Shown here in pieces: positions 1 through 64,000 of a stretch of 64,000 nucleotides of DNA. Source of the DNA: an uncultured Limibaculum sp. Lineage in GTDB: Bacteria > Pseudomonadota > Alphaproteobacteria > Rhodobacterales > Rhodobacteraceae. The position numbers were made by a program, and so were the translations under genes. The stretch covers positions 196,954 to 260,953 of the forward strand of contig CATOTJ020000002.1 in NCBI GenBank assembly GCA_951813525.2, given 5' to 3'. How positions within the stretch are numbered: position 1 is the first letter of the stretch; each line of letters opens with the position of its first letter. Under the pieces are notes generated by a model. The model had not been told where the DNA came from. It did not search any database and saw only the letters and a list, made by a program, of their open reading frames with translations.

Positions 1-638
1 CGCGAGGAAAAGCTGCAGGTGAAGCGGCGTGGCGGCCGGAATCGTGCGCTCGGGACGCGTAGACCGATGCTGGTACCGGACAGACCCAACGAGCGGTGGA
101 GCCTGGATTTCGTCTCTGATGCCTTCACCGATGGGCGCAGATTTCGGGTTTTGGCCATCGTCGATGACTTCAGTCGCGAATGCCTCGGCCTGGTCGCCGA
201 CACATCGCTGTCCGGCCTGCGCGTCACACGCGAACTGTCCGCAATCATGAGGCGCCGAGGACGTCCCAAGACCATCGTGAGCGATAACGGAACAGAACTG
301 ACCAGCATGGCAGTCCTCCGATGGTGTCAGGATACCGGCGTCGGTTGGCACTACATCGCGCCTGGCAAACCAACGCAGAATGCCTTCGTGGAGCGCTTCA
401 TCGGCAGTCTCCGAGACGAGCTGTTGAACGAGACGCTGTTCACGACCCTCGCCGAGGCGAAAGCACAAATCACCGCTTGGAAGGAGGACTACAACCGAAA
501 CAGACCGCACTCATCCCTGGGCAATCTAACGCCAGACGAATTTGCCGCGAAGATGGCACTGGAAAACCAGGCCGCATGAGGCCAGAAATCAACCCACGGA
601 TTCTCCAAATGGCTGGAGGGAAGTCGGGTCTCAGGACA
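1..638 (+). mobile_element. IS3-family (IS407-like) insertion sequence, 3' part; orfB integrase core 19..579, cut by window start
   Basis: ORF has WSLDF..D / SDNG / ERF DDE motifs; element end ...gtcgggtctcaggaCA at 638. Confidence 0.92.
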
Positions 639-798
639 GCGTGCCTGTCGCGCAGCCGCCATTGGTCGGATCTGATGCGCGAGGAATTGGAGTAGGCGAG
701 TACAAAAGTCCATCTTCCGTTGCTGATGGAAACTGAATGTCAGTCTTTCCAGACGAGCTGCGCATCGCATACCTCCGATACGGTCTAATAAAGAACAG

Positions 799-1221
799 TC
801 ATTCACACCGCGCCAAGCCGCCGAACCGTCCGCCCTCTGTCCACAGAGCTGTAACGAGCGCGAGCGCAAAGACGCCACCGACAAGCGGCAAAACAGTTCC
901 GTCAAACAAATGCCCGATGAACCATCCAAACGGCAAAGACACGAACGTGGAGATCGAGCCGATCACCGTAGCTCCCAAGCCCGCAATGTGTCCCAACGGT
1001 TCCATCGCAAGCGCATTGAGATTTCCAACCAGGATCCCGACGCAAAAGAACGTGGCCAACCGCCAAGCTAAGAACAACGGAATTGATGGCCGTCCATCGA
1101 CCGCGGAGAAGACGATGATAAAGGCACCGCTGATCAGTACGATCGCGGTAAGCACACCGTGGGTCAAAGGACGCATCCCCAACCGCAAAACCAGAAAAGA
1201 GTTCACAGCAGTCCGAAACAC
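799..1221 (-). pseudogene. C-terminal remnant of Bcr/CflA-type MFS efflux transporter
   Basis: Hydrophobic helices with GNLNALAMEPLGHIAG motif; only ~140 aa, in-frame stop just upstream. Confidence 0.7.
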
Positions 1222-1472
1222 GACACTCTTTGCCGCTGGGCAATTCTTCTAAAACTGCCGTAACGCTCACCGCCCGTTCACCGCCCGGATCGCGCCAGAT
1301 CTGGTTATTGATCCGGGCTGAACACCAGGTGCGGTTTGATCCCATTTTCCGCACAGTAACCACTTGATTTACGAAAGGAGGACAGGGGACCCGTCGACGC
1401 GATTGGCCGGTGGTTGTACGCCGGAACATAGGAGGGCCGACGATCGATTGGACCGACTTCTGCCCTGCGACC

Positions 1473-2396
1473 TCAGATTAATGTTTGCGCGATTCCCAAG
1501 GTCGATCCTGCCGCGTTTCTGTAGGCGGTGGGTGCCATGCCGGTCACTCTCGCGAATGACCGGCAAAAGTGCGATTGGCTCGAGAATCCAGTGCGCGCCG
1601 AGATTTCGGTCAAGGAAATGTCACCAGAGGTAAGCAGCGTCTTGGCCGCCTCTACCCGTCTCTTTTTGACGAACTGTCCAGGGCTTTCGCCTGTCGTTGC
1701 CTTGAAAAGCCGCGCGAAGTGATGCGGGCTATAGCAGGCCTCGCTGGCCAATTCCGACAAGGTCATATTCCGATGCAGGTTTGCATCAATGAATTCAAGC
1801 AGCCGATGCATTCGCCTGGCGTCCAGCCCGCCCGGCTGTTCGGTGTTTTGGCAGCGTGATGGGGTCAGATTCGAATAATGTTTCAAAAGATGCGCCGCCA
1901 GAGCCACGCGCATCGTCTCGACAAGCAGCCCGCTGAGGCCCGAGGGCTCGGCCATCTCGTCACGGATACAATGCGCAATCTGCTCGATGAACGGGTCGTG
2001 GAAACCGCCATCATAGCGAAGTTCCACTTTGTCGGGATCAACGCCGAACTCTTCCAGTGCGCTTTGCGAGAACTGCCGGTGCGGCACATAGATATGCAGG
2101 CAGTTCTTGATTTCGGCGAAAATCCGCACCGAGCGCTCGAAAATTCCTGCGGGGCACAGCCAGATCGTTCCAGGCATCGAGCAGGTGTCCTGCACGCGCC
2201 CATCGCCTTGTCGCTTGACCCGCGAATTGCCGGTGAGTTGCACCGCGATTTCGGTGGACGCCGGCTTTAGCGGTCGCAGCCGTCCGGCACCGTGAACCCA
2301 TTCCTCGGCCGATAGGGATCGCCATCCCAATCCGTGGCTCGAACCGAGCCGCATGCTATTGACGTATTTTTGCTCTCCATGGGCGGCGATTGTCAT
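1473..2396 (-). CDS. AraC-family transcriptional regulator, divergent from the Mo-enzyme operon
   Basis: C-terminal double HTH (LSELASEACYSPHHFARLFK ... GFSSQSHFCRSF). Confidence 0.9.
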   Translation of the reverse strand: MTIAAHGEQKYVNSMRLGSSHGLGWRSLSAEEWVHGAGRLRPLKPASTEIAVQLTGNSRVKRQGDGRVQDTCSMPGTIWLCPAGIFERSVRIFAEIKNCLHIYVPHRQFSQSALEEFGVDPDKVELRYDGGFHDPFIEQIAHCIRDEMAEPSGLSGLLVETMRVALAAHLLKHYSNLTPSRCQNTEQPGGLDARRMHRLLEFIDANLHRNMTLSELASEACYSPHHFARLFKATTGESPGQFVKKRRVEAAKTLLTSGDISLTEISARTGFSSQSHFCRSFARVTGMAPTAYRNAAGSTLGIAQTLI

Positions 2397-2636
2397 GTGA
2401 ACTTCACATCTCTGATGGAAATTGCGCAGAGCAACTGTACCGCAAAGTGCCGATTTAGCCAGCGGAACGTGGTCCGAGCCAGGTCGCTATGCGGTCGCGA
2501 TCGCCGGAAATCTTCGTCAATTTGGCGCAAATCGCAAGAATCGACACAAAATTCGCAAGATCATGAAAAACGTGACTGGGGATCCCGCCTACGGTGTTTG
2601 GCAATCAAAAGACAGCCAGCAACAGTGGAGATCACC

Positions 2637-4790
2637 ATGGCCAGCAAGACCGTCTTGGGCGCCTGCCCGCAAGACTGCCCCGATACTTGCTCGATGCTCG
2701 TCAATGTCGAGGATGGAAAGGTCACCAGCGTGCGTGGCAACCCCGATCATCCATATACCCGCGGACGTCTGTGCGTGAAGGTGAACAATTATCAGGACAA
2801 GATTTACAGTCCCGACCGCGTGCTGCACCCGCTGCGCCGCGTGGGGCCGAAGGGGTCGGCTCAGTTCGAACAGATCACCTGGGACGAGGCCCTGGATGAG
2901 ATCGAAACGAAGTGGAAAGCGATTATCGCCGAGCACGGCGCCTCGGCCATCCTGCCGTATTCCTATTTAGGTACCCAGGGGAACTCGCAGGGCCTGCATG
3001 TCGGGGACGCCTTCTTCAACAAGATGGGCGCCTCAGTGTCCGAGCGTACCTTCTGCGATTCCGGGTCCTGCACAGCCTATGCGATCACAATCGGCGACAC
3101 GGCGGGTGTCGATCCCGAGGCGTTGGCACTGTCGAAATACATTGTTCTTTGGGCAACCAATCCGCTGAGCGCGAACTCGCACCTTTGGCCTTTTATCATG
3201 GAGGCTAAGAAGAACGGCGCCAAGATTGTCGTGGTGGACCCATATAAAACCACGACGGCCAAGCAGGCGGACTGGCACATCCCGATCCTGCCTGGCACAG
3301 ATGGTGCGCTCGCGCTCGGGCTGATGAACGTGATCATCAACGAGGGCCTGACCGACACCGACTATGTCGAAAAATACACCTCGGGCATCGAGGAGTTGAC
3401 GGAGCATGTGCAGCAATACGACCCCGAAACCGTCGCGGACCTGACCGGACTCAGTTCCGACGACGTGCGCAAGTTGGCCCGTGAATTCGCCGCCGCTGAA
3501 CCGGCCGTGATCCGCGTCGGCGTCGCCATCGAACGCCATGCGGGCGGCGGCCAAACGGTGCGCGCGCTGGCGTGTCTGCCAGCGCTGACCGGGGCGTGGC
3601 GCAAGCCCGGCGGCGGCATCCTGCAATTGCCGATCTGGGTTTTCCCAATGCGGTGGGACGCGATGTCACGCGCCGATTTCCTGCCCGAAAACCCGCGTGT
3701 TGTGAACCTCTGGAAACTGGGCGAGATCCTGAACGGAGAGAACCTTGAAGGCCCGCCGATCAAATCGATGATGGTCTACAATGCCAACCCGGCGGTCACG
3801 ACGGCCGAGCAGGAGAAGGTCATCCAGGGTCTGATGCGCGAGGATCTTTTCACCGTGGTGAGCGAGCACTTCATCACGGACACGGCGCGTCACGCGGACA
3901 TTGTCCTGCCGGCGACCACGCAGATGGAACAGGAAGAGATCATGTTCTCCTGGGGCCATTTCTATCTCACCTTCAACAACAAGGCCATCGATCCCATGGG
4001 CGATGCGATCCCGAACACCGAGTTGTTCCGGCGTCTGGCCGCACGCATGGGCTTTGACGATCCGCACTTCAGGATGACGGACGAGGAGTTGATGAGGAAC
4101 ACCATCGACTGGGACTCGCCCACCCTCGAAGGCGTCACCTTCGAAGACATCAAAGAACGCGGCTATGTGCGGCTGAACCTGCCCAAGACCGAGGAATACG
4201 CCCCCCATGCCGAAGGAAACTTCCACACGGCCTCCGGCAAATGCGAGTTCGTGTCCTCGGCTGCGGCAGGCGGGAATTTCGTTATCCCGCTCTTCCGGCA
4301 GGGCTATACCGAGCAGCAGATGGGCGACGCCATCACGCCGATACCGGAATACATCCCGCCCAACGAATCCACGGCCACCAACCCGACGCTGGGTGCGAGC
4401 TATCCGCTCAGCATGGTCTCGCCTAAGAGCCACGCCTATCTCAGTTCGTCATTCGGCAACCTCAAGCACCAGCAGGAGCACAACGGCAAACAGTCCGTCA
4501 TCATGCATCCCGACGACGCGAAGGTACGCAGTATTTCGAACGGGGACCTTGTCACGATTAAGAACAACCGGGGGAGCTATGTGGCCGAGGCGAAGGTGAC
4601 CGAGGATGTGCGCCCCGGCGTGGTTTTCTCCCCCGTCGGTCATTGGCGTCACGGGTCCGAGGCGAACGCCACCGTGCAAGCGATCCTGCCGTCGACCTTG
4701 GCCGATCTGGGCGGTGCGCCAACCTTCTCGGACACATTGGTCGAGATCAGCCTGGTCAACACCGCCGGAAAGAGCATCGCCGCGGAATGA
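2637..4790 (+). CDS. Molybdopterin-dependent oxidoreductase (DMSO-reductase superfamily), cytoplasmic, function unknown
   Basis: CPQDCPDTC...C Fe-S motif, RVLHPLRR, ADIVLPAT, C-terminal HPDDA domain; ATG 2637 with GGAG RBS; no Tat signal. Confidence 0.9.
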   Translation: MASKTVLGACPQDCPDTCSMLVNVEDGKVTSVRGNPDHPYTRGRLCVKVNNYQDKIYSPDRVLHPLRRVGPKGSAQFEQITWDEALDEIETKWKAIIAEHGASAILPYSYLGTQGNSQGLHVGDAFFNKMGASVSERTFCDSGSCTAYAITIGDTAGVDPEALALSKYIVLWATNPLSANSHLWPFIMEAKKNGAKIVVVDPYKTTTAKQADWHIPILPGTDGALALGLMNVIINEGLTDTDYVEKYTSGIEELTEHVQQYDPETVADLTGLSSDDVRKLAREFAAAEPAVIRVGVAIERHAGGGQTVRALACLPALTGAWRKPGGGILQLPIWVFPMRWDAMSRADFLPENPRVVNLWKLGEILNGENLEGPPIKSMMVYNANPAVTTAEQEKVIQGLMREDLFTVVSEHFITDTARHADIVLPATTQMEQEEIMFSWGHFYLTFNNKAIDPMGDAIPNTELFRRLAARMGFDDPHFRMTDEELMRNTIDWDSPTLEGVTFEDIKERGYVRLNLPKTEEYAPHAEGNFHTASGKCEFVSSAAAGGNFVIPLFRQGYTEQQMGDAITPIPEYIPPNESTATNPTLGASYPLSMVSPKSHAYLSSSFGNLKHQQEHNGKQSVIMHPDDAKVRSISNGDLVTIKNNRGSYVAEAKVTEDVRPGVVFSPVGHWRHGSEANATVQAILPSTLADLGGAPTFSDTLVEISLVNTAGKSIAAE

Positions 4791-5092
4791 CGCATATCGT
4801 TACGGATAACTGCCGGGCATGCCGGTTCACGCAATGCGTGTCCGTCTGTCCAGTCGAGTGCTTCCATGTTGGCGAAGACATGCTCTACATCGATCCCGAG
4901 CTCTGCATTGACTGCGGCGGATGCATTCCTGTTTGCCCGGTCAACGCCATCTATGACACCGTCGCGATGCCTGAAGAACACGCACCCTGGATTGCGATCA
5001 ACAAGCAGAAGTCAGCCGAGTTACCGGTGATCAGCGCGGCGATGGATCCAATGCCGGGCGCAGAAGATAAGCGCGCGGCGCTCGGGCTATAG
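4787..5092 (+). CDS. Dicluster (FdxA-like) ferredoxin
   Basis: CRAC..TQCVSVCPVEC and CIDCGGCIPVCP; ATGA overlap with upstream stop. Confidence 0.9.
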   Translation: MTHIVTDNCRACRFTQCVSVCPVECFHVGEDMLYIDPELCIDCGGCIPVCPVNAIYDTVAMPEEHAPWIAINKQKSAELPVISAAMDPMPGAEDKRAALGL

Positions 5093-5094
5093 AC

Positions 5095-6474
5095 TTGGAC
5101 GCCGTGCCACAAAAAAGGACCTTCGCCGTCGCTGTCGTCGGCGCAGGTCCAAGTGGGTTCTATGCCGCCGAAGCGTTGCTCAGGGCGTCGGACGACATCT
5201 CGGTCTGGATGTTTGAGAAACTGCCAGTGCCTTATGGCCTGGTGCGTTATGGCGTGGCGCCCGATCATCCCAAACTGAAGGCGGTGACCGCGGTGTTCGA
5301 CCGGATCGCGGGAATGGACGGTTTCCATTTCTGCGGCAATGTCGAGATCGGGCGCGATGTCTCTGTCGCCGCAATACAAGAGCATTTTCACGCGGTAATA
5401 TTCGCACATGGCCCTGCCAGCGGGGCCGAACTGGGCATCCCCGGCGAAGATCTGCCGGGCAGTCACACCGCCCACGCTTTCGTGGCCTGGTATAACGGGC
5501 ATCCCGATTATCGCGATCTGACGGTAGATCTGCGCACCGAGGCCGCAGCGGTAATTGGCAACGGCAACGTGGCTTTGGATGTCGCGCGCATCCTCGCCAA
5601 GCCAATCGACGAGCTGCGCAAGACCGACATCGCAGATCACGCACTGGAGGTTCTGGCCGAGAGCCAGATCCGCGACATTCACGTCATCGGCCGACGCGGT
5701 CCGGCCCAGGTCAATTTCGTCTCCAAAGAGCTGCGCGAATTCAGCGAGACCGAGGGCTTCAGATCCATTGTCGATCCGGCGGACATGGATCTGGGTGTAG
5801 CCTGCAAGGAGGAATTGGAAGACACAGGGGCCGGTGATTTAAGGCTCTGCGCCGAACTGCTCGGTGGCTTCGTTCATTCCAGCCAAAAGGCGCCGCGGAC
5901 CTGTCATTTCCACTTTCACCAAATGCCCGTTGCCATCACCGGCGATGCCCGTGCGCGTGTGCTCAAGCTGCGGCTCAACAAGCTGATCGGTTCAGCCTTT
6001 GCCCAACGGGCGGTGCAAACGAACGAAGCCTTTGATCTTTCCTGCGGCCTCGTGGTCAGCAGTGTTGGGTACAAACCTGCATTACTTGAACCTCTTGCGC
6101 TGGCGCGAGACGGACGCCACCTGGACCATGCGAACGGGCGCCTCGTGGAAAACGGAACCGTTTTAACCGGGCTCTATGTGACCGGGTGGGCCAAACGGGG
6201 TCCGAATGGCACCATCGGTACAAATCGAGGCGATAGCCAGGAAACGGTGGCAACTCTGCTGACGGACAAACCAATGCTGGCAGCGAATTCCAGGCAAAAT
6301 GCCGCCTCGCTGTTGGAAAAGCTACGACCCCAAATGGTCACTTACGATGACTGGCTGGCGATCGACGCTCGCGAGAAAACGAACGGCGCGAAATCCGGCC
6401 GACCCCGGGTAAAGCTCACATCGAGATCAATGATGCTGAGTGTTCACAACATGCTCGTGCAGCCCACATTATGA
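5095..6474 (+). CDS. Ferredoxin-NADP+ reductase (adrenodoxin reductase/FprA type)
   Basis: GAGPSG, PYGLVRYGVAPDHP, GNGNVALD, GRRGP, GWAKRGPNGTIG motifs. Confidence 0.9.
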   Translation: MDAVPQKRTFAVAVVGAGPSGFYAAEALLRASDDISVWMFEKLPVPYGLVRYGVAPDHPKLKAVTAVFDRIAGMDGFHFCGNVEIGRDVSVAAIQEHFHAVIFAHGPASGAELGIPGEDLPGSHTAHAFVAWYNGHPDYRDLTVDLRTEAAAVIGNGNVALDVARILAKPIDELRKTDIADHALEVLAESQIRDIHVIGRRGPAQVNFVSKELREFSETEGFRSIVDPADMDLGVACKEELEDTGAGDLRLCAELLGGFVHSSQKAPRTCHFHFHQMPVAITGDARARVLKLRLNKLIGSAFAQRAVQTNEAFDLSCGLVVSSVGYKPALLEPLALARDGRHLDHANGRLVENGTVLTGLYVTGWAKRGPNGTIGTNRGDSQETVATLLTDKPMLAANSRQNAASLLEKLRPQMVTYDDWLAIDAREKTNGAKSGRPRVKLTSRSMMLSVHNMLVQPTL

Positions 6475-6563
6475 GGATCTGTCCTGCATCGATGGTGCCC
6501 ATGCACGTTAAAAATTTACGCTCACCTTGGCGACCCACCACTCCGACCAGCGATTGACAAATT

Positions 6564-6798
6564 TTGGAGCATCAATCCTCTGCTGAAAGCCTCTTCCTGT
6601 TGCTCAAACGCGAACGCATCAAACGTTTCACCCATCCGGCGCGGAAAGGCGCAAGGCGCGACGTGTTCGGGTGCATTGAGATGTTTTACAACCCTCGACG
6701 AAAACACACGCGCAACGGCATGCTGTCGCCGGTAGATTTCGAAGCAAGACAGCTCAAACTGAACCAGGCAGGTGTTTGGGAAACTAGGGGCAACCCAA
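6564..6798 (+). pseudogene. IS3-family transposase 3' remnant with right end
   Basis: AESLFLLLKRERIK...YNPRRKHTRNGMLSPVDFE; IR-like aaactaggggcaacccCA end. Confidence 0.7.
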
Positions 6799-6851
6799 AC
6801 GCCCAATCAGAGAAGCGGACATTACCGTGCAATTCAGATCCGCACATATAC

Positions 6852-7808
6852 CTAGGAGGTTCCGCGCCGCACGGTTCGAGTTTGCCATTGCGCCTCGATT
6901 TTTGCCTCGTTCGCGAGGTTCACAATCTGAAGAGCGGTTTCCCGGGTCGCTGGGGAGATCGGTCCGTTGGCGGGCAGGGCCCTGAAGAGCCTTCTGCGTA
7001 TGGTGGGGTCCACAATCCGCGAGATCGCAAATTCTCCCCGTGTGGTTTCCCGGTTGATCGCACTGAAGGGGAGGATCGCATAGCCGTCTCCGGCCCTAAC
7101 AAGATCGCGCTGGGCCTCGTTTGAATCCACTTCCAGAGCGATCTGTGGGGACAATCCGGCTGAGGTGAAAGCCGCATCAATCAGGCTACGCACCCCGCCT
7201 CCCAGGGCATACAGCAAAAGCGGCGCGTCGCCGATTTCTGCGAGCTTGATCTCCTCTGCCTGAACCAGTGCCGCCGACTTGTCGCCGACCAGATACAGAG
7301 CCTCATCGGCAAACAACTCGGTGTCCAGCCCATGATGTGGGTGGGTGTCAGTCACCACTGCCACGTCAACATGACCTTTCTGCATCATGTCTGGAACATC
7401 CGCGCTGAAGGCTTCCAGGATCCGAACGGCACAATTTGGATGGCGCTCTCGCATACGCCGAATGAGGGGAAGGAAAAGAATGCGCCCGACGCTTTCAGGC
7501 ATCGCGACCCGGCACTCCCCCCGCAGGTCGCCGCTCATCTCCTGAACCTTGGCGCACAGCACGTCGTGGCGGCGCAGAATGTCTATACTCGCCTCGTGCA
7601 TGAGACGGCCGCTGTCGGTTAACGTCACACCGCGGCCCGAGCGGTTGAACAACTTCGCGCCCAATGTCTGTTCCATCTGCGCGGTAATGCGACTTAGCGC
7701 GGATTGCGTGACCCCAAGCACCACTGCGGCACGTGAAAAGCTTGTCGCCTCTGTGATGGCCAGAAACGTACGCATCTGGTGGAGCGTCAGATCATTGAGC
7801 TCCTGCAC
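6852..7808 (-). CDS. LysR-family regulator
   Basis: SFSRAAVVLGVTQSALSR HTH, LFNRSGRGVTLT, substrate-binding domain. Confidence 0.92.
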   Translation of the reverse strand: MQELNDLTLHQMRTFLAITEATSFSRAAVVLGVTQSALSRITAQMEQTLGAKLFNRSGRGVTLTDSGRLMHEASIDILRRHDVLCAKVQEMSGDLRGECRVAMPESVGRILFLPLIRRMRERHPNCAVRILEAFSADVPDMMQKGHVDVAVVTDTHPHHGLDTELFADEALYLVGDKSAALVQAEEIKLAEIGDAPLLLYALGGGVRSLIDAAFTSAGLSPQIALEVDSNEAQRDLVRAGDGYAILPFSAINRETTRGEFAISRIVDPTIRRRLFRALPANGPISPATRETALQIVNLANEAKIEAQWQTRTVRRGTS

Positions 7809-7857
7809 AATGTTTTCCTCATAGTAGATAGTCCTTTCGTGACAATTCTATCATGAG

Positions 7858-9006
7858 ATGACAGATGTTAAAACGCGTTGTGAGATAGAATGCATTTTAG
7901 TCGATCAGGATGGACTTGATATGGATGGAAACAGTTACGCGAGCCTTCCGGACACCATGGCGAAACGCTACTATCTGGATCCTGCCGTATATGAGGAAGA
8001 AAAAGAACGGATCTTCTTCAAGGAATGGATCTGTGTTGGGCATGTAAGCCAAATCCCGGAAACCGGCAGTTTTCTCACCGCAGAGATCGCCGATGAGCGA
8101 ATTGTAGTGTTCCGGCAAGACGATGGCTCGTCCCGGGCTTTCTACAATGTGTGTCAACACCGCGCGCATCCGCTGGTGGAGGGTTGTGGTCAGCGTGGCA
8201 AGATAACCTGCCCGTACCACGGCTGGACATATTCAGTGAACGGCGACCTGATCGGCGCGCCCGGCTGTCATGGTCTGGCCGGGTTCAAGGACCGAAACAT
8301 CAAACTGAGGCAGGTGCGCTGCGAACTGGTTCTTGGCCTCATCTTCGTCAATCTGGACGAGCACGCTGTGCCGATTGCGCAGAAACTGGGTGTCGTTGTT
8401 GACGAAATCGCAGCCGCGTTCCCCCGCCTCGAGGAAATGGTGCTTGTGGCCGAGCACACCCAGCATCATCACAGCAATTGGAAGGTGACGATCGAAAACT
8501 TCACCGAGTGCTATCATTGCCCGGTGGCCCACAAGTACCTGGTTCAAAACACCTACAGCGGCGAAGCGTACAAGGTCGAATTCGACGGCGCGATCATCCG
8601 CCATTCCTCCAAAGGTCACAGGGACCCGGCGGTCCACGGCGAAGATTTCCTGGTCTGGTTCATGTGGCCCACATTCGCCATTGAACTGTACCCGCTGCAT
8701 CGCTGCGCGTCGCTGCGCTACTGGATCCCACGGGGGCACGAGCGCTGTGACTATGTATTCCGCTGGCACACCTTGCCGGATCTTTCTCCAGAAGCGGTTC
8801 AGGAGGTGATCGACTATGCCAAGGTTCATGACGAGACCACGGGAGACGAAGATACCGCCTTGGTCGATCAAGTCCAGGTTGGCCTGAGGAGCCGCGGCTA
8901 CACGGGCGGGATGCTCGTTGTTAAGCCCGAGCTCAACAACGAATGTGAGAACGCGGTCGCCCATTTGCAAAACTTCTATCTGCAGCAGATGGGACCGGGA
9001 CGCTAA
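7858..9006 (+). CDS. Rieske non-heme iron oxygenase alpha subunit (choline/carnitine monooxygenase-like); start may be 7921
   Basis: CQHRAH..CPYHGW Rieske motif; NWKVTIENFTECYHCPVAH mononuclear Fe motif. Confidence 0.88.
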   Translation: MTDVKTRCEIECILVDQDGLDMDGNSYASLPDTMAKRYYLDPAVYEEEKERIFFKEWICVGHVSQIPETGSFLTAEIADERIVVFRQDDGSSRAFYNVCQHRAHPLVEGCGQRGKITCPYHGWTYSVNGDLIGAPGCHGLAGFKDRNIKLRQVRCELVLGLIFVNLDEHAVPIAQKLGVVVDEIAAAFPRLEEMVLVAEHTQHHHSNWKVTIENFTECYHCPVAHKYLVQNTYSGEAYKVEFDGAIIRHSSKGHRDPAVHGEDFLVWFMWPTFAIELYPLHRCASLRYWIPRGHERCDYVFRWHTLPDLSPEAVQEVIDYAKVHDETTGDEDTALVDQVQVGLRSRGYTGGMLVVKPELNNECENAVAHLQNFYLQQMGPGR

Positions 9007-9016
9007 AGGGCCGCAC

Positions 9017-10069
9017 ATGAAGATTGTCCAAGCCGAGCTTGTCCCCTTCGAGCCCGAATTTTCGAACGGTAAGGCCTATGTCCAGTCAATCACTGTGCAG
9101 TCAAAACTGTATCATAGCCTTTTACAGGTCACGACGGAGGATGGCCTGACAGGCGTGGGCGAGGTCGTGCGCTTTTCTGATGTAAGAGAAGACGAAGCAG
9201 ATCGTGCGGACGCTGCAACGGTAAAAGAACTGATTGGTTCCGAACTCTCAGGCGTCCCGGGCATGCTGACAGACTGGAATGGCCGTGATGTGAGTTTTCG
9301 AAACATCTCGTTTGCCTTGGACTGCGCCTGGCATGATCTGATTTCCCAGAAAACCGGCGTGCCCGTCTCAGCACTTCTGGGCGGACCTGCAGCGGGCGAC
9401 GTGCCGGAGATCCTTTCACTCTCGGCAGGGTCGGCCGCTGATGTCACCGCAGGCATCCGTGCCAACGGCGGACAGGCGCCGGTCATCCAAATCAAGCTGG
9501 GGGTGGATGATTTGGACACGGATATGGCCTGCGTCAGAGAGGTTCTGAGCGGTCTGAGCAAGAAGCAGCTCGTGCTCGCCGATTTCAACGGTGCGTTGCC
9601 TCTGGACGTGGCGCTTGAGGAGATTCCGACACTGAGCCATCCGCAGCTCATCTGGGAAGATCCGTGTAAACGGTACGAAGACAATGTGGAGGTGGCGCGG
9701 AGCTTGCCTTCACCAATGATGATTGATTCCAGCCTGTGGGGTCTGGACATGATCACGCGGGCCATTGCCGACCGTTTTCAGATGGTTTGCATCAAACCCG
9801 TAAAGTTTGGTGGGTTGGGTGCTGCCCGAACCGCCCGGGATATGTGCGTGGCTGCTGGCATGAAGATCCGAATTGACGGGCCTTGGGCCGGCCAGCACTA
9901 CGCCCATGCCGCACTGGCGCTTGCCGTCGGTGCGCCGACCGATCAGATGATCGGATCCATTGACCTGACAGAACCATTGGATACGGATCACGAGATGATC
10001 GCCCGTCCTGCCCCGGGACGCGTTGGCCCGGCAGACCAATCCACAAGTAGCCAGACGAGACGCCAATGA
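9017..10069 (+). CDS. Enolase-superfamily (mandelate racemase/MLE subgroup) protein, HpbD-like, divergent
   Basis: TTEDGLTGVGE capping domain, QIKLG, DFNG, WEDP, KPVKFGG. Confidence 0.75.
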   Translation: MKIVQAELVPFEPEFSNGKAYVQSITVQSKLYHSLLQVTTEDGLTGVGEVVRFSDVREDEADRADAATVKELIGSELSGVPGMLTDWNGRDVSFRNISFALDCAWHDLISQKTGVPVSALLGGPAAGDVPEILSLSAGSAADVTAGIRANGGQAPVIQIKLGVDDLDTDMACVREVLSGLSKKQLVLADFNGALPLDVALEEIPTLSHPQLIWEDPCKRYEDNVEVARSLPSPMMIDSSLWGLDMITRAIADRFQMVCIKPVKFGGLGAARTARDMCVAAGMKIRIDGPWAGQHYAHAALALAVGAPTDQMIGSIDLTEPLDTDHEMIARPAPGRVGPADQSTSSQTRRQ

Positions 10070-11172
10070 AAATCAAATCGATCCGCGTTTATGCCGTGCC
10101 TCTGCCGTACAAAACACTGGGACACGTCCGTGTCGCAACGCCAGAGATAACCTTGCAGGACACTGTAGTAGGCATCGAGACGGATGATGGCGTTGTGGGC
10201 TATGGCGAAAGCTGCCCACTCAATCCCACCTATCTGAACGCGACCACCGGCGGACTGCGGGCCGCGCTTGAATTCCTGTGCCCCGTTCTGATCGGCCGCG
10301 AACCCAGGGAAACGGGCGTCATCAACACCCTGATGGATCTGACGGTTCGTGGGCACGAAGCCGCCAAATCGGCAATCGATCTGGCCTGCTGGGATTTGCT
10401 CGGAAAATCGGCCGGATTACCAGTGAGAACACTTTTGGGCGGGGCCGAAGTTGATGGCGCACGACTCTATGACAGCATCCCCATGGACACACCGGCCGCG
10501 ATGCTCAGCACCATTGAAGACAAGCGGAAACAGGGCATCACTGTGTTTCAAGTCAAGCTTGGGCAGGGCGCCGAGCCGGACATCGAACGAATGCGGGCCA
10601 TCGCAGATGTGCTGAAGCCGGGAGAACGCATGATCTGTGATGCCAACCGCGGGTGGACCATGGAGGATGCCCGTCGGGTGGTGGCGGCCGCAGCGCAGTT
10701 GCCGGCTGAGCTGGGCCTGTTGATTGAGCAACCCTGCGCCACATACGACGAGTGCGTCACAATCCGCAAAGTGTGCAACCGGCCGTTCGTTCTGGACGAA
10801 GTCATCGATGACAGTCGTGACCTGGTGCGGGCGAGTGCGGATGATGCGCTCGATGCGGTGGTGATCAAACTCTCCCATGTGGGCGGCCTTACCAAAGCAC
10901 ACGAGATGGCCCGCCTTGCCATGCGTTTAGGCTTGCGTATGCGCATTGAGGACACGGTTGGCGCCGAAATTGTGCGGGCTGCGGTGGCCCATCTGGCGGT
11001 AACGATCCCCGAGAGGTCACTGCTCGCAGCCTACCCCCATCCTGCCGCCGTGTCGCTGGGTAAAGTAGGATCGGTGGCTTCAGAAGGAAAGCTCACGTGC
11101 AGGGACGAGCCAGGACTTGGCTTTGAGCCAGACATAAAAATATTGGGCGAGCCCATACAGCTGTACAGTTGA
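10066..11172 (+). CDS. Enolase-superfamily racemase/epimerase, hydroxyproline-betaine epimerase (HpbD)-like
   Basis: GYGESCPL, AKSAIDLACWDLLGK, QVKLG, DANRGW, EQPC, LDE, EDTVG, PGLG motifs. Confidence 0.8.
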   Translation: MKIKSIRVYAVPLPYKTLGHVRVATPEITLQDTVVGIETDDGVVGYGESCPLNPTYLNATTGGLRAALEFLCPVLIGREPRETGVINTLMDLTVRGHEAAKSAIDLACWDLLGKSAGLPVRTLLGGAEVDGARLYDSIPMDTPAAMLSTIEDKRKQGITVFQVKLGQGAEPDIERMRAIADVLKPGERMICDANRGWTMEDARRVVAAAAQLPAELGLLIEQPCATYDECVTIRKVCNRPFVLDEVIDDSRDLVRASADDALDAVVIKLSHVGGLTKAHEMARLAMRLGLRMRIEDTVGAEIVRAAVAHLAVTIPERSLLAAYPHPAAVSLGKVGSVASEGKLTCRDEPGLGFEPDIKILGEPIQLYS

Positions 11173-11287
11173 CCTTTACGCGCAGAGGTCTCGCGCCTCT
11201 GAACGTCCGAAATTGGCGCACACCGGCTGGCCATCGTCGATCACATCTACATCCATTGTGGGGGCAACAGCGGGCGGGCCATTACGG

Positions 11288-11545
11288 AGCGGGTGGACGG
11301 CCTCTGCTCCACCGGCGTCGAAATGCAGGTGTCATCATCTGTGAAAGAGGCGCCACCCGATGCAAGTCGCCACAATCGGCCTCGACCTGGCAAAAGATGT
11401 TTTCCACGTTCACGGAATTTCTGAGTCTGTAAAGATCGGATTCAATCGGAAGATTAAACGCAAGGACTTGCCGAAGTTCTTTAATCGACTGCCGAAGTGC
11501 ACCGTTGGCATGGAAGCCTTCTTATCAGCACATCACCGGGGCCGA
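11288..11545 (+). pseudogene. IS110/IS1111 5' remnant (left end plus ~60 codons of transposase)
   Basis: MQVATIGLDLAKDVF, paralogous to 38603..39622; left-end IR gtggacggcctctgc. Confidence 0.85.
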
Positions 11546-11610
11546 CCCGCGAGATCACCGGCGCTAACTGGTCCGGCCCAAGATTCTTCGGTCTGAGCGG
11601 CAAGCGATGA
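11546..11610 (+). pseudogene. 3' tail of DUF2924 gene of sibling island A
   Basis: Encodes EITGANWSGPRFFGLSGKR*, matching the end of 34142..34579. Confidence 0.8.
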
Positions 11611-13337
11611 GCCGGGCGCAAAAGATCCGCTGCGCGATCTACACCCGCAAATCCACCGAAGAGGGCTTGGACCAGGAGTTCAATTCACTGGATGCCCAGG
11701 CCGAGGCCTGGGCGGCCTACATCGCCAGCCAGAAGCACGAGGGTTGGATCGCGCTTCCGAACAGCTACGATGACGGTGGGATTTCTGGGGGATCGCTGGA
11801 ACGGCCTGCGCTGCAGCGCCTGCTGGCCGACATCGACGCCAGCAAGATCGATCGGGTGGTGGTCTACAAGGTTGATCGGCTGACACGATCTCTGACCGAC
11901 TTCTCGAAGCTGGTCGAGCGCTTCGATGCGGCCAACTGCTCCTTCGTCTCGGTGACGCAATCGTTCAACACCGCAACCAGCATGGGGCGGTTGACGCTCA
12001 ACATGCTGCTGTCGTTCGCGCAATTCGAGCGCGAAGTCACAGCAGAGCGCATCCGCAACAAGATCGCTGCCTGTCAATCGGCATCCAAACGTGACCCCAG
12101 ATCGGCGTTCAAAAGTGACCCCCCTGGTGCTGAGCAGGCCGGGTCGCGTGGAGACCTCATTTATCAGAGCGCGGCCCGGCCTGCGCGGTTGAATTAGGCG
12201 CGGTTCTTGAAGCGCCAGCTTTCGTTACCGGTCTCAACGATCTCGCAATGATGTGTGAGGCGATCGAGGAGTGCGGTGGTCATCTTCGCGTCGCCGAAGA
12301 CGGTTGGCCATTCTCCGAATGCCAGGTTCGTTGTGACAATGACTGATGTGCACTCATAGAGTTTGCTGATCAGGTGGAACAGCAGCTGACCACCGGTCTG
12401 AGCGAATGGCAGATAGCCAAGCTCGTCCAGAATTAGGAAGTCGAGGCGTGATATCAACTCAGCTGTCCGTCCCTGGCGCTCGGCCCGCGCTTCGGCATCG
12501 AGTTTGTTCACCAGATCGACGACATTGAAGAAGCGCCCGCGGCGGCCCTGGCGGATGCAGGCTCGAGCGATACTGACGGAGAGATGGGTTTTGCCTGTGC
12601 CGGTTCCGCCGATGAGCACGAGATTGCGCTGATGGTCGAGGAAGTCGCCGGTGGCGAGGTCACGGATCAAGGTTTCGTTGACCTCGGCCGCTTCGAAGTC
12701 GAATTCCTCCAGCTCCTTGGCCAGTGGCAGTTTCGCGATGGTCATCTGGTATTTGATTGAGCGCGCCAGCTTCTCGGAGATCTCGAATGCAGATGTCGCG
12801 GAGATCGCATCGGCGCGGCAGTCATTCACACAGATCGAGATGGGTCTGGTGTCACCGGACGCCAACACTCTGCTGACGACCCTGATCTCCGACGGCAAAG
12901 TTGCGCCTGAAAGCCTAAGCGTTGGTCTGGCCGCATCTGCCTTGGCATCCCGTCTCCAGATACCGGTCGCACGGATCAATCGGGACGCCTTGATCCTGAA
13001 CGACAGCTTCGTGCTGCGCAAACGCGGTGTCGAAGCCAGGATGATCCTGAGCGATCAGGCGCCAGTCATCGACAAGCTGCTGGTACACAACCTGGCCCTT
13101 GGCCATGCCTGGCTGGACGATCTCAAGCAAGGCACCACGATTAAGCAGATCGCCGAGCGGCAAAACACTTCTCGACAGCGCGTAGTTGCGATCATCGGTC
13201 TGGCATTCCTCGCACCTGACATCGTTCGGGATATCATCAACGGTCACCAAAGCCCTGCGCTTACCAGTGATGCGTTGATCAAATCTAGTCTACCGCCACT
13301 CTGGGATCAGCAGCGCGCGGCAATCTCCAGACTCTGA
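11607..13337 (+). pseudogene. Large serine recombinase of island A, disrupted by IS21 with internal deletion
   Basis: 11607..12071 matches N-terminus of 34576..36234; ~12788..13337 matches its C-terminus; middle missing. Confidence 0.9.
12072..12787 (-). mobile_element. istB: IS21-family remnant: one end plus 5'-truncated istB ATPase (12194..~12787)
   Basis: TGTCAATCGGCATCCAAA end with repeated GTGACCCC; GGTGTGKTH Walker A, ILDELGY Walker [10 protein letters not shown]. Confidence 0.9.
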
Positions 13338-13517
13338 ACATCGCCAAACCGGCAAAGGGACTCGTGGAAATCGGGTTCTGAGATATCGGCGAGGATACTG
13401 GCAGTTTAGAGATCTAGAGGCGTCTCAAACGTTACCGCGCATCCCTTAACCCATGGAATACACGGCGCTTTTCGTGCTGGAGGGGTGAGACCGACGTACG
13501 GAGAGAAAGCGTGGCGG
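13338..13517 (+). repeat. Right-end sequence of island A ending in att core TGGCGG (13512..13517); homologous to 36235..36414
   Basis: Both start ACATCGCCAAACCGG.AAAGGGACTCGTGGAAA and end GGAGAGAAAGCGTGGCGG. Confidence 0.85.
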
Positions 13518-13797
13518 TGGGCGCAGTCTGCTGCGAACCGGTCTCTGAATTCCCTGGTTGCAGGGAAATTGCAGGGAAAATCTCGGGAATCCGGGATTTG
13601 GCCACTAATTCGCTCGGCGCAGATTGAACGAAATCAATGACTTGCGCAGCGAATTCCCTAAACATCGGAGCAGGGAATTTTTTCTCGATTGCAGGGAACA
13701 TAGAACACTCGAAGTCGCTCAAACTGGATCTTTGGCGCCTTTGGCGCTAATAATCGGCGATGCGTCATCAGCTTGAAAGCACTTCGGAGTTACGATT

Positions 13798-14601
13798 ATG
13801 GGCAGCATGCTTCCAAAGGAGTTTTCCTTCAGAGAACCGTATTTGCAGGCAGCGGAGACTATCCGTCGTCACAAAGTGGCTCGTCGTCGCCAACTTGCGG
13901 CCGGCACAGAGACGAAGCGGACGCCAAGTTCGAGTCCAATCGACCGAGAGATCCAAAAGTTCAAAGATCCACAGAAACAGATCCCGCTGACCCTGGAGCT
14001 GCGTGTCAAAGGAACTCAGGCTTGGAGCGGTGACTTCTACATGACAGTCTACTCCCACATCGAGGCTGCCTTCACCGCCGCGGGCCTCATACTCGGTGGA
14101 GGTCGAGGTGAGTTTCGCCGTGAGCTGCAAGACATCCGCGATTGCCTTCAATCACGATTGATACGGTCAAACAGCGAGTTGATCGACTTACCGCTGAGTT
14201 GGTCGACCAAGCTCAATCGAGCCTTCCGCGAAGGGATCCTCCCAAACAGGCGACGGGAGCGGAGTCATTTCCTCATGCTCAAAGGAGGACGATCTGGTGA
14301 GCCGATCCGATTCGAGTTTTTCCGAGAAGAGGTTCAAGAGCTGATCAACCTGATTGAAAACGATCTCGCAGCGCTGCGCGGGATGGGCCAGGGGCGGAGC
14401 ACCGATCTTCGAAAGATCATCTTTGTGCGCAGGCTCGCAGCGTTTTGGATTGAGTTGACGGGGTGCCAACCGAGTTTCAAACTGCTCTCGCGCTTCGACG
14501 CCTTTCTAACGGCCGCCTGGCAGACGGGCTTCGAAAATGACAATGAACTGAGAGATGTTTGCTTCGAACGAGCGATGGCACATGTGAAGCAGGAAGAGTA
14601 G
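13798..14601 (+). CDS. Hypothetical protein (267 aa) at island left end
   Basis: Long ORF with protein-like composition; no family recognised. Confidence 0.55.
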   Translation: MGSMLPKEFSFREPYLQAAETIRRHKVARRRQLAAGTETKRTPSSSPIDREIQKFKDPQKQIPLTLELRVKGTQAWSGDFYMTVYSHIEAAFTAAGLILGGGRGEFRRELQDIRDCLQSRLIRSNSELIDLPLSWSTKLNRAFREGILPNRRRERSHFLMLKGGRSGEPIRFEFFREEVQELINLIENDLAALRGMGQGRSTDLRKIIFVRRLAAFWIELTGCQPSFKLLSRFDAFLTAAWQTGFENDNELRDVCFERAMAHVKQEE

Positions 14602-14831
14602 GCCTGCATCGGGAAATTTCCATTTCGCCCCCCCTGCCTAAACGCACAAACAAATAGACCCTCAGGCGCCACCTATTGTGGGTGAGCGGCTTTGCCAGGC
14701 CCGTCTGGCATCTGAGGGAAACCAATGTTCAAACGCCAAGACCGAATGTACGCGTTGCCCTGACCCCACGTTTCTTGTGAAGTCGATATCTGCGAGTCCC
14801 TGCGCTTTGTAGTTTTGCAGGGAGTTTCTCC

Positions 14832-15221
14832 ATGGAGCGCCTAACGGAGTTTCTCACAGACATCGGGTCGATAGTTGGGCCCCGTGGTCAGCGGCAATGG
14901 CCGGACGAGTTGAAGGCCCGGATTGTGGCTGAGACGCTTGAACCTGGGGTGACTGTAAACGAGGTCGCCCGTCGCTACGACATGCGGCCCAATCATCTGT
15001 CGTCTTGGCGACGGCTGGCGAAAGAGGGCAAGCTTGTGCTGCCCGCCGTGCCCGTGTCGGAACCAACGTTCGCACCGTTGATTATTGAAGAGCAACTGGA
15101 CCGTTCGGCGGAACCCGTGTGCACCAAGCTTGAGATCGTCTGCGGTGAAGTAGTGCTTCGGCTGGACGCCGAGACGCCCGCGGCGCGGGTCGCGGAGATC
15201 GTGCGGGCGTTGCGCGTATGA
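14832..15221 (+). CDS. tnpA: IS66 TnpA (HTH accessory protein)
   Basis: [29 protein letters not shown]. Confidence 0.9.
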
Positions 15222-15571
15222 TCTTCCCATCGAACCGGGTCCGGATTGTGGTGGCGACCAAACCCGTGGACTTCCGGAAAGGTCATGACGGTCTTGCTGC
15301 GCTGGTGAAGAATGAACTCAGGAAAGAGCCGTTCACCGGGACGGTGTTTGTGTTCCGTGCCAAGCGGGCCGATAGGCTGAAGCTCCTTTACTGGGACGGC
15401 ACAGGTCTTGTGATGACGTACAAACGGTTGGAGGAAACAACCTTCACCTGGCCCGCCATCCGCGATGGGTTGATGTCGCTGAACCATGCCCAGTTCGAGG
15501 CGTTGTTTGCCGGGCTCGACTGGCGGAAAGTGAAGGCTCTGGCGGCACGTCCGCCGACCGCGGCAGAGTGA
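15218..15571 (+). CDS. tnpB: IS66 TnpB accessory protein
   Basis: [27 protein letters not shown] motifs. Confidence 0.92.
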
Positions 15572-15625
15572 CTCGGGCATCCGATTGAACGGGTGGCAAA
15601 GCGCTGATTTTGATAGACCCCGGCC

Positions 15626-17200
15626 ATGTTGAGCGCAGCCGATCTCCCGAATGACATCGATGCTCTGAAGGCGATGGTTCTGGCTGCCGGCGGGCGCGAG
15701 GAACGCCATGTTATGCGCATCGCGCAGTTGGAAAAGCTGCTGACCGATGTCAAGCGCGCCCTCTTCGGGCACAAATCCGAGAAGGTCTGTCCGGACCAGC
15801 TTGAGTTGGCGCTCGAAGACATCGAGACAGCGGTCGAGACCCTCAAGGCAGCCGAAGAGGCCGACGAACTGGAGGTCATGGGTAAGCCGCGCTCGCGTAA
15901 GGCCAACCGGGGATCATTGCCCCGGCACTTGCCGCGCATCGAGGAAGTGATCGAGCCAGAAAGCACGACCTGCGACTGCGGCCACGAGCGGCATGTTATT
16001 GGCGAGGATGTCAGCGCACGACTGGATGTCGTTCCGGCGCAGTTCCGGGTAATCGTCACGCGTCGTCCGAGATATGCCTGCCGGTCCTGCGAGAGCGGGA
16101 TCGTGCAAGCCCCGGCACCGGCGCATCTGATCCCCGGCGGCATGCCGACCGAGGCAACAGTGGCCCATGTGATCGTCAGCAAGTACGCCGATCATCTCCC
16201 TTTGTATCGACAAGCGCAGATCTACAGCCGCCAGGGCATCGATCTTGATCGCTCCACCCTGGCGGCCTGGGTTGGGCGGGCAGCGTTCGAAATCCAACCG
16301 GTCTATGATGCCCTACTGGCAAACCTGAAGCGTTCTTCCAAGCTCTTCATGGACGAGACCACAGCACCGGTGCTCGACCCCGGCAGGCGCAAAACCAAGA
16401 CGGGGTTCTTCTGGGCGCTTGCCCGCGATGATCGACCATGGGGCGGGGACGATCCACCCGGCGTGGCCTTCACCTATGCGCCGGGACGGTCAGGGCAATA
16501 TGCCGAGAACATCCTCAAGGGCTTTGGCGGCACCCTGCAGGTCGATGGCTATTCAGGTTACAACAGGCTGCTCAAACGGCCCGGAGAGGATATCCAGCTG
16601 GCCTATTGCTGGGCCCACGCCCGGCGCAAGCTGCACGAGGTATCCCAGACCGGCACCACGCCCATTGCAGATGAAGGGCTGAAACAGATCGCCCGGCTAT
16701 ACCGGATCGAGAAGGACATCCGCGGTCACTCGCCCGAGGTGCGGTTGGCTGCTCGGCAGGAGCGGTCAAAGCCGATCATTGATGGTTTTGAACACTGGCT
16801 CACCGCCAACCGCGCCCGCGTCTCCGCCAAATCCCCGCTCGGCGAGGCCCTGAAGTATATCGCCAAATATTGGGACGGGCTAAACCTGTTCCAGACCGAC
16901 GGTCGGATCGAGATCGATTCAAATGCCATTGAACGCACCATTCGCCCCATCGCGCTGAACCGCAAGAATGCGCTCTTCGCCGGGCACGACAAAGGTGCAC
17001 AGAACTGGGCGATGATCGCTTCTCTAATCGAGACCTGCAAACTGAACGCCATCGATCCTCACACCTGGCTGACCGAGACATTGGCCGCTATCGTGCAGGG
17101 GCACAAACAATCCGATATCGACGCGCTCCTGCCATGGAACTACAATGGGACCGAGAAGGGGCACGGTCATGAGCATCATCGAATTGAAGGTCACGCTTGA
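15626..17200 (+). CDS. tnpC: IS66 TnpC DDE transposase
   Basis: Coiled coil, CDC/CRSC zinc ribbon, KYADHLPLYRQ, DET, CWAHARRK, ERTIR. Confidence 0.93.
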   Translation: MLSAADLPNDIDALKAMVLAAGGREERHVMRIAQLEKLLTDVKRALFGHKSEKVCPDQLELALEDIETAVETLKAAEEADELEVMGKPRSRKANRGSLPRHLPRIEEVIEPESTTCDCGHERHVIGEDVSARLDVVPAQFRVIVTRRPRYACRSCESGIVQAPAPAHLIPGGMPTEATVAHVIVSKYADHLPLYRQAQIYSRQGIDLDRSTLAAWVGRAAFEIQPVYDALLANLKRSSKLFMDETTAPVLDPGRRKTKTGFFWALARDDRPWGGDDPPGVAFTYAPGRSGQYAENILKGFGGTLQVDGYSGYNRLLKRPGEDIQLAYCWAHARRKLHEVSQTGTTPIADEGLKQIARLYRIEKDIRGHSPEVRLAARQERSKPIIDGFEHWLTANRARVSAKSPLGEALKYIAKYWDGLNLFQTDGRIEIDSNAIERTIRPIALNRKNALFAGHDKGAQNWAMIASLIETCKLNAIDPHTWLTETLAAIVQGHKQSDIDALLPWNYNGTEKGHGHEHHRIEGHA

Positions 17201-17747
17201 GTACATCGAGCCCGCCGTGAAGCGTACCCTGCTGGTGCCAGCCGATATCCGCCTCGACCGCCTGCATCTGACACTCCAGGCCGCAATGGGCTGGGCCAAC
17301 TCCCACCTCTACATGTTCGAGGCCGGCGGGGCGACCTGGGGGCTGCCCGATCCGGACTTCGGCGGCGATGATCTGCCTGACAACAATACCACCCTGGCCG
17401 AGTTGATCGAGGACACCGGCGCACGCACGGTCAATTATCTCTACGACTTCGGTGACAGCTGGGACCACCAGATCAAGATCGGCAAGATCAGCGATCCTGT
17501 CCCCGGCGAGCTCTACCCCCGCTTGACGGATATCGCTGGCCGGTGCCCGCCAGAAGATGTCGGCGGCTTCCCTGGATACGAAGAGTTCCTGGAAGCCATT
17601 GCAGATCCAAAGCACCCTGAACATGAGGATCTCAGAAGGTGGTACGGTGGCGACTTCGAGCCCAACACGCCAGATAGCGACGAACTTCGCCTTGAAGTTC
17701 TCAAGCTCGCAAAACGTTGGAAGCCAAAAATGAAGGCGCTTAACTGA
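17169..17747 (+). CDS. pRiA4b ORF-3 family (MM3350-like) passenger protein inside IS66
   Basis: LHLTLQAAMGWANSHLY, YLYDFGDSWDH, CPPEDVGGFPGY motifs; stop 2 bp before right IR. Confidence 0.85.
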   Translation: MSIIELKVTLEYIEPAVKRTLLVPADIRLDRLHLTLQAAMGWANSHLYMFEAGGATWGLPDPDFGGDDLPDNNTTLAELIEDTGARTVNYLYDFGDSWDHQIKIGKISDPVPGELYPRLTDIAGRCPPEDVGGFPGYEEFLEAIADPKHPEHEDLRRWYGGDFEPNTPDSDELRLEVLKLAKRWKPKMKALN

Positions 17748-17786
17748 CCAACGTGGGGTCAGGGCACCGCTTACGACCGAATACCA

Positions 17787-19229
17787 TTGCCATCGGAAAC
17801 ATCGGATACCAGCTGTAGCCCGGGGATTTCGCCCAAAGCCACCGTTCAACCGGTCGACAGCCTAAAACCCAACCCGCGCAACGCGCGCACGCATTCCAGG
17901 GCGCAGATCGCGCAGATCGCTGAGAGCATCTCGCAGTTCGGATTCACAAACCCGATCCTGATCGATGAGAACGGCGTGGTCCTTGCCGGGCATGGCCGTC
18001 TTGCTGCCGCGAAGACGTTGGGGATCGAAAAGGTTCCGGTCATTCAACTCGCCCATCTCAGTGACGTAGAGAAGCGGGCCTTTGTGCTGGCCGACAACAA
18101 GATCGCGCTGAACGCTGGCTGGGACGGTGAGATGCTCGCCGCGGAGCTTGGTGATCTGGCGGACTTGCTGCCGGATCTTGATGTCTCGTTTGATCTTGAG
18201 ATCACCGGCTTTCCGACTGGCGAGTCTGATCAGCTGCTCCTGGATCACGAGGCCGACGGGGAATCGCCCCCCGAGGAGGTGGATCTCAGCGTCTCATCAA
18301 TCTCCGTGAGCCAACAAGGCGACCTTTGGCAGCTTGGAAAGCACCGCCTTCTTTGCGGTGATGCACAGGATGGATCAGCGGTCACCCGTTTGCTTGGTGA
18401 CGCCAAGGCGGACATGGTCTTCACCGACCCGCCCTACAATGTCCCGGTGCAGGGCCATGTTGGCGGTCGCGGTGCGCGACGCCACAAGGAATTCGCCTTC
18501 GCATCAGGCGAGATGAGCCCGAAGGACTTTCGGGGTTTTCTCAAGACGTGCCTTGGGAATCTTCTGACGATCTCAAGCGCAAACGCACTCCATTACGTCT
18601 TCATGGATTGGCGCCATATCGAAGACCTGTTGCGCGTTGGCCGCAAGCTTGGCCTGGACCTCAAGAACATTTGTGTCTGGAACAAGACCACACCAGGCCA
18701 GGGATCGTTCTACCGCTCCGCTCATGAGCTCGTTGCGGTGTTTGCAAAACCCGGTGCCAGAGCGGCGAACAATATTGCTCTCGGCAAGCATGGCCGCAAC
18801 CGCACGAATGTCTGGACCTATGCCGGCGTGAACACCTTCCAGAAGGGGCCAGGCGCCGACCTCTCGGTGCATCCCACGGTCAAACCGATCTCCTTGGTCG
18901 CCGACGCAATCAAGGATGGATCGAAACGGGGGGCTATTGTGCTGGATCCGTTCCTCGGGTCCGGGACAACCCTGTTGGCAGCGGAGAAGGTTGGGCGGCG
19001 TGCCAGCGCCATCGAGTATGAGCCTGCATATGTCGACATCGCAGTTCGGCGTTGGCAGGCAATGACCGGCCGGGATGCCGTCCTGGTGGCCACCGGTGAC
19101 GCAGCCAAGTGCAGGGAACTGCCAAACGGTGGAGACCAGGGTCGCGCTATCGGATCGACTTTCAATGCTCTTGAGGTCCAGGCCACGGCCGCAGCCTTCA
19201 AGACCAAGGAGCGGGGCGATCATGACTGA
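17787..19229 (+). CDS. ParB-domain + N6A/N4C DNA methyltransferase; native start (ATG 14725) cut off by IS66
   Basis: PNPRNARTH/GFTNPILID/AGHGR ParB domain; DPPYN; DPFLGSGTT. Confidence 0.9.
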   Translation: MPSETSDTSCSPGISPKATVQPVDSLKPNPRNARTHSRAQIAQIAESISQFGFTNPILIDENGVVLAGHGRLAAAKTLGIEKVPVIQLAHLSDVEKRAFVLADNKIALNAGWDGEMLAAELGDLADLLPDLDVSFDLEITGFPTGESDQLLLDHEADGESPPEEVDLSVSSISVSQQGDLWQLGKHRLLCGDAQDGSAVTRLLGDAKADMVFTDPPYNVPVQGHVGGRGARRHKEFAFASGEMSPKDFRGFLKTCLGNLLTISSANALHYVFMDWRHIEDLLRVGRKLGLDLKNICVWNKTTPGQGSFYRSAHELVAVFAKPGARAANNIALGKHGRNRTNVWTYAGVNTFQKGPGADLSVHPTVKPISLVADAIKDGSKRGAIVLDPFLGSGTTLLAAEKVGRRASAIEYEPAYVDIAVRRWQAMTGRDAVLVATGDAAKCRELPNGGDQGRAIGSTFNALEVQATAAAFKTKERGDHD

Positions 19230-19695
19230 CCAATCAAAAAAGAGCGACCCCGAGACTGGTACCGAGGACGACGAGGTCGGCTACTGCAAGCCGCCCAAGG
19301 CAACCCGTTTCAAGCCAGGCCAAAGCGGCAATCCGGCAGGGCGCCGCAAACGTCCCAAAACGGTCTCCGATCAGCTCGAAGATATCCTGAAACGCAAGGT
19401 CCCGGTGACGCAGAGTGGCCGGGCGAAACGGATCCCGCTTCAGGAATTGATGCTGACCACGCTGGTCAACAATGCGGTGAAGGGAGATCTCGCGGCTTTG
19501 AAGGTCGTTATGGATCTCAAGTCCAGTCATGAGGGTGCCAATCGCGAAACGATCGACCTCAGCCTGCTCGCCTCGGAAAGCCAAGGCATCATCGAGAACT
19601 TTCTCTCAAACGCGACCGGGCCAGAAGACCGTGTGGACCGCACCAACGTCGATGAACCGATTGAAACAGGAGACCAAGATGACCATCAATCATAG
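19222..19695 (+). CDS. DUF5681 protein (candidate small terminase-like subunit)
   Basis: VGYCKPPKATRFKPGQSGNPAGR; overlaps MTase stop and terL start. Confidence 0.78.
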   Translation: MTDQSKKSDPETGTEDDEVGYCKPPKATRFKPGQSGNPAGRRKRPKTVSDQLEDILKRKVPVTQSGRAKRIPLQELMLTTLVNNAVKGDLAALKVVMDLKSSHEGANRETIDLSLLASESQGIIENFLSNATGPEDRVDRTNVDEPIETGDQDDHQS

Positions 19696-21142
19696 CCAGG
19701 ACACACTGCTTGCGGCCGCATTGATCCGTGAGGACTTCTCAAGCTTTCTTCAGATGTGTTTCGCAACACTGAACCCTGGAGCCTCCTACCTCGACAACTG
19801 GCACATCCGAGCGATTGCCTATCACCTCGAACAGGTCCGCTTGGGCCATCTCAAACGGTTGATCATCTGCATGCCACCGCGCAGCCTGAAGTCGCTTTCG
19901 GCGTCGGTTGCGTTCCCAGCCTTTGTCCATGGGCATGATCCTGGTCAGCACATCATCGCGGTATCGTACGGCCAGGACCTAGCGGCGAAGTTCCAGAATG
20001 ACTATCGGGCAATCCTGGAGACGGGTTGGTATCACCAGATCTATCCAAATACCCGGGTCAGCCGGCGCAAGGACAGCGAGACGGATGTTTTGTTGACCGG
20101 CCGCGGCAGTCGGCTGGCCACCTCGGTCGGGGGCACGCTGACCGGCCGTGGTGCTGATCTCATCATCATCGATGACCCGCTGAAACCCTCAGATGCGTTC
20201 TCGGAGGCCAAGCGTTCGGCCGTCAACGACTGGTTCGGATCGACGTTGATGTCCCGCCTCAACGACAAGGCGGACGGCGCGATCGTGATCGTCACCCAGC
20301 GCGTTCACGCCCATGACCTGGTCGGCCACGTTCTTGAGACGTCGGGTGGCGACTGGACTGTTCTGGAACTTCCGGCGATCGCGGAAGAGCATCAGCGCAT
20401 CCAGATCGGTGACAACCGATGGCACCAAAGATCACCCGGAGGTCTCCTTCACCCTGCACGGGAGTCGCAGAAGGTCCTTGATCAGATGCGCCGGGATATC
20501 GGATCCGACGCTTTTGAAGCACAATACCAACAGCGGCCCGTCCCACCGGGTGGCGCGATGTTCAAGCGAAATTGGCTGCAATACTACACCATCCTGCCCG
20601 AGCTATCGGACGAAGACACCGTCATCCAGAGTTGGGATACCGCGTCGAAAACTGGGCCCGCCAATGACTGGAGCGTATGCACGACGTGGCGGTACTCGAA
20701 TGGCCGCTACTATCTGATCGATCTCGTCCGCAAGAAGGTCGATTACCCCGGGCTGCGCGACCTGGCGATTGAGCAGGCGCAGCTTCACAAGCCGAGGATC
20801 GTTTTGGTCGAGGATAGCAATGTCGGCACGGGGCTGATTGCGGAGCTCAAAGCAAAAGGGATCGATGCCGTTGGTGTCACACCAGAGCAGTCCAAGGAGG
20901 CCCGCGCTTCCGTGCAATCGGCCAAGTTCGAAAGCGGTCGGGTGTACTTTCCCAAACAGGCGCCGTGGCTCTCTGAGCTCGAGGCCGAGCTCCTTGCCTT
21001 CCCCGGAGGACGTCACGACGATCAGGTAGATTCAATTACCCAGGCGCTGGCCTATGACATCCCCGAAACCGGCGGCGTCGATTACATTTATCTCACGCCG
21101 AGGAGATTCGATTACCCATCAAGTTTTGATCCATGGCGGTAA
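19679..21142 (+). CDS. Phage terminase large subunit
   Basis: MPPRSLKS Walker A, LIIIDDP Walker B, YQQRP, SWDTASK and HDDQVDS nuclease motifs. Confidence 0.9.
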   Translation: MTINHSQDTLLAAALIREDFSSFLQMCFATLNPGASYLDNWHIRAIAYHLEQVRLGHLKRLIICMPPRSLKSLSASVAFPAFVHGHDPGQHIIAVSYGQDLAAKFQNDYRAILETGWYHQIYPNTRVSRRKDSETDVLLTGRGSRLATSVGGTLTGRGADLIIIDDPLKPSDAFSEAKRSAVNDWFGSTLMSRLNDKADGAIVIVTQRVHAHDLVGHVLETSGGDWTVLELPAIAEEHQRIQIGDNRWHQRSPGGLLHPARESQKVLDQMRRDIGSDAFEAQYQQRPVPPGGAMFKRNWLQYYTILPELSDEDTVIQSWDTASKTGPANDWSVCTTWRYSNGRYYLIDLVRKKVDYPGLRDLAIEQAQLHKPRIVLVEDSNVGTGLIAELKAKGIDAVGVTPEQSKEARASVQSAKFESGRVYFPKQAPWLSELEAELLAFPGGRHDDQVDSITQALAYDIPETGGVDYIYLTPRRFDYPSSFDPWR

Positions 21143-21436
21143 GTAGATGCTGCGAAAAAGACGGGGGCGAGGGTGACCGCCGTGTTTCAAAGGCGTCGGA
21201 ATCGTCCTGCCCCGGAACGACGTCGCCTCTGCACCCGATCTTGGATGTCGAACCAGACAACGGGGAGAGGCGATATGCGCCAACAATGACGTTCGTTCAT
21301 ACCGCAGCGAAAGACCACTTCGAGTCCAAACCACCGGCGACCGCATTGGAGTGGACTCAACATCTCGAAGGTAGAGCGGGCATTCGTTTGCGGTGCGCTA
21401 CTGGGACCTCCGCACGATACCTGCTGTAGTTCGTGT

Positions 21437-21575
21437 TGAGCGTCCCCCTTTGAACTGGTCCGGATCTATGTTTAGGAAAACGGAGGATCAGGAGTGGCGA
21501 ACAAGCGACCCAAGCCCGAAGAGATTGCCTCAAAGTTGCGGCAGGTTGAGGTGTTGATGGGGCAAGGCATGCCGA
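21437..21575 (+). pseudogene. IS3-family left end and orfA fragment
   Basis: GTG 21494 gives ANKRPKPEEIASKLRQVEVLMGQGMP. Confidence 0.7.
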
Positions 21576-21770
21576 TCCACATGTAACGGTTACTGCAGCG
21601 CAAGGGATTGTCACCTCTTCCAACGTGTACGGGAAGCACAGCACCATCATTGGGGTATTTATCATTTTTACATTTATTTTGAAGTTTTATTTTGATACAA
21701 AGCCCCGGCGGTTGAGCGCAAACAGCGCCAATTTGCACGCCGAAGATGATGCATTGGTTGGGAAGAGCGT

Positions 21771-24700
21771 ATGGCTTTAGGTGAAGTTGGGTCCCTCAGG
21801 CGTGGGGGCTTTGGTGATGGTGAAATCGTTCGAATCGACTTTGCCGAGCCCGTCGAAAATGCCGTCATTCATCTTTCAAGCACAAACAACGGTGGCAATG
21901 AATTCTCTCTTCGTATTGTTGCTTCTGACCCTACGGGATTCTCCTTTAGTCTCGAAGAGTGGGAAGACGAAGATGGACCGCATCCGGCGACGGAGACGAT
22001 TACCTGGATTGCTGTGTCAGCTGGCGTACACCGACTCGCCGACGGAAGAATCGTCGAGGCAGGAATAACGACAGCATCGACAACGACGTCATCAGTTGCA
22101 TTGCAAGGCGACTTTGACTCTGCGCCCGTTGTGCTCACGAATGTCATGAGTCGGAACGAACCCGATGTTGTTGACAGCGATCCATCGAACGTGACCGCTT
22201 CGGGTTTCGATGTACAACTTCAAGAAGGATCGCTTGTTGACGGAATGAATAGCGGTGAAAGCGTTGGCTACATCGCAATCGAGACGGGCGGCGATGGTAG
22301 CGCCGGCTACGCAAGCATCCAGGACGGGCTAAACGACTCCAATGTGAGCTTCTCAATCGGTGGGTCGCTGTCGAATGGCGTCGTTTTCGGTGAAACGCAG
22401 ACCTTACGCGAAGCTGATGCTGGAAATGTCACCATTGATCGTAGGGATATCACAGGGACGGGAAGCAATGCGCGCATGCGCTTTGACGAAGAAACTGGTG
22501 ATGGTGAAAGCAATCACGGTAATGAAATTGTCGGCATTGTTGGATTTGAGAATGGCTTCATCCCTTTCCTACCAACAGCCAACGAAGACGCAATATCGGC
22601 GATAGAAGATGGTCCTACCGTTTCGACCGACCTAACTTCTAATGATCAAGCGACCAACTCGTCAGTTGATCTCGAAATCCTGACGCTGGATACCATCGGC
22701 ACCGCCGGAACAGTGACGCTCAATCCGGACGGCGACGAAGTCAGCTATAACCCGGACGGCCAGTTCGAGAGCCTGGCCGTTGGCGAAACGGCAACCGACA
22801 CTTTCAACTACACGGTCACAGATGGCAACGGCGGCACCGATACCGCGACCGTGGTGATCACGATCAACGGCACCAACGATGCGCCGATCATCGACAGCCC
22901 GGCCCAGGCCGGCACGATCACCGAGACCGCGGACGTGGCGCCGGCGGCGGATGCCGATCCGGCCGATGCGACCGGAACGATCACCTTCGACGATGCCGAC
23001 CTGTCGGACGTGCCGCAGGCGAGCATCACCGCCTCGGGTGTCAGCGCCGGGGCGGCGCTGCTCGACGCGGCGCAGACGGCGGCGCTCCTGGGCAACCTGA
23101 CGCTGGGCACGCTGGTCGACAACCCGGACGGCTCGGGCTCGGTCGGCTGGACCTACAGCGCATCGAACGGCGAGATCGATTTTCTCGGCGCCGGCGACAG
23201 TGTCGAGCTGACCTTCACGGTCACGGTCGACGACCAGATGGGCGGCACCGCCGACCAGGACGTGGTGATCACGATCAACGGCACCAACGATGCGCCGATC
23301 ATCGACAGCCCGGCCCAGGCCGGCACGATCACCGAGACCGCGGACGTGGCGCCGGCGGCGGATGCCGATCCGGCCGATGCGACCGGAACGATCACCTTCG
23401 ACGATGCCGACCTGTCGGACGTGCCGCAGGCGAGCATCACCGCCTCGGGTGTCAGCGCCGGGGCGGCGCTGCTCGACGCGGCGCAGACGGCGGCGCTCCT
23501 GGGCAACCTGACGCTGGGCACGCTGGTCGACAACCCGGACGGCTCGGGCTCGGTCGGCTGGACCTACAGCGCATCGAACGGCGAGATCGATTTTCTCGGC
23601 GCCGGCGACAGTGTCGAGCTGACCTTCACGGTCACGGTCGACGACCAGATGGGCGGCACCGCCGACCAGGACGTGGTGATCACGATCAACGGCACCAACG
23701 ATGCGCCGATCGCGGCAGCTGACGCGGCAATGGTGGCCGAAGATGAACAGGCGGCAACGACGATCGACCTGACGGCCAACGACACAGATCCAGACGGCTC
23801 GGACGACCTGTCGATCCTGACGCTGGATACCACTGGGACTACTGGAACTGTGACGCTCAACCTGGACGGCGATAGCGTCGGCTACAGCCCGAACGGCCAG
23901 TTCGATAGCCTCGCGGTTGGCGAGGCCGCAACCGACACGTTCAGCTACGCCGTGACCGACGGCAACGGCAGCACCGATACCGCGACGGTGACTGTCACAG
24001 TGATGGGCATCAACGACGCCCCAACCGCGGTTGGGGACCGAACGCTGGGCTTCCAAGACCAAACGGTGACGATCGACGTACTTGCCAATGATAGCGACCC
24101 GAACAACGATCCGTTGGTCCTGACCGGTGCGGTGCTGAACGACCCGAACGACGGTAGCGTGGTCGTTAATCCGGACGAGACGGTTACGTTTACGCCGGAT
24201 CCGTCGTTCGCCGGGGTAACCCAGATCGTCTACTCTATCTCGGATGGGCTCGGAGGCAGCGACACGGCGACGCTGACGATCAACGTAATCCCAAACTCGG
24301 CGCCGCTCATCCAAGAGCCGGTGTCGTTCCAGATCGACGAAAACCACACGCAAGCGGCAAGTCTGCAGGCAACTGATGCCGAGAACGACACGCTGACCTG
24401 GTCGATCGTCGGAGGGCCAGACGCGACGTTGTTTAGTGTTAATCCCTCGACCGGGCAACTTAGCTTCTTGACCGCAGCCGACTTCGAGGAACCGCTGGAT
24501 GCCAACGGAGACAATGCCTACGAACTGAACGTCCAAGTCGAGGACAACTTCGGGTCGGACACGCATGCGGTGCTAGTGACGGTGCTGAACGTCGACGACA
24601 ATCCTAATCAGCCGCCTGTGTTCACCAACCCGCCGCACCCTCCGGGGCTTCCGGCACTGTTTATCCTAACAGGGGTATCCCAGGGTGTAGTCGGCATTGT

Positions 24701-24944
24701 CGCAGCGGACGACCCCAATGCCAACGACACGCTCCAGTTCTCACTGTTCGGCGAAGACAACGACATCTTCCAGATTGACAGCTCGACCGGTGAAATCAGC
24801 TTCATCGAAAACGAGTTGACGGGCAGCACGATGCCGCACAGCCTGGACGGCGACCGAGTCTATGAACTGCAGGTTCTGGTCACTGACGGCAACGGCGGAT
24901 CGGATGTGCTGGATCTCGAAATGCCGCTGTTCCTGGGCGGTTGA
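21771..24944 (+). CDS. Large repeat surface protein/adhesin (lectin-like N-terminus, VCBS/Ig/cadherin repeats), 1057 aa
   Basis: Repeated TITINGTNDAP, YNPDGQFESL, DGDNAYELNVQV motifs; acidic, Thr/Asp-rich. Confidence 0.88.
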   Translation: MALGEVGSLRRGGFGDGEIVRIDFAEPVENAVIHLSSTNNGGNEFSLRIVASDPTGFSFSLEEWEDEDGPHPATETITWIAVSAGVHRLADGRIVEAGITTASTTTSSVALQGDFDSAPVVLTNVMSRNEPDVVDSDPSNVTASGFDVQLQEGSLVDGMNSGESVGYIAIETGGDGSAGYASIQDGLNDSNVSFSIGGSLSNGVVFGETQTLREADAGNVTIDRRDITGTGSNARMRFDEETGDGESNHGNEIVGIVGFENGFIPFLPTANEDAISAIEDGPTVSTDLTSNDQATNSSVDLEILTLDTIGTAGTVTLNPDGDEVSYNPDGQFESLAVGETATDTFNYTVTDGNGGTDTATVVITINGTNDAPIIDSPAQAGTITETADVAPAADADPADATGTITFDDADLSDVPQASITASGVSAGAALLDAAQTAALLGNLTLGTLVDNPDGSGSVGWTYSASNGEIDFLGAGDSVELTFTVTVDDQMGGTADQDVVITINGTNDAPIIDSPAQAGTITETADVAPAADADPADATGTITFDDADLSDVPQASITASGVSAGAALLDAAQTAALLGNLTLGTLVDNPDGSGSVGWTYSASNGEIDFLGAGDSVELTFTVTVDDQMGGTADQDVVITINGTNDAPIAAADAAMVAEDEQAATTIDLTANDTDPDGSDDLSILTLDTTGTTGTVTLNLDGDSVGYSPNGQFDSLAVGEAATDTFSYAVTDGNGSTDTATVTVTVMGINDAPTAVGDRTLGFQDQTVTIDVLANDSDPNNDPLVLTGAVLNDPNDGSVVVNPDETVTFTPDPSFAGVTQIVYSISDGLGGSDTATLTINVIPNSAPLIQEPVSFQIDENHTQAASLQATDAENDTLTWSIVGGPDATLFSVNPSTGQLSFLTAADFEEPLDANGDNAYELNVQVEDNFGSDTHAVLVTVLNVDDNPNQPPVFTNPPHPPGLPALFILTGVSQGVVGIVAADDPNANDTLQFSLFGEDNDIFQIDSSTGEISFIENELTGSTMPHSLDGDRVYELQVLVTDGNGGSDVLDLEMPLFLGG
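22851..23711 (+). repeat. In-frame 411-bp tandem duplication (two full units plus 39 bp)
   Basis: GTGGTGATCACGATCAACGGCACCAACGATGCGCCGATC at 22851, 23262, 23673; alternate-frame ORFs identical at offset 411. Confidence 0.95.
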
Positions 24945-24972
24945 GCAGGCACTGTCACGTTAAGGCGCCTAG

Positions 24973-25626
24973 GGTCGAAACTCAATCAAACCATTGAAAC
25001 TGTGTGTCCGTTCTGATTCTGTTGATGAAAATCAGCAGGGGAAGAGCAATGGCAAGCGAGTTTTGGCTTTCAGACAGGGCGTGGGCGGCGATCAAGCCCT
25101 TGCTGGCACAAAACCAACCTGGCGCCCGTCGGGTTGACGACCGTCGCGTAATCAGCGGGATCGTTCATGTCCTGAAATCCGGGTGCCGCTGGAAGGATTG
25201 CCCCTCTGTTTATGGCCCGCGAACGACCGTCTACAACCGGTTCAACCGGTGGAGCTGGAAAGGGCTGTGGGGCCGCATCTTTGCCGAACTGGTTGCGCAA
25301 GCCGAAATCCCCGAGGAGCTGAGCATCGACAGTTCGGCTGTGCGAGCGCATCGCTCGGCTCATGGCGGAAAAGGGGGGCGAAGGCTCAGGCCATCGGGCG
25401 CTCGCGTGGCGGCCCGACCACGAAAATCCATGCCCTGACAGATGCCTGCGGAAGGAACGCGGCCTTCTCGCTGACGCCGGGTAATGTCGCCGATATATCC
25501 GCCGCGCCCGCGCTTCTGGCGGTGATGCCTGCACCGCGCCGCCTAATCGCGGACAAGGGATACGATGCCAACAGCCTGCGCAGGAAGCTCGCCGCGGGCA
25601 GGACTGAAGCCGTCACTCCTTCCACA
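24973..25626 (+). pseudogene. IS5-family (IS427-like) element, 3'-truncated by IS6
   Basis: Follows CTAG; orfA from 25049 (WLSDRAW, DDRRVISGI), A4G6 slip site, orfB breaks at IS6 IR. Confidence 0.85.
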
Positions 25627-26425
25627 GGCACTGTCACGGCAACGCCTTTTGACCGGCGAAGTCGTGAAATTGTAATCTTACGCGGCGACGACCTGGTGCC
25701 AATCGGCCAAGGCCTCGGCACGAAGGATCTTGAGTGCGCGGCGGGAGATCAAATGGCGTTGGACGTTGAAGTGGTTGGCGATGGCGGCATGGGATGCGAG
25801 GAAGCGCTGTGCCGATCCGGGCGACTTGGAACGCAGTTGCTGTCGCTCTCGGCGTCGCGTCGGCTGATGGGAGACCTCCGCCCGGTTGTTCGAGCGCCCG
25901 CCGGTCACGTGACGATTGGTGAGGGCGAGATCGCGTAGGGCGGCGCCATAGGACCGAAGTCCGTCCGTCACGATGTTCTTCGGCACGAAACATTGTCGTT
26001 TCAGCAGTTTCCGCAATAGTTTCAACGCTGCCATTCTGTCCCGCTTCGACTGAACCAGGACGTCGAGCACCTCACCCTAGTTATCGACGGCGTGCCAAAG
26101 ATACACGGTCTTACCACTGATCTTGAGAAAGACTTCGTCCAGGTGCCATCGATCCGATGATTGCGGTCTGCGCCGACGAATCCGGTCGGCGTAGAACCGA
26201 CCGAACTTGAGCACCCAACGCCGGACGGTCTCATCGGAAACATCGATGCCGAGCTCGGCGAGTATGTCCTCGACATCGCGATAACTCAGCGTGAAGCGGA
26301 ATTAGAGCCAGACAGCATGTTGGATGATCGCAGGCGGAAAGCGATGACGGGCGTAGGACAAGCTGTTCATGGGACCTGCTACCGTGCCAAATCTTCCGGC
26401 GCTACGGGGTTAATGTGACAGTGCC
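25627..26425 (-). mobile_element. IS6-family element with inactivated transposase (25678..26370, two nonsense codons)
   Basis: GGCACTGTCAC IRs at both ends; HRFPPAIIQHAVWL*, YLWHAVDN*GEVLD, NNRAEVSHQPTRRRE. Confidence 0.88.
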
Positions 26426-26668
26426 CTCTGGCGGTCAATGAAATACGAATGCGTCTATCTGCACGCCTGGGAGGCCGGATCAGAGGCCAAGGCCGGGATC
26501 GGAAAGTGGATGGCGTTTTACAACCGTAAGCGCCCCCATTCCGCCCTTGGTGGTAGACCGCCAGCCGTGGTCTATTGCGAGAGAAACGAAACCAGCCACC
26601 CCGATCAGCAGGAGCAAAGAGTAGCTTAAACTACGCCAAATTTTGTCCTGCGATCGGGGAGTAGCTCA
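26426..26668 (+). pseudogene. IS3-family orfB 3' remnant with right end
   Basis: KYECVYLHAWE...YNRKRPHSALGGRPP; ends ggggagtagctCA. Confidence 0.8.
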
Positions 26669-26751
26669 AACTTCACAGTGCCGAAGATGGAAGGAAACTT
26701 GCCGAAATGATACTCTGCCCTCGTTGGCATTGCGTCGAGGAGGGTATAACA

Positions 26752-27096
26752 ATGCAGCGTTTGTCACGTTTCTTGTGCTGTGCATTCGTTACAGCTTCCC
26801 CTGCTTTTGCGGATGGTGACTACAACCGAGGAAAGGTGCTCGCCAAGCAATGGGAATGCACAAACTGTCACGGGTTGACCGGAAATGAGCGCTGGCCAGA
26901 CACTCCAGGCCTAGCCGCCGTGCCAATGCTTGCGGGTCAACCGGCCAAATATTTGGTTAAGTCGTTGCGGGAGTTCGGAGCTGGTGATCGGATCGACGAC
27001 AGCGAGCTCAAAAAGATGTCCCTAATAAGCCAGAGTTTGAACGATCAAGATATGGAAGACATAGCTGCATACTTCTCTGCTCAAAAGCGATACTGA
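26752..27096 (+). CDS. Periplasmic monoheme class I cytochrome c (c553/c4-like)
   Basis: Signal peptide, CTNCH, P.LAGQ, distal M, DMEDIAAYF; GAGGAGG RBS. Confidence 0.85.
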   Translation: MQRLSRFLCCAFVTASPAFADGDYNRGKVLAKQWECTNCHGLTGNERWPDTPGLAAVPMLAGQPAKYLVKSLREFGAGDRIDDSELKKMSLISQSLNDQDMEDIAAYFSAQKRY

Positions 27097-27180
27097 AGCT
27101 TAAATTGGGTTCACAGCTGCCATCTGAGGGTTTGTGTTGGGTTTTTCCAACGTGATCAGCACTTAATGGCAAGTGTCGGG

Positions 27181-27717
27181 AGATGCTGTTGAAAAACTCG
27201 TCATTGAAGTAGTGACTGATCGTTGATCCAATCCCCGTGGATTGGAAGAGGCGGGTACGATGTTGGTGCCGAGGCAAGAGGCGCAAGGCGCGCTGTTCTA
27301 CGAGTTTTCGATCGAGGGCGCCGTTCCCGTCGACCATATTCTGAGAAGGATCGACCGTTTCGTTGATCTGTCAGACATTCGCGGTTTCCTCGCTCCCTTT
27401 TATAGTTTGACTGGTCGCCCCTCGATTGATCTAGAGTTGATGGTCAGGATGCTGATCTTGGAGTACTGTATGGGCATCCGGTCAGAGCGGCGTCTTTGCG
27501 AAGACGTTCATCTCAACCTTGCGTACCGGTGGTTCTGTCGTCTCGACCTGGCAGATCCGGTTCCGGATCATTCGACATTCTCGAAGAACCGCCATGGTAG
27601 GTTCCGCGACAGCGACCTCTTCCGCCACCTTTTCGAGCAAGTGCTAGAGCGCTGCATCGCGGAGGGTTTGATAGGCGGCGATCAGTTTGGGGTCAACGCC
27701 TCGCTGATCAAGGCTGA
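27181..27717 (+). pseudogene. IS1182-family element, truncated by IS3
   Basis: gctgttgaaaaactc end; DHILRRID, GRPSIDLE, SERRLCE, PDHSTFSKNR; stops at IS3 IR. Confidence 0.85.
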
Positions 27718-28937
27718 TGACCTGAGCCCCAAGTTTCCTCCGGCGTTCGGAGAGTCCTTGGTTTGGGTTTGATGGTGCTACGCTGCGATCCTGTCCACTT
27801 TTATCTTCTCTGCAAATTCCATGGGTGTCAAATTTCCCAGTGCCGAATGTGGTCTGTGCCGGTTGTAGTCAGTCCGCCATTCTTGCAGGCCGTCTCGGGC
27901 GTCGCTGAGCGACGTGAACAGGGTCTCGTTCAGAAACTCGTCCCGCAGCCTTCCATTGAAGCTTTCGATGAAGGCGTTCTGGGTCGGCTTGCCGGGCGCT
28001 ATGTAGTGCCATCCGACGCCGGTCTCCTGGCACCAACGCAGCACTGCCATGCTGGTCATCTCGGTTCCGTTGTCTGAGACGATGGTGTTGGGCAGACCGC
28101 GGCTTGCAGTGATCCTGCTCAACTCCCGCGTCATCCGAAGCCCCGACAGGGACGTGTCCGCGACCAAGGCAAGGTTTTCACGGGTGAAATCGTCCACGAC
28201 GGCCAGGATCCGAAACCGCCGTCCGTCTGTGAATCGATCAGACACGAAGTCCAGGCTCCAGCGTTGGTTCGGGCCATCGGGCATAACCATTGGCCGTCGT
28301 GTCCCCAAGGCGCGCTTCCTGCCGCCTCTGCGGCGCACCTGCAGCCGTTCTTCGGCATAGATCCGTCGGACTTTCTTGATGTTCACTTCGAAACCCTCCC
28401 GGCACAGCATGACGTGGATACGGCGGTATCCGAACCGGCGACGGTCACCGGCGATCCGTCGGATGGCCTCGCGCAGATCGACGTCTTCAACGCGGCGTGA
28501 CCGGTACCGCACCGTCGATCGGTCAATGTTCAGAGTGGCGCACGCCCGGCGCTCGCTGACACCGTGGGCATCCCGCAGATGCGCCACAGCCAGCCTCTTG
28601 GCACCAGGCGTCACCACTTTTTTGAGTTCACATCCCGAAGCATCGTGATGTCCAGCATCTGCTCGGCGACCAGCTTCTTCAGGCGGGAATTCTCGTCCTC
28701 GAGATGCCGCAGCCGTTTGGCGTCCGAAGGCTCCATCCCGCCGAACTTGGATTTGTACTTGTAGAACGTACCCTGGCTGATCCCATAACGGCGGCAAATG
28801 TCAGGGGCCCTCTCACCAGCTTCGTGCTCTTTAAGCATCTGGATGATCTGTTCGTCGCTGAATCTCGGCTTCATGTTTGGTCCTCTCTCAATGGAGAACT
28901 CTACCATTCCGTGGAGGAGATTCAGGGGCTCAGGTCA
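27718..28937 (-). mobile_element. Complete IS3-family (IS407-like) element; orfA 28611..28874, orfB ~27778..28614
   Basis: TGACCTGAGCCCC terminal IRs; A6G frameshift motif; DDE core; no target duplication visible. Confidence 0.93.
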
Positions 28938-29484
28938 CCGGCTGTTCGTTCCGCGTGCAGCGAAGGTCCGATTGCGGTCCGCCAGCACCTGTAAGATGAA
29001 AGTCTTCAATCGCGCAGAGATCCCAGTAGTCCACGACGGGCGAAGGTCCGGTTCTCCCTTGAGACTTCCAATCTTCCGCGATGCAGCATTCGTCAACAAG
29101 GGCTCCAACCAGACATCTCTTGCAGCGCAAGATCGCCGATTCCGCACGCTGCTTCCGTCGTCAGTTACGGCCCGCACCGGCCATTTGCCGGTGTCGTTGA
29201 TGCTGCGGTCGCGTCCCCGTTTCCCGCCATTCGCCGCGGCAGCGAAATCTTACTTGGTGACTTCGGCAGGTGTCGGGGACAAAGCGGAAATAGCGGGTTT
29301 AATAACCACGATTCCGCAAGTCGGGGATGATGTAAAAAAAGTCATTCCAGAACTGAATCAGTATTGGTTGAACACGTCACCAAAGACAATTTGTTCCAGT
29401 AAGGGCACTAAGGATGATATAATCCCCTCCAGAGACGGTTAAATAAACAGAAAATGTTCACCAATTTTTTATCGGAGACATAAT

Positions 29485-31119
29485 ATGGCGCACCATTTAC
29501 ACGTATGGTCCGACATTCCGGGGCATCGTTCCATATCTACCGAGGGTCCAGCCAAGGCGCACGCTGACAACGATCCAGATGGCGTGGCTATCGAAGTCCG
29601 TAGTTTCAAGGATTTCGAGAAGGCTTTGGGTGAATTGGCCTACGACGGATATCTGTTCGACCGCGCCGACATCCATTGCCACGGCAGCCCAGGAAAGATT
29701 TATCTTGGCCGTGACAAGGTCGGCTATGAAGACGTGGACGCGCTGCGCGCCAGCGGACACCAGAATGGCTACGGATCATTGTTCAAGGCCGACAGCATCT
29801 TCAAACTAGGGTCTGTGGACATTCATCTTGACGCGATGAGCGCAGCAGCGAGGTTCCAGCAGGCGGCGTAGCTGCAATCAGTTTTGTCGTACCGCGTGGC
29901 TATGCCTCTGAATTCCTTTATCTTTGCGAAGTAGTTTTCGACGAGATGCCGCCATTTGTAGACCTCAATGTCGTAGGCGCGCTTTATCTTTCGATTGCCC
30001 TTAGGCGGGATCACGGCGGTTGCGCCGCGCGCATCGAGTTCTTTCAGCAGCCAATTCGCGTCAAATGCCCTGTCCGCGAGCAGGGCATCGAACGAAACAT
30101 CTTTGATCAGCGGCGCGACACCCTTCATATCGTGCGCCTGTCCCGGCAGAAGCAGGAACCGCACCAGGTTCCCAAGCGCATCGACCAGCGCTACGATCTT
30201 GGTCGTCAGCCCGCCACGCGAGCGTCCGATGGCCTGAGCCTGAGCCCCCCTTTTGCGCCGGTGGCTTTCTGGTGAACCTGAACAATGGTGCCATCGATAA
30301 GCGCATATTCAAGGTCGGGGTCATCACTCACCGCCTTGAAAAGACTCTCGAAAACACCTGCTTTGGCCCATCGCCGGAAGCGCCGGAACTGGCTGTTCCA
30401 ATTTCCAAAAGCGGGCGGCAGGTCACGCCACGGTGACCCCGTGCGCACACGCCAGAACACAGCCTCCACAAACAGCCGGTTATTCTTCGCGGTCACGCCG
30501 CTGTCGCTGGCTTTGCCTGGAAGGTGGGGTTCAAGCCGCTGCCACAAAACATCTGTCACCACAAACCGCTGCTCGTTCATTCAAACCTCCGTTTCGAAAG
30601 TTTGAATCAGAAATCAGATCAAATGGGAATCCTGATTGTCCACGGACCCTAGTTGGATGCAATGTTGGCCAATATGCCGCAGGCGAATACTTCCTGACCA
30701 TTTTCGCTGAGGTCTTCGTTGGCCGGAACGGCGGCTGGGTCGGGGGCAACACTGGGCTGGGACTGAACACCGAGAACGCCCCTCATCCGTTCGGGAACTG
30801 GGTCTGGGCCCATGCGGCGGGTGGGGCGACAACAGGGATGTCCGGGCACAGCTGGCTGACCGATGCGTCGATCAAGAAGCGGTGCGAGGATGCCAGCAAC
30901 CTGCTGAAGCATCTGAAAAACCGATGGGGCAAACCTGTCACATTCGAGGTTGAAACCTTCATACTGGAGCGGATCAAAGTGGCGCGTCAACACCTAGCGC
31001 TGGCCTCGAGGGACCGGTTCAGCTTGCTTTATATCGCCTGCGAGCATCTGGACCATGCCGAAGCCCGGTTGAAGAGGATCGTATGGGAACAAAGTCACCT
31101 GTATTCCGATCGGCATTGA
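29485..31119 (+). pseudogene. DUF4347/caspase-like-fold hypothetical protein (~263 aa) split by IS5
   Basis: Removing IS plus one CTAG restores ...IHCHGSPG...IFKLVGCNVG... in frame. Confidence 0.7.
29810..30648 (-). mobile_element. IS5-family (IS427-like) element, intact
   Basis: IRs GGTC(T/C)GTGGACA; CTAG at 29806..29809 and 30649..30652; orfA 30206..30580, orfB to 29823, A4G6 slip. Confidence 0.93.
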
Positions 31120-31260
31120 ATTCTGAGCCCACCTCGATGCGGCCTCGGGTTGAATGGGCTCTAACCCGTCATCCATTGCACCGCCGGGATCTGATGTAAT
31201 GTCTCCTTGCCAACGTCTGGTTGGCAGGGTGGATGGGAGCTTCAACTCGGAAGATCCATC

Positions 31261-31893
31261 ATGCAAACACCAAACTTACCCGCCATTCGCCCTCAGCGCC
31301 CAGCCTGGAATAAGGGACGGCTGGTTGGTCAGAAACGCCCGTTGATGCCGAAACATGTCTGGGCCATCCGTGTTCGGCTTGAGATCGCAGAAAACCACCG
31401 TGACCTTGCCTTGTTCAACACCGCGATCGACAGCAAGTTGCGCGGACGCGATCTCGTGCGGCTCCAGGTGGCTGACGTCTTTGCAGCAGGACAAGTCAAG
31501 GAACGAACCTCGGTGCTGCAGAGTAAAACGCAGAAACCGGTCAAGTTCGAGCTGACCGAAGGCACGCGCAAATCGATTGCGCAGTGGCTGAAGGACCCTC
31601 GGATGACCGGGCAGGAGTTCCTATGGCCGGGCCGGTTCCACGAACCCGTGCATATCTCGACGCGCCAATACGCTCGTCTTGTCCGAGATTGGGTCCAGTC
31701 GATCGGCTTGGAGCCAAGCGCATTCGGCACGCATTCAATGCGCCGTACAAAGGTCGCGCAGATCTATCGTAAGACTGGGAATTTGCGAGCGGTGCAACTT
31801 CTGCTCGGACACACAAAGATGGACAGCACTGTTCGTTACCTGGGTGTCGAGCTCGAAGATGCACTGGCAATTTCCGAAGCCGTCGAGCTCTGA
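31261..31893 (+). CDS. Minimal tyrosine recombinase (210 aa, catalytic domain only)
   Basis: SKLRG (R), HSMRR (HxxR), LLGH, TVRY; N-terminal WNKGRLVGQK motif. Confidence 0.9.
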   Translation: MQTPNLPAIRPQRPAWNKGRLVGQKRPLMPKHVWAIRVRLEIAENHRDLALFNTAIDSKLRGRDLVRLQVADVFAAGQVKERTSVLQSKTQKPVKFELTEGTRKSIAQWLKDPRMTGQEFLWPGRFHEPVHISTRQYARLVRDWVQSIGLEPSAFGTHSMRRTKVAQIYRKTGNLRAVQLLLGHTKMDSTVRYLGVELEDALAISEAVEL

Positions 31894-31900
31894 AGAGGAT

Positions 31901-31923
31901 GGGCCGCTCGTTGTGGGCGGCCC
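31901..31923 (+). terminator. GC hairpin after recombinase
   Basis: GGGCCGC-N9-GCGGCCC; weak U tail. Confidence 0.45.
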
Positions 31924-32437
31924 TTAGCAGACCATGGCGCTTCGCTCAACGAATGACAGGAGTCAGCCCAGACTTAAATCCCCCTTCTGACGGATGGGCT
32001 GCGAAACGCCCATTCGCTGGCTGCACATGGTGTTCCCGGACTTATCTCAAAAGCGGTCATACAAGCGCCATAGGCCCGACTGAAACCGTCAGATGTCGGC
32101 TTCGAGCCCATATTGACTGAGGCTGCATCTGGGCTGGCCGGCATTAAGGGTGCCAGACCGGACATTCTACTGGCCTGGGTTACAAGAAGACCTGAACCAC
32201 TGCAGACATCATGGATCGAGTAGACAACTGGACGGATCAGCAACACCTTAGGGCACATCTTCGTTTCCAGCTCCATGTCAACGGTGCAATGCAATTGGAA
32301 AAGACGAATTCGGGCATCGCGGTCTATCTGAATTGAGACGTTGAGCGCACATCAAGAAGATGAGAAACGCAAAATCCGTCGACAATTGATGTCGTAGGCC
32401 ACAAGCTCGGGAGCACTTTTAAAAAGGGGTTGAATCT

Positions 32438-33019
32438 ATGAAGGCCATTCTCAAAATCAGCGCCTTTGTGGCTGTCTTTTTTGCATCGTCTGCAGCTTGG
32501 GCCGCTTGCACAACAGATGTCAGAAAAGACGATTTGACAGATGAGCAGGTTCAAAGCCTGTACGACTGCGTGAAAAGCGAGCTGCGAGATGGTTATGCAT
32601 CAAGAGGCGAACCTTTGACGAAAGAATACCAAGGATGGAGAGCAGCTACAAAGCTTCCTGGTATTTCACGCGTTCACGGCAAGCGCTTCCTGATGATCTT
32701 TGCTAACAATGTTGCGTTCGACGAATATGTCAAATTCTCTCAATATCGCGGGGCTATGCCTGTCGGATCAATTCTCGCAATGGAAAGCTTCAACGTGACC
32801 AAAAGGGGCAAGGTTAAGCGCGGCCCACTGTTCCTGATGACAAAAGTTGAAACCGGCGGTGAGCAAGCAACATTTGGCAACTGGCTTTACATGGCTTTCA
32901 GGCCAAGTGGCAAAACCATGAAAGTCAAGCAAAGCCTTTGCCATCGTTGCCACGGCAATTTTGTCGAACAGGATTCACTGGGTTATCCATGGGAAGAAAA
33001 CCGGGTTTCAACTAACTAA
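32438..33019 (+). CDS. Cytochrome P460 / c'-beta family protein
   Basis: Signal peptide, YQGWR, P.GSILAMES, GNWLY, C-terminal CHRCH. Confidence 0.8.
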   Translation: MKAILKISAFVAVFFASSAAWAACTTDVRKDDLTDEQVQSLYDCVKSELRDGYASRGEPLTKEYQGWRAATKLPGISRVHGKRFLMIFANNVAFDEYVKFSQYRGAMPVGSILAMESFNVTKRGKVKRGPLFLMTKVETGGEQATFGNWLYMAFRPSGKTMKVKQSLCHRCHGNFVEQDSLGYPWEENRVSTN

Positions 33020-33788
33020 GACCATTCGCCTTTTGATGGAGCATTCAAAGGGTTACGCACCTACGCTTACGACGCATGACGGTTCATGGTACTTCCCGCC
33101 AGTAGGCCGGACGGCAGCTTTCGGGGGAGGATCGTGAATCCGAGTTTCATGCTCGACGGCGGCTTTGTCCCGATTGTGTGAATTCGCTTCGCCCTGACCT
33201 TCGCACTCGCCGCGAATGTCGGCAAACGAGAACGCGACCGCAACGATCAGAGGAGTTGGCAAACCGCAGTAACGAACCGTCCACGCTTTTCGACCATGTC
33301 CGCTTCCTGCGCGTTGCTGACGTTTAACGCGTGCTCGTCGAACTTCTGCTCGCCAGAAATGTCGGAGATAAATCTGAGCGTCAACACTCACGCTGTCGGA
33401 TGTCTGCTCTAGCAGTTCTACCAAGATCGGTGTTGCGGAGCAGCGAACGGCTCCTTCCCGCCAAACTCCCATAATGCGCCACGGTTTTGCGAACATTTCG
33501 CACACAATTTTACCCAGTTTCGGCTCATTCCCGATCATACTTGTGAAGGTCTGGTTAGCCGTTCGGTCGATCGCGCCGCTCGAACAGTGCTCGCGCCACC
33601 AAAAGCACATCGGTATGCTCAAAATCCTCGAGTTCTTCCCTGAATGGACTGGACTTCAGCGTCACGTGAAGCGTGAGTGTTCTTGCGCTGAGGGGCGGGC
33701 ATTCCCCCGACCTGGCACAGGCCCGGAAAACCCGGGCTCGTCTCAGTAGGAGCAGCGGGATTGGCCCGCGGCCGACACGGAGACGAAC

Positions 33789-34145
33789 ATGACCACGCAA
33801 ACCAAGCCCGCCACGAACCGGTCCCGCAGCAAGCCTGCGTCGCAGCCAGCAATACGAACGGCAGTGAAGGCGCGGCGTTCGCCGAAGGCAGACTCGGACG
33901 CCAAGGTTGAGAACGCCGCGAAGCCCCAGACCAAACGGGCGCAGTTGATCGCGCTTTTAGGCGCAAAGACGGGTGCTGACATCGAAGCCCTGAGCAAGAC
34001 GCTCGGCTGGCAGCAGCATTCGATCCGCGCCGCGCTTACTGGCTTGCGCAAGGCGGGCTTCGAGATCGCCCGCGAAACACCCGCCAGCGGCGGCGCGGCG
34101 CGCTACCGGATCACGGCCAGGCCGGAACCGGTCGCCGCACAATGA
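33789..34145 (+). CDS. DUF3489 winged-helix protein
   Basis: TKRAQLIALL...LGWQQHSIRAALTGLRK...YRI. Confidence 0.8.
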   Translation: MTTQTKPATNRSRSKPASQPAIRTAVKARRSPKADSDAKVENAAKPQTKRAQLIALLGAKTGADIEALSKTLGWQQHSIRAALTGLRKAGFEIARETPASGGAARYRITARPEPVAAQ

Positions 34146-34579
34146 CGACCTTGGAGGACAAGCAAGAGGGGGTGGCCCGCAAGATTGCGGGCCTCGCCGA
34201 TCTCGAGCGCGATGAACTGGCCGCACGCTGGGAAAAGGTCTTCGGGCGCCGTGCCCCGTTCAAGCTGTCGCGAACGATAATCGAGAAGGCATTGGCCCAT
34301 GAGATCCAGTGCAAGGCCTTTGGCGGGCTCTCGCGATCGACGCGTAAGGCCCTGCGCTTGGCTCTTGGCGCCGATCCCAACCCGGCTATCACTCGAACTG
34401 CCACACCGGGCGCCCGCCTGATCCGGGAATGGAACGGGCGGACCTATGAGGTCGATGTCGTCGAAGGCGGTTTTGAATGGGAGGGGCAGACCTGGCGCTC
34501 GCTCAGCCGCATCGCCCGCGAGATAACCGGAGCGAACTGGTCTGGCCCTAGGTTCTTCGGCCTGACCGGCAAGTCATGA
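34142..34579 (+). CDS. DUF2924 protein
   Basis: PGARLIREWNG, SLSRIAREITGANWSGPRFFGL. Confidence 0.85.
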   Translation: MTTLEDKQEGVARKIAGLADLERDELAARWEKVFGRRAPFKLSRTIIEKALAHEIQCKAFGGLSRSTRKALRLALGADPNPAITRTATPGARLIREWNGRTYEVDVVEGGFEWEGQTWRSLSRIAREITGANWSGPRFFGLTGKS

Positions 34580-36234
34580 GCCGGGCGCAAAAGATCCGCT
34601 GCGCGATCTACACCCGCAAATCCACCGAAGAGGGCTTGGACCAGGAGTTCAATTCACTGGATGCCCAGGCCGAGGCCTGGGCGGCCTACATCGCCAGCCA
34701 GAAGCACGAGGGTTGGATCGCGCTTCCGAACAGCTACGATGACGGTGGGATTTCTGGGGGATCGCTGGAACGGCCTGCGCTGCAGCGCCTGCTGGCCGAC
34801 ATCGACGCCAGCAAGATCGATCGGGTGGTGGTCTACAAGGTTGATCGGCTGACACGATCTCTGACCGACTTCTCGAAGCTGGTCGAGCGCTTCGATGCGG
34901 CCAACTGCTCCTTCGTCTCGGTGACGCAATCGTTCAACACCGCAACCAGCATGGGGCGGTTGACGCTCAACATGCTGCTGTCGTTCGCGCAATTCGAGCG
35001 CGAAGTCACAGCAGAGCGCATCCGCGACAAGATCGCTGCGTCGAAGCGCAAGGGCATTTGGATGGGTGGGAGTGTCCCCTTAGGATACGATGCCAAGGAC
35101 AGAACACTGGTGACGAACGAGGGCGAAGCCCAGACGGTTCGGCAGCTGTTTGCGCTCTATGACCAACACGGCTCGGTGCGGGCAGTGGCCGCGGAAGCCG
35201 ATCGCTTACGTCTCACAACGAAACAGCGGGTCGGGAGCAATGGCGAGATCACCGGCGGCACATCGTTCAGCCGCGGCCACATCTACCACCTGCTGTCGAA
35301 CCCGATCTATATCGGGCGCATCCGGCATCGTCAGGAAACCTATGACGGACTGCATTCGGGAATCATCGCGCAGGATCTCTGGGACCGGGTTCAAGCAAAG
35401 CTTGCCGCCAACGCGGCCCGTTCCAAACGCCGCGAAACCGCAGCATCACCTTCTCCCCTGGTTGGAAAGTTCTTCGATGAGATCGGTGATGCTCTGACGC
35501 CATCGCACGCCGTCAAGAATGGGCGGCGTTATCGCTACTACATCTCGCACCGTCTGATCGCACGGAGCGGCGAGGACCAAATCGATGGATGGCGCCTGCC
35601 AGCCAAAACGCTGGAAGAGGCAGTTGCGGGATTGATCACAACGTTCCTGAAAGATCCGAAGACACCATCAAAAGTGATTAGGGATGCAGATGTCGCGGAG
35701 ATCGCCAGCGCACGACGCATCTTCGAACAGATCGAGAAGGCCCTTGGATCGCCCGACGCCGATACCATTCTGACCACGCTGATCTGCAAAGGCAAAGTTG
35801 CAGCTAGCGACCTGAGCATTGTTCTGGATACATCGAACTTAGCATCCCACCTCCAGTTATCCGTCGCCCGGCTCAACCCAGATGCCGTGATCCTGAACAG
35901 CTGCTTCGTGCTTCGCAAACGCGGTGTCGAAGCCAGGATGATCCTGAACGATCAGGCACCAGTCGTTGACAAACTGCTGTTGCACACCACGGCCCTTGGC
36001 CATGCGTGGCTTGACGATCTCAAGCAGGGCATCACGATCAAACAGATCGCCGAGCGGGAAAACATCACCCGCCAGCGCGTTGCAGCTATTATCGAACTGG
36101 CATTCCTCGCACCTGACATCGTTCAAGACATCGTGGAAGGTCGCCAGGACCCTGCTCTCACGACTGACGCCCTGCTTAAATCCCAGCGCCCAATGCACTG
36201 GGATCAGCAGCGCGCGCGAGTCTCCAGACTCTGA
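34576..36234 (+). CDS. Large serine recombinase (island integrase), 552 aa
   Basis: YTRKS catalytic Ser, VYKVDRLTRS, FAQFERE, recombinase domain, PLGY. Confidence 0.93.
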   Translation: MSRAQKIRCAIYTRKSTEEGLDQEFNSLDAQAEAWAAYIASQKHEGWIALPNSYDDGGISGGSLERPALQRLLADIDASKIDRVVVYKVDRLTRSLTDFSKLVERFDAANCSFVSVTQSFNTATSMGRLTLNMLLSFAQFEREVTAERIRDKIAASKRKGIWMGGSVPLGYDAKDRTLVTNEGEAQTVRQLFALYDQHGSVRAVAAEADRLRLTTKQRVGSNGEITGGTSFSRGHIYHLLSNPIYIGRIRHRQETYDGLHSGIIAQDLWDRVQAKLAANAARSKRRETAASPSPLVGKFFDEIGDALTPSHAVKNGRRYRYYISHRLIARSGEDQIDGWRLPAKTLEEAVAGLITTFLKDPKTPSKVIRDADVAEIASARRIFEQIEKALGSPDADTILTTLICKGKVAASDLSIVLDTSNLASHLQLSVARLNPDAVILNSCFVLRKRGVEARMILNDQAPVVDKLLLHTTALGHAWLDDLKQGITIKQIAERENITRQRVAAIIELAFLAPDIVQDIVEGRQDPALTTDALLKSQRPMHWDQQRARVSRL

Positions 36235-36408
36235 ACATCGCCAAACCGGGAAAGGGACTCGTGGAAACCGGGTTCTGAGATTGCGTCGAGAACATTGGCA
36301 GATCTGAGACCCAGACGAGTCTCAAACCTCACCGCCGACCCCCTAAGCCACGGAATACACGGTACTATTCGTGTTGAGGGGGTGAGATCGGCGTGCGGAG
36401 AGAAAGCG

Positions 36409-36499
36409 TGGCGGGCAGGATGGGATTCGAACCCACGAGACCCTTTTGGGGCCTACTCCCTTAGCAGGGGAGCGCCTTCGACCACTCGGCCACCTGCCC
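36409..36499 (-). tRNA. tRNA-Ser(GCT)
   Basis: GGGCAGG/CCTGCCC acceptor stem, CT-GCT-AA loop, long variable arm, GGTTCGAATCC, encoded CCA. Confidence 0.96.
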
Positions 36500-36842
36500 A
36501 CCGGGGCTATGCCTGAGATTTAAATGGCATGTCAATGGTTCGCGGTTTCTCATCTGCAACATTCCCGCGCAGAAACGAGCACGAACGCGCACGACAGAGC
36601 GGCAAGATTTGGATAACGCGGTTCTGGCGATGTTCCGAAGACGGCCCGGTGACCACGACGCAGAGATCACAGATGGCGGTCGATTGTGCCCCGCACCGTT
36701 TCAAGAGCGGTGGTCCCATAGATGCGGACCGTCTACGTTGATCAGATCGGCCCGAACGCCTGAAACGAAGGCTCCCCATCCCCGGTCTACATAAGCGGAT
36801 CCGGGTGCGTCTGAGGGCCGGCAAGTGCCTCGCGCACGTTTC

Positions 36843-37200
36843 TCAGACGATCAACCACCTCCGAGATTTTGAGATTCCGGTATCATTCGATGGCAGCCCG
36901 AACCTCATCGGACAAGCGATCTGAAAGGGTAGCACGCAGGCCTTCGAGATCCGCTTTGAGTGCCGAAGTTTCTGCCTCTCGGCATTCGCATGCGTCTTTG
37001 GTGCAGGACAGGGAGACTCGGTGCCCCTACGATGCGGTCGGTACTTTGGCAGGTACCGCAGTACCGCGTGGGCAATGAACTCCGTTCCATTGCCTGAACG
37101 GATGTGGGCGGGCAGGCCGCGTAGGATGAACAGCTCCGAATACGCGTCGACAGCATCGAGTGAGTTCAGCATTCGATTGACCCGGATCGCTAAACAGCTC
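36843..37200 (-). pseudogene. IS3-family orfB fragment
   Basis: SCLAIRVNRMLNS...LFILRGLPAHIRSGNGTEF (degenerate SDNG). Confidence 0.7.
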
Positions 37201-38361
37201 CGGCTGCGTTCCTCCAGATTGTTCAGCGCCTTTAACGCCTTGCCGTCATCCCTCGACCGACGGGCGACGCGAAGCATCGATGAGAGGTGGTTCGGCAGTC
37301 GACGAAGCCGTAAGACCCCTTGCCCGGCAGTCGTTTGCGAAGCATAGTGGCGAGAGGGGCCCTACCGGAGTCGGCCTCTCTTTGGTTGTTTCATCGGCAC
37401 TTTTAACCCCACCCGCTGCCACAGGCGCAATGCCGCCGATTTTGTGAGCAGCATCGATTGCTGTCGGCCCATATGGCCGTGAGTGTGGCAATTCAGCTTA
37501 GGCGTAGATTGCTGGAACTTATTCGGGCATTTTACTACCCTCGGATTAATGTGATTTCGATTCCAAGCCCGAAGCTGGATATTATAAACAAAATCATCGT
37601 AACGGGCAGCTTGGGCCAGTTGCTCTTAAGTAAATAAATATCGTATATAATAAACACTATTTTTGGGAGAAAAATTAGAATAAAAATATGTATAGCTACT
37701 GGTAGTTTTTAAAGCGCGCAGAAATAGATCTTCGAATTCTAAGCCAAGAATCATTATAACGCTATTATATAGTTGGATGATATGGTCATTAAAGTAGAAA
37801 GACAAATATCAAATACGTTAAGTGCAAAAACAGTAAGAATTGTCGATAACAGATCAATTTTTGGTAGCCTCTATATCGGCCATTCTTAGCTTAATAATCC
37901 AAGTTCAGCGAGGAGAAATTCTTGGTATTAATGCGAACCCACTATTTTCAAGCGTCGGGGCGCCTAAATTGGGCGCATCCTCGAATATCGGTAGATGATC
38001 GATATTGACCCAACCAGCTTTCTTTGTCCCAGGACGTAGTGCGACAAAACAGGAAACGATCCTTGTAGAATTGTCGTGGCCCATACGATCGTCAATTCGC
38101 CCAACAATACGCATCAACGGTCGTGCTGAATCTTTCGCGCTTCCGACCCAAATATGACCTGTTTCAATTTTTGTCAGGCCTCGCGAATTAGCAGTTTCGC
38201 CCAGTCTATAAAATGCCAGTTCAATCTGCCGAGCATATTTGGTCGAACGTCAAACAAAGTCCCGGTTGCCGACAAATTCCAAGCCAAGGATTTCGCGGTT
38301 GAAGCGATTGGCGGCAAACCGGCGCGCAGGCGCAACAATCTGGGCATTGCTGTACGTCGTG

Positions 38362-39704
38362 TGTGGATGGCTCCTGCATTGCAAGGACGAATTTGTCTAT
38401 CGCGCGTCGTGTCAGTACAGTCGTGTGTCCGGCCTGTTCGCGCGGTGACATGTAGTCTCCGCTGGCCTTGATGATTTCCGCAGGCAAGGCTCCATTCGGC
38501 AAAGCGAACTCGGAGGTCCGCGGACATTCCCGGAGTGTCCTGGCCTTTGGCTGACTATGCGTGCATCAGTTCATTCGTCTTGCATCTCGTGGGCGGCGCG
38601 TATCAGAACGCAGGCGCCCGGTATTCAGTTCCTTTCGCAAGCAGCGCCCAGATCACCCTGGCTGTCTTGTTGGCCATGGCGACGGTGGCGAGCCTGAATG
38701 GCTTCTCGGCGATGATGTTTGCGGTCCAAACGTCCGTGCGTTCGGGATGTGTTCGGGCGAGCAGCCCGCGGGAGGTCATGCCAGCGACCAGTAGCCTTCT
38801 GATGTATTGATCGCCTTTCTTCGTGATTTTACCTAGCCTCTCTTTACCACCGCTTGATCGGTTCAGTGGTGTGAGTCCCAACCAAGCAGCGAGGTCCCGG
38901 CCTGTTTTGAATTGCTTCGCGTCGCCGATCGTCGTGACGATCGCTGACGCTGTGATTGGGCCAACACCAGGGATTCTCTGAAGTCGGCGACAGCGTTCGT
39001 CGAGAAAGGCATGCTGCTCGATTAGTCGAGTGTAAACTTCGGCGCGTTGGTTCACGGCGAGGATATGGTCGCACAGGCTCCAGATCGTTGGCAGGCTTAC
39101 CTCAGGCAGACCAGCGTGTTCTCCGTCAATGAACTCCTGCGCGAACTTCAGCGTCGCTTCAATTCCCGTCGGCAACACGTGGCCGAACTCCCGAAGAACG
39201 CTTCGCACCATATTCGCGAGCTGGGTGCGTTGGCGAATGACTAAGTCCCGTGAGCGGTGAACCGCCAGGAAAGCCTGCTGATCTACCGTCTTTATCTTCA
39301 CAAACCTCATCGTGGGGCGGCGAACCGCTTCGCAGATGGCCTCCGCATCGACTGCGTCCGTCTTTCCCCGTTTGACATATGGCTTCACATAGAACGCGGG
39401 CATCAACCGGACATCATGTCCAAACTTACTGATCTCTCGGCCCCAGTGGTGTGCTGAGCCGCAAGCTTCCATGCCGACAACACATCTTGGCAGCCGGTCA
39501 AAGAACTTCAGCAAGTCCTTGCGTTTGATCGTCCGATTGAATGCAACCTCACCGGACTCAGAAATTCCGTGAACTTGGAAAACATCCTTGGCCAGGTCGA
39601 GGCCGATTGTGGCAACTTGCATGGGGTGGCTCCTCTCTTGCAGATGATGACATCTGCACTATGGCGCATTGCGACGCCGTTGGAGCAGGAGCCATCCACC
39701 CCAT
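38362..39704 (-). mobile_element. IS110-family, IS1111-subgroup element (ends approximate)
   Basis: Perfect 15-bp sub-terminal IR GTGGATGGCTCCTGC at 38363..38377 and 39685..39699; long 3' non-coding end. Confidence 0.88.
38603..39622 (-). CDS. IS110/IS1111 DEDD transposase/recombinase
   Basis: GLDLAK, MEACG, KTDAVDAEAI, PGVG, GLTP..SSGG motifs. Confidence 0.95.
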   Translation of the reverse strand: MQVATIGLDLAKDVFQVHGISESGEVAFNRTIKRKDLLKFFDRLPRCVVGMEACGSAHHWGREISKFGHDVRLMPAFYVKPYVKRGKTDAVDAEAICEAVRRPTMRFVKIKTVDQQAFLAVHRSRDLVIRQRTQLANMVRSVLREFGHVLPTGIEATLKFAQEFIDGEHAGLPEVSLPTIWSLCDHILAVNQRAEVYTRLIEQHAFLDERCRRLQRIPGVGPITASAIVTTIGDAKQFKTGRDLAAWLGLTPLNRSSGGKERLGKITKKGDQYIRRLLVAGMTSRGLLARTHPERTDVWTANIIAEKPFRLATVAMANKTARVIWALLAKGTEYRAPAF

Positions 39705-39765
39705 CCGCAGAGGGCCGTTCACTTCGGCTTTCATGTCAGACCTTGGCAATCTGCGGACGGCGAAA

Positions 39766-41412
39766 TCATTCCTCGATGGGAACGATGATCGGTTCCGGCG
39801 CTGGTTTGCCGAGGATGAGATCGGAAGCCTTTTCTGCAATCATCATAGTGCCGGCTGCCAGGTTGGCAGACATCATCCTTGGCATGATCGATGCATCGAC
39901 CACACGCAGCGCATGGACACCGTGGACCCGCAGCTGATCGTCGACCACCGCGACCGGATCAGTTATGGGTGACATGCGGCAGGTCCCCATCAGGTGGAAA
40001 GTGCTGGTCCCGGTTTGGCGGGCCATATCCAGCAATTCGTCGTCAGTCTGAACGTCGTCACCTGGCTGTTCCTCACGGTCAATGAATGGGGCCATTGCTC
40101 GGGTGTGGATCAGGCTGCGCCCCAGGCGCATCGCGGCCACGACTGCGCGCCGATCGGCCTCATGCGCCAGGTAGTTTGGCTGAATGGCCGGTTTCTGAAA
40201 CGGGTCATCTGATCTTGAGCGGACGAAACCGCTGCTCTCGGGCCTGTGCTGCCAGGCCGCGAGCGTGCACCCCGGTGCTTCAGCCAGCACGCCGTGGCGG
40301 GTGGGATCGAAGCTTGCGGGTGTGAAGATGAACTGCAGGTCATTGCTTTTCGCCGCAGGATCCGAGTGCCAGAAGCCATAGACCATTGACGGATTCAGAT
40401 CGACGATGCTTTTTGCGCCGAAGACGTATTTCAGAATCTCCCAACCAAGGCGTGGGCCGCGCGAGATCTCGTTGAGTGTCTGGATCCCCTTTACTCGCGC
40501 CACGACGCGCGGCGCGATGTGGTCGCGCAAGTTTTCGCCGACGCCGGGCAGGTGGTGAACGGTCTCTATCCCCAGATCGTTCAACAGGTCGGTCGGCCCG
40601 ACGCCCGAAAGCTGCAGCAGTTGCGGTGAGTTCACCGCTCCGCTTGACAGGATCACTTCGCGATTGGCGCGCACGTGCTTTGGTGTGCCGCCGCGGCCGC
40701 CTTGGGAGTAAGCGACGCCGACGGCCTTTTTACCCTCGAAAAGCACCTTCGTCGCGAAAGCCCCGGTCACGACCGTCAGATTTCGCCGCGACCGCGCCGG
40801 TCGTAGAAAAGCACGCGCAGTGCTGACCCGGCGCCCGCCGCGCGCAGTCCGCTGGACATAGTTGATGCCCTCTTGCCGCGCGCCATTGTAGTCGGGATTG
40901 CGCGGGATCCCGAGTTCCGCAGCGCCGGCGATAAACGCGTCGGCGAGCGGATGCGTATAGAGCAAGGCCTCGACGGTCATCGGACCTTCGCGGCCCCGGA
41001 ACACATCGTCGCCCTGGCCAACCCAGCGTTCGCATCGCTTGAAATAAGGCAGAACGTCCGCGTATCCCCAGCCATGATTGCCCAACTGCGCCCACAGGTC
41101 ATAATCCAGGCGCTGGCCACGGTTGTAAATCATGCCGTTGATTGAACTGGATCCGCCCAACGTCTTGCCGCGAGGCACGGGGATCCGCCGCCCGTTAGTA
41201 TTTGCGCCTGGGTCCGCTTCGTACATCCAGTCGATTCGAGGGTTGCCAAGGTTCTTCACAAATCCCGACGGCAGATGGATATAGATGCTTCGATCACGAG
41301 GCCCCGCCTCGAGTAGGCAGACAGTATGCTTTCCACCCGCAGAAAGCCGGTTGGCGAGAATGCATCCGGCCGAGCCGGCACCGACGACAATATAGTCGAA
41401 CGTGTCTGCCAT
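39766..41412 (-). CDS. GMC oxidoreductase (choline dehydrogenase-like)
   Basis: GAGSAG, PRGKTLGGSSSING, GENLRDH, FHLMGTCRM, LRVVDAS. Confidence 0.9.
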   Translation of the reverse strand: MADTFDYIVVGAGSAGCILANRLSAGGKHTVCLLEAGPRDRSIYIHLPSGFVKNLGNPRIDWMYEADPGANTNGRRIPVPRGKTLGGSSSINGMIYNRGQRLDYDLWAQLGNHGWGYADVLPYFKRCERWVGQGDDVFRGREGPMTVEALLYTHPLADAFIAGAAELGIPRNPDYNGARQEGINYVQRTARGGRRVSTARAFLRPARSRRNLTVVTGAFATKVLFEGKKAVGVAYSQGGRGGTPKHVRANREVILSSGAVNSPQLLQLSGVGPTDLLNDLGIETVHHLPGVGENLRDHIAPRVVARVKGIQTLNEISRGPRLGWEILKYVFGAKSIVDLNPSMVYGFWHSDPAAKSNDLQFIFTPASFDPTRHGVLAEAPGCTLAAWQHRPESSGFVRSRSDDPFQKPAIQPNYLAHEADRRAVVAAMRLGRSLIHTRAMAPFIDREEQPGDDVQTDDELLDMARQTGTSTFHLMGTCRMSPITDPVAVVDDQLRVHGVHALRVVDASIMPRMMSANLAAGTMMIAEKASDLILGKPAPEPIIVPIEE

Positions 41413-42109
41413 GCGTTTGCTACATATGTCCCCTGCAAAGCGCCATGATAACGACTTTAGCTCTATTCATCTCGCGACACAGAGATCAATCGGTACCCGT
41501 TTCGCGCAAACTCGCCATTTGAAACCTCGCTATCTAAGTCACTATGGTCTCAGTTTTCAACGTTGAATGGCGGCAAACCGAACGCTGCAGTGCAGCATTC
41601 AGGGCGCATGCCACAGTCCGCCGAGGGCCGTCCGCTTTGTCGTCAACTCCGGACTTAGCTTACCGCGGATCGGTCAACCAGCATCCGCCAAAAAATCGGA
41701 CATTTGAAGAGGTTTGATGGTTGCGCGCCAGTGGGAGTTTTGTGCCTGCATCCATTTTAGGACGAGAGCCCTTGTACCGCCTTGAACCCAGTGCGACCAG
41801 TCGGCGGCGGTGAGCGGGTGCGGCCAAAGATTGGATCGCAATTCGTGACAAGGGAACGGGTGGTCACGAAGTAACAAGAGATGAAGTAGAAAGCATGGGC
41901 CTCCGGTTCGGTTGAATTGGCCAAGGTAACGGCCGCACCGCTCCGGCCCGGTATCGGGCGGCTCATTGGATCGAGACTTCAATTCCGGATTGATCGTAAG
42001 ACTGATAAGTGCCCGGATGCGGGGGAGCCCCGGAAAATTCGACTTGAGCCGACCCGATCATGTCCGGCACATTTCCAATGTTCTTAGAACCTGAACCTGG
42101 GAGGTACGA

Positions 42110-43345
42110 ATGATACGGCGCTTTGTTACTATGGCCTCGACGGCTGGATTGCTGGCGGTACTGTCAGCGGGACCGGTCTCGGCGGATATCGCTGTCGTCG
42201 ATCCGGCAAGTATCGGTCTGGATCCGGCAAAGCTGGAAGACGTGCGAACGGCGTTGCGCCAGGATATCGCGGACGGGCGTGTGCCCGGAGCGGTCATGTT
42301 GATCGCACGCAAGGGCAAGGTTGGTTTTTTCGAAGCCGTCGGTCAGCAAGGTCCCGATGACACCACGCCGATGAGTTCGGACACGATCTTCCGGATTTAT
42401 TCAATGACCAAGCCGATCGTTTCGGTTGCGGCGATGAAATTGGTCGAACAGGGGCGCCTCGGTCTGGATGAACCGATCTCGACCTATATTCCGTTGTTTG
42501 CCGAGATGACCGTATTCCAGCAAGCGGGTGACACCTTTCTCATCAAGGAGGACGGCAGCCGCCCCGCCAACACGCAGATCACGGTTCGCGATTTGCTGCG
42601 GCACACGTCCGGGCTGATCTATGGGATATTCGACAAGGGAAGTCTGGGGCAGCTTTATACCGAGGCGGGTATTGCCGGATCGGATTTCGATCTGGACGAG
42701 CTGTCGTTCCGGATCTCGAAGATTCCGCTGCGCTTCGATCCGGGCACGTCCTGGCATTATTCCAGATCGACCGATGTGCTGGGTCATGTGATCGAACGCG
42801 CGACCGGGCTGACGCTGGATGTTGCGCTGAAGCAGCTGATCTTTGATCCGCTGGGGATGAAGGACACCGCCTTCTACCACGACAAGTCCCAGGCGGCGCG
42901 GATCGCTCAGCCGGTCGAACCGCTGTTTGATGTGACGGACCCCCAGCCGATGCTGTCCGGCGGCGGTGGACTGACCTCGACCATGGAGGATTATCTTCGG
43001 TTTGCGATGATGTTGCGCAATCGCGGCAGCCTGGACGGAGTTCAGATCATTCGGCCCGAAACCCTGGCTTTGATGACCACGAACCAGATCGAAGGCATGG
43101 ATCTGAAATATTTCTATCCAGGTGCGGCCTATGGTTTTGGCCTGGGCTTTGCCGTTCGCCTGACGGACGATGGCCCCTATCCGGGGACTGTCGGCGATTT
43201 CTGGTGGCGCGGGCTGGCGGGTACATATTTCTGGGTTGACCCGCAAAAAGATCTGTTTGCGATCTTCATGATCCAGGACCCGGCCAACCGGGTTCACTAT
43301 ACGGGCACGACGCGTAACTGGGTGTACAGCACGCTGAAGGACTGA
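42110..43345 (+). CDS. Exported serine hydrolase, beta-lactamase/EstB family
   Basis: Signal peptide, SMTK (SxxK), LLRHTSG, Y-S, GGGGL, WxGxAGT. Confidence 0.88.
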   Translation: MIRRFVTMASTAGLLAVLSAGPVSADIAVVDPASIGLDPAKLEDVRTALRQDIADGRVPGAVMLIARKGKVGFFEAVGQQGPDDTTPMSSDTIFRIYSMTKPIVSVAAMKLVEQGRLGLDEPISTYIPLFAEMTVFQQAGDTFLIKEDGSRPANTQITVRDLLRHTSGLIYGIFDKGSLGQLYTEAGIAGSDFDLDELSFRISKIPLRFDPGTSWHYSRSTDVLGHVIERATGLTLDVALKQLIFDPLGMKDTAFYHDKSQAARIAQPVEPLFDVTDPQPMLSGGGGLTSTMEDYLRFAMMLRNRGSLDGVQIIRPETLALMTTNQIEGMDLKYFYPGAAYGFGLGFAVRLTDDGPYPGTVGDFWWRGLAGTYFWVDPQKDLFAIFMIQDPANRVHYTGTTRNWVYSTLKD

Positions 43346-43393
43346 TCCGTGCAAACAGAAAGGGTGGGGCTTTGTGCCCCATCCTGACGCAGA

Positions 43394-44323
43394 TCACGCC
43401 ACGGCGTGTTCTTGAGAGTTGTTCAGAGCCACTTCCAAAACCCCAGCGACAACAATCAATGCGGCACCGGCAGCGTGAGCCCAACCAAAAGGCTCGTCGG
43501 TCAACAAAGCTGCACTTATGACGCCGACGACAAGCTCGCTGAGTATCAAGATACTGAAGACGCCGGTGCCAATCTTGGGCGGCGACCAAAATAGGAACGC
43601 CGTCGTCGGCAGAACGAACAGCAAAGAAATTCCAAGTAAGAACGTAAGGCTTGATGCCGCAATATCAAACGTCGGGATTTCGCCAATCACGTTGGAGAGC
43701 AACGGGTACTGATAGATAGTTGCTATCAAGCCAAAAGTAATCACCATGAAAAGAAGTGGAAATACTCCGTCAGGCTGCTCAACCTCGGTCCTCGCTGCGC
43801 CTGCGGCGATCAAGACCCCGGCCAGCAACCCGAACCAATCGCCTAAGTAGATCGGAACTGGAACACCGACATCCGTTCCAATAGCGATCCAAACCCCCAC
43901 CAACGCCAATACGACGGTTCCAACGCGGGACCATCTGAAACGCCGCTTCAAGAAAACAGTCTCGATGAGCGTTGCCCACAACGGGGTCAGATAGAAAAAA
44001 ACCAGCGCCCTGATGACTTCCGTCACCAGAAGAGAGTTGGCATAGAACACGGCGCCGCTACCAAGTAGCAATCCGCAGATCCAATGCCGCGTGCCGATCT
44101 CTTTACCCTTCCACAAACGCCAAACTGCAATCGGCAACAGCACAGCAAGTGAAATAACGTACTGCGCGACAGTTCCCCAACCACCGGTCATGCCCGCGTC
44201 CAGCAGCATCCTTTGCGGCAGCCAATAAAGCCCCCACACACCGGCAAAGAAGAAAACGGCAAAACAGATCAGGATGTGGTGCGGGTGACCCATGCGTTTC
44301 CATAAGGGCACGGCATGCGCCAC
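43394..44323 (-). CDS. DMT/EamA-family transporter
   Basis: About ten hydrophobic segments; FFYLTPLWATL. Confidence 0.85.
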   Translation of the reverse strand: MAHAVPLWKRMGHPHHILICFAVFFFAGVWGLYWLPQRMLLDAGMTGGWGTVAQYVISLAVLLPIAVWRLWKGKEIGTRHWICGLLLGSGAVFYANSLLVTEVIRALVFFYLTPLWATLIETVFLKRRFRWSRVGTVVLALVGVWIAIGTDVGVPVPIYLGDWFGLLAGVLIAAGAARTEVEQPDGVFPLLFMVITFGLIATIYQYPLLSNVIGEIPTFDIAASSLTFLLGISLLFVLPTTAFLFWSPPKIGTGVFSILILSELVVGVISAALLTDEPFGWAHAAGAALIVVAGVLEVALNNSQEHAVA

Positions 44324-44618
44324 TCGCGCGGACCATATAACGCCATGCTGCCAAACGGAAGGTGATCGGCCGTCAAAGGGGGTCGATGTGCTGATCCACC
44401 GAATGCCGAGCGAGCCCCCGACGACAACGCCTTCCCGGTGGCCATCATTGCGGTCGGCGAGCAGTTTTTAGGGGGCGCCGACGCAACAGAGATGATGCGA
44501 GGGGCGCAAACGCACGCTCAAGCCCACCGATGGATTGCAAACACGGGTATCGTCTGAGCCGCCAGAAGGCTGAAGGGAAGCTGCACGGTCCTTACGCCGC
44601 AGTGGAAGTCCCGCTTTA

Positions 44619-45460
44619 GGCGGCGTCTTCATTTAGGGGGTTCCCAAACTGGTTGGGATTTGATTCAAGGTCGAAAACGGAGGTGATCTTGAGCAGACGA
44701 ACCCTGACGGACGCGCAATGGGCGCAGATTGAACCGCTTGTCCCCGGCAAAAAAGGCGACCGAGGGCGCACGGCGACAGACAACAGGCTTTTCCTTGATG
44801 CAATCCTGTGGTTGGCTCGTACAGCCTCGCCCTGGCGTGATCTTCCGCCTGAACTGGGCAACTGGCGGACCGCACATTGCCGGTTCCGGCGGTGGACACA
44901 TGCGGGCATTTGGGAGAGTCTTTTCAAAGCGTTAAGCGCTGATCCGGATTTCGAATACGTCCTTATCGATGCGACCATTTGCAAGGCCCATGCAGACGCC
45001 AGCGGCGCAAAAGGGGGGCTGAAACTCACGCAATCGGACGCTCCAAAGGCGGCCTGACCACGAAAATCCACGCCGCAGTCGACGCGCTTGGCCTGCCGAT
45101 CCGCTTCACGATTACGCCCGGTCAGTGGGGTGATTGCCCTCAGGCGTGCGGCTTGATCGAGGGGTTTTCGGGCGTCGGGCACGTCATGGCAGATGCGGCT
45201 TATGATGCTGATTACCTGCGGGCCTTCATCGTTGATGAACTTGATGCAAAGGCGCAGATCAAGCAAAATCCGACGCGAACAGCACAAAAGGCAATCGATT
45301 GGTCGCTCTACAAAGAACGCCACCTTGTCGAATGTTTCTTCAATAGGATCAAACGCTTCCGCCGCATAGCCCTACGGTGCGAAAAGACTATATCGTCCTT
45401 CCGAGCCTTCGTATCCCTCGCATGCACAATGGCCTGGCTCGCTTAAATGAAGACGCCGCC
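44619..45460 (+). mobile_element. IS5-family (IS427-like) element, intact
   Basis: Perfect 17-bp IR GGCGGCGTCTTCATTTA; TA flanks; orfA from 44689, A4G6 slip, orfB to 45446. Confidence 0.93.
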
Positions 45461-45951
45461 TAGACCAAAATACGTCTGATCTCTTGCAATCAGGCTTCAG
45501 CAATGACGTCGCAACAGCAATGATATCGCAACGCTGACCCTGGATGACGGTAAAACCTGGAGTGGATTTGGAGTTCCCGCGGTTTCGTGGACAGTTATTC
45601 GCTCGGCATCCGTAGCCCATAGGCAGCCTACAGTCCGAATTCGATCTATAAGAGAAATCCGAGGGCCGAGTGCCGGCGTCCGGGGTTGTTCGGAAGAGCG
45701 ACCCAAGCCGCGCGCTTCTGGCTGGCGATGTCGGCGGCGCAGGCCTCGGATTGGGCATCCAGCCAATTGAACTCTTGATCCAGACCGTGTTCCAGATGAC
45801 CGCTGCCCATTAACTCAGAGCTAATGTCCTCTTCTCGGAGCCAACATCATCGCCATCGGGTGTGGACCGATCGGGCTTGCTGGACTAACGTCCGTGCTCT
45901 GCGAGCCTGAAACGGCTGCTATTGAATGAACGCATAAGACAGGGAGTAACT

Positions 45952-47517
45952 ATGAAACATGCTAGATTTCTCGCTGCGTCCGTCGCAACGCTTTTCTTGG
46001 CGGGCGCTGCTGCGCAAGCAGAGAACGTATTGCGTTGGACCAGCCAGGGCGATGCCCTGACGCTTGATCCGCACTCTCAGAACGAAGGCCCGACGAACGC
46101 GATGAACGGCACCATCTACGAGGCGCTGGTCACCCGCGATGCCTCGTTGGCTTTGCGTCCGGAATTGGCTGAAAGCTGGACCGCGGCAGACGATGGCTGG
46201 ACTTTCAAGCTGCGCAAAGGCGTGAAATTCCACGGCGGCGAGGCATTCACTGCAGAAGATGTGGTGTTCTCGTTTGCGCGCGCCAATCTTGAATCGTCCG
46301 ATTTCAAAGAGCAGGCCAAAAATGTCGTCCGCGTCGAAGTGATCGACGATTATACGGTCAAGCTGATAACCGATGGGGCGAACCCGATCCTGCCCAACCA
46401 GTTGACCGGTATCCTGATCATGGACTCCGGCTGGGCCAAGGCCAACAATGTCGAGGTGCCGCAGGACTTCAAGGCGAAGGAAGAAACCTTCGCTGTGCGC
46501 AACACCAACGGGACCGGTCCCTTCATGCTGGTCAGCCGCGCGCCCGATGAAGAGACCGTCCTGGTACGCAACGCGGAATGGTGGGGTAACGGCGAATTCC
46601 CGGGCAATGTCGATAAGATCGTCTATCGCCCGATCGGCAATGCCGCGACCCGTGTTGCAGCACTGCTGTCCGGTGAGGTCGATTTCGTCCTCGACCCGCC
46701 GCTGCAGGATCTGAAGCGCATCGAAGGCGCCGATGGCCTCAAAATCTCCACCGTTGCCCAGATCCGGTCGATCTTCTTCGGCATGGACCAGGGTGTGGAA
46801 GAGCTGCGCTCATCAGACGTCAAAGGCAAGAACCCGTTCAAGGACGCGCGCGTGCGTGAAGCCTTCAACCTTGCCATCGACAAGGAAGCCATCAAGCGTG
46901 TCGTGATGGAGGGTCTTTCCTTCCCGACCGGCATGATCACGCCTCCGGGTGTGTTGGGCAACACATCAGATAACGATGCGCCCTATGGCTTCGATGTCGC
47001 CAAGGCCAAGGCTCTGTTGGCGGAAGCGGGCTATGGCGAAGGTTTCTCGATCCAGCTTGATTGCCCGAACAACCGCTACAACAATGACGAAAAGATCTGT
47101 CAGGCTGCGGTTGCGATGCTGGCCAAAATCGGCGTCAAGGTCAGCCTGGATGCGATTCCGAAGGCTCAGCACTTCCCCAAGATCCAGAACCGGACCTCGG
47201 ACTTTTACATGCTGGGTTGGGGCGTGCCGACATTGGACAGCCACTATGTGTTCTCCTACCTGCTGGAAGGCGAAGGATCGTGGAATGCGACCGGCTATTC
47301 CAATGCACGCGTCAACGAGATCACCAAGGTGATCGCCGCCGAGACCGACATCGAGAAGCGTACCGCGCTGATCGGCGAGGCCTGGGGGATCATCAAGGAT
47401 GACATGCCTTATGTGCCGATCCATCACCAGGTGATCGCGTGGGGCATGGCCGACAATTTGGATATCCCGATTGCAGCTGATGACGCGATGCGTCCCCGGT
47501 TTGCGGTAATGAAGTAA
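45952..47517 (+). CDS. ABC transporter solute-binding protein, family 5 (Dpp/Opp type)
   Basis: Signal peptide, TLDPH, IYEALV, LRKGVKFH, GTGPF. Confidence 0.92.
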   Translation: MKHARFLAASVATLFLAGAAAQAENVLRWTSQGDALTLDPHSQNEGPTNAMNGTIYEALVTRDASLALRPELAESWTAADDGWTFKLRKGVKFHGGEAFTAEDVVFSFARANLESSDFKEQAKNVVRVEVIDDYTVKLITDGANPILPNQLTGILIMDSGWAKANNVEVPQDFKAKEETFAVRNTNGTGPFMLVSRAPDEETVLVRNAEWWGNGEFPGNVDKIVYRPIGNAATRVAALLSGEVDFVLDPPLQDLKRIEGADGLKISTVAQIRSIFFGMDQGVEELRSSDVKGKNPFKDARVREAFNLAIDKEAIKRVVMEGLSFPTGMITPPGVLGNTSDNDAPYGFDVAKAKALLAEAGYGEGFSIQLDCPNNRYNNDEKICQAAVAMLAKIGVKVSLDAIPKAQHFPKIQNRTSDFYMLGWGVPTLDSHYVFSYLLEGEGSWNATGYSNARVNEITKVIAAETDIEKRTALIGEAWGIIKDDMPYVPIHHQVIAWGMADNLDIPIAADDAMRPRFAVMK

Positions 47518-47526
47518 GCAAAAAAC

Positions 47527-47552
47527 TGCCGCGCCGGTTTGCTGGCGCGGCA
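47527..47552 (+). terminator. Hairpin after SBP gene (stabiliser/attenuator)
   Basis: TGCCGCGCC-N8-GGCGCGGCA. Confidence 0.45.
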
Positions 47553-47635
47553 TCTGCAACTTGCATCTGGCAGCTCGCCCACGGGCGGTTCGAATAGCGA
47601 GCTAGGCCCAGTCCGAGCACAAGGCAAAGCCACTC

Positions 47636-48601
47636 ATGTTAGCCTTCATCCTCAGACGGCTCGGCCAATCGGTCTTGGTCATGGCCGTTGTGTCGGCGAT
47701 TTCTTTTTCGCTGTTCAACTTCGTGGGCGACCCGGTCAACAATATGGTTGGCCAGGATGCCACCCGCGAACAGCGGGTACAAATACGCGAAGATCTGGGC
47801 CTGAACGATCCGGTCTTTACCCAGTACGCCCGTTTCATGGGCAATGTTCTGCAAGGCGATTTCGGGCTGAGTTATCGCATTAAGCGCCCTGTCGATCAGC
47901 TGATCATGGAGCGCCTTCCCGCAACGCTGGAACTGGTTTTTGTATCTGCAATCATCGCTTTGGTCGCGGGCATCGGTCTGGGGGTTTACACCGGCATTCG
48001 GCGAAAATCCTGGATTTCGCGGCTAATCCTGTCCAGTTCGCTGGTGGGCGTTTCGTTGCCGACCTTCATCATCGGTATATCCCTGATTTATGTCTTTGCG
48101 GTCTGGCTGCGATGGCTTCCATCGTCGGGCCGGGCAGGTGCCATTGAAATCGGCTGGTGGAAAACGTCCTTCCTGACCGTTGACGGCTGGCGTGCGATCA
48201 TACTGCCCGCGATCACGTTATCGCTGTTCCAGTTGACGCTAATTCTGCGCCTGGTTCGGACCGAGATGCTGGAGGTCATGCGGACGGACTATGTCAAGTT
48301 CGCCCGCGCGCGCGGGCTGTCCGAACGCGCAATCAACTTTACCCACGCGCTGCGAAACACTCTGGTCCCCGTGATCACTGTCATCGGGTTGAACATCGGC
48401 GGTCTGATCGCTTTCTCGGTCATTACCGAAACCGTGTTTCAATGGCCGGGAACAGGTCTGATGTTTATCCAGGCCGTCGATTTCGTCGACGTGCCGATCA
48501 TGGCGGCCTATCTGGTGTTCGTCGCGCTGCTGTTCGTCGTTATCAATCTGGTGGTCGACTTGCTTTACGTCTTCGTCGACCCGCGCATCAGGCTGTCCTA
48601 A
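47636..48601 (+). CDS. ABC permease (DppB-like)
   Basis: GDFGLSY, ARARGLSE EAA loop, ETVFQWPG, VDPRI. Confidence 0.92.
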   Translation: MLAFILRRLGQSVLVMAVVSAISFSLFNFVGDPVNNMVGQDATREQRVQIREDLGLNDPVFTQYARFMGNVLQGDFGLSYRIKRPVDQLIMERLPATLELVFVSAIIALVAGIGLGVYTGIRRKSWISRLILSSSLVGVSLPTFIIGISLIYVFAVWLRWLPSSGRAGAIEIGWWKTSFLTVDGWRAIILPAITLSLFQLTLILRLVRTEMLEVMRTDYVKFARARGLSERAINFTHALRNTLVPVITVIGLNIGGLIAFSVITETVFQWPGTGLMFIQAVDFVDVPIMAAYLVFVALLFVVINLVVDLLYVFVDPRIRLS

Positions 48602-48602
48602 A

Positions 48603-49528
48603 ATGAGCGAGAAGCCCCCCACCCGCTGGCAACGTCTGAAGGACAACGACATCGTCTGGTCGTTCTTGCATTCGCCCGGCGCAATGATCGCCGCTGCAAT
48701 AACCGTCCTGGCGATCGCAGCCTGTTTCATGGCGCCGCTGATCGCACCGTTCGATCCGTTCAACCCGGCGGACATTTCTCTTTGGGATGGCAAGCTGCCA
48801 CCCGTTTGGGTGGAAGGCAGCAATCCCAAGTTCCTGTTGGGCACGGACAACCAGGGCCGGGATATGCTGTCGACCATCCTTTACGGAGGGCGATTGTCGA
48901 TCATTGTCGGGCTGGCGGCAGTCTTTCTGGGCATGTTGTTGGGTGTCTCGCTTGGGGTTATCTCGGGCTATGTGGGCGGCGCCACAGACTCGATAATCAT
49001 GCGAATTGCTGACGTTCAATTGACGATCCCCGGTATTCTGCTTGCCATTCTGATCAACGGGATCGGGCGGGCAGTGTTACCGTTGGAGATGCGCGAGGAT
49101 TTTGCGATTTACGTGGTTATTCTGGCCATCGGCCTGAGCGACTGGCCGCAATTTGCCCGAGTTGCACGGGGTGCAACGCTTGTCGAGGCCAACAAGGAAT
49201 ACGTTCAGGCGGCGCGCGTCATCGACCTGCCGGGCTGGCTGATCATGACCCGCCACATTGTGCCCAATGTGATGCGCCCGGTTCTGGTGCTGGCGACCAT
49301 CGGGTTGGCTCTTGCGATCATCGCTGAGGCGACGCTCAGCTTTCTCGGTCAGGGCATCCCACCGACGACGCCATCGCTGGGCACACTGATCCGGGTCGGC
49401 AACGAATACCTGTTCTCCGGTCTCTGGTGGATCACTTTCTTCCCGGCCATCGCACTCGTTGTGCTCGTCTTTGCGGTCAATCTGCTGGGTGACTGGATGC
49501 GCGACGCCCTGAACCCGAAGCTGCGCTG

Positions 49529-49529
<1 letters not shown>
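48603..49529 (+). CDS. ABC permease (DppC-like)
   Basis: LLGTDNQGRD, RHIVPN, AEATLSFLG, DALNPK. Confidence 0.92.
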
Positions 49530-51235
<1,706 letters not shown>

Positions 51236-51422
51236 CCATGCGCCCGGCTCATTGCGAACACCCGCGATCTTTGTAAGCGATGAAAGTCATCGGACGAAAG
51301 GTCGACCGGTGGCGCCGCAATCCCGGCCGATGGGTGCCGATGTCTGGAATATGCACGGCTCTTCGTTTATCGTCATTGGCCACGTAGCTGTCGTTTTTCG
51401 CCAAGATGATGCCCCCAAGATA

Positions 51423-52475
51423 ATGTCCACAAACTCAATTCTGATCATAGTTACTCCAGACTTCAATCTGGCGACGACGACGGCCTTTATCGATCCTTGC
51501 CGGGCTGCGAACTACCTGGAAGGCCGGGCTCTCTTTGAATGGCAACTGGTCTCTTCGAAGGGCGGGGTTCTGTTTGCCAGCAATGGAATGGGGATCGAAA
51601 CCGCACCGCTTGCAGAGGCGAACGTGCCCGCGGACATCGTCGTTGTGTCTTCGAGTTGGGCACCCGAGAGCCATTCGTCACCCGCGCTGCGCGCCGTCCT
51701 CAGACGGACGGCCAGGCAGGTCAGCGTCATCGCGGGTTTGGACACCGGTGCCTTCATCCTGGCCGACGCGGGGCTGCTATCGGGACGGCGGGCGACGGTA
51801 CATTACGAGCATATCGATGCGCTCATCGAACTTTACGCGGATATCGACGTGACCGAAGATTTGTTCGTCGCGGAGGAGGGGCGGATGACCTGTTGCGGCG
51901 GGGAGGCTTCAGCGGACCTGGCGCTTCAGATCCTGCGCGAGAGTTATGGCGAAACGGTCGCGAACTCGGCAGCGCGGTATGTGTTTCACCAGTCCATGCG
52001 GACCTATGGCATGTCGCAACTGCCGAGCCTCACCGAACCATTGGGTCATAGCGTTCCCGGCACGGTCCGCGCGGCGATCCGGCTGATGGAGGCGCATCTG
52101 GAAGATCCGTTGACGATCCCCGAGATCAGCACAGGCACCGGTATTTCGCAGCGGCAGCTTAACCGCCTGTTCGCCCGGCATCTGGGCAAGACCACAGCTC
52201 TTTACTATCGGGACATTCGGTTGGACCGGGCGCGCGGGCTGGTGACCCAGACCGAAATGCCGTTGACGGAAGTTGCCGTCGCCTCGGGTTTTCGCAGTCA
52301 GGTCACATTCAGCCGGGCCTATCGCGAACGGTTTGGCATGCCGCCCAGTCAGGACCGCACCGAGGGCCGGGTCCCGTTCGAGTTTCGGGCCTGGCCGATG
52401 CATCGCCGACCGTCTGCCCGCCCGTCCGCCCGCCCGTCCGCCCGCCCGTCCGCCCGAATGTCCGATTTCGACTGA
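51423..52475 (+). CDS. GlxA-family (DJ-1 domain + AraC) regulator
   Basis: DTGAFILADAGLL, ATVH, TCCGG, C-terminal AraC HTH. Confidence 0.9.
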   Translation: MSTNSILIIVTPDFNLATTTAFIDPCRAANYLEGRALFEWQLVSSKGGVLFASNGMGIETAPLAEANVPADIVVVSSSWAPESHSSPALRAVLRRTARQVSVIAGLDTGAFILADAGLLSGRRATVHYEHIDALIELYADIDVTEDLFVAEEGRMTCCGGEASADLALQILRESYGETVANSAARYVFHQSMRTYGMSQLPSLTEPLGHSVPGTVRAAIRLMEAHLEDPLTIPEISTGTGISQRQLNRLFARHLGKTTALYYRDIRLDRARGLVTQTEMPLTEVAVASGFRSQVTFSRAYRERFGMPPSQDRTEGRVPFEFRAWPMHRRPSARPSARPSARPSARMSDFD

Positions 52476-52488
52476 TTTCTGTCCGATT
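52459..52488 (+). promoter_or_regulatory. Candidate AraC/GlxA operator: TGTCCGATT direct repeat, 21-bp period, upstream of Rieske gene
   Basis: TGTCCGATT at 52459 and 52480. Confidence 0.5.
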
Positions 52489-52560
52489 ATGCATAGCCGA
52501 ACCTGCCGATCGGCGGAAATCTAACGAGGTTCATATCGCCCAGCATTCGCGGAGTGTGCC

Positions 52561-53700
52561 ATGACCCTACCGATTTCGCCTGAGGAATTGACCCGCATCC
52601 GGCGTGGCTATGACCCGGACCCGGCAAAGTCCCTGTCGCTGGCTGCCGAAGCCTATACCGAGCAACGTTGGTATCAGCAGGATCTGGATGCTGTCTTCGC
52701 ACGGTCATGGCAGTGGGTGTGTCACGTCGAGAAACTGCGAACGCCAGGTTCGTATCTGGCGACCGAGGTTGCCGGACGGCCAATCGCCATCCTGCGCGAT
52801 CGCGACGGTGTTTTGCGGGCGTTCTACAATGTCTGCAAGCACCGCGCGCACCATCTGTTGCAGGGCGAGGGCGAGACGACACGGATTATGTGCCCTTATC
52901 ACGCCTGGGTTTATGATCTGACCGGGCAACTGCGCCGCGCGCCGGAAACCGAAAATCTGGTCGGGTTCGACCCTGGCGAAATCTGCCTGGATGCCGTGCA
53001 GGTCGGGGAATTTTGCGGCTTCATCTATGTCAATCTCGACCCTGATGCCGCACCGCTGGCCGAACAGTCCGGGGATCTGGCGGCCGAGATCCTGCATTGG
53101 GCGCCCGATGTGGGCGATCTGACCTTTGGCCACCGGTTGACCTATGACATTCGGACCAACTGGAAGAATGTTGTCGACAATTTTTTGGAGTGTTACCACT
53201 GCCCGACCGCGCACAAGGATTTCTGCACCCTGGTCGATATGGACACCTACAAGGTGACCACGCACGGGATCTATTCCAGCCATATGGCCGAGGCGGGCAA
53301 GGGCAACAACGCGGCCTATGACGTGTCGAACGCCACGGTGCGGACCCACGCGGTGTGGTGGTTGTGGCCGACAACCTGCCTGATGCGGTATCCGGGCCGG
53401 TCCAGCATGATCGTCCTGAACATCATTCCGGCCGGGCCCGACCGCACGCTGGAGACGTATGATTTCTTTCTTCAGACGCCGGAACCCGACGAGATGGAGC
53501 GCGAGGCCATCCGTTATCTGGACGAAGTTCTGCAAGTCGAAGACATCGGCTTGGTTGAAAGCATTCAGCGCGGAATGGCGACACCGGCGTTCCAGCAGGG
53601 CCGGATCGTGCATGACCCGGACGGGTCCGGCAAATCCGAGCATGCGTTGCACCACTTCCATGGCCTGGTGCTGGACGCCTATGCAGGGGCGGCGTCATGA
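52561..53700 (+). CDS. Rieske oxygenase alpha subunit (quaternary-amine type)
   Basis: CKHRAH..CPYHAW; NWKNVVDNFLECYHCPTAH. Confidence 0.9.
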   Translation: MTLPISPEELTRIRRGYDPDPAKSLSLAAEAYTEQRWYQQDLDAVFARSWQWVCHVEKLRTPGSYLATEVAGRPIAILRDRDGVLRAFYNVCKHRAHHLLQGEGETTRIMCPYHAWVYDLTGQLRRAPETENLVGFDPGEICLDAVQVGEFCGFIYVNLDPDAAPLAEQSGDLAAEILHWAPDVGDLTFGHRLTYDIRTNWKNVVDNFLECYHCPTAHKDFCTLVDMDTYKVTTHGIYSSHMAEAGKGNNAAYDVSNATVRTHAVWWLWPTTCLMRYPGRSSMIVLNIIPAGPDRTLETYDFFLQTPEPDEMEREAIRYLDEVLQVEDIGLVESIQRGMATPAFQQGRIVHDPDGSGKSEHALHHFHGLVLDAYAGAAS

Positions 53701-54488
53701 CCGGGCGGCTGGACGGCAAAACCGCCTTTGTCACCGGCGGCTGCGGTGGGATCGGCCGGGCCATCTGTGCGCGCTTTGCGGCAGAAGGCGCGCGGGTGAT
53801 GGCGGGTGACGTTGCAGACTGGCCCGACGCCCCCGACGGCGTGCGGGTCGTGAAATATGACGTGACATCGGAAGAGGCCGCTAAAGACGGCATGGCCCGG
53901 ATTGCCCGGCACTGGGGACATCTCGATGTGCTGGTTAATGCGGCTGGGATCGAGATCGAGAAGACGATCGAGGACACCACGCTGGAGGAATGGCGCCGGT
54001 CCTTTGCGATCAACGTCGATGGCATGTTCTTGACATCGAAATACGCACTGCCGGTTCTGCGCGAAGCCGCGTCCAGGAACCCCACAGGGGCCAGCGTGAT
54101 CAACTTTGGGTCCTATGACGGGTTCATCGCCGATCCGGGGCTGGCCGCTTACTGCGCCACCAAGGGCGCGGTCCATGCGCTGACCAAAGCCATGGCATGC
54201 GACCATGGGCCGGAAGGCATCCGCGTGAATGCGATCTGCCCGGGTTATGTGGACACCCCCATGCTGCAATCGTTCTTTACGGGCGATGGCTCTGGCGGCG
54301 GCGGGCAGAACATCGATCAGCTGCAGCAGGCCGTGCGCGATGTGCATCCGATGCGGACCTATGGCACGCCGGAGGACATCGCGAACCTCGTGACGTGGCT
54401 CGCCTCGGACGAAGCGCGTTATGCTGCCGGGCAATTGTGGGTTCTGGACGGCGGGCTTTCCGCCCAGGTTCAGCAGATGAAGTTGTAG
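53697..54488 (+). CDS. Short-chain dehydrogenase/reductase
   Basis: TGGCGGIG, NAAG, YCATK, NAICPG. Confidence 0.9.
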   Translation: MTGRLDGKTAFVTGGCGGIGRAICARFAAEGARVMAGDVADWPDAPDGVRVVKYDVTSEEAAKDGMARIARHWGHLDVLVNAAGIEIEKTIEDTTLEEWRRSFAINVDGMFLTSKYALPVLREAASRNPTGASVINFGSYDGFIADPGLAAYCATKGAVHALTKAMACDHGPEGIRVNAICPGYVDTPMLQSFFTGDGSGGGGQNIDQLQQAVRDVHPMRTYGTPEDIANLVTWLASDEARYAAGQLWVLDGGLSAQVQQMKL

Positions 54489-54508
54489 GGTGCGTGCACG
54501 CACCCTAC
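54485..54508. repeat. Perfect 24-bp GTAG-type (REP-like) palindrome
   Basis: GTAGGGTGCGTGCACGCACCCTAC. Confidence 0.7.
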
Positions 54509-54526
54509 GCCCAGAAGGAACGTAAG

Positions 54527-55456
54527 ATGCCCAAACCTGTGATCATCACCTGCGCGCCAACCGGCGGAATTCACACCCCGACCATGTCGCCCCACCTGCC
54601 GATCATGCCTGATCAGATCGTTGCGGCGAGTGTCGAGGCCGCCGAGGCCGGTGCATCTGTCATCCATTTGCACGCCCGCGACCCGGAGACCGGCAAGCCC
54701 GATCCGCGCGCCGAGACGTTCATGCAGTTCTTGCCGCGCATCCGCCAGCAGACCGATGCGGTGGTCAACGTCTCGACAGGCGGCGGGCTGGGCATGACCC
54801 GGGAGGAACGCTTGCGTGCCGCCTTGACCGCCAGCCCTGAAATGGCGTCGCTGAACGTTGGATCGCTGAATTTCGGTATCTTTCCGATGCTGGAGAAGTA
54901 CGAGAACTGGCAGCACGAGTGGGAACCTGCATTCCTGGAAATGACCCGCGACTTCATTTTCCGCAACACGTTCGCCGATATCGAGTTCATCCTGAAAGAG
55001 TTGGGCGAGGGCCATGGCACCCGGTTTGAATTTGAATGCTACGACCTCGGCCATCTCTATAATCTGGCGTATTTCGTCGACCAGGGCATGGTGAAGCCGC
55101 CGTTCTTTGTGCAGATGGTCTTCGGCGTTCTGGGCGGGGTCGGCGCGGATCTGGACAACCTGATGCACCTGCACACCATCGCCAACAAGCTGTTCGGCGG
55201 GGAGTACGAATGGTCGGTGCTGGCCGCAGGCCGCCATCAGATGCCGTTCGCGACCCAGGCCGCCATGCTGGGCGGCAACCTGCGAGTCGGGTTGGAGGAC
55301 AGCCTTTTCATCGGCAAGGGCGAACTTGCAACCTCGAACGCACAGCAAGTCACGCGCATTCGAACCATCATCGAAAATCTGGGCCTGAAGGTCGCCACCC
55401 CGGCGGAGGCGCGTAGGCGGCTGGCGCTGAAGGGCGGCGATCAGGTGGCGTTCTAG
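54527..55456 (+). CDS. BKACE beta-keto acid cleavage enzyme (DUF849)
   Basis: IITCAPTG, HLHARD, STGG, EMASLN, EFECYD, RVGLED. Confidence 0.92.
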   Translation: MPKPVIITCAPTGGIHTPTMSPHLPIMPDQIVAASVEAAEAGASVIHLHARDPETGKPDPRAETFMQFLPRIRQQTDAVVNVSTGGGLGMTREERLRAALTASPEMASLNVGSLNFGIFPMLEKYENWQHEWEPAFLEMTRDFIFRNTFADIEFILKELGEGHGTRFEFECYDLGHLYNLAYFVDQGMVKPPFFVQMVFGVLGGVGADLDNLMHLHTIANKLFGGEYEWSVLAAGRHQMPFATQAAMLGGNLRVGLEDSLFIGKGELATSNAQQVTRIRTIIENLGLKVATPAEARRRLALKGGDQVAF

Positions 55457-55466
55457 GGAGGGAGCC

Positions 55467-56240
55467 ATGCAAACTAAACTATCGGTCAGTGGCGATGGTG
55501 GCCCACGGATGGGACTGCAGGGCAAACATACGGTTGTCACCGGCGGGCGCCAGGGGATCGGCCGCGCCATCGTCGAGGCCTTTCTGCGCGAAGGTGCGTC
55601 GGTTGTGACCTGCGGGCGGGGCGAAGCCGAGGTGCCCGGCGCGCTCTGGGTCACGGCAGATGTCTCGGAAACCGCCCAGGCAGCCGCGTTGATCGAAGCC
55701 GCGGGAGAGATCGACATTCTGGTGAACAACGCGGGCGTGCAGGTTGAAAAAACGGTCGCAGACTCGAAGGATGAGGACTGGGATCTGGTCATCGGTGCGA
55801 ACTGCCGGGGCGTATTCAACTGCTGCCGCGCCGCAATTCCCAGAATGCGCGCCGGTGCATCGATCATCAATATCGGCTCGATCTCCGGCACCGTCGCCGA
55901 CCCGTCCATGGCCCTTTACAATGCCTCCAAGGCGTTCGTGCACGGATTGACCCGATCGATCGCCGTCGATCACGGGCCGGAGATAAGGTGCAATGCCATC
56001 TGTCCGGGATGGATCGAAACAGGGATGCTGGACGCAGGGTTCGACCTGGCGGGTGACCCCGATGCCGCGCGTAAGGATGCGATCGCACGGCACGCTGTGC
56101 GCCGCTTCGGCAATCCCGAAGACATCGCCTCGATGGCGATCTGGCTCGCCTCGGACGAGGCCGGGTTCGCGTCCGGCCAGATGTTCACCGTCGATGGCGG
56201 CATGACCGCTGCGTCACCGCTTAATCCGGGATTATTCTGA
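55467..56240 (+). CDS. Short-chain dehydrogenase/reductase
   Basis: TGGRQGIG, NNAG, YNASK, CNAICPG. Confidence 0.9.
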   Translation: MQTKLSVSGDGGPRMGLQGKHTVVTGGRQGIGRAIVEAFLREGASVVTCGRGEAEVPGALWVTADVSETAQAAALIEAAGEIDILVNNAGVQVEKTVADSKDEDWDLVIGANCRGVFNCCRAAIPRMRAGASIINIGSISGTVADPSMALYNASKAFVHGLTRSIAVDHGPEIRCNAICPGWIETGMLDAGFDLAGDPDAARKDAIARHAVRRFGNPEDIASMAIWLASDEAGFASGQMFTVDGGMTAASPLNPGLF

Positions 56241-57166
56241 TGAAAGAGACATATGCCTCGCTGGGCACGGGTGTAATCGGCGCCTCCTGGACCGCGCTGT
56301 TCCTGGCACATGGCCATCCTGTACGCGCCTGCGATCCCGCAGACGGCGCCGAAGAGCGATTGCAGGCCTATATCGATACCGCCTGGCCGGTGATGGAGGA
56401 GCTGGGCCTGACCGGGAACGGCACGCGCGATGCGGTGACGTTTTGCGCATCAGCGGCCGAGGCTGTCGATGGCGCCGCCTTCATTCAGGAAAGCGTTCCC
56501 GAGCGCGTGGCGATCAAACACGCGATTTATGCCGAGATCGAAGAGGCGATGGCGCCGGACGCCATTCTTTCCTCCTCGGCTTCCGGATTGACGCTGTCAC
56601 AGATGCAAACCGGGTGGCGCGATCCGTCGCGCATCGTCCTCGGGCACCCTTTCAACCCGCCGCACCTGATCCCGTTGGTCGAGATCATGGGAAACGAACG
56701 CACCGCCCCTGGCGTGCTGGAACGGGCCGAGGCGATCTATGCCGCACTGGGCAAGGTTACCATCCGCATGATGAAGGAAGTGCCGGGCCATGTTGCCAAC
56801 CGGCTGCAGGCTGCGCTGTGGCGCGAGGCGATCAGTCTGGTGACCGAAGGCGTGACCACGGTCGAAGACGTCGACAAGGCCATCTGGGCCGGGCCGGGCG
56901 TGCGTTGGGCAGCGATGGGGCCGAATATGATTTGGCACCTTGCCGCGGGTCCAGGCGGCCTGAAGGCCTATATGGACCACTTCGCCGAAAGCTTTCACGG
57001 CTGGTGGGACGGGATGGGCGACCCCCGGCTGGACGAAGAAACCCAGAGGGTTCTGTCCGAAGGGGTTCTGGCCTCGGCCAACGGGCGTAGCCAGCAGGAT
57101 TTGGGCACTGAACGCGACGCATTGGTCAGCGCAATCCTAAAGGCGACCAACGGGGTGCGGGCTTGA
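56240..57166 (+). CDS. 3-hydroxyacyl-CoA dehydrogenase family (carnitine/gulonate 3-dehydrogenase-like)
   Basis: GTGVIGASW, QESVPE, SSSASG, HPFNPPHLIPLVE, GHVANRLQ. Confidence 0.88.
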   Translation: MKETYASLGTGVIGASWTALFLAHGHPVRACDPADGAEERLQAYIDTAWPVMEELGLTGNGTRDAVTFCASAAEAVDGAAFIQESVPERVAIKHAIYAEIEEAMAPDAILSSSASGLTLSQMQTGWRDPSRIVLGHPFNPPHLIPLVEIMGNERTAPGVLERAEAIYAALGKVTIRMMKEVPGHVANRLQAALWREAISLVTEGVTTVEDVDKAIWAGPGVRWAAMGPNMIWHLAAGPGGLKAYMDHFAESFHGWWDGMGDPRLDEETQRVLSEGVLASANGRSQQDLGTERDALVSAILKATNGVRA

Positions 57167-57298
57167 GCGGACTTGGGGCTGGAGGTGGGTAAGGTCCGAT
57201 GTCTGCTTGGCCGCCGCTTTGAAAGCGTCGTTCGCCGGCACCCAGAAACCGCGCAGGATCGGTCCGTAGCCATAAGGCTTTGAAACTTTAGGGCTTCT

Positions 57299-57374
<76 letters not shown>

Positions 57375-57421
57375 GCCGAAGGGATGTGCATCTAGCGTAG
57401 AGTTCGGGGGGTTTCAAGGGG

Positions 57422-57952
57422 TCAGGGGTCTTTCTCTTCGTGGAAGATTGCCGAGGTCATGCTTTGAACGTGGCGTTGGAAGGCTGCAAGGTCGCCTTCT
57501 TCGATTTCGGTCACTTCCAGGAAGGCGTGTGCTTTCCATTCGCGGCCTTTGCAGATCACGAAGTGCATGGAAAAACCTTTTTCCGGCAAGGCGTTAGTTC
57601 GGGTTTCGCGTGTGAAGCCGCAATCACGCGAGGCGTTGGGCGGGCCCTGGGGGTTGAAGTGCAGGACGATGCGCCAGGGCTGTTCCGCGCCGCCGGTCGG
57701 CGTCAGATAGAAGGTGATTTCCTGGGGCGCCTCGGGCGGGACCTTCAGCGCCGCGGTCAGGTCGGCATCGGTGATCCGGCGAAACGGCGTGCCATGGATT
57801 TCGACCGGGATGCCGCGGTCGTCCTGGAGCCGCCAGAGATCCTTGAGAACCAAGTCCGGGCGGCGGTCGACCTTGCTGATCACGGCCGGTTCGTCGCAAG
57901 CGGAGAGGCCGAAAAGGAGCGCTATAGCAATGAGTTGTCTTGGAAACATCAT
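57422..57952 (-). CDS. Hypothetical lipoprotein
   Basis: MMFPRQLIAIALLFGLSAC lipobox; start overlaps upstream DMT stop. Confidence 0.7.
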   Translation of the reverse strand: MMFPRQLIAIALLFGLSACDEPAVISKVDRRPDLVLKDLWRLQDDRGIPVEIHGTPFRRITDADLTAALKVPPEAPQEITFYLTPTGGAEQPWRIVLHFNPQGPPNASRDCGFTRETRTNALPEKGFSMHFVICKGREWKAHAFLEVTEIEEGDLAAFQRHVQSMTSAIFHEEKDP

Positions 57953-58842
57953 GTCGGATTCTGGCTGTATTGCCGCTCGCGGTGGAAGACGTAAAGACCA
58001 GACGCAATGATGATCGCAGCACCGGTCCAGGTCAACAGGTCGGGAAAGTCCGAGAAGACCCACCAGCCGAACAGCGTGGCCGAGACGATTTCGAGGTATT
58101 GCAGCGGGGCGGCCATCGAGGCGTCGGCGCGGGCCAGCGCGTGGACCAGCATCTGATGGGTCATAACGGCGAGCGCCCCCATGCCAAGATAGAGCCACAG
58201 ATCACCCGCCGCAGGTATCGACAGTTTGGCAACCGAAAGCTGGTTTAGATGCCCCAAGACGCTGAAAACGCATAGAAAAACCAGGGCGGCGATTCCGGTC
58301 CAGAGTTGCAGCGCCAGCTTGTTGGGTCCTGTCGCCAAGGTCTTGGTGACCAGCATATAGCAGGCGAAGAATGCGGCTGCGCCCAGTGGCAGGATCGCGG
58401 TTGGGCCGTATTCATCCCAGTTCGGGCGGATCACGATCAGCGCGCCAACCAATCCGACCACGACGGCGGCCATCCGGCGCCAGCCGATTTTCTCGCCCAG
58501 GATCAGAACGGAAAGGACCGTTAGAACAAGAGGTTCGACGAAGAATATGGCAATTGCGTTGACGATCGGCATGACCGCAAAGGCTGCGTTGATGCAGACC
58601 AGCGCGAGCGCCAGGAAAAGACCCGCCAGCCAATGTGCCCGGCGCGGACCGGACCATTGCCCCATGACCATGACGATGGGCAGCAAAAGGGCGGTCTGCA
58701 CCAAAAAGCGCCCCAGCGTGACCTGCGCAGGCGATGCGTTGGCGGTCAGCAGCTTGGCAAAGACATCCATGCCCGGCGCGATGAACATCGCCAGTGTCAT
58801 GATCATCAGACCGGTTTGCGGTGTTTCGGGCAGCGCGCGCAT
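57949..58842 (-). CDS. DMT/EamA-family transporter
   Basis: Ten hydrophobic segments; IFFVEPL, APLQYLEI. Confidence 0.88.
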   Translation of the reverse strand: MRALPETPQTGLMIMTLAMFIAPGMDVFAKLLTANASPAQVTLGRFLVQTALLLPIVMVMGQWSGPRRAHWLAGLFLALALVCINAAFAVMPIVNAIAIFFVEPLVLTVLSVLILGEKIGWRRMAAVVVGLVGALIVIRPNWDEYGPTAILPLGAAAFFACYMLVTKTLATGPNKLALQLWTGIAALVFLCVFSVLGHLNQLSVAKLSIPAAGDLWLYLGMGALAVMTHQMLVHALARADASMAAPLQYLEIVSATLFGWWVFSDFPDLLTWTGAAIIIASGLYVFHRERQYSQNPT

Positions 58843-59157
58843 CGGGGCGTGATGGCATGGTTTCGAAGGGCGGGAAAGCGCGAAGTCAAATGGTTCGCGG
58901 TGAGGTGATTTCGGGGAGATTCTGTTCGTGAAGCTGTTACAGGATTTACCGGGGATATCTTTCGGTGATCTGTTCGGGACAGATGGTTCGCTAACTTATC
59001 GTTAAAGATATCCCGGGTGATCTTGCGTGGATGTCCGGCGGTTCGTGGGTGCGGAGAAAATTCGGCGGCGCCCGGGTTCCCCGGCCGGGTCCGCTGCCGT
59101 GAAGACGTGCTTCGTCGCCTTGCGGCGCCTGAGCGGTCGGGCTGGCGGTAGGTTGCC

Positions 59158-61137
59158 CTAGACGTCCAGATCCTCGGCGAAGCGGGCGTTTTCCTGGATG
59201 TACTGGAACCGCATTTCGGGTTTCTTGCCCATCAGGCGTTCGACCAGATTTCCGGTATCGCCTTCATCGTCGGCGATCGAGACGCGGATGAGCTGGCGCG
59301 TGGCCGGGTCCATCGTCGTCTCCTTCAGGTCCTTGGCGTCCATTTCGCCGAGGCCTTTGAAGCGGGAGACGTCGATCTTGCCCTTACCGCCCAGGCCCTT
59401 TTCCAGCAGCCGGTCCTTTTCGGCGTCGTCCTTGGCATAGACGCGGCGCGCGCCCTGGGTCAGGCGGAAGAGGGGCGGCATGGCGAGGTAGAGGTGACCG
59501 GCAGCGATCAGGGGCCGCATCTGCGTGTAGAAAAACGTCATCAGCAGCGCGGCGATATGGGCGCCGTCGACATCGGCGTCGGTCATGATGATGACCTTGT
59601 CATAGCGCAGGTCGTCGTTCGAATATTTCGCGCCGAGACCGACGCCGAGCGCCTGGCAAAGATCGGAAAGTTCCTGGTTTTGATTCAGTTTCGACGAAGC
59701 AGCGCCGAGCACGTTCAGGATCTTGCCGCGCAGGGGCAAAAGCGCCTGGATCTCGCGCAGGCGTGCCATTTTGGCGGAACCGCCGGCGCTGTCGCCCTCG
59801 ACCAGAAAAATTTCAGTTCCCTCGCGCGATTTTGCTGAGCAATCGACCAGCTTGCCGGGGAGCCGCAGTTTCTTTGTGGCGGACTTGCGCTGGGTTTCCT
59901 TTTCCTGGCGGCGGCGCAGGCGCTCGTCCGCGCGCTCGACCAGGTATTCGAGGATCGCGCCTGCGGTTTTCGGATCGCCCGCCAGCCAAGTGTCGATGCG
60001 GTCGCGGACCGAGCCTTCGACCAGTTTCGATGCCTCGACCGTTGCCAGCCGGTCCTTGGTCTGTCCGACGAATTCCGGGTCGCGGATAAAGGCGGAGATC
60101 ATGGCGGCGGCGGTGCCCTGCACGTCATCGCGGGTGATTTGCGCGGCTTTTTTCAGGCCAACCAGTTCGCCATGGGCGCGCAGGCCCTTGGTCACGGCGG
60201 CCCAAAAGCCTGCCTCGTGCGTTCCCCCCTCCGGTGTCGGGATGGTGTTGCAATAACTGGCGACGGCGCCGTCGCGGGCCGGGGTCCAGGCCAGCGCCCA
60301 TTCGACCGAGCCGACAGCGCCGTTCTGAAACCGTTCCTTGAAGTCGACTTTGCCTGAAAAAGGCGCGTCGCCGAAAAAGACGGTGTCTTCGAGGGTGTGC
60401 GTCAGATAATCGGCCAGCCCGCCCGGGAAGCGGAACGTATCCTCGACCGGGGTTTCGTCCTTGTCGCCGATCAGTTCGGGGGCGCAGCGCCAGCGGATTT
60501 CGACGCCGCGGAAGAGATAGGCTTTGGACCGGGCCATGCGGTGCAGCCGCGCCGGTTTGAGCGCGGCGCGTTCACCGAAGATTTCGGGGTCGGGATGGAA
60601 CCGGACCATGGTGCCGCGTCGGTTCGGCATCGGTCCAAGGTTCTCAATCGGACCGAGCGGTTTGCCGCGCGAAAATTCCTGGGCGTAGAGCTGTTTGCCG
60701 CGCGCAACCTCGACCCGCAGGCTGTCCGAGAGCGCGTTGCAGACCGACGCGCCAACGCCGTGCAGACCGCCGGAGGTTTCGTAGTTTTTGCCGGAAAACT
60801 TGCCGCCCGCGTGCAGCTTGGTGAACACGACCTCGAGCGCGGATTTTTCGGGGTGCTTGGGGTGCGCTTCGACCGGAATGCCGCGGCCATTGTCGGTAAC
60901 GGCGCAGGAGCCGTCGGCAAGCAGTTCAATTTCGATCCGGCTGGCATGTCCGGCAACCGCTTCGTCCATCGAATTGTCGAGAATCTCGGCAACCAAGTGA
61001 TGCAGCGCCCGGTCATCTGTGCCGCCGATATACATGCCCGGGCGCAGGCGGACGGCCTCCATCTCCTCCAGCGATTCGATGGAAGCGGCGGTGTAACTCT
61101 TGTCCTGGTCGCTGTCGAAAAGGTCGATGGCCCCCAT
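59158..61137 (-). CDS. parE: DNA topoisomerase IV subunit B
   Basis: VRLRPGMYIG, LHAGGKF, EGDSAGG, PLRGKILN, TDADVDG; short ParE-type C-terminus. Confidence 0.95.
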   Translation of the reverse strand: MGAIDLFDSDQDKSYTAASIESLEEMEAVRLRPGMYIGGTDDRALHHLVAEILDNSMDEAVAGHASRIEIELLADGSCAVTDNGRGIPVEAHPKHPEKSALEVVFTKLHAGGKFSGKNYETSGGLHGVGASVCNALSDSLRVEVARGKQLYAQEFSRGKPLGPIENLGPMPNRRGTMVRFHPDPEIFGERAALKPARLHRMARSKAYLFRGVEIRWRCAPELIGDKDETPVEDTFRFPGGLADYLTHTLEDTVFFGDAPFSGKVDFKERFQNGAVGSVEWALAWTPARDGAVASYCNTIPTPEGGTHEAGFWAAVTKGLRAHGELVGLKKAAQITRDDVQGTAAAMISAFIRDPEFVGQTKDRLATVEASKLVEGSVRDRIDTWLAGDPKTAGAILEYLVERADERLRRRQEKETQRKSATKKLRLPGKLVDCSAKSREGTEIFLVEGDSAGGSAKMARLREIQALLPLRGKILNVLGAASSKLNQNQELSDLCQALGVGLGAKYSNDDLRYDKVIIMTDADVDGAHIAALLMTFFYTQMRPLIAAGHLYLAMPPLFRLTQGARRVYAKDDAEKDRLLEKGLGGKGKIDVSRFKGLGEMDAKDLKETTMDPATRQLIRVSIADDEGDTGNLVERLMGKKPEMRFQYIQENARFAEDLDV

Positions 61138-61260
61138 TTTCGGGATGCTCCTTCGGTGCGATTGCCTGAGTTTATCACTATGGCAGGTTCGGGATGGTTA
61201 ACGCAAGATATGGTGTGCGAGAATGTTGCAGACGCTGTTTGTGGGAAGAAAACTGGTGCG

Positions 61261-62565
61261 TCAGTTAAAATGGTCCTGCACCTGCTGGCGGGCGATCGCC
61301 ATGCGGACCCAGAGCGGGCGCAGGCCCGGCAGCGGGACTTTGGGCGGCAGACCGCGCAGCGGCGCGGGCAGGACGGACTGATCGCCGGTCGCGATCACGT
61401 CGGCCAGCAGGCGCCCGGCGGTCTGGGCCGAATTGATGCCCGAGCCGTGCCAGGCGAAGGCGTGAAAGACGCTGGGGTCATCCGGCAGGGCGCCAACCGA
61501 CGGTTTCAGATCGCGGGTCGCGCAGATCGGGCCGTTCCAGTGATAATCGACCTCGATATCCTGCAGGCCCGAGAATGCGGCGGCGATGTTGCCCCGGATC
61601 GAGGCGCGTCCTTTGGCGCGGTTTGCGGGCGATCCGGTGGCCGCATCGCGTTGACCGAACAGCAATCGCCCCTCGGGCAGCAGGCGCAGATAGTAGAGCA
61701 GGTTCTTGGTGGTCGCGACCGGGTTGTCGCCCAGCCAGGGATTGGCGTCGCGTTCGGCGTTGGTCAGGCGCCGGGTGACGCCGATCTGCGAGATGACAGG
61801 GACCGCGCGCGCGGCGAGCGCGGGGTGCAGATTGTCAGGGGTAAATCCATTTGCGGCCAGGATGGCTTTGTCCGCGGTGACCGATCCCTGCGCGGTTTCC
61901 ATCCGGTGTTTGCCGCCTTCGCGGTGCCAGCGCCGAACCTCGGACTGCGGGTAGACCTTGACGCCGAGGGAGATCGCGTGGTCGGCCAGCGCCCGCACAT
62001 ATTGCAGCGGCTGGATGCCGAAGCAGGGGCCGATATAGATGCCGCCAAGGCGCGCCATGGGGGCGTTTGGGTCTGGCGCGAAAGGGGTCTTGGTCTCGCT
62101 GGCGCGGATGCGGCCCGACCGGAGCGATGCGAGGGCCTTATCGGAATGGGCGAGGATCAGCTCGGCCTCGCCCTGAACGGGGACATTGTTTTGGGTCGCA
62201 AAAGCGCGGGTTAGGGCGATGCCGTCGCGCAGGTGGCCGTGATAGCGGTCCATCTCGGCCTGGCCGAATGCGCTGATCATTGCGTCCTCGGTCCGCTTGT
62301 ACGAGCCGTAACCGACGATGCCGCCATTGCGCCCGGACGCGCCCCAGCCGATTTCGGCGGCGTCGAGCACGGCGGCCTGGATGCCGCGTTCCGCCAGGCC
62401 GATGGCGGTCGAGAGACCCGCAAAGCCGCCGCCGATGATGACGACCTCGGCGGTGTCGTCAGTGTTCAGTGGCGGCGGGCCGGTCCAGTCGGGGGCCGAG
62501 ACATACCACCAGCGGTTTTGCCAGTCGGACGTGTCGTAGAGAGACGGATGGAGTGGGCCACGCAT
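61261..62565 (-). CDS. FAD-dependent oxidoreductase (PuuB/DadA-like amine oxidase)
   Basis: GGGFAG, GASGRNGG, IQPL.Y, HGSG. Confidence 0.8.
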   Translation of the reverse strand: MRGPLHPSLYDTSDWQNRWWYVSAPDWTGPPPLNTDDTAEVVIIGGGFAGLSTAIGLAERGIQAAVLDAAEIGWGASGRNGGIVGYGSYKRTEDAMISAFGQAEMDRYHGHLRDGIALTRAFATQNNVPVQGEAELILAHSDKALASLRSGRIRASETKTPFAPDPNAPMARLGGIYIGPCFGIQPLQYVRALADHAISLGVKVYPQSEVRRWHREGGKHRMETAQGSVTADKAILAANGFTPDNLHPALAARAVPVISQIGVTRRLTNAERDANPWLGDNPVATTKNLLYYLRLLPEGRLLFGQRDAATGSPANRAKGRASIRGNIAAAFSGLQDIEVDYHWNGPICATRDLKPSVGALPDDPSVFHAFAWHGSGINSAQTAGRLLADVIATGDQSVLPAPLRGLPPKVPLPGLRPLWVRMAIARQQVQDHFN

Positions 62566-62689
62566 TCTGGATTGATGCCTGTTGGCGGTTTGGCGTGCAA
62601 GGGTGGACGCGCTGCTATCTGCTCTGCGGCGCCGGATGGCAGGCGCCGCGGCGTTGTGACGGGCCCGTTGCCTGTGGGTTGCCGGTTCG

Positions 62690-64000
62690 TTAGCGCAGGA
62701 ACTGTTCGTCGAACGGGAACTTGGTCAGGTTTTCGACGCCCGTTTCGGTGATCAGCACCTGATCTTCCAGCTTGATCGAGAAGTCGCCGCCTTCATGGGC
62801 GATCAGCGCCTCGACGCACAGCGTCATGCCTGGGACCAGGACGTGATCAAAATCGCCGGCGCGCCAGTCCTGCGGGTATTTGATCGACGGCCATTCGTCG
62901 CAAAGGCCGACGCCGTGGATCTTGACGCCGTACCGGCTTTTGACGAACTCGTCGGCAAGCTGGTGTCCGCCGAAGGTGATTTCCTTGAAGCTTTTGCCGG
63001 GGGCCAGGATTTCCGTGTTTTCGACAATATGGTCGTGGGCGACCCGGTAGAGGCGCTTCATTTCCGCCGTTGGCTCGCCATCGCCGACCCAGACGGTGCG
63101 GGAGATGTCGGCGCAGATGCCGTAGGGCCCCACCAGGTCGGTGTCGTAGGCCAGTATTTCACCGTTCTGGAGCACGCGGGGTCCGCATTCCTGGAACCAG
63201 GGGTTGGTGCGCGGGCCCGACGACAGCAGCCGGCATTCGATCCATTCCCCGCCGCGGCGAATGTTTTCGGCGTGCAGGACCGACCAGACATCGTCTTCGG
63301 TTTTGCCCGGCGCGGCGGCATCTTGCATCAGTTGGCAGGCGATTTCGGTTGAATGCATGGCGCAGCGCATGGCCAGGATCTCGTCCGCGCCTTTGACCGC
63401 GCGCACGCGCTCGGTCAGTTCCTCGCCTGCTTCGATGATGAAGCCGCGATCCATGAAGGCGCGGTAGCCGGGGATGGCGATCTTGTCGATTGCCAGGCGC
63501 CGGTTCGGGGCATGGGCGTCCATCAGCTTGCCGATGACACCGGCAAAGTCCTTGGCGTCGTCATCTTCCATGTCGCCATTGATGAAGTAGAACATCGACG
63601 CGCCGCCGCGCACTTCGTCGACCAGCGGATTGAAATCGGACAGCACCTTGTCCGGCCCGCCCTTGAAGTCGAACAGCACCATATAGCCGTCGGCGCCGAC
63701 GAAACAGGCGCGGAACGGGTTGTGGGAGTTCCAGACCTGCATATTCGTTGAATCGGTGGCAAACCGGATGTTGAGCGGGTCAAAGAGCAGTGCGCCGCCA
63801 TAGCCGCGTTCATTGATCCCCTGGACCAGCCGGGCGTGGCGGTCGGCGCGCATCTGGGCGAGGTTCGGAGGGGTCAGACCTGCTTCGGCCCATTCGGCGA
63901 AGGCCAGCGGCGTTGGCCCGATTTCGGCCCGGTCGTTATCATCGGGGCTGCCGTCCGGGCGCGTGCGGGTCGGGTCGATCTTGCGGGTAGGGCTGTGGTC
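62690..64000 (-). CDS. dddP: DMSP lyase DddP (M24 metallopeptidase fold); start just beyond window
   Basis: TRKIDP, EIGPT.LAF.EW, FDPLNIRFATDSTNMQ, RGGEWIE.RLL, GPRTNPWFQECG, HGVGLCDEWP, KLEDQVLITE. Confidence 0.9.
   Translation of the reverse strand, partial: DHSPTRKIDPTRTRPDGSPDDNDRAEIGPTPLAFAEWAEAGLTPPNLAQMRADRHARLVQGINERGYGGALLFDPLNIRFATDSTNMQVWNSHNPFRACFVGADGYMVLFDFKGGPDKVLSDFNPLVDEVRGGASMFYFINGDMEDDDAKDFAGVIGKLMDAHAPNRRLAIDKIAIPGYRAFMDRGFIIEAGEELTERVRAVKGADEILAMRCAMHSTEIACQLMQDAAAPGKTEDDVWSVLHAENIRRGGEWIECRLLSSGPRTNPWFQECGPRVLQNGEILAYDTDLVGPYGICADISRTVWVGDGEPTAEMKRLYRVAHDHIVENTEILAPGKSFKEITFGGHQLADEFVKSRYGVKIHGVGLCDEWPSIKYPQDWRAGDFDHVLVPGMTLCVEALIAHEGGDFSIKLEDQVLITETGVENLTKFPFDEQFLR

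Follow-up and report, generated by a model that had tools for sequence, protein, structure and literature searches.

A mobile gene module combining a predicted cytoplasmic Mo/W-bisPGD enzyme with a 7Fe ferredoxin and an FprA-type reductase

Much of the turnover of nitrogen, sulfur, arsenic, selenium, and chlorine by microbes depends on enzymes with a Mo/W-bisPGD cofactor, and nearly all of the characterised ones known to us are coupled to quinones, cytochromes, or large complexes. The window analysed here, a 64,000-nucleotide stretch of DNA from an uncultured Limibaculum sp., encodes a member of a clade in which the enzyme comes with a donor chain of its own, probably driven by NADPH, with a regulator, and frequently with a gene for Moco biosynthesis. 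The locus raises the questions of whether these genes belong together, in which direction electrons would flow between their products, and what reaction the enzyme might catalyse. Only three soluble proteins and a regulator are involved, and function discovery should therefore be unusually tractable.

Organisation of the locus

The region 1473-6474 of the window sequence contains a divergent AraC gene and three coupled genes, and all four are intact. The features of the locus and its boundaries are:

1..579, plus strand: left boundary, truncated IS3-type integrase (rve) fragment (PF13683 and PF00665)
1473..2396, minus strand: AraC/XylS-family regulator, 307 aa (PF12833 and PF00165 at residues 203-294)
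2397..2636, no strand: intergenic control region of the divergent AraC and enzyme genes, 240 bp
2532..2560, plus strand: candidate AraC operator, direct repeat TCGCAAGA, predicted from sequence
2637..4790, plus strand: predicted cytoplasmic Mo/W-bisPGD (MopB/DMSO-reductase superfamily) catalytic protein, 717 aa (Pfam, motifs, model)
4787..5092, plus strand: 7Fe ([3Fe-4S][4Fe-4S]) FdxA-type ferredoxin, 101 aa (Azotobacter ferredoxin I match)
5095..6474, plus strand: FprA/adrenodoxin-reductase-type NADPH:ferredoxin oxidoreductase, 459 aa (1cjc and 1lqt matches)
6564..7124, plus strand: right boundary, probable transposase remnant (end of the ORF IS3-transposase-like; no Pfam family)

The Mo-enzyme starts at the ATG at 2637, which has a GGAG 7 nt before it, and its homologues start at the equivalent residue. 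The GTG at 2334, with which the longest ORF begins, is not the start. The ferredoxin is translationally coupled to the enzyme, since its start codon and the stop codon of the enzyme overlap as ATGA when read directly, and fprA starts with a TTG 2 nt past the ferredoxin stop, with an alternative GTG at 5104. The intact ORFs, the overlap, and the 2-nt gap bear out the original prediction of a divergent AraC gene followed by a coupled enzyme-ferredoxin-FprA operon. The same prediction described the enzyme as lacking a Tat signal and membrane or beta subunits, and this also holds. The stretch before the first cluster cysteine, C10, is too short for a Tat signal, and a survey of ORFs and Pfam domains found neither a DmsB-like four-cluster subunit nor a membrane anchor within the cluster.

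The C-terminal third of the AraC protein forms the double helix-turn-helix (PF12833, 90 bits; PF00165, 85 bits). No Pfam or PDB match was found for the N-terminal sensor domain, residues 1-190, and AraC therefore gives no clue to a ligand. Homologues with 40-47% identity are found divergently upstream of the enzyme gene in loci L040, L041, L043, L044, and L081-L083 and in 15 metagenome loci, and a related divergent gene is present in 11 of the 19 informative metagenome loci that carry the module. An Rfam search of 2397-2636 found neither a Moco riboswitch nor any other RNA family upstream of the enzyme, and the same region has no strong sigma-70 consensus. It contains the direct repeat TCGCAAGA, 77-105 nt upstream of the enzyme ATG and with a start-to-start spacing of 21 bp. 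The pattern GCAAGA-N15-GCAAGA is found once in the window compared to 0.04 occurrences expected. In L009, the closest relative of the window locus, the repeat is kept at the matching position, while the remaining spacer is poorly conserved. The exact pattern is limited to these two loci; other module loci have looser versions, and GCAAGA-type repeats with a 21-bp spacing are found in L083 and L043 as well. The repeat is a candidate AraC operator to which the regulator might bind.

The cysteines of the translated ferredoxin (C9, C17, C21-P ... C40, C43, C46, C50-P) follow the pattern C-x7-C-x3-CP ... C-x2-C-x2-C-x3-CP of the Azotobacter 7Fe ferredoxin I type, and the protein matches Azotobacter ferredoxin I with an E-value of 1e-24. 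It scores 114.2 bits with the FdxA_Protbact equivalog model (NF045490), which is under the cut-off of 135. Judged by its sequence it is a diverged, module-specific FdxA paralogue. A second, housekeeping FdxA, 44% identical, is encoded elsewhere in the genome. FprA matches M. tuberculosis FprA (1lqt; E 5e-92) and, with residues 6-448, adrenodoxin reductase (1cjc; E 2e-93), in both cases along its full length, and has the Rossmann motifs for FAD and NADPH, namely GAGPSG (residues 16-21) and GNGNVA (approximately residues 155-160). No further FprA copy was found in the genome. The presence of a sole FprA and of a housekeeping FdxA elsewhere was counted in favour of FprA being a dedicated reductase.

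Predicted cofactors and direction of electron flow

The enzyme scores above the cut-off for PF04879 (Molybdop_Fe4S4, 52 bits), PF00384 (Molybdopterin, 151 bits), and PF01568 (Molydop_binding, 77 bits). Its 4Fe-4S cysteines are C10, C14, C18, and C46 (CxxCxxxC...C), followed by K48, and C140, which aligns with Cys141 of acetylene hydratase, is the predicted metal ligand. These residues, as well as H182 and W184, are invariant in the 118 family members compared. The residue beside the Cys ligand varies (Asp in 68 and Gly in 40 of the 118), and subclades may therefore differ in substrate. The AlphaFold2 model of the enzyme has a mean pLDDT of 90.7. Domains, motifs, and fold place the enzyme in the MopB/DMSO-reductase superfamily with a predicted Mo/W-bisPGD cofactor, and the linkage to moaA or glp seen in relatives is suggestive of such a bound cofactor.

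The reading we favour, which we consider about as likely to be right as wrong, is that electrons would run from NADPH through FprA and the ferredoxin to the Mo-enzyme, which would reduce a small cytoplasmic substrate. A ligand-responsive AraC would then control a three-gene operon whose products form a soluble electron-transfer chain that is complete in itself. In this chain the FprA-type flavoprotein would accept hydride from NADPH and reduce the dedicated 7Fe ferredoxin with single electrons. The ferredoxin would dock on the monomeric cytoplasmic enzyme and feed its N-terminal 4Fe-4S cluster, from where the electrons may travel over Lys48 and the pterin until they reach the metal held by Cys140. 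This metal would in turn reduce a small substrate, one that can cross the membrane or is produced inside the cell, and the most likely chemistry would be abstraction of an oxygen atom from sulfoxides, N-oxides, or oxyanions. It speaks against this reading that known S- and N-oxide reductases of the Dor/Tor/BisC type have a Ser ligand and not a Cys as found here.

Such a chain has parallels in other systems. In class I P450 chains, for instance M. tuberculosis FprA with a 3Fe/7Fe ferredoxin and a CYP, electrons also pass from NADPH to an AdR-type flavoprotein, a ferredoxin, and a terminal enzyme, but there the terminal protein is a haem monooxygenase and not a Mo/W-bisPGD protein. The logic of an NAD(P)H flavoprotein, a small carrier, and a soluble molybdoenzyme is shared with mARC, cytochrome b5, and b5 reductase, and with E. 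coli YcbX and CysJ. All three components are however unrelated to those of the module in sequence and fold, and the cofactor is a MOSC-type Moco, not bisPGD. The mARC and YcbX systems perform one-step detoxification of small oxidised compounds.

The direction of electron flow is not fixed by sequence, and the enzyme has no characterised close relative. It is possible, though on balance unlikely, that the chain runs in reverse, so that the enzyme oxidises a low-potential substrate such as sulfite, an aldehyde, a formyl group, arsenite, or a phosphite-like compound, and the electrons reach NADP+ by way of the ferredoxin and FprA, yielding NADPH. Azotobacter-type 7Fe ferredoxins have a potential low enough to reduce NADP+, and a one-step detoxifying oxidation would, like a reduction, have no need for follow-on genes. 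In two genomes (G110 and G340) the enzyme stands alone, and an orthologous ferredoxin-FprA pair (57%/49% and 45% identical) is found inside an fhc/fwd operon, where the electrons might go to NADP+. However, the characterised enzymes of this type, M. tuberculosis FprA and AdR, transfer electrons from NADPH to ferredoxin. The enzyme further has neither the His nor the Arg found in formate dehydrogenases, scores only 82 bits with the FdhF/YdeP/Fdh4A family model (TIGR01701, cut-off 582), and is found in a genomic context that points to no candidate donor substrate.

Relationship to characterised Mo/W-bisPGD enzymes

The enzyme was placed relative to characterised families using curated HMM cut-offs and PDB scores. 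It does not reach the cut-off of any curated NCBIfam family, and it is 22-24% identical to all solved MopB structures. Foldseek gave TM-scores of 0.78-0.82 to FdhH, DMSO reductase, acetylene hydratase, Nap, and Psr, and no single relative stands out since all MopB folds score nearly equally. By cut-offs, PDB scores, and structure search the enzyme belongs to no characterised clade, and the original proposal is supported in this respect. A literature search found no paper describing the enzyme family. When a fusion of ferredoxin, FprA, and Mo-enzyme was sought among longer proteins, none came from the enzyme family; this is a weak negative result, and the long matches were fusions of other kinds or, at 26% identity, a NasN-like protein.

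The top PDB sequence match, at 200 bits, is acetylene hydratase from Pelobacter acetylenicus (2e7z). Like the enzyme studied here it is monomeric and cytoplasmic, has about 720 aa and an N-terminal 4Fe-4S cluster, and has an equivalent Cys ligand. It carries out its reaction only in the presence of a strong reductant, and to our knowledge it has no dedicated ferredoxin or reductase genes. The module enzyme might by analogy be a non-redox hydratase or group transferase, with the ferredoxin and FprA just keeping the metal reduced and active, and it is in line with this that many family members are found alone and lack a dedicated donor. Such a role is nevertheless improbable. The two proteins are approximately 24% identical over the structure alignment, and the catalytic Asp13, located directly after the second cluster Cys in acetylene hydratase, is replaced by Pro15, a proline in 117 of the 118 members. 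The hydrophobic ring of Ile113, Ile142, and Trp179 is replaced by Gly115, Asp141, and His182, the first and last of which do not vary within the family. In structure the enzyme lies no nearer to acetylene hydratase than to FdhH or DMSO reductase (TM 0.79-0.81), and a stoichiometric, co-diverging two-protein donor chain together with moaA would be costly for occasional reactivation.

It is very improbable that the enzyme is a divergent form with a known activity, that is a ferredoxin-dependent assimilatory nitrate reductase, a formate dehydrogenase, or a protein of the Fdh4A/YdeP type. The NarB/NasA nitrate reductases, of which the cyanobacterial NarB is also monomeric and cytoplasmic, resemble it in being soluble MopB proteins with one 4Fe-4S cluster, a Cys ligand, and a soluble donor, and their electrons come from soluble ferredoxin or flavodoxin. 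Unlike these, the module has a private AdR-type reductase and a 7Fe ferredoxin and no linked nitrite reductase or nitrate transporter; neither was found as a neighbour in any of 33 module loci, and the score with the NasC model (NF047855) is 231 bits compared to a cut-off of 1100. For the formate dehydrogenase alpha subunit (TIGR01591/FdhH type) the score is 300.8 bits against 666. The Sec/Cys-His pair of these enzymes is absent, as the enzyme has Cys140-Asp141, and the RGQNNVQG motif with the catalytic Arg is missing, the alignments to 7qv7 and 7bkb having a gap in the query at this segment.

Fdh4A of Methylorubrum extorquens and PP_4596 and PP_0256 of P. putida are, like many members of the present family, stand-alone cytoplasmic MopB proteins, and their mechanism is poorly defined. 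Fdh4A and PP_4596 have been assigned to the FdhF/YdeP family, and PP_4596 is a lone gene adjoining moaA (PMC10308882). The enzyme belongs to another family, given its TIGR01701 score and the 38 bits it obtains with the YdeP model (cut-off 1473), and an identification as the "fourth formate dehydrogenase" Fdh4A was rejected on the former score. With the BisC/TorA/DorA model (TIGR00509) it reaches 224 bits against 1018, and the C-terminal half alone is matched. It differs from these proteins in having a Cys ligand and an Fe-S domain, while they have a Ser ligand and no Fe-S domain. Two BisC-like paralogues encoded elsewhere in the genome score 981 and 873 bits, just under the cut-off.

Co-conservation and mobility of the module

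The enzyme-ferredoxin-FprA arrangement is found in more than 30 independent loci, and is therefore not a chance adjacency. The ferredoxin and FprA genes lie directly downstream of the enzyme gene in 22 of 62 informative metagenome loci, and in 20 of the 39 metagenome loci with an enzyme of 56% identity or more. A tree built from 118 enzymes places the window enzyme in a 22-member clade (support 95) where both genes follow the enzyme in every member (22/22), and the topology of the FprA tree is congruent with that of the enzyme tree. No conserved transporter or further enzyme was found across 33 module loci. Within this clade the module is thus self-contained, as originally proposed. The more distant family members, and most chromosomal homologues, stand alone. 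In five of ten genomes tested that have a stand-alone enzyme there is no FprA match, and the enzyme therefore does not need this donor everywhere. The claim that the three genes are co-conserved accordingly applies to the clade of the window and not to the wider family, where ferredoxin and FprA are dispensable. That the adjacency reflects shared transcription only, with the ferredoxin and FprA serving P450s or general Fe-S or redox needs and the enzyme having another partner, is the least probable of the explanations considered, since ferredoxin-FprA pairs in other contexts and their absence from most of the wider family are outweighed by the strict link in this clade, the congruent trees, the overlapping genes, and the joint travel on plasmids of three proteobacterial classes.

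The module is a portable accessory unit found on plasmids and in IS-bounded islets. The same gene order is present on Allorhizobium pAtS4e, on a pAt plasmid of A. tumefaciens, on a Methylophaga plasmid, on Thioclava p4, where it lies between two directly oriented IS6 copies, and on a Ralstonia syzygii megaplasmid. The moaA or glp gene lies downstream of the module on four of these five plasmids, the fifth being that of Ralstonia, for which the record is unannotated, and moaA comes after it in 8 of 18 metagenome module loci. Soil and marine bacteria are among the carriers. The plasmids belong to Alpha-, Beta-, and Gammaproteobacteria, two of them plant pathogens, Agrobacterium vitis and R. syzygii. 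As the module moves with its own redox chain, and often with a Moco-biosynthesis gene, it would work in a new host without redox partners from that host.

This packaging suggests a selectable one-step trait. We tentatively propose, as an idea we consider rather unlikely, that the genes encode a soluble, NADP(H)-linked, horizontally mobile one-step enzyme whose activity has so far been assigned to no gene of the Mo/W-bisPGD superfamily. This might be a cytoplasmic reductase of dimethylsulfone/DMSO-type or N-oxide compounds, or else a soluble dehydrogenase that reduces NADP+ with electrons from sulfite or a similarly toxic compound. The gene for the in vivo DMSO2 reductase is given as unknown in a 2026 preprint (10.64898/2026.02.18.706717). 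If the proposal is true, the orthologues that stand alone in small marine genomes would run the same reaction using a housekeeping ferredoxin.

The enzyme family is large, with about 8000 matches in one protein search, and is found in about 5% of the sampled genomes of the class. None of 36 genomes of the same genus encodes the enzyme. In the window the module is flanked by IS remnants, and compared to L009 there is no synteny to the left of the AraC gene, while on the other side it ends inside the 3' part of fprA. The right-boundary remnant at 6564..7124 is located where other modules have moaA, and has a 78% DNA match on contig C4.

Layout and boundaries of the module

The molybdoenzyme, ferredoxin and FprA genes form a real, conserved and mobile three-component redox module around an uncharacterised Mo/W-bisPGD enzyme. 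What is new is the wiring, the kind of enzyme being already known, and the chemistry of the module is directly testable. ORF listing and translation showed four intact genes in the region, and the boundaries and the first two genes are as follows:

1-579, IS3-type integrase fragment, boundary of the module
1473-2396, minus strand, AraC/XylS regulator (PF12833 and PF00165)
ATG at 2637, with GGAG 7 nt before it, start of the molybdoenzyme gene (717 aa, three MopB domains)
6564-7124, probable transposase remnant, boundary, at the site held by moaA in other modules

The regulator and molybdoenzyme genes are separated by 240 bp. A longer ORF starting at GTG 2334 was rejected as the molybdoenzyme gene because the homologues start at the same methionine as ATG 2637. 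The molybdoenzyme stop codon overlaps the ferredoxin start codon (ATGA), and the gene for the 459-aa FprA-type flavoprotein has a TTG start 2 nt past the ferredoxin stop. The 101-aa ferredoxin displays exactly the cysteine pattern of the Azotobacter 7Fe ferredoxin I (E 1e-24), and along its entire length the flavoprotein matches adrenodoxin reductase (AdR) and M. tuberculosis FprA (E about 1e-92). Since the first cluster cysteine of the molybdoenzyme is already residue 10, it has no Tat signal, and neither a four-cluster beta subunit nor a membrane anchor was found in the module by ORF translation and Pfam. The original prediction of a divergent AraC gene and a coupled Mo enzyme, ferredoxin and FprA-type reductase, without Tat signal, membrane or beta subunit, was thus right in every point.

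It had also proposed that the module is self-contained. When all ORFs of 33 module loci were clustered, no other conserved neighbour was found, neither a transporter nor a second enzyme, and L009, the closest relative, resembles the window at the DNA level over the four genes only. The host genome has no second FprA match, and its separate housekeeping FdxA is 44% identical to the module ferredoxin. The module therefore supplies its own reductase and carrier, and its self-containment is borne out.

The stretch from the integrase fragment to the AraC gene contains two ORFs, 737-1252 (+), which has no Pfam family, and 902-1429 (-), and is probably DNA of a decayed mobile element. A serine resolvase is found at 11607-12197 and a second copy of the integrase fragment (70% at the DNA level) at about 27800-28350; the window's whole left side appears to be stitched together from mobile DNA. 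Just past the IS remnant and outside the conserved module (6852-11172), a Rieske ring-hydroxylating alpha subunit is encoded together with two enolase-superfamily (MR/MLE) proteins, divergently from a LysR regulator and without a reductase of their own.

The molybdoenzyme family

The molybdoenzyme falls below the cut-off of every curated NCBIfam model, with 301 bits for Fdh-alpha (cut-off 666), 296 for dmsA/ynfE (778), 245 for PhsA (694), 231 for NasC (1100), 224 for the bisC family (1018) and 82 for FdhF/YdeP (582). The last score also led to rejection of an identity as Fdh4A, as this is an FdhF/YdeP family member (PMC10308882). The top PDB sequence match is acetylene hydratase (200 bits). 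Its tungsten ligand Cys141 aligns with Cys140, whereas its catalytic Asp13 is replaced by Pro15 and its hydrophobic ring Ile113, Ile142 and Trp179 by Gly115, Asp141 and His182. Compared with formate dehydrogenases, the histidine beside the ligand is replaced by aspartate, and a gap stands opposite the RGQNNVQG segment, which includes the catalytic arginine. With 26 family sequences as input, AlphaFold2 gave a high-confidence model (pLDDT 90.7). Foldseek found this predicted structure no closer to any one of FdhH, DMSO reductase, acetylene hydratase, Nap, Psr and Arr than to the others (TM about 0.8, 17-24% identity). The four cluster cysteines, Lys48, Cys140, Asp13, Asp16, His182 and Trp184 are invariant in 118 family members, while residue 141 varies (Asp in 68, Gly in 40). 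Together, the scores, alignments, structural distances and invariant residues make the enzyme a Cys-ligated, redox-equipped MopB protein that belongs to a separate and uncharacterised family.

One protein search gave 7998 matches among 8000 scored candidates; the best 120 listed were all at least about 55% identical and carried only generic names, and the ESM Atlas labels are equally generic. A fused Fd-FprA-Mo protein of the family was searched for and none was found, nor did a literature search find the family or the module described. Genome G000 also holds an uncharacterised 763-aa MopB gene in four identical copies (L005-L008), all at contig ends (C1:876-3164, C1 end, C2 end and C6 start), probably within a multi-copy repeat at which the assembly is interrupted.

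Distribution and co-conservation

The enzyme is patchily distributed among species-representative genomes, being found in 0/36 of the same genus, 20/401 of the class and 13/401 of a phylum draw. Only three of the 33 enzyme loci fetched with flanks from such genomes have ferredoxin and FprA genes downstream: a Denitrobaculum MAG, whose enzyme is 91% identical to that of the window, a Hyphomicrobium MAG and G416. Members of a 52% identity clade stand alone amid housekeeping genes (TldD, cytochrome oxidase, glutamate-cysteine ligase) in small genomes, and those of a 42-47% clade adjoin a PF10023 aminopeptidase and acyl-CoA ligases. At L077, L078, L079 and L080 of the latter, the putative aminopeptidase follows 15-25 nt after the enzyme, and then one or two fadD-like ligases; this conserved synteny is a different one from that of the window's module.

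Plasmids reverse this picture. The three genes are found together on Allorhizobium ampelinum S4 pAtS4e and other A. vitis plasmids, A. tumefaciens pAt, Thioclava p4, a Ralstonia syzygii megaplasmid and a Methylophaga plasmid. In the four annotated regions they are followed by moaA, or by glp in Thioclava, and a divergent AraC gene precedes them on three of the plasmids inspected, those of A. vitis, A. tumefaciens and Thioclava. The Thioclava module has an IS6 copy on either side, both in the same orientation.

A metagenome scan gave 80 further loci, 62 of which extend 2 kb or more downstream and were counted. Ferredoxin and FprA genes are present in 22 of these 62, namely 20/39 at an enzyme identity of 56% or more and 2/23 below that. 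The module is followed by moaA in 8/18 loci, and AraC lies upstream of 11/19 module loci versus 4/31 stand-alone ones.

In a tree of 118 enzymes the window's enzyme falls in a clade of 22 (support 95), all followed by ferredoxin and FprA, and the other modules are dispersed; a smaller IQ-TREE run recovered the same clade. An FprA tree of nine modules has the topology of the enzyme tree. The link is therefore without exception in the window's clade, where the genes have co-diverged. The expected co-conservation of the three genes thus holds in this clade but not family-wide, where the donor pair is optional.

Electron transfer and regulation

In the best-supported reading the module is a soluble reductase of a small compound that needs neither dedicated uptake nor follow-on metabolism. 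Electrons would pass from NADPH to the FAD of FprA, then to the 7Fe ferredoxin, the 4Fe-4S cluster of the enzyme and, via the pterin and Mo/W, the substrate. The chain as such has good support, its direction is suggested by the behaviour of characterised FprA and AdR enzymes, and the substrate class is guesswork. Reverse flow, with the enzyme as a dehydrogenase and the chain making NADPH, is the main rival. It is favoured by G110 and G340, two genomes with a stand-alone enzyme, where an orthologous Fd-FprA pair is found inside an fhc/fwd operon. At these loci (L091, G110:C2, 3212-11761; L092, G340:C7, 4884-9639) the pair, or FprA alone, accompanies amidohydrolase FhcA, FTR and a GXGXG subunit, and the family's (P0001) enzyme gene is found elsewhere in the same genome. 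Because the acetylene hydratase active-site residues are replaced, a non-redox hydratase whose activity the chain would maintain is a less probable reading.

Among stand-alone genomes an FprA match is absent in 5/10 tested and FdxA is present in 5/5 searched, so the enzyme may there take electrons from the housekeeping 7Fe ferredoxin. At the metagenome loci L134 (8105-8410) and L135 a ferredoxin comes right after the enzyme with no FprA within 4.5 kb, and a different type of reductase may act as donor there.

Neither a riboswitch in the upstream region nor a recognisable relative of the AraC sensor domain was found. The spacer contains a direct repeat, TCGCAAGA, at 2532-2560 with a start-to-start spacing of 21 bp, a pattern expected by chance 0.04 times in the window. 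It is conserved in L009, where the remaining spacer is poorly conserved, and fits candidate tandem AraC half-sites. Looser GCAAGA-type repeats with the same 21-bp spacing are found at two other loci, L083 and L043.

Follow-up and report, generated by a model that had tools for sequence, protein, structure and literature searches.

A capsid-less family of alphaproteobacterial integrative elements with its own terminase module: a candidate satellite-like hitcher

What use does a chromosomal island have for a full-length terminase large subunit (TerL) when it encodes no capsid to fill? The question is raised by E2, a bounded mobile island of 22.9 kb that adjoins tRNA-Ser at positions 13518-36414 of the window, that is, the whole 64,000-nucleotide stretch of uncultured Limibaculum sp. 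DNA analysed here. Its order is gene X, ParB-methyltransferase, DUF5681, TerL, a 12.6-kb cargo slot, DUF3489, DUF2924, a large serine recombinase (LSR) and tRNA-Ser. We show that E2 is one copy of a widespread alphaproteobacterial family of integrative elements, whose compact core of ~7 kb comprises a packaging module, an integration module (DUF3489, DUF2924 and the LSR, which targets the 3' end of a tRNA gene for insertion) and a phased CAGGGAA array, and which lacks capsid, portal, tail, lysis and recognisable replication genes. The family goes back to a single origin, a tailed phage with the order ParB-methylase, DUF5681, TerL, portal, and then diversified under purifying selection. Judging from gene content and sequence comparison, we regard it as the likeliest reading, though about an even call, that these elements are satellite-like hitchers, which would use their own terminase to load their DNA into the capsids of another phage.

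The borders of E2 are formed by the following features:

11546-13517, + strand: E1, remnant of an older related element (DUF2924 tail, disrupted LSR', downstream arm)
11546-11606, + strand: DUF2924 tail of E1
11607-12150 and 12780-13337, + strand: pieces of the E1 LSR' (three-frame translation, tblastn fragments)
13516-13518: left end of E2, an attP-like joint marking the limit of similarity to the right end (36414)
36235-36414, + strand: right arm, from the LSR stop to the crossover, with the tRNA 3' end in its last 6 nt
36409-36499, - strand: tRNA-Ser(GCT), the integration target

An exact 19-bp repeat, CGGAGAGAAAGCGTGGCGG, is present at 13499-13517 and 36396-36414, its right copy sharing 6 nt with the end of tRNA-Ser(GCT), and the likeness between the two ends of E2 breaks off at 13517/13518 and 36414/36415. 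A simple att duplication at 13517 was rejected, since CGGAGAGAAAGCGTGGCGG is the tail of a 217-bp repeat (13301-13517 versus 36198-36414, 84% identical), the left copy of which consists of the 3' end of a disrupted second LSR gene (11607-13337) and its downstream arm; because the repeat includes this LSR end, position 13517 is the joint between two serially inserted elements. Hence, the bounded 22.9-kb island at tRNA-Ser described in the original prediction holds as a bounded unit, but on its left it is joined to a degraded second copy (11546-13517). In that copy, the middle of LSR' is replaced by an ~18-copy repeat (12072-12785); the first part of E1 shares 97% DNA identity with 34515-34814, the last part is 76-84% identical, and read depth at the remnant is 1574 versus 88. 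This tandem remnant had been overlooked before, as had the IS66 insertion and the CAGGGAA array described below.

The packaging module consists of three genes:

17787/17838-19229, + strand: ParB_N + N6_N4_Mtase fusion (Pfam; PHROG 498)
19219-19695, + strand: DUF5681 protein, in the small-terminase position (Pfam; PHROG 26239)
19652/19679-21142, + strand: TerL (Terminase_6C; Pfam, PHROG)

Pfam confirmed the core genes that had been named from the letters of the DNA (ParB-methylase, DUF5681, TerL, DUF3489, DUF2924 and LSR), and the end overlaps claimed for the first three are real, the methylase stop (19229) lying beyond the DUF5681 ATG (19219) and the DUF5681 stop (19695) beyond the TerL start (19652/19679). 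The ParB-methylase joins a ParB-N domain to a beta-class N6A/N4C DNA methyltransferase, whose DPPY and FLGSG motifs are intact; its sequence matches in the PDB are CcrM, DpnA, RsrI and Spo0J. In TerL, the ATPase motifs PPRSLKS and IIIDDP and the nuclease motif (D329, E387, D457, D460) are intact. Judged by gene position alone, DUF5681 is a candidate small terminase (TerS); its N-terminal basic motif GxPPxxxxFxxGxSGNPxGRPKG is near-invariant in alignments, a DUF5681 match occupies the same slot between ParB-methylase and TerL in the phage relative L137, and its AF2 model matched no PDB fold, solved TerS folds included. As predicted, portal, capsid, tail, lysis and replication genes were absent from E2 when its listed ORFs were compared with Pfam and PHROGs, and tblastn queries taken from the closest relatives among phages (portal, MuF, capsid and protease) gave no match there.

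On either side of these genes, E2 carries a variable upstream slot, an insertion sequence, cargo and the integration module:

13798-14601, + strand: gene X, an orphan ORF of 267 aa in a variable slot just 5' of the packaging genes
14748-17774, + strand: IS66, with inverted repeats and an 8-bp target duplication, GACCGAAT (Pfam)
14832-15221, 15218-15571 and 15626-17200, + strand: IS66 tnpA, tnpB and tnpC (Pfam)
17145-17747, + strand: PRiA4_ORF3 passenger in IS66 (Pfam)
21143-33788: cargo slot, 12.6 kb, from TerL to DUF3489
21771-24944: cargo, cadherin/Big_9 repeat protein, 1057 aa
25004-25938: cargo, IS5 remnants
26707-27096: cargo, cytochrome c
27242-27772: cargo, DUF772 fragment
27778-28797, - strand: cargo, IS3 orfB
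about 29343-30667: cargo, high-copy repeat
31207-31893: cargo, short tyrosine recombinase
32438-33019: cargo, cytochrome P460-like gene
33789-34145, + strand: DUF3489 protein, first gene of the integration module (Pfam, PHROG, synteny)
34142-34579, + strand: DUF2924 protein, always directly 5' of the LSR (Pfam, PHROG)
34576-36234, + strand: LSR (Resolvase + Recombinase), 552 aa, intact (Pfam, PHROG)

Gene X deserves its description as an orphan, having no Pfam, PHROG or PADLOC match, one close homologue only and a poor AF2 model (pLDDT 47), and in other lineages its slot is filled by unrelated families (hhalign probability <1%). IS66, where read depth is twofold and unitigs end, separates gene X from the ParB-methylase; it may uncouple the packaging genes of this copy from the upstream region, which counts against the hitcher reading. 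The ~12 kb that had been taken for exchangeable cargo do occupy a slot that varies among relatives, from ~0.3 kb to >10 kb and frequently with defence-type genes, but in the window this slot is crowded with IS debris (IS5, IS1182 and IS3 remnants). The window copy is thus IS-damaged and otherwise intact. The same DUF2924-LSR pairing is reported for Wolbachia phage WO (PMC10299305).

Is the absence of structural genes a peculiarity of this copy? Among 250 fetched loci, 230 carry a TerL of the window's clade, and a portal or capsid homologue was found in none of these 230, of which 115 extend at least 3 kb and 68 at least 9 kb downstream of TerL. The ParB-methylase-DUF5681-TerL triad is present in 156 of the 230, most of the others being truncated contigs; a Pfam search of 100 ORFs of at least 250 aa, located up to 7 kb downstream of TerL, matched 144 families, with no structural family among the 25 listed. 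Compact copies of ~7 kb (6-8 kb) include L027, L040, L063, L089, L091, L101, L103 and L148, and the clade loci devoid of structural genes span 41-75% TerL identity. Only L137, L138, L142, L145, L153, L154, L160 and L165 have portal, MuF, ClpP and HK97 capsid genes downstream of TerL; these portal-linked TerLs are 35-43% identical to that of the window and basal in a neighbour-joining tree. A split between 69 LSR-linked and 8 portal-linked TerLs has a bootstrap of 99/100. The best TerL of isolated phages is ~35% identical, and the best among 50,697 phage records (38.7%) comes from an unannotated 5.4-kb faecal scaffold. Moreover, 51 positions, among them Walker A, Walker B and the acidic nuclease residues, are at least 97% conserved in 146 TerLs, and dN/dS ranges from 0.05 to 0.33 for TerL, ParB-methylase, DUF5681 and LSR. 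The original prediction had proposed a search for structural genes in syntenic genomes, a TerL phylogeny and an assessment of selection on the terL catalytic residues; their outcomes (systematic absence of portal and capsid, a separate capsid-less TerL clade, and purifying selection on the TerL catalytic residues and on all core genes) agree with it, and the gene set is a real recurrent element rather than the wreck of a single prophage. No description of the family was found in the searchable literature.

The source of the module is evident from temperate siphophages. In phages, a packaging module with a ParB-methylase ahead of the terminase is an established design, the 'ParB-Tls locus' (PMC6536676), and siphophages with this locus (Paracoccus prophages; IMG/VR contig L137) share with our family the order ParB-methylase, small subunit, TerL and, in 16 Paracoccus prophages, LSR integrases (PMC6536676). 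Unlike in the family, portal, MuF, protease, HK97 capsid, tail, lysis and replication genes follow in these phages, and the TerLs of the family form a separate clade. Evidently, 'ParB-Tls' siphophages with an LSR are its ancestor.

Just inside the left end of E2 lies a further shared part:

13548-13700, + strand: phased CAGGGAA array, candidate terminase recognition (pac) site

Its copies start at 13550(-), 13561(+), 13572(+), 13671(+) and 13692(+), with spacings of 11, 11, 99 and 21 bp. The layout is repeated in relatives, at 10 copies/kb versus 0.15/kb elsewhere; 53 of 171 scanned sequences, the window included, hold at least 3 copies per 250 bp, as do again L027 and L148. The orientation pattern and the 11/11/~99/21 spacing are kept while the gene X family and the LSR target change, and whichever of the two gene-order types is considered, the array lies 30-250 bp in from one terminus. 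That such an array adjoins the attachment core, and that different bacterial orders conserve it, is a new observation; in the phage relatives, the exact motif was never seen as an array. The pac site of phage P1 comprises two clusters of short repeats ~90 bp apart, and a phage-linked adenine methylase controls its use; the likeness is one of layout only; motif and proteins differ. A replication origin or an accessory site for recombination is an equally good reading of the array: a similarly phased array inside the replication initiator gene of phage L137 looks like origin iterons. In about one third of the LSR-bearing loci, the LSR lies directly 5' of the array in chromosomal contigs, an arrangement unexpected for an integrated LSR element unless copies are in tandem, and one that counts against the hitcher reading.

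The element is mobile, as seen from the tRNA 3' end facing the LSR 3' end in 10 loci (the window and nine others, five tRNA types), from 2-3 divergent copies in some genomes, and from a depth of 13 at the element-to-tRNA junction versus 85 in the flank in run X2. No circular or concatemeric contig occurs among the 250 loci, the reads of the strain itself show neither an excision joint nor a raised copy number, and no RNA coverage was found; these results count against the hitcher reading. If the elements are hitchers, a helper phage would make procapsids, and the DUF5681 protein, as small terminase, would recognise the CAGGGAA array as a pac site, where TerL would cut before pumping element DNA through the helper portal into the helper procapsids. 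The ParB-methylase would modify DNA around the time of packaging, either protecting it from restriction in the next host or licensing the pac site, like adenine methylation at P1 pac, and in the recipient cell the LSR would integrate the element at a tRNA. The lineage-variable gene X would be the best candidate for a helper-sensing or regulatory component. Further points weigh against this scheme: the borrowed portal must accept a foreign TerL, and headful packaging would be expected to need concatemers, yet the element has no replication gene.

Among known satellites, PICIs/SaPIs are likewise small integrated islands without capsid or tail genes that combine packaging-specificity genes with accessory or defence cargo and depend on helper particles, a dependence that is proposed for the present family. 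They differ in having a tyrosine integrase, a primase/replicase with its own origin, an Stl/AlpA-type regulator and at most a TerS of their own, using the helper's TerL, whereas our family has an LSR with DUF2924 and DUF3489, a full-length TerL and a ParB-methylase, and no replication gene. The cf-PICIs do carry their own TerS and TerL (bioRxiv 10.1101/2022.09.08.507074), but they encode capsid, portal, protease and connector and steal tails only; the present family has no structural genes. Prochlorococcus tycheposons resemble it in tRNA-gene integration, variable cargo and, in some, a serine recombinase, and some members are PICI-like, with TerS or major capsid protein; however, their hallmarks, replication genes (primase, helicase) and tyrosine recombinases of one particular clade, are both missing here, and no TerL is reported for them (bioRxiv 10.1101/2020.12.28.424599). 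Thus, the earlier interpretation survives as to a recurrent capsid-less element type with its own packaging module, but its tycheposon analogy fails on the replication hallmark genes. VEIMEs, small integrative elements of which some have serine recombinases and TerS, were recovered from marine virus particles (PMC9618062) and are defined by that recovery; their TerL is assigned to the helper phage, and no ParB-methylase-DUF5681-TerL core is described (PMC9618062). In these two papers on other satellites, the terminase genes are TerS and TerL is ascribed to the helper phage (PMC9618062, bioRxiv 10.1101/2020.12.28.424599).

Other explanations have to be weighed against the hitcher reading. That the family represents decayed prophages, in which a temperate siphophage lost its middle and kept its two ends, with packaging genes and integrase, would suit the phage counterparts of every core gene, the ordinary presence of ParB-methylase, terminase and LSR in Paracoccus prophages (PMC6536676) and the IS elements riddling the window copy. 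We nevertheless consider it extremely improbable, given that this gene set, devoid of structural genes, is shared by 230 loci over the whole range of 41-75% TerL identity, in a well-supported clade that excludes every portal-linked TerL, with genes under purifying selection and a common cis array whose exact motif the phage relatives do not show as an array; independent decay is not expected to leave the same seven parts hundreds of times. At the family level, decay is largely refuted by the 250-locus comparison. It is also very unlikely that TerL serves a task other than capsid filling, such as the processing or resolution of intermediates in the element's own replication or recombination, or non-viral DNA export. 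Such a task would fit the lack of any linked helper, portal or capsid in the 230 loci and the likeness of the array to the origin iterons of L137, but we know of no established capsid-independent role of TerL, the ATPase and nuclease centres are conserved as in packaging enzymes, and the genes are ordered as in a phage packaging module (PMC6536676).

Packaging of the host chromosome in place, or use of gene transfer agent (GTA) particles, seems to us distinctly unlikely: with the array at its own end pointing inward, packaging would begin at the integrated copy, the terminase filling helper or GTA heads with the element and neighbouring chromosome. The terminal position of the array in both gene-order types, the lack of a replication gene and of any circular form found, the tandem copies of the window, which would serve as built-in concatemers, and the near confinement of the family to Alphaproteobacteria, carriers of RcGTA-like agents, all suit this possibility. 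However, the heads of Rhodobacterales GTAs have room for about 4 kb and even the minimal element measures ~7 kb, which makes GTA use unlikely, and DNA packaged from an integrated copy has no intact attP, so that the LSR could not reintegrate it. Unlikely as well, though a little less so, is a phage-interference island, a defence in which the module is kept to sabotage the packaging of an infecting phage; possible means are the cutting of phage concatemers or the occupation of procapsids, with the methylase protecting self DNA and spread following some other route, the LSR island being the vehicle only. Relatives carry defence-like cargo beside the module (HEPN_Swt1+DUF499, CTD6/MC2, SACS/HATPase, Zeta toxin), the pairing of a methylase with an ATP-dependent nuclease resembles restriction-modification logic, the triad occurs without an LSR within 10 kb at many genomic loci, and helper terminases are known targets of satellites and prophages, which interfere with them (PMC11417361, bioRxiv 10.1101/2025.02.27.640495). 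Yet TerL, DUF5681, DUF3489 and DUF2924 have no PADLOC match and the methylase matches generic Type II models only, a conserved terminal cis array is expected for self-packaging and not needed for interference, and the compact 7-kb copies link the module tightly with the LSR module, suggesting one unit of transfer. Interference and self-transfer are compatible with each other.

The element spans positions 13518-36414 of the window, and its features, together with those at its left edge, are the following.

Features of the element and its left edge (domains from Pfam, tRNA from ARAGORN)
11607-13337: second, disrupted large serine recombinase gene (LSR'), following the final 60 nt of a DUF2924 gene
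13499-13517 and 36396-36414: exact 19-bp repeat CGGAGAGAAAGCGTGGCGG, the right-hand copy overlapping the last 6 nt of the tRNA
13798-14601: orphan ORF (gene X)
17787/17838-19229: ParB_N and N6_N4_Mtase domains (ParB-methylase)
19219-19695: DUF5681
19652/19679-21142: Terminase_6C (large terminase subunit, TerL)
33789-34145: DUF3489
34142-34579: DUF2924
34576-36234: large serine recombinase (LSR), 552 aa, Resolvase and Recombinase domains
36409-36499, minus strand: tRNA-Ser(GCT)

Pfam confirmed each of the domains named in the original prediction, the genes for the methylase, DUF5681 and TerL indeed overlap at their ends, and searches with Pfam, PHROGs and tblastn bore out the absence of structural, lysis and replication genes from the window element. 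Hence, the element is real and its coordinates are right. A terminase and an integrase beside an attachment site are a prophage-type feature, and an LSR that adjoins this site, with element ends set where similarity stops, is a feature of LSR elements. The methylase retains intact DPPY and FLGSG motifs; its C-terminal part resembles CcrM, DpnA and RsrI, and its N-terminal part resembles Spo0J. Neither DUF2924 nor DUF3489 matched a PDB sequence. Pfam, PHROGs and PADLOC returned no match for gene X; a single close homologue was found, and the AF2 model of gene X (pLDDT 47) was too poor for a structure search. The interval between gene X and the methylase holds an IS66 element (14748-17774) with IS66-type terminal inverted repeats, an 8-bp target duplication (GACCGAAT), twofold read depth and a PRiA4_ORF3 passenger gene; without it, gene X would end approximately 210 bp before the methylase, near the spacing seen in relatives. 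The 12.6 kb of cargo from TerL to DUF3489 encode a 1057-aa cadherin/Big_9 repeat protein, cytochrome c, a cytochrome P460-like protein and a short tyrosine recombinase, along with IS5, IS1182 and IS3 remnants.

We also revised the left end, where a simple att direct repeat was rejected in favour of a tandem joint with a degraded second LSR. The 19-bp repeat is the end of a 217-bp repeat (13301-13517 and 36198-36414, 84% identical), and LSR' lies upstream of it; hence, 13517 is where the wreck of an older element meets the present one. This joint has the composition of an attP, i.e., an LSR-side arm, a crossover and a far arm. The first ~540 nt of LSR' are 97% identical to the intact LSR and the last ~550 nt 76%, its middle being replaced by a repeat with about 18 copies in the genome. 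Within LSR', the 714 bp at 12072-12785 reach a read depth of 1574 against 88 in the flank (~18x), and this segment is probably a fragment of a high-copy IS. Further to the left, a fragment at 11400-11545 resembles the N-terminus of a putative IS110-family transposase (38603-39622) and abuts the truncated DUF2924 tail, which indicates that the older element was cut off there. The window copy is thus a somewhat damaged family member beside the wreck of an earlier element.

TerL has more than 8000 database relatives, and scans confirmed 429 TerL-related stretches in species-representative genomes, 574 in IMG/VR and 568 in JGI metagenomes. From each of these three collections 80 loci were fetched, and contexts from the encoding contigs were added. 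The resulting clade set comprised 230 loci, counted without duplicates, in which TerL shares at least 41% identity with the window TerL and is not portal-linked; at least 3 kb of sequence downstream of TerL was available in 115 of them and at least 9 kb in 68. The full triad of ParB-methylase, DUF5681 and TerL was visible in the fetched sequence of 156 of the 230 loci, and the DUF2924/LSR module in 83. None of the 230 carried homologues of the portal, MuF, protease or capsid genes of the nearest phages. When 100 ORFs of 250 aa or longer from the 7 kb that follow TerL were surveyed with Pfam, the matches included DUF968, ERF, dehydrogenases, transporters and transposases, with no structural family among the 25 listed of the 144 Pfam families matched. 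Compact copies of about 7 kb (e.g., L027, L063, L089, L103 and L148) consist of an array of CAGGGAA repeats, gene X, ParB-methylase, DUF5681, TerL, DUF3489, DUF2924 and LSR.

Portal-family genes followed TerL in eight IMG/VR contigs (35-43% TerL identity), which are predictions and not particle evidence. Most of these also carry MuF or ClpP with an HK97-type capsid, and one (L165) combines a P22-type portal with a capsid of another family; in another, L137, the order is ParB-methylase, DUF5681, TerL, portal. The portal-linked phage TerLs are basal in a neighbour-joining tree, and a split that sets all 69 LSR-linked TerLs apart from all eight portal-linked ones received 99/100 bootstrap support. 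The best TerL of an isolated phage was ~35% identical, and the best among 50,697 phage records (38.7%) came from an unannotated 5.4-kb faecal scaffold. VEIMEs are defined by recovery from virus particles as a unit or concatemer, and the only hint in this direction is that such a 5.4-kb scaffold from human faecal samples, MT839917, is filed as 'Bacteriophage sp.'. The tree split and the restriction of structural genes to basal relatives argue that the family descends once from a phage and subsequently diversified without a capsid. The original prediction had named routine carriage of structural genes by homologous elements, i.e., a decayed prophage, as its refutation; the comparison gave no such result, and we reject a decayed prophage at the family level given the absence of structural homologues from the 230 loci and the 99/100 split. 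Judged by sequence comparison, the proposal of a class that lacks a capsid but brings its own terminase stands up to the comparative tests set out there.

Several loci showed particular arrangements around this core. In Bradyrhizobium-type loci (L039, L045, L047, L048, L060, L031 and L052), TerL is followed by a trio of an XRE-like HTH protein, a YqaJ-like exonuclease (named on sequence alone) and ERF/DUF968, a recombination module absent from the window copy. The cargo beside the core is defence-like in the close relatives L168, L169 and L170, comprising SACS/HATPase_c with a Zeta toxin, a 1103-aa HEPN_Swt1+DUF499 protein and a CTD6/MC2 conflict-system pair. A 21-kb Methylobacterium locus (L059) carries the triad twice in opposite orientation (480-3527 and 8162-11338), one TerL being split. 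The assemblies of L002, L003, L015 and L170 break 0.2-2 kb downstream of TerL, which is consistent with a hypervariable cargo slot or with several structural forms coexisting there.

Conservation and substitution patterns bear on whether the core is maintained. Among 146 in-clade TerLs, 51 positions are at least 97% conserved, including a Walker A-like PPR..KS, the Walker B DD, a QR motif and four acidic residues of the nuclease. In close pairs, Nei-Gojobori dN/dS was 0.05-0.19 for TerL, 0.09-0.24 for the methylase, 0.08-0.33 for DUF5681 and 0.08-0.15 for the LSR. Both lines of evidence place terL under purifying selection with its catalytic residues kept, as the original prediction required.

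With regard to mobility, in 10 loci the LSR and a tRNA gene point at each other with 54-629 bp between their 3' ends (five Ser, two Gln, and one each of Val, Met and Thr), and several genomes hold two or three divergent copies of the element. In a second sample of the same organism (read run X2), the unitig joining element and tRNA had a depth of 13 compared to 85 for the right flank, which suggests that only some cells of that sample hold the element at the tRNA. In the strain matching the window the element stands at single-copy depth, and no excision joint was present in its reads. No joints at 13517 or 36414 were found in runs X1 and X2, where the unitig graph is tangled at the tRNA, and no fetched contig had the terminal overlaps of a circular form. 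RNA runs linked to this species by label match only yielded no contig on the element.

The original prediction missed the CAGGGAA array, which is a conserved DNA site. Between 13517 and gene X there are five copies, at 13550(-), 13561(+), 13572(+), 13671(+) and 13692(+), and a sixth, inverted copy with one mismatch at 13652. In Rhodobacterales relatives, the motif, its orientation pattern and its spacing (11, 11-12, ~99 and 21 bp) are found again ahead of gene X, where CAGGGAA reaches 10 per kb compared to 0.15 per kb elsewhere in the same loci. The pattern was also found in Hyphomicrobiales, Sphingomonadales and distant IMG/VR contigs; at least three copies per 250 bp occurred in 53 of the 171 sequences scanned, window included, and L027 and L148 keep the full layout. 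The motif stays constant while gene X changes among families without detectable homology and the LSR changes its tRNA target. In a second gene-order type (L013, L169 and L157), with an inverted LSR module, the array separates the tRNA from the LSR 3' end. Since the array there adjoins an LSR 3' end, it is unlikely to be simply the promoter or operator of gene X. In both gene-order types it lies 30-250 bp inside one terminus of the integrated element. The only exact TGCAGGGAA outside the array is at 19110-19118, inside the 3' end of the methylase gene and ~100 bp before the start of DUF5681.

The exact motif did not occur as an array in the phage relatives. In L137, GAAACGTTTC palindromes form an array of similar phasing within a gene that precedes a DnaC-like loader; at 7111-7345, within a 268-aa ORF, pairs of GAAACGTTTC are 11-12 bp apart and groups ~100 bp apart. 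From its sequence, this array looks like origin iterons of the lambda-O type, just upstream of the ParB-methylase. Hence, the CAGGGAA array could be an origin or an accessory site for recombination, and we do not accept it as a certain pac. The pac site of phage P1 consists of two repeat clusters ~90 bp apart with a linked adenine methylase, and its likeness to the array and methylase lies in layout only.

DUF5681 occupies the slot of a small terminase subunit (TerS), and a basic motif at its N-terminus is nearly invariant. No PDB sequence was hit in a profile search, and Foldseek returned no significant PDB match for the AF2 model of DUF5681 (pLDDT 76); hence, DUF5681 stays a TerS by position only, and a proven TerS was rejected for want of a fold or sequence link to a solved small terminase. 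In the phage collection, tblastn with DUF5681 matched only MT839917.

We consider there to be an even chance that the element is a hitcher that brings its own terminase and borrows the capsids of a helper. DUF5681 would recognise the CAGGGAA repeats as a pac site, where TerL would cleave before loading the DNA into procapsids of a helper phage; modification of the DNA at packaging would fall to the ParB-methylase, and the LSR would integrate it in the next cell. The variable gene X is a natural candidate for a helper-specific sensor or regulator, for which the diverse repressors of SaPIs offer a model. More tentatively, and with slightly less than even confidence, we propose a new class of satellite possessing both terminase subunits and a packaging-linked methylase but neither capsid nor replication genes. 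Its pac-type array at the terminus, beside attP, would allow excised, tandem or even integrated copies to be loaded into helper procapsids; such satellites would be widespread in Alphaproteobacteria and shuttle defence and metabolic cargo. Several results speak against the hitcher: no fetched contig was circular, no replication gene was found, DUF5681 showed no link to a solved small terminase, and the comparable array of L137 looks like an origin. A further one is that in about one third of the LSR-bearing loci, the LSR lies directly upstream of the array in chromosomal contigs, as it does at 13517. Such an arrangement could arise from tandem or serial occupancy, but insertion into an attR site is not expected of LSRs.

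Among rival readings, an interference or defence island would accord with the defence-like cargo of relatives, but the core proteins match no PADLOC model other than generic Type II methylases. Alternatively, the terminase could package the flanking chromosome in place or use the particles of a gene transfer agent (GTA); however, GTA heads in Rhodobacterales hold ~4 kb and are too small. Finally, the terminase might serve a role unrelated to capsids.

Of the known systems, a PICI-type satellite is the one that the hitcher would most resemble in operation, yet the element is not a PICI. Instead of the tyrosine integrase at one end of PICIs and SaPIs it has the serine recombinase, and its short tyrosine recombinase (31207-31893) sits inside the cargo, not at an end. 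In place of their own primase/replicase and origin, no replication domain was found in the window or the compact relatives, and an AlpA/Stl-type module is absent. It shares tRNA/tmRNA integration with tycheposons, but no primase or helicase was found in it, so that it lacks their replication hallmarks; it is likewise not a cf-PICI, since the capsid, portal, protease and head-tail connectors that these encode with TerS/TerL are absent. GTAs combine a structural cluster with packaging of random host DNA and no self-transfer; in contrast, the element has no structural genes but does have an LSR, tRNA targets and multiple divergent copies per genome. The portal, major capsid, tail and lysis genes of a prophage are absent from the window and the 230 clade loci. 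What the element does match is the phage 'ParB-Tls' locus, with a ParB-domain/DNA-modification gene directly upstream of the terminase, for which DNA modification at packaging was earlier proposed (PMC6536676). The DUF2924-LSR pair is also found in Wolbachia phage WO (PMC10299305). The full-text literature searched, of incomplete coverage, held no description of the element, which is absence of evidence only.

The satellite families compared here take TerL from the helper or, as in cf-PICIs, encode it with their own capsid. If the proposed mechanism is true, the element would represent a third strategy, bringing the motor and stealing the shell, and would pose the testable question of how a foreign TerL docks on a helper portal. 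It would also provide a transfer mechanism for hundreds of tRNA-linked islands with defence and metabolic cargo in Rhodobacterales, Hyphomicrobiales and Sphingomonadales, which at present count as 'incomplete prophages'. A useful packaging and integration toolkit (LSR, att site, candidate pac array and terminase) could be made of the compact 7-kb core, and the ParB-methylase would allow the long-standing idea of a coupling between DNA modification and packaging to be tested.

Repeats were also observed in the cargo and to the right of the tRNA. The cadherin/Big_9 protein contains 411-bp internal tandem repeats (22677-24026, 93% identical), whose copy number likely varies between strains. Positions 29343-30667 are a very high-copy repeat, with a word depth of 1477-3309 in two runs against ~90 for the neighbours. 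The cytochrome P460-like segment (32075-33171) has roughly twofold depth and, in both runs, a joint leading from 33171 back to 32075 across 37 inserted letters, which points to an assembly-collapsed tandem duplication or a small circle. To the right of the tRNA, a 51-aa fragment of a serine recombinase N-terminus (45685-45837, minus strand) is 55% identical to the LSR, an IS5-like stretch (45004-45074) is similar to 25364-25434, and the putative IS110-family gene on the minus strand (38603-39622) is named on resemblance only; together, these remains mark an insertion hotspot there too.

Follow-up and report, generated by a model that had tools for sequence, protein, structure and literature searches.

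The region surrounding the gene for a 210-aa tyrosine recombinase in the 64-kb window (the whole stretch of DNA that was analysed) is probably the remnant, damaged by insertion sequences, of a small site-specific recombination cassette array. The cassette system, which is not an integron, is likely to work somewhat like one. The original prediction that a dispersed, degenerate family of sites is tied to this minimal recombinase was supported, as was its proposal that the sites bound single-gene and small-operon cargo, and breakpoints of gain, loss and rearrangement in related genomes were found to coincide with the site family, which was the decisive test put forward with that prediction. The integron-like model of window-wide palindromes in which the sites had been cast was largely refuted.

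The recombinase gene and its 0.77-kb unit

The recombinase (31261-31893, + strand) consists of a catalytic domain only (PF00589, E 2.7e-16, 60 bits versus a cut-off of 27), and its catalytic R, HxxR, H and Y residues align to XerA (5hxy) in the segments LRGRDL, HSMRRT, LGH and VRYL. It is not an IntI integrase, being only 210 aa long and scoring 19.7 bits with TIGR02249 versus a cut-off of 265, and it scores far under the XerC/XerD cut-offs. The protein has more than 8000 homologues, and the family is represented in 365 plasmid records, including plasmids of E. coli, Klebsiella, Pantoea and Vibrio.

The gene lies in a unit of 769 bp (31155-31923, + strand), to which homology with the related locus L081 is limited (31152-31928). 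The unit consists of a TGGGCTC box, a promoter-like TG-extended -10 element, a leader with a small hairpin, the gene, and a GC hairpin ending in CGGCCC. Units of 765-777 bp that are 98.8-99.9% identical are shared among Paracoccus onubensis, P. caeni and Pseudooceanicola, and between Aliiroseovarius and Actibacterium. The flanks of these near-identical units are unrelated, and the identity ends exactly before TGGGCTC on one side and after GGCGGCCC on the other.

Repeat family around the recombinase gene

The recombinase gene is surrounded by a family of repeats that comprises a ~75-nt "site", a ~125-nt "module" and a junction core, the last consisting of CGGCCC or GGGCTC followed by AnAGCsGACaTTC in asymmetric boxes. 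HMMs and a weight matrix matched the family only at 29.0-33.3 kb of the window, and a 38-nt pattern had three matches there versus zero expected. The basic site appears likely to be an asymmetric box of ~25-30 bp, made of a G/C hexamer (CGGCCC, GGGCTC or a weaker variant), 2-3 nt and GCsGACaTTC. The left side of the box is poorly conserved, the 32-nt core matrix has no clear dyad, and the sites do not show two distinct inverted arms, such as a classical tyrosine-recombinase core would have. Cassette junctions mostly bear several boxes in tandem, a ~75-nt site and then a ~125-nt module, often in groups of four to five.

At the left of the region, a probable inverted module fragment, truncated by an IS3 element (28938-29060, - strand), carries two inverted 12-mer copies (GCGAAGGTCCG at 28960 and 29040); a single weak HMM match was obtained for it (28973-28953, E 0.5), and the remainder was recognised by eye against the module consensus. 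Site A (29068-29128, + strand), a copy of the ~75-nt site without a recombinase, was matched by nhmmer (E 6e-6) and by the 38-nt pattern. It is followed by a junction core (29160-29191, + strand), in which CGGCCC at 29168-29173 precedes GCACCGGCCATTTGCC and which has the top weight-matrix score in the window (19.3); this core is proposed as the crossover point and the start of a cassette carrying a DUF4347-like gene. A partial module covering model positions 3-80 (29176-29252, + strand; nhmmer E 2e-8) overlaps it.

Site B (31137-31184, + strand; HMM and 38-nt pattern) lies 5' of the recombinase gene and contains the TGGGCTC box of the unit at 31155-31161. On the 3' side stands the hairpin GGGCCGC-N8-GGCGGCCC (31901-31941, + strand; weight-matrix score 18.1), whose core CGGCCC (31918-31923) is followed by TTAGCAGACCATGG. 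A degenerate module with several diverged 12-mers (31924-32072, + strand) was identified by reading against the module consensus, and the stretch 31918-31987 resembles a second such region in L081. Site C (32088-32134, - strand; nhmmer E 1e-7, weight-matrix score 10.1) is inverted, its GGGCTC being the reverse complement of 32104-32109. A further inverted module (33156-33261, - strand; model positions 13-119, nhmmer E 3e-11, weight-matrix score 11.5) has its third box, CGGGAC, at 33167-33172.

A 43-nt inverted repeat (29204-29246 and 33200-33242) was considered as a pair of element ends and was rejected, being the second box of two opposed modules. Rejected as well were attC-like or palindromic sites: the folding of eight junction stretches as DNA gave z-scores of -1.6 to +1.7 versus shuffled sequences. 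The boxes are asymmetric and usually direct, with junction DNA that folds no better than shuffles, and are not the imperfect AATGTCCG...CGGACATT palindromes that had been predicted. Rfam models gave no match at E<=1 in 28800-32500.

The words from which the original prediction was built all occur where it had placed them, and six of them fall within site or module repeats. The HMM site matches contain two of the TGCAGC words (29082 and 29121) and the GCTGCA at 32122; TGCAGC at 28956 and both copies of GCGAAGGTCCG lie in the by-eye inverted module fragment, and CGGACATT at 32159, a word that forms the centre of the family 12-mer AGCsGACATTCG, is found just beyond site C. Comparison with shuffled sequences upheld the enrichment of GCGAAGGTCCG (three in the window versus 0.05 expected; 0 of 100 shuffles) and, mildly, of CGGACATT (seven versus 2.75 +/- 1.45 expected, with 1 of 100 shuffles reaching seven). 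Two other words are common: the window has 53 copies of TGCAGC/GCTGCA, which is therefore uninformative taken alone, and approximately 200 of GTCCG/CGGAC. The remote words at 11202, 38521, 41584-41654 and 57191, which had been read as similar sites at other cargo borders, are not members of the family, with no significant score from two HMMs or the 26-bit weight matrix.

Insertion sequences and cargo genes

Cytochrome c (PF00034), the DUF4347-like gene once an insertion sequence is removed, the recombinase (PF00589) and cytochrome P460 (PF16694) are unrelated genes that all lie on the + strand, as had been noted. Most of the DNA between them, which had been described as degenerate palindromic sites, consists of insertion sequences. 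The cytochrome c gene (26707-27096, + strand) is flanked by their debris, namely an IS3-type integrase C-terminal fragment beside it (26438-26629, by inspection) and an IS1182 fragment downstream. The latter, the N-terminal fragment of an IS1182/IS5-type transposase (27242-27717, + strand; PF05598 DUF772, E 3e-27), is cut off by an IS3-family element and stops at the IS3 inverted repeat (pair I23). This IS3-family element (27718-28937, - strand; HTH_Tnp_1 and rve/rve_3) has orfA at 28611-28907, orfB at 27778-28797 and terminal repeats TGACCTGAGCCCC, and matches an annotated Aliiroseovarius IS3 from end to end at 75% identity. An IS5-family element of the IS427 group (29806-30652, - strand; DUF4096 and DDE_Tnp_1, inverted repeat I6), with 25-nt terminal inverted repeats and a CTAG duplication, is inserted within the DUF4347-like gene and is present in approximately 16 genome copies (depth ~1450 versus 90). 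Both the IS3 and the IS427-group elements possess the transposase and terminal inverted repeats that define insertion sequences. Neither site, module nor core was matched by the HMMs or the weight matrix near the cytochrome c gene. Its membership of the cassette system could not be demonstrated, and its designation as a cassette was not sustained, no site adjoining the gene.

Since the IS427-group element is inserted inside it, the DUF4347-like gene is a single open reading frame of 263 aa (29485-29809 plus 30653-31119, + strand; PF14252, E 6.5e-6), whose frame is restored by removing the element. No homologue of its product was found at E<=1e-10. The P460 cassette (32075-33283, - strand, outer limits approximate) is inverted relative to the recombinase, its site and module both being on the - strand, and contains the cytochrome P460 gene (32438-33019, + strand). 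The nearest relatives of this gene are at most 66% identical and have a conserved chromosomal MatE-P460-RimP context without sites. In run X1 of the source strain, which was read as assembled contigs, where rare forms are dropped, the P460 stretch is present twice (2x depth) with a second, different set of flanks; the duplicated stretch extends from ~32099-32109 to ~33160-33171 and ends on the GGGCTC and CGGGAC boxes.

Related loci and breakpoints

The comparison set was composed of 79 related recombinase loci from different Rhodobacteraceae. A site precedes the recombinase gene in 50 of these loci, with the position of site B relative to the ATG retained in about 50 of the 79, and a hairpin plus module follows the gene in 33; the GC hairpin itself is kept in nearly all. 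Further repeat copies were found within 4 kb in 36 loci (54 copies oriented as the gene, 11 inverted), and no extra site was detectable within that distance in the other 43. Copies can be as far as 20 kb from the gene on some plasmids; on an 84-kb plasmid core matches occur only beside the gene, apart from one at chance level, and one plasmid has bare cores only, without site or module.

Cassettes in the related loci include a LysR gene with a transporter, a five-gene ABC operon with a regulator, and nrdHIEF, in either orientation and on both sides of the recombinase. Cassette limits match recombination sites and the order differs between strains, which is integron-like in function only. In Phaeobacter inhibens plasmids, a 6.65-kb segment X and a 1.78-kb segment Y, which contains the recombinase, are arranged as XY in pP92_b and as YX in pP92_a and pP54_a, on three different backbones. 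All nine of the nine Phaeobacter junctions fall between CGG and CCC ahead of the 12-mer, and their common overlap of 5-8 nt sets the limit of crossover resolution. In two related plasmids the homology breaks off between GGTGACGG and CCC, where a type IV secretion gene ends, and the cassettes beyond differ. Metagenome contigs with an identical recombinase diverge on one side only, from within the site or from the hairpin end onwards. Relative to the GGGCTC box, the breakpoint between loci L083 and L084 is shifted upstream by approximately 17 nt and lies off any box. A homologue on an E. coli plasmid, 55% identical, has the same word, AGCGGACATT, 3' of its hairpin, and 2.7 kb upstream this word recurs within a direct repeat of 19 nt. 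Homologous recombination between longer repeats could yield some rearrangements.

Proposed mechanism and alternative explanations

This recombinase presumably catalyses the reaction at the sites. It would pair two boxes, and we infer circular intermediates and likewise the exact cleavage points, with strand exchange occurring in or beside the G/C hexamer. Boxes in direct orientation would lead to excision of a circle, or to integration at another box, by which arrays could be built, cassette order permuted and cassettes moved between replicons; inverted boxes would lead to inversion. Lying between two boxes together with its own promoter, leader and GC hairpin, the recombinase gene would itself form a mobile cassette of ~0.77 kb, and the order in the window would be that of a DUF4347-like cassette, hit later by an insertion sequence, the recombinase unit, and an inverted P460 cassette.

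Alternatively, the repeats might be ordinary intergenic repeat or terminator elements that homologous recombination rearranges, the recombinase being a passenger or serving only to resolve or invert DNA. A site plus module measures 200-300 nt, which is enough for RecA, repeat copies are 70-90% alike, and one breakpoint lies off the boxes. This explanation is nevertheless unlikely: in different genera the unit has been inserted between flanks that are unrelated, and it also sits at a bare core at the 3' end of the secretion gene without long homology, the junction overlaps are just 5-8 nt, and the repeats cluster at the recombinase gene and not genome-wide. Still less probable is that the recombinase is mainly an invertase, for which sites B (+) and C (-) could flip the gene and switch its own or a neighbour's expression. 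Just 11 of the 65 extra copies are inverted and most loci have direct copies, and inversion would leave both the movement between replicons and the XY/YX permutation unexplained, even though the gene has inverted copies on its flanks both here and in L009, L012 and L052, the P460 cassette is inverted, and the enzyme is about the size of FimB.

The original prediction of an integron-like system, with window-wide degenerate palindromes flanking lone same-strand cassettes, cytochrome c and distant borders included, is very improbable. Its words do occur, one of them is mildly enriched, and the cargo in the window consists of single + strand genes. Against these points stand spacers made mainly of insertion sequences, remote words without score, non-palindromic junctions, an enzyme far below the integron integrase cut-off, and related cassettes that carry operons and regulators in both orientations. 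None of the defining features tested makes the system an integron. The site-specific cassette array remains the preferred explanation.

Comparison with known systems

The system shares with integrons a tyrosine recombinase, arrays of short gene cassettes with bounding sites, a shuffled cassette order and fixed hot spots in the backbone. It differs from them in that the enzyme has no IntI-specific domain, the sites are asymmetric and non-folding, a cassette may consist of an operon and its regulator, facing either way, and one cassette of the array is the recombinase gene; no common cassette promoter was identified. The pdif modules of Acinetobacter are likewise plasmid accessory modules with short recombinase sites in varied contexts and orientations. 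They are acted on by the host XerC/XerD at 11-6-11 dyad sites, whereas the present system has a small recombinase of its own and a box with no clear dyad, four to five of which often stand in tandem. Rci of the R64 shufflon, a larger tyrosine recombinase, resembles the present enzyme in using asymmetric sites (sfx) with one well-conserved arm. Rci acts on inverted sites only and produces inversions, whereas the sites described here are mostly direct and the products resemble insertions and excisions.

A mobile unit whose sole gene encodes a tyrosine recombinase is also found in cryptons, which lack terminal inverted repeats and are thought to move as a circle via a short shared sequence; in contrast to the unit described here, they are eukaryotic, larger, and without arrays of passenger cassettes. 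ICE/CIME arrays and the tycheposons of Prochlorococcus similarly have elements stacked at one att site, with att repeated between them and an integrase in some only. These have full-size integrases, usually target tRNA genes and comprise elements of many kb, whereas the autonomous unit here is 0.77 kb and the targets are its own boxes or look-alikes. FimB and FimE (~200 aa, essentially the catalytic domain alone) match the recombinase in size and build but invert one promoter segment, and no sequence relationship to them was detected beyond the superfamily.

Distribution and significance

The mobile system is common in marine Rhodobacteraceae. No earlier description was found in the literature searched, the coverage of which was incomplete, so that this is no proof of novelty. 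We tentatively suggest that it may represent a second cassette system of the Proteobacteria, independent of integrons, in which an autonomous 0.77-kb recombinase-only element inserts at short asymmetric boxes, mobilises genes or operons bounded by such boxes, and gives rise to arrays and hot spots in plasmids and chromosomes alike, with AGCGGACATT kept from marine Rhodobacteraceae to enterobacterial plasmids. If the recombinase acts as the breakpoints suggest, the system would be a simple and very widespread route of gene movement, it would account for the shuffling between replicons, with no transposases at their borders, of accessory genes on roseobacter plasmids and islands, and a compact pair of recombinase and site, of ~30 bp, could be tested as a tool. 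Current pipelines label such loci merely "tyrosine-type recombinase/integrase"; a concrete annotation signature for cassette borders is provided by a GC hairpin whose final CGGCCC precedes AnAGCsGACaTTC.

Repeat family flanking the recombinase gene

A repeat search of the window identified a 38-47-nt repeat at 29080 (+), 31136 (+) and 32092-32129 (-), the copy at 31136 being located 125 nt 5' of the start codon of the tyrosine recombinase gene (31261-31893, +). A pattern built from the three copies matched nowhere else, and it was found 0 times in 100 shuffles. When 80 related recombinase loci were fetched, the 140 nt upstream of the recombinase gene proved to be conserved, the motif recurring there at a constant spacing, and the gene was followed on its 3' side by a GC hairpin and then by a conserved sequence of approximately 125 nt. 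Two HMMs were built, one for the upstream element (the site) and one for the downstream element (the module). In the related loci, the two elements are also found as pairs with no intervening recombinase gene (site, approximately 50 nt, module), and the copies are spaced 0.6-6 kb apart with genes in between; in the locus L054, for example, the order is site and module, SDR gene, site and module, LysR and transporter genes, site, recombinase gene, module. At least one extra copy was present within 4 kb in 36 of 79 loci, with 54 extra copies in the orientation of the recombinase versus 11 inverted.

In the window, the HMMs matched sites A (29068-29128, +), B (31137-31184, +) and C (32088-32134, -) and modules at 29176-29252 (+) and 33261-33156 (-), and no other site or module match was found in the 64 kb except for three weak sub-threshold alignments. 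All parts of the family have in common a G/C hexamer followed by the 12-mer AGCsGACATTCG; in this box, or junction core, one side (the 12-mer) is well conserved and the other poorly conserved, an asymmetry reminiscent of the R64 shufflon sfx sites. A 26-bit weight matrix (tTcAcggaCGGCCCATAgCnGACaTTCAcC), derived from 74 junction cores, gave scores of 19.3 at 29160-29191 and 18.1 at 31910-31941 and weaker matches at 32086-32117 (-) and 33149-33180 (-); three other matches above 8 (19308, 19343 and 30736) were within shuffle expectation.

Rearrangement breakpoints at the boxes

Among the results that would have refuted the original prediction was a lack of coincidence between gene gain and loss breakpoints and the sites; such breakpoints were found on the sites in Phaeobacter plasmids, recombinase units, a plasmid hot spot, related contigs and the source strain's own run. 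Two segments of Phaeobacter inhibens plasmids, X (6.65 kb: module, metallophosphoesterase, ABC transporter, LysR, site) and Y (1.78 kb: module, hydrolase, site, recombinase, hairpin), are ordered XY in pP92_b and YX in pP92_a and pP54_a. The three backbones differ and belong to two replicon types, and two of the plasmids come from the same strain. At all nine junctions the sequence is CGG|CCC and then the 12-mer, with an overlap of just 5-8 nt.

Recombinase units 98.8-99.9% identical were found in Paracoccus onubensis, P. caeni and Pseudooceanicola, and also between Aliiroseovarius and Actibacterium. In the different genera the flanks are unrelated, and identity runs exactly from TGGGCTC to GGCGGCCC. 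The match of the window's unit to a metagenome relative is limited to 31152-31928, and the unit was therefore defined as 31155-31923 (769 bp). Contigs with an identical recombinase protein differed on only one side, the divergence starting either within the site or at the end of the hairpin. The type IV secretion genes of pTHAF197b_c and pP92_a are homologous as far as GGTGACGG|CCC, after which different cassettes follow. In an 84-kb plasmid searched whole, core-matrix matches were located beside the recombinase only, plus one at chance level.

This insertion hot spot, shared by RepABC/MOBP plasmids of different genera (18887 in L094 and 36877 in L101), is the 3' terminus of the last virB-type gene. 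On pP92_b (10674-12245), a TniQ-family gene ends precisely at a junction core (TGACCTTCCGGCCC), an arrangement that may be fortuitous or may reflect Tn7/Tn5053-type targeting.

In the source strain's run, the cytochrome P460 stretch (32099-33171) had twice the baseline depth and other flanks, an extra copy being present in a different context; the stretch ends on the GGGCTC box of site C at one side and on the module's third box at the other. In runs X1 and X2 (window 31156-33436), a single-copy-depth junction 33171-[37 nt]-32075 was observed. The source genome also carries a second copy of the recombinase, approximately 8% diverged.

Organization of the region and insertion sequences

The elements in the window are ordered as follows: an apparent inverted module fragment (28938-29060, -; truncated by the IS3-family element), read by eye with one weak HMM match (E 0.5); site A, a core at 29168, a module and the DUF4347-like gene with its insertion sequence; site B, the recombinase gene and its hairpin, with a core at 31918; then, as far as approximately 32072, a degenerate module; and the P460 cassette, inverted (site C, gene, module), to approximately 33283.

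The four genes named in the original prediction, encoding cytochrome c (26707-27096), the DUF4347-like protein, the recombinase and cytochrome P460 (32438-33019), are indeed all on the + strand, and the spacers between them are mostly insertion-sequence DNA that had been missed. An N-terminal part of an IS1182-type transposase (27242-27717) is cut by a complete IS3-family element (27718-28937, -; terminal repeats TGACCTGAGCCCC). An IS427-group element (29806-30652; 25-nt inverted ends, CTAG duplication) interrupts the DUF4347-like gene, whose halves (29485-29809 and 30653-31119, +) join in frame once it is removed; the DUF4347 match appears when the gene is read in this way. This element had a depth approximately 16x the baseline in the source run, and it is therefore present at high copy number in this genome and probably active. 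IS6- and IS5-type remnants are located further upstream. Since the cytochrome c gene has no adjoining site and has insertion-sequence remnants on both sides, it cannot be counted as a cassette.

Three copies of an IS6-type terminal repeat, GGCACTGTCACG (24948 +, 25627 + and 26425 -), surround a decayed IS6 transposase and a fragment of IS5/IS427 type, a pattern suggesting that insertion sequences were nested or rearranged here. Parts of a large serine recombinase locus (33789-36414: DUF3489, DUF2924, recombinase 34576-36234) are repeated at 11546-12070 (97.9%) and 12787-13517 (78.6%). A terminase-like gene, a gene for a cadherin-type adhesin of 1057 aa, the insertion-sequence cluster and the cassettes are all located in the 22 kb that separates the copies, which may be a single island.

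Short words proposed as site members

Every word listed in the original prediction was found at its coordinate. As lone words, TGCAGC/GCTGCA (53 copies) and GTCCG/CGGAC (approximately 200 copies) carry no meaning; CGGACATT, the centre of the 12-mer, has 7 copies versus 2.75 expected, and GCGAAGGTCCG has 3 versus 0.05 expected. TGCAGC at 29082 and 29121 and GCTGCA at 32122 are inside HMM site matches, and TGCAGC at 28956 and GCGAAGGTCCG at 28960 and 29040 are inside 28938-29060. The remote positions (11202, 38521, 41584-41654 and 57191) gave no match with the junction-core matrix and do not belong to the site family. An IS110-family transposase gene (38603-39622) adjoins CGGACATT at 38521, and this cargo border was rejected as a family site, being an insertion-sequence end.

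Proposed mechanism and related systems

The recombinase would recombine any two boxes: direct boxes would give excision and integration, which would account for the arrays, the XY/YX permutation and the movement between replicons, and inverted boxes would give inversion, as with the P460 cassette. Catalysis, circles and exact cleavage positions are likewise inferred. Because the junctions fold as single strands no better than shuffled sequence, attC-like, palindromic sites were rejected. The observation behind the original prediction is partly confirmed. Its interpretation is supported in outline, since recombination sites for a minimal recombinase border the cargo, and is wrong on the specifics: these sites are not palindromic, the anatomy is not that of an integron, insertion sequences make up most spacers, and the remote words do not belong to the family.

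In its working the system is somewhat like integrons and the pdif modules of Acinetobacter, but it lacks the defining features of integrons and probably those of pdif modules. The recombinase-only unit is alike in principle to eukaryotic Cryptons, and the stacked cassettes resemble the tandem accretion of integrative elements. No description of the cassette system was found in the literature searched, which is weak evidence of novelty, and the region appears to represent a novel variation on cassette mobility driven by a recombinase.

The recombinase

The recombinase (210 aa) consists of a catalytic domain only, in which the catalytic Arg, His-x-x-Arg, His and Tyr are all present. It scored below every curated family cut-off, the best being archaeal XerA (56 bits versus 220), and reached 19.7 versus a cut-off of 265 with the integron integrase model. 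Its family comprises more than 8000 proteins at E ≤ 1e-10, including relatives of 80-88% identity from many Rhodobacteraceae genera; homologues occur in 365 plasmid records, and the family extends past the Rhodobacteraceae. The AGCGGACATT word of the marine family also stands 3' of the hairpin of a homologue on the E. coli IncFIB plasmid pWA8 (55% identity), and it recurs 2.7 kb upstream as part of a 19-nt direct repeat. The two copies of this repeat (TGTGCCAAnAGCGGnCATT) enclose the small integrase gene and a gene for a 476-aa hypothetical protein (4875-7639), and the downstream one comes after a GC hairpin, as it does in the marine loci.

The leader of the recombinase gene contains a small conserved palindrome or hairpin, CCAAC-N5-GTTGG (31209-31225), approximately 45 nt before the start codon and at the equivalent place in the related loci L001-L080. 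Compensatory changes were observed in four of its five pairs among 64 loci, and the element may act as an operator or as a regulatory stem in the RNA.

Follow-up and report, generated by a model that had tools for sequence, protein, structure and literature searches.

Organization of the locus

The window, i.e., the whole stretch of 64,000 nucleotides that was analyzed, carries at positions 31261-31893 the gene of a small tyrosine recombinase, which is preceded by a leader of ~140 nt and followed by a GC-rich hairpin. The features of the gene and of its surroundings are as follows:

31125-31131/31155-31161: hairpin 1, GAGCCCA/TGGGCTC
31125..31140, minus strand: left-junction motif, incomplete and inverted, GAGCCCA-CCTCGATGC, forming the 5′ arm of hairpin 1 and lying outside the mobile unit
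31156..31260, plus strand: mobile part of the leader, 105 nt, conserved and shared with the gene between copies
31170-31175/31230-31235: CATCCA/TGGATG pairing
31190..31203, plus strand: TG...TA...T block, consensus CCTGTGATATGG, nearly invariant columns in the leader alignment
31205..31229, plus strand: H2 hairpin or palindrome, CCTTGCCAAC-GTCTG-GTTGGCAGGG, arms 31205-31214/31220-31229, 90% complementary
31231..31260, plus strand: stem-loop over the ribosome-binding site (RBS), outer GGATGG/CCATCC, inner CTTC/GAAG, Shine-Dalgarno GGAAGA, from folding and the pair counts of helix 3
31261-31893, plus strand: tyrosine recombinase ORF, 210 aa
31901..31923, plus strand: 3′ GC hairpin, GGGCCGC...GCGGCCC, -19.7 kcal/mol, z = -2.3, with no T-run behind it

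An alternative in-frame TTG start at 31207 would extend the protein to 228 aa; the homologs begin at the ATG instead.

The recombinase and its family

The sole Pfam domain of the protein was PF00589 (residues 45-195, E = 2e-16), whose score of 60.6 bits lies above the curated cut-off of 27.1 that defines the tyrosine recombinase superfamily. By our own reading of the alignments the catalytic residues are R61, K89, H158-x-x-R161, H184 and Y193, and these columns were invariant or nearly so in alignments of 22 and 29 sequences covering alpha-, beta- and gammaproteobacterial homologs. The Xer models matched by their C-terminal halves only (e.g., XerC positions 125-281 of 295), and in the AlphaFold model residues 1-26 were disordered and the first helix started from residue 30. 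The original prediction of a 210-aa recombinase that has all the catalytic residues but lacks an N-terminal domain was therefore confirmed. A conserved basic peptide, W16-N-K-G-R-x-x-G-Q-K-x-P-L28, precedes the catalytic domain. The quality of the structural model was poor from the single sequence (pLDDT 45) and moderate with an alignment (pLDDT 65), so that the Foldseek TM-scores of ~0.3 support the superfamily and nothing finer.

By sequence and fold the closest proteins were of the Xer group (XerA, XerC-like, XerD and XerH). Equivalence to XerA, XerC or XerD was rejected, since the scores were far below the respective equivalog cut-offs (55.8 vs 220, 48.9 vs 335 and 31.4 vs 330), and so was an integron integrase, TIGR02249 scoring 19.7 against a cut-off of 265 and covering residues 131-203 only. 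No FimB/FimE model was present among the NCBIfam matches at E ≤ 0.01, and a phmmer search of the PDB with the recombinase gave zero matches. The PADLOC models matched neither the window recombinase nor two E. coli homologs, which indicates that it is not a known anti-phage component.

Nearly all relatives among the matches listed have 190-210 aa, and members of the family are frequent in marine Rhodobacteraceae and in Burkholderiales and occur in ~18% of complete E. coli genomes, where the homologs share 55% identity with the window recombinase. The many genes of ~200-210 aa that are annotated as "tyrosine-type recombinase/integrase" thus form a coherent family under strong constraint and are not truncated pseudogenes. 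The family looks uncharacterized, and no description of it or of its sites was found in the open-access literature. When plasmids were searched by megablast with the window region, no near-identical DNA was obtained. One metatranscriptome, the only RNA data set obtained, contained a few diverged fragments and was uninformative.

Boundaries of a 768-bp cassette

Positions 31156-31923 form a self-contained cassette of 768 bp with the minimal tyrosine recombinase as its only gene. Near-identical copies in different genera share only the region from -105/-108 to +661 relative to the ATG, and their flanks are unrelated. This was observed in two sets of copies that are 99.6-100% identical, one from Aliiroseovarius and Actibacterium (L025, L027, L038 and L041) and the other from two Paracoccus and a Pseudooceanicola (L026, L060 and L043). 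GGGCTC opens the unit, and the far edge of the 3′ hairpin closes it. Furthermore, the match to a paralogous contig of X2, another strain of the source organism, begins at 31156, and the leader's 5′ 36 nt, including one arm of hairpin 1, remain outside the gene-linked mobile unit.

Such a unit could be an autonomous element similar to an insertion sequence, in which the 768 bp excise and insert at a preferred target motif, the neighboring genes are bystanders, and short forms without the gene, like the R and M repeat modules (see below), are non-autonomous derivatives comparable to MITEs. The sharp-ended identical copies across genera, the multiple copies per genome with some of them at contig ends, the diverged paralogs in the source organism, the inverted end motifs (GGGC.../...GCCC), the short forms with both unit ends, and the presence at ~1091 positions spread over 994 E. 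coli genomes all agree with this reading, and terminal inverted repeats together with multiple sharp-ended copies are what an insertion sequence would display. However, no target-site duplication was seen at the junctions examined, and the E. coli loci described below also speak against it, so that we consider an autonomous element unlikely.

Proposed core sites at both ends of the unit

Short arms and proposed 6-bp spacers were recognized at both ends of the cassette:

31147..31155, plus strand: left core site, outer (recipient-side) arm GGGTTGAAT, degenerate; GGTCAAnnT or GTCYGCnnT in relatives, from the junction consensus
31156..31161, plus strand: proposed left 6-bp spacer GGGCTC, the left unit boundary, from the copy identity boundaries and a contig breakpoint
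31162..31170, plus strand: left inner arm TAACCCGTC, family consensus nnAGCCGAC
31918-31923, plus strand: proposed right spacer CGGCCC, the right unit boundary, last six bases of the 3′ hairpin
31924..31932, plus strand: right outer arm TTAGCAGAC, start of an R repeat module, consensus AnAGCRGAC
32095..32109, minus strand: perfect inverted left-site core GGGCTCGAAGCCGAC, 0 mismatches, preceded on that strand by GCAGCCTCAGTCAATAT

In the junction consensus the GGGCTC spacer had the highest information content, and the outer arms were inverted relative to each other. In our reading each end of the unit falls at the spacer of a 9-6-9 core site, whose arms are GTCYGCnnT and AnAGCRGAC. Perfect 9-6-9 sites were present at the left boundary of L033 (GTCTGCTAT-GGGCTC-ATTGCAGAC) and of L060 (GTCCGCAAT-GGGCTC-GGAGCAGAC), and the strict pattern had 4 matches vs ~0.35 in shuffled sequences. 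In the window itself the arms of the left site are degenerate, the 15-mer core carrying 2 mismatches (31156-31170). The core of the right site matched with 1 mismatch (31918-31932), and in Rhodobacteraceae the right inner arm is unrecognizable because the 3′ hairpin fills that position. Short degenerate patterns (3 mismatches) matched the GC-rich window at near-chance rates and were uninformative. Conservation of the arms extends from the Rhodobacteraceae as far as E. coli.

The leader is conserved, but most of its predicted structure is not

The original prediction described a ~140-nt, highly structured leader whose RNA or folded single-stranded DNA would guide site recognition, or which would alternatively be a cis-regulator or the recombination site itself. 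The GAGCCCA/TGGGCTC and CCTTGCCAAC/GTTGGCAGGG pairings and the 3′ GC hairpin are all present. The leader structure as a whole was only modestly above chance: the 144-nt leader folded with -54.9 kcal/mol (z = -2.08; 9 of 200 shuffles were as stable), whereas the 111 nt whose conservation goes along with that of the gene gave z = -1.32, with 19 of 200 shuffles as stable, so that the mobile part behaves much like a shuffled sequence. Hairpin 1 and the CATCCA/TGGATG pairing exist, but both are specific to the window and are not conserved.

The leader is conserved in homologs from GGGCTC through the ATG; lack of conservation, which the original prediction had named as counting against it, was thus not what was found. 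Across 77 loci the conservation starts only at TGGGCTC. When 75 homologous leaders were folded with RNAalifold, one 5-bp helix (H2) survived, with a consensus energy of -3.5 kcal/mol. In the alignment of the 77 loci H2 had the compensatory variants CAGC/GCTG, CGGC/GCCG, CGAC/GTCG and CATC/GATG. Some two-sided changes were observed in the H2 palindrome and in the RBS stem (H3), where 75.9% of the cells were paired vs 27-54% with the partners slid, a modest covariation in a shuffle test that closely related sequences can inflate. A further candidate helix at the left end, H1 (GGCT/AGCC), paired in 62% of the cells and was reinterpreted as the spacer plus the inner arm. A structure of the whole leader RNA was rejected by the consensus folding and the shuffle comparison, and no match to Rfam was detected at E ≤ 1 on either strand of positions 29000-34000.

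The leader resembles a 5′ UTR, since it is continuous with the ribosome site and the start codon, and a stem over these two elements was predicted in all three lineages. In the E. coli homologs the leader is of 53-54 nt and consists almost entirely of one stem across the start codon, with 15 bp over the ribosome site and the AUG (z = -7.1). A scan for sigma-70 promoters found no canonical promoter in the window or in L025, and the TG...TA...T block is for that reason given as a putative extended -10-like element. Likewise, a scan for intrinsic terminators found none in the window or in L025, so that the 3′ hairpin does not qualify as a terminator of the classical type. H2 is a candidate operator or RNA hairpin.

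A guided enzyme, i.e., one that has no DNA-binding N-terminal domain and finds its sites through a leader RNA or through folded single-stranded leader DNA, would account for the missing core-binding domain and for the conservation of the leader, and palindromic sites could fold as hairpins when single-stranded. Nevertheless, the single 5-bp helix left by consensus folding, the shuffle-like stability of the mobile leader, the non-conservation of hairpin 1 and of CATCCA/TGGATG, the lack of an Rfam match, and the E. coli leaders, nearly all one stem, argue against it; no variable loops complementary to the flanks were seen, and FimB/FimE, which are of similar size, use double-stranded DNA without a guide. 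With a 5′-UTR-like leader and with short double-stranded sites that have palindromic arms, as is usual for tyrosine recombinases, this is the least probable of the explanations considered. The original interpretation is therefore partly supported: its observation holds, its main interpretation, the guide, does not, and for the alternative that it had offered, the evidence favors cis-regulator and recombination site both at once.

Sites and proposed cargo exchange in E. coli

The E. coli genomes contain 24-bp sites with two types of spacer, GTCCGCTCC-TCGCTC-AGAGCGGAC and GTCCGCTCT-GTGCCA-GGAGCGGAC, which are intergenic and flank the cargo of a P2-prophage hotspot; they lie between accessory genes, and some stand alone behind unrelated genes. 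The arm AGCGGAC is located directly 3′ of the E. coli homologs, as at the right site of the window. Of 5426 genomes, 803 had the paired site, with close to one copy in each, and the recombinase gene was within ~3 kb of it in 6 of the 7 cases checked. Two loci, L085 and L086, are 99.5% identical over the left flank and the unit, and split 3 nt past AGCGGACATT into different cargo. Their left flank was present in 342 genomes, and the right flank of L085 was also present in just 110 of these.

These loci bear on the autonomous element considered above, because at the right-end breakpoint the downstream cargo is swapped while the unit stays put, and because sites also occur alone behind unrelated genes. 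In addition, the predicted "empty pad" allele, i.e., the empty target, was found in 0 genomes at one well-sampled E. coli locus; since it was absent there, only the copy boundaries point to insertion or exchange of the cassette itself.

Another explanation considered was an invertible switch such as fimS (FimB/FimE) or the Salmonella H segment (Hin), in which a segment that includes the recombinase would flip and toggle the neighboring genes. The size of the recombinase is that of FimB/FimE, the end sites are mutually inverted with spacers that are alike in reverse complement (GGGCTC vs GGGCCG, TCGCTC vs TGGCAC), and the perfect left-site core lies inverted 170 bp downstream in the window. However, the predicted inverted junction was observed in 0 of ~340 E. 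coli genomes with a common left flank, the spacers differ at 2 of 6 positions, and in the Cre/lox and FLP/FRT systems a spacer mismatch normally blocks strand exchange. Furthermore, across 80 loci the repeats near the gene were mostly in the same orientation as the recombinase. A switch of this kind is highly improbable.

An ordinary gene with a regulatory 5′ UTR (promoter, operator and translational hairpin), surrounded by unrelated intergenic repeats or terminators and with only coincidental sites, would explain the RBS stem in all lineages and a possible operator function of the H2 palindrome, and short site patterns alone were not enriched in the window. This is difficult to reconcile with the coincidence of the unit boundaries and the proposed spacers in independent sets of copies, with the recurrence of the arm sequences beside 45%-diverged homologs in another bacterial class, and with the paired E. 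coli site, which is rare and gene-linked; the explanation is accordingly quite unlikely.

Repeat modules around the cassette

Related repeats and a gene-less short form are distributed around the cassette:

29100..29173, plus strand: gene-less short form, GGGCTC + CAACCAGAC ... CGGCCC, 74 nt, with the ends of the recombinase unit, 2 kb upstream
29167..29253, plus strand: R repeat module behind the short form
31915..32032, plus strand: R repeat module directly behind the unit (nhmmer match, +654..+771 relative to the ATG)
33173..33264, minus strand: R repeat module, inverted
38284..38365, minus strand: R repeat module, inverted, adjoining an IS110-family transposase gene
41561..41634, minus strand: R repeat module, inverted

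The short form has ends and orientation identical to those of the recombinase unit. By our own count, the R and M models had 13 matches in the 100 kb that lie no farther than 10 kb from the gene and 3 matches in the remaining 126 kb, in a comparison where the models were built from recombinase-adjacent sequence and all the loci had been chosen for carrying the gene. At L013 a module of 1.7 kb is duplicated, with R copies at its borders. The cassette thus occupies a junction between accessory-gene modules that are separated by related, site-carrying repeats.

A model for the recombinase cassette

The explanation that we favor, with a probability of roughly 60%, is that of a recombinase-only cassette placed at the junctions of accessory modules and acting on double-stranded sites, whose leader combines the left site with translational control. 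The start of the cassette would consist of the 6-bp spacer GGGCTC and the inner arm of one core site, and at the far side of the 3′ GC hairpin it would close with the spacer of another core site, CGGCCC, so that the outer arms (GTCYGCnnT on the left and AnAGCRGAC on the right) would be a property of the surrounding DNA. Most likely the recombinase itself binds these short sites as double-stranded DNA, by means of the catalytic domain together with the conserved basic N-terminal peptide, with recombinases of the size of FimB/FimE as the precedent for such recognition, and it would exchange or insert DNA segments between sites. Beyond the left site, the leader would act as a 5′ UTR with a -10-like block, a conserved palindrome and a stem over the RBS and the start codon, and this stem would hold the translation of the recombinase low, e.g., from read-through transcripts. 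The "structured leader" is thus most likely one end of a DNA recombination site plus ordinary expression-control hairpins, and not a guide RNA.

More tentatively, this large, unnamed family of catalytic-domain-only recombinases might run a natural cassette exchange in Alpha-, Beta- and Gammaproteobacteria, through 24-bp sites with common arms and two alternating types of spacer. The sites would alternate along plasmids, islands, P2 and lambdoid prophage hotspots and defence-gene neighborhoods, like-with-like recombination between replicons would swap gene modules, and the recombinase gene would be carried along where two modules meet. Should the site model be correct, an enzyme of 200 aa and a site of 24 bp would make up a simple two-part system that explains the shuffling of accessory and defence genes among the prophages, plasmids and islands of common bacteria, with relevance to laboratory and probiotic E. 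coli strains, and such a system, a compact equivalent in nature of cassette exchange by Cre/lox, could become a tool.

Comparison with known systems

FimB and FimE are tyrosine recombinases of ~200 aa with little beyond the catalytic domain, whose sites in double-stranded DNA are short inverted repeats of 9 bp. The enzyme described here resembles them in its size and in its proposed short inverted double-stranded sites, but it matched no FimB/FimE model, its gene lies within the site-bounded unit, inversion was not seen in the E. coli genomes, and its N-terminal WNKGRxxGQKxPL peptide is distinct.

Two other types of mobile element share single traits with the cassette. In the transposase leaders of IS10 and IS50 an end stem pairs the ribosome site and the start codon and limits read-through expression. 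The stems predicted here in all three lineages are comparable, with a putative function, whereas IS10 and IS50 encode DDE transposases. In IS110/IS1111, which encode bridge-RNA recombinases, the recombinase gene is likewise small and one end of the element is conserved and non-coding, but those enzymes are of the DEDD type, and here only PF00589 and no conserved multi-loop RNA was found.

As in integrons, a tyrosine recombinase is found with co-oriented short palindromic sites behind unrelated genes, and modules are duplicated or exchanged in variable or defence regions. IntI is ~110 aa longer than the window recombinase. The sites also differ, since they have symmetric arms of 7-9 bp, a 6-bp spacer and two spacer types, and have neither the bulged folded form of attC nor its GTTRRRY core; moreover, the recombinase gene is located between two sites, and the modules can hold several genes on either strand. 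The plan of arm, 6-bp spacer and arm is that of Xer/dif and of the pdif modules of Acinetobacter plasmids, where the sites flank plasmid accessory modules; the Xer proteins, however, have a core-binding domain and a chromosomal housekeeping role, whereas the gene described here is mobile and multi-copy.

The arrangement as a whole can be compared with recombinase-mediated cassette exchange (RMCE) at heterospecific lox or FRT sites, in which two sites with common arms and different spacers flank a segment that is swapped by like-with-like recombination. RMCE is a laboratory method engineered from Cre or FLP, and no natural RMCE-like system was found in the literature searched; the exchange proposed here is a putative one. 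An RMCE-like exchange leaves the outer arms of the recipient in place, and this fits the identity boundaries that were observed between the copies of the cassette.

A discrete mobile unit

The boundaries of the recombinase unit were defined by an all-against-all comparison of loci, followed by printing of the junctions. Two sets of near-identical copies were common only over the region from -105/-108 to +661 relative to the ATG. One set (L025, L027, L038 and L041, homologous loci from Aliiroseovarius and Actibacterium) was 99.6-100% identical, and the other (L026, L043 and L060, from two Paracoccus species and Pseudooceanicola) 98.8-99.6% identical. In these sets the left boundary lay before GGGCTC and the right boundary past the closing GGCCC of the 3' hairpin, and the flanks were unrelated. 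Furthermore, the match of a paralogous contig in a second strain of the source organism starts exactly at 31156, and read depth points to several diverged copies. No target duplication was observed at the junctions examined (the two copy sets and the E. coli units). Judging from these boundaries, the gene forms a mobile unit of its own, with the following features:

31156-31923, + strand: recombinase unit, 768 bp, from the copy-set boundaries
31261-31893, + strand: recombinase ORF, 210 aa

Variant contigs and contig depth over window 31000-32150 (sequence runs X1 and X2) likewise pointed to several diverged recombinase paralogues in the source organism, and the second strain did not carry this particular insertion context.

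The recombinase and its family

The sole Pfam domain of the protein is PF00589 (residues 45-195, 60.6 bits; cut-off 27.1). With the Xer and integron models only the C-terminal halves aligned, with scores far under the cut-offs. The AlphaFold model (29-sequence alignment, pLDDT 65) showed residues 1-26 disordered and the first helix at residue 30, and a PDB profile search and Foldseek returned tyrosine recombinases only (XerA, Cre, XerD, XerH and the Tn1549 integrase). Because of these half-model alignments, the disordered N-terminus and the recombinase-only structure matches, we conclude that the enzyme is without an arm-binding or core-binding domain. The catalytic residues read off the alignments are R61, K89, H158-x-x-R161, H184 and Y193, and in these columns there is little or no variation among homologues from three proteobacterial classes, so that the original prediction of a minimal enzyme with a full catalytic set was borne out. 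A short basic peptide, W16-N-K-G-R-x-x-G-Q-K-x-P-L28, lies N-terminal to the catalytic domain and is almost invariant in the homologue alignments.

The family is very large (>8000 proteins above the search threshold), and the best 120 of these relatives are 83-100% identical, nearly all of 210 aa, and from Rhodobacteraceae. A Burkholderiales branch, almost all members of which have 208 aa, is as large as the Rhodobacteraceae branch, and homologues of ~195-210 aa that are 50-60% identical are found on plasmids of Enterobacteriaceae, Cupriavidus, Rhizobium, Sphingobium, Acetobacter and Vibrio. A genome scan detected at least 544 stretches encoding a family member, with two or three copies in several genomes and many copies at contig ends. 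PADLOC gave no match for the small recombinase.

Putative recombination sites

Of 5426 complete E. coli genomes, 994 carry the unit (there ~700 bp), in contexts that include the P2-like prophage tail hotspot of the type strain, islands with dynamin-family and reverse-transcriptase genes, a defective lambdoid prophage of strain 042 and an IncY plasmid. TCGCTC forms the start of this unit, and at its end a hairpin precedes AGCGGACATT. Two chromosomal loci (L085 and L086) are 99.5% identical over the left flank and the unit, and carry differing cargo from 3 nt past AGCGGACATT; their left flank is common to 342 genomes, and the same right flank is also found in only 110. Between the downstream E. 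coli genes lie sites of 24 bp, in which inverted 9-bp arms enclose a spacer of 6 bp; the spacer comes in two types:

spacer TCGCTC: GTCCGCTCC-TCGCTC-AGAGCGGAC
spacer GTGCCA: GTCCGCTCT-GTGCCA-GGAGCGGAC

The two types are often paired, 18 nt apart, and the cargo of the P2 hotspot is bracketed by one site of each. By this arrangement the recombinase unit is a putative site pair in which the leader, the ORF and the hairpin replace the 18-nt filler. The 66-nt site pair occurs in 803 of the 5426 genomes, about once per genome, and a recombinase gene lay within ~3 kb of it in 6 of 7 checkable cases. At one well-sampled E. coli locus, neither an inverted allele nor an "empty pad" allele was found in any genome.

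In the P2-like prophage of E. coli ATCC 11775 (L084), type-2 and type-1 sites at 6747 and 9155 flank variable cargo (a DUF5677 gene, the small recombinase and a hypothetical gene) between the tail-fibre assembly and tail-sheath genes, and these sites may mark how this hotspot is loaded. In the E. coli islands L085, L086 and L092 the neighbours of the small recombinase and its sites are dynamin-family, GTPase, RdcB-family, reverse-transcriptase and patatin-like genes, which are often linked to phage defence.

In Rhodobacteraceae the left junction consensus is ...GGTCAnTnT|GGGCTC..AGCCGAC... and the right one ...CGGCCC|AnAGCnGACnTTCG; the outer arms are mutually inverted copies, and the left inner arm matches the right outer arm. 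Perfect left sites, starting 9 nt ahead of the unit boundary, were observed in L033 (GTCTGCTAT-GGGCTC-ATTGCAGAC) and L060 (GTCCGCAAT-GGGCTC-GGAGCAGAC). The arms GTCYGC.../...GCRGAC are identical in Rhodobacteraceae and E. coli, and they are regarded as the probable recognition sequence of the enzyme mainly because they persist despite 45% divergence of the proteins. The identity boundaries of near-identical copies are the outer edges of both spacers, where a site-specific exchange in which the recipient keeps its own outer arms would leave them. From these boundaries, the conserved leader of the window would open with the spacer plus the inner arm (15 nt, 31156-31170), a core that is somewhat degenerate in this copy.

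The leader

The original prediction proposed that site recognition may depend on a leader RNA or on folded ssDNA. All the stems it named, and the 3' GC hairpin, are present in the window, and the fold of the whole 144 nt is somewhat more stable than those of shuffled sequences (z = -2.08). In 77 aligned upstream regions, conservation starts abruptly at TGGGCTC (31155) and runs through to the ATG, so that the GAGCCCA arm of hairpin 1 (31125) falls outside the conserved block; neither hairpin 1 nor the CATCCA/TGGATG pairing recurs in these relatives. RNAalifold retains one 5-bp helix, the CCAAC/GTTGG core of the second hairpin (H2, 31205-31229), with a consensus of -3.5 kcal/mol. The conserved 111 nt gave z = -1.3 for the window and -0.7 for L025, and Rfam had no match in 29000-34000. 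The leader as such is conserved, though not in the form of one large structure; of the named leader hairpins only the H2 core is kept in relatives, and guidance by a leader RNA or by folded ssDNA is not supported.

Pairs were also counted in the leader alignment over three specified helices, with slid partners and shuffles as controls. Paired cells amounted to 75.9% versus 27-54% with the partners slid, and two-sided changes occurred at 14 pairs versus 8.7 in shuffles, counts that give modest support because the leader sequences are closely related. This support appears fair for H2 and for the Shine-Dalgarno stem (H3, 31231-31260), and weak for a putative small stem at the 5' end. Among the H2 copies there are compensatory variants (CAGC/GCTG, CGGC/GCCG, CGAC/GTCG and CATC/GATG) as well as T-G pairs on the + strand, but the commonest version carries a T-T mismatch; either an RNA hairpin or a symmetric operator would be compatible with these data. 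Pairing of the ribosome site in a stem, which in many copies takes in the start codon as well, is predicted in Rhodobacteraceae, weakly in Cupriavidus, and very strongly in E. coli (15 bp, -22.5 kcal/mol, z = -7.1). Since structure is retained though the sequence differs between lineages, this predicted stem argues for translational control of the recombinase. The fallback of the original prediction, in which the leader is either a cis-regulator or the recombination site, agrees with the results on both counts.

Another stretch of the leader (consensus CCTGTGATATGG), in which T, G, T, A and T positions hardly vary, looks like an extended -10 element, a reading that stays an inference because a simple sigma-70 scan found no promoter in the window or L025. 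A search for transcript data gave nothing beyond a few diverged fragments in one metatranscriptome. L003 and L020 lack the left site; in its place a different repeat (..GCGGCCATTCGTATCTAGTGCGGCATC) joins the leader near -75 from the ATG, immediately ahead of the -10-like block. The downstream 3 kb of L020 matches L002 and its upstream part matches L003, which suggests a second breakpoint inside the leader, at a GCAGCAT motif.

Repeat modules and neighbouring genes

Both flanks of the unit consist of mosaic intergenic repeats, which were modelled with two profile HMMs (M, left side; R, right side). These detected the following extra copies, and none in the other 50 kb of the window:

29073-29118, + strand: repeat copy
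29167-29253, + strand: repeat copy
32087-32129, - strand: repeat copy
33173-33264, - strand: repeat copy
38284-38365, - strand: repeat copy, R module
41561-41634, - strand: repeat copy

There are also gene-less short forms, in which GGGCTC, ~74 nt and CGGCCC reproduce both ends of the recombinase unit:

29100-29173: short form

Most loci carry extra repeat copies, usually co-oriented with the gene and spaced 0.6-2.5 kb, with one or two unrelated genes on either strand between them; in L013 a 1.7-kb module is present twice, with an R copy at the end of each. In five extended sequences (226 kb), 13 non-adjacent repeat matches lay within 10 kb of the gene versus 3 beyond, an enrichment of ~5.5-fold. 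Candidate cargo genes between the repeat modules of the window are:

32438-33019: cytochrome P460 family protein
39766-41412: GMC oxidoreductase
42110-43345: beta-lactamase-fold (serine hydrolase) protein

On the Phaeobacter inhibens plasmid pP92_b (L081, 10674-12350), a TniQ-family gene stops 6 nt short of an R module, and the 6.4-kb module between that R copy and the next holds an ABC transporter operon, a LysR regulator and a metallophosphoesterase, so that modules can be whole operons.

Other mobile elements lie nearby. An IS110/IS116/IS902-family transposase gene (38603-39622, - strand; PF01548 and PF02371) is ~240 bp from the R module at 38284-38365. IS110-family elements often target palindromic repeats, so that this one may have used the module as its target. 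At 33789-36234 (+ strand), three co-directional genes encode DUF3489, DUF2924 and a large serine recombinase of 552 aa (Resolvase and Recombinase domains), and two of these genes overlap by a few bases; the group looks like the integration module of another mobile element, between two inverted R modules. Insertion-sequence remains cluster at 27242-30580:

27242-27772: further ORF
27778-28907, - strand: IS3-family element, two overlapping transposase ORFs
29823-30164 and 30206-30580, - strand: IS5/IS4-family transposase, apparently split in two ORFs

The IS5-type copy sits between the short form and the recombinase unit. An ORF at 30433-31119 (+ strand), with no Pfam or NCBIfam match, ends 36 nt upstream of the unit; because its long N-terminal part overlaps the opposite-strand IS5-type ORF, only its 3' part may be real.

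A proposed recombinase-only cassette

Taken together, we consider it somewhat probable (about 0.6) that we are dealing with a mobile cassette, with the recombinase as its only gene and with cognate 9-6-9 sites (9-bp arm, 6-bp spacer, 9-bp arm); such cassettes would sit in arrays of accessory-gene modules in three proteobacterial classes. Both the cassette and its sites are directly testable. No paper describing the family or its sites was found in the open-access literature searched, where the cassette appears undescribed; one earlier survey of tyrosine recombinases considered five proteins of <200 aa in one plasmid family to be probably defective.
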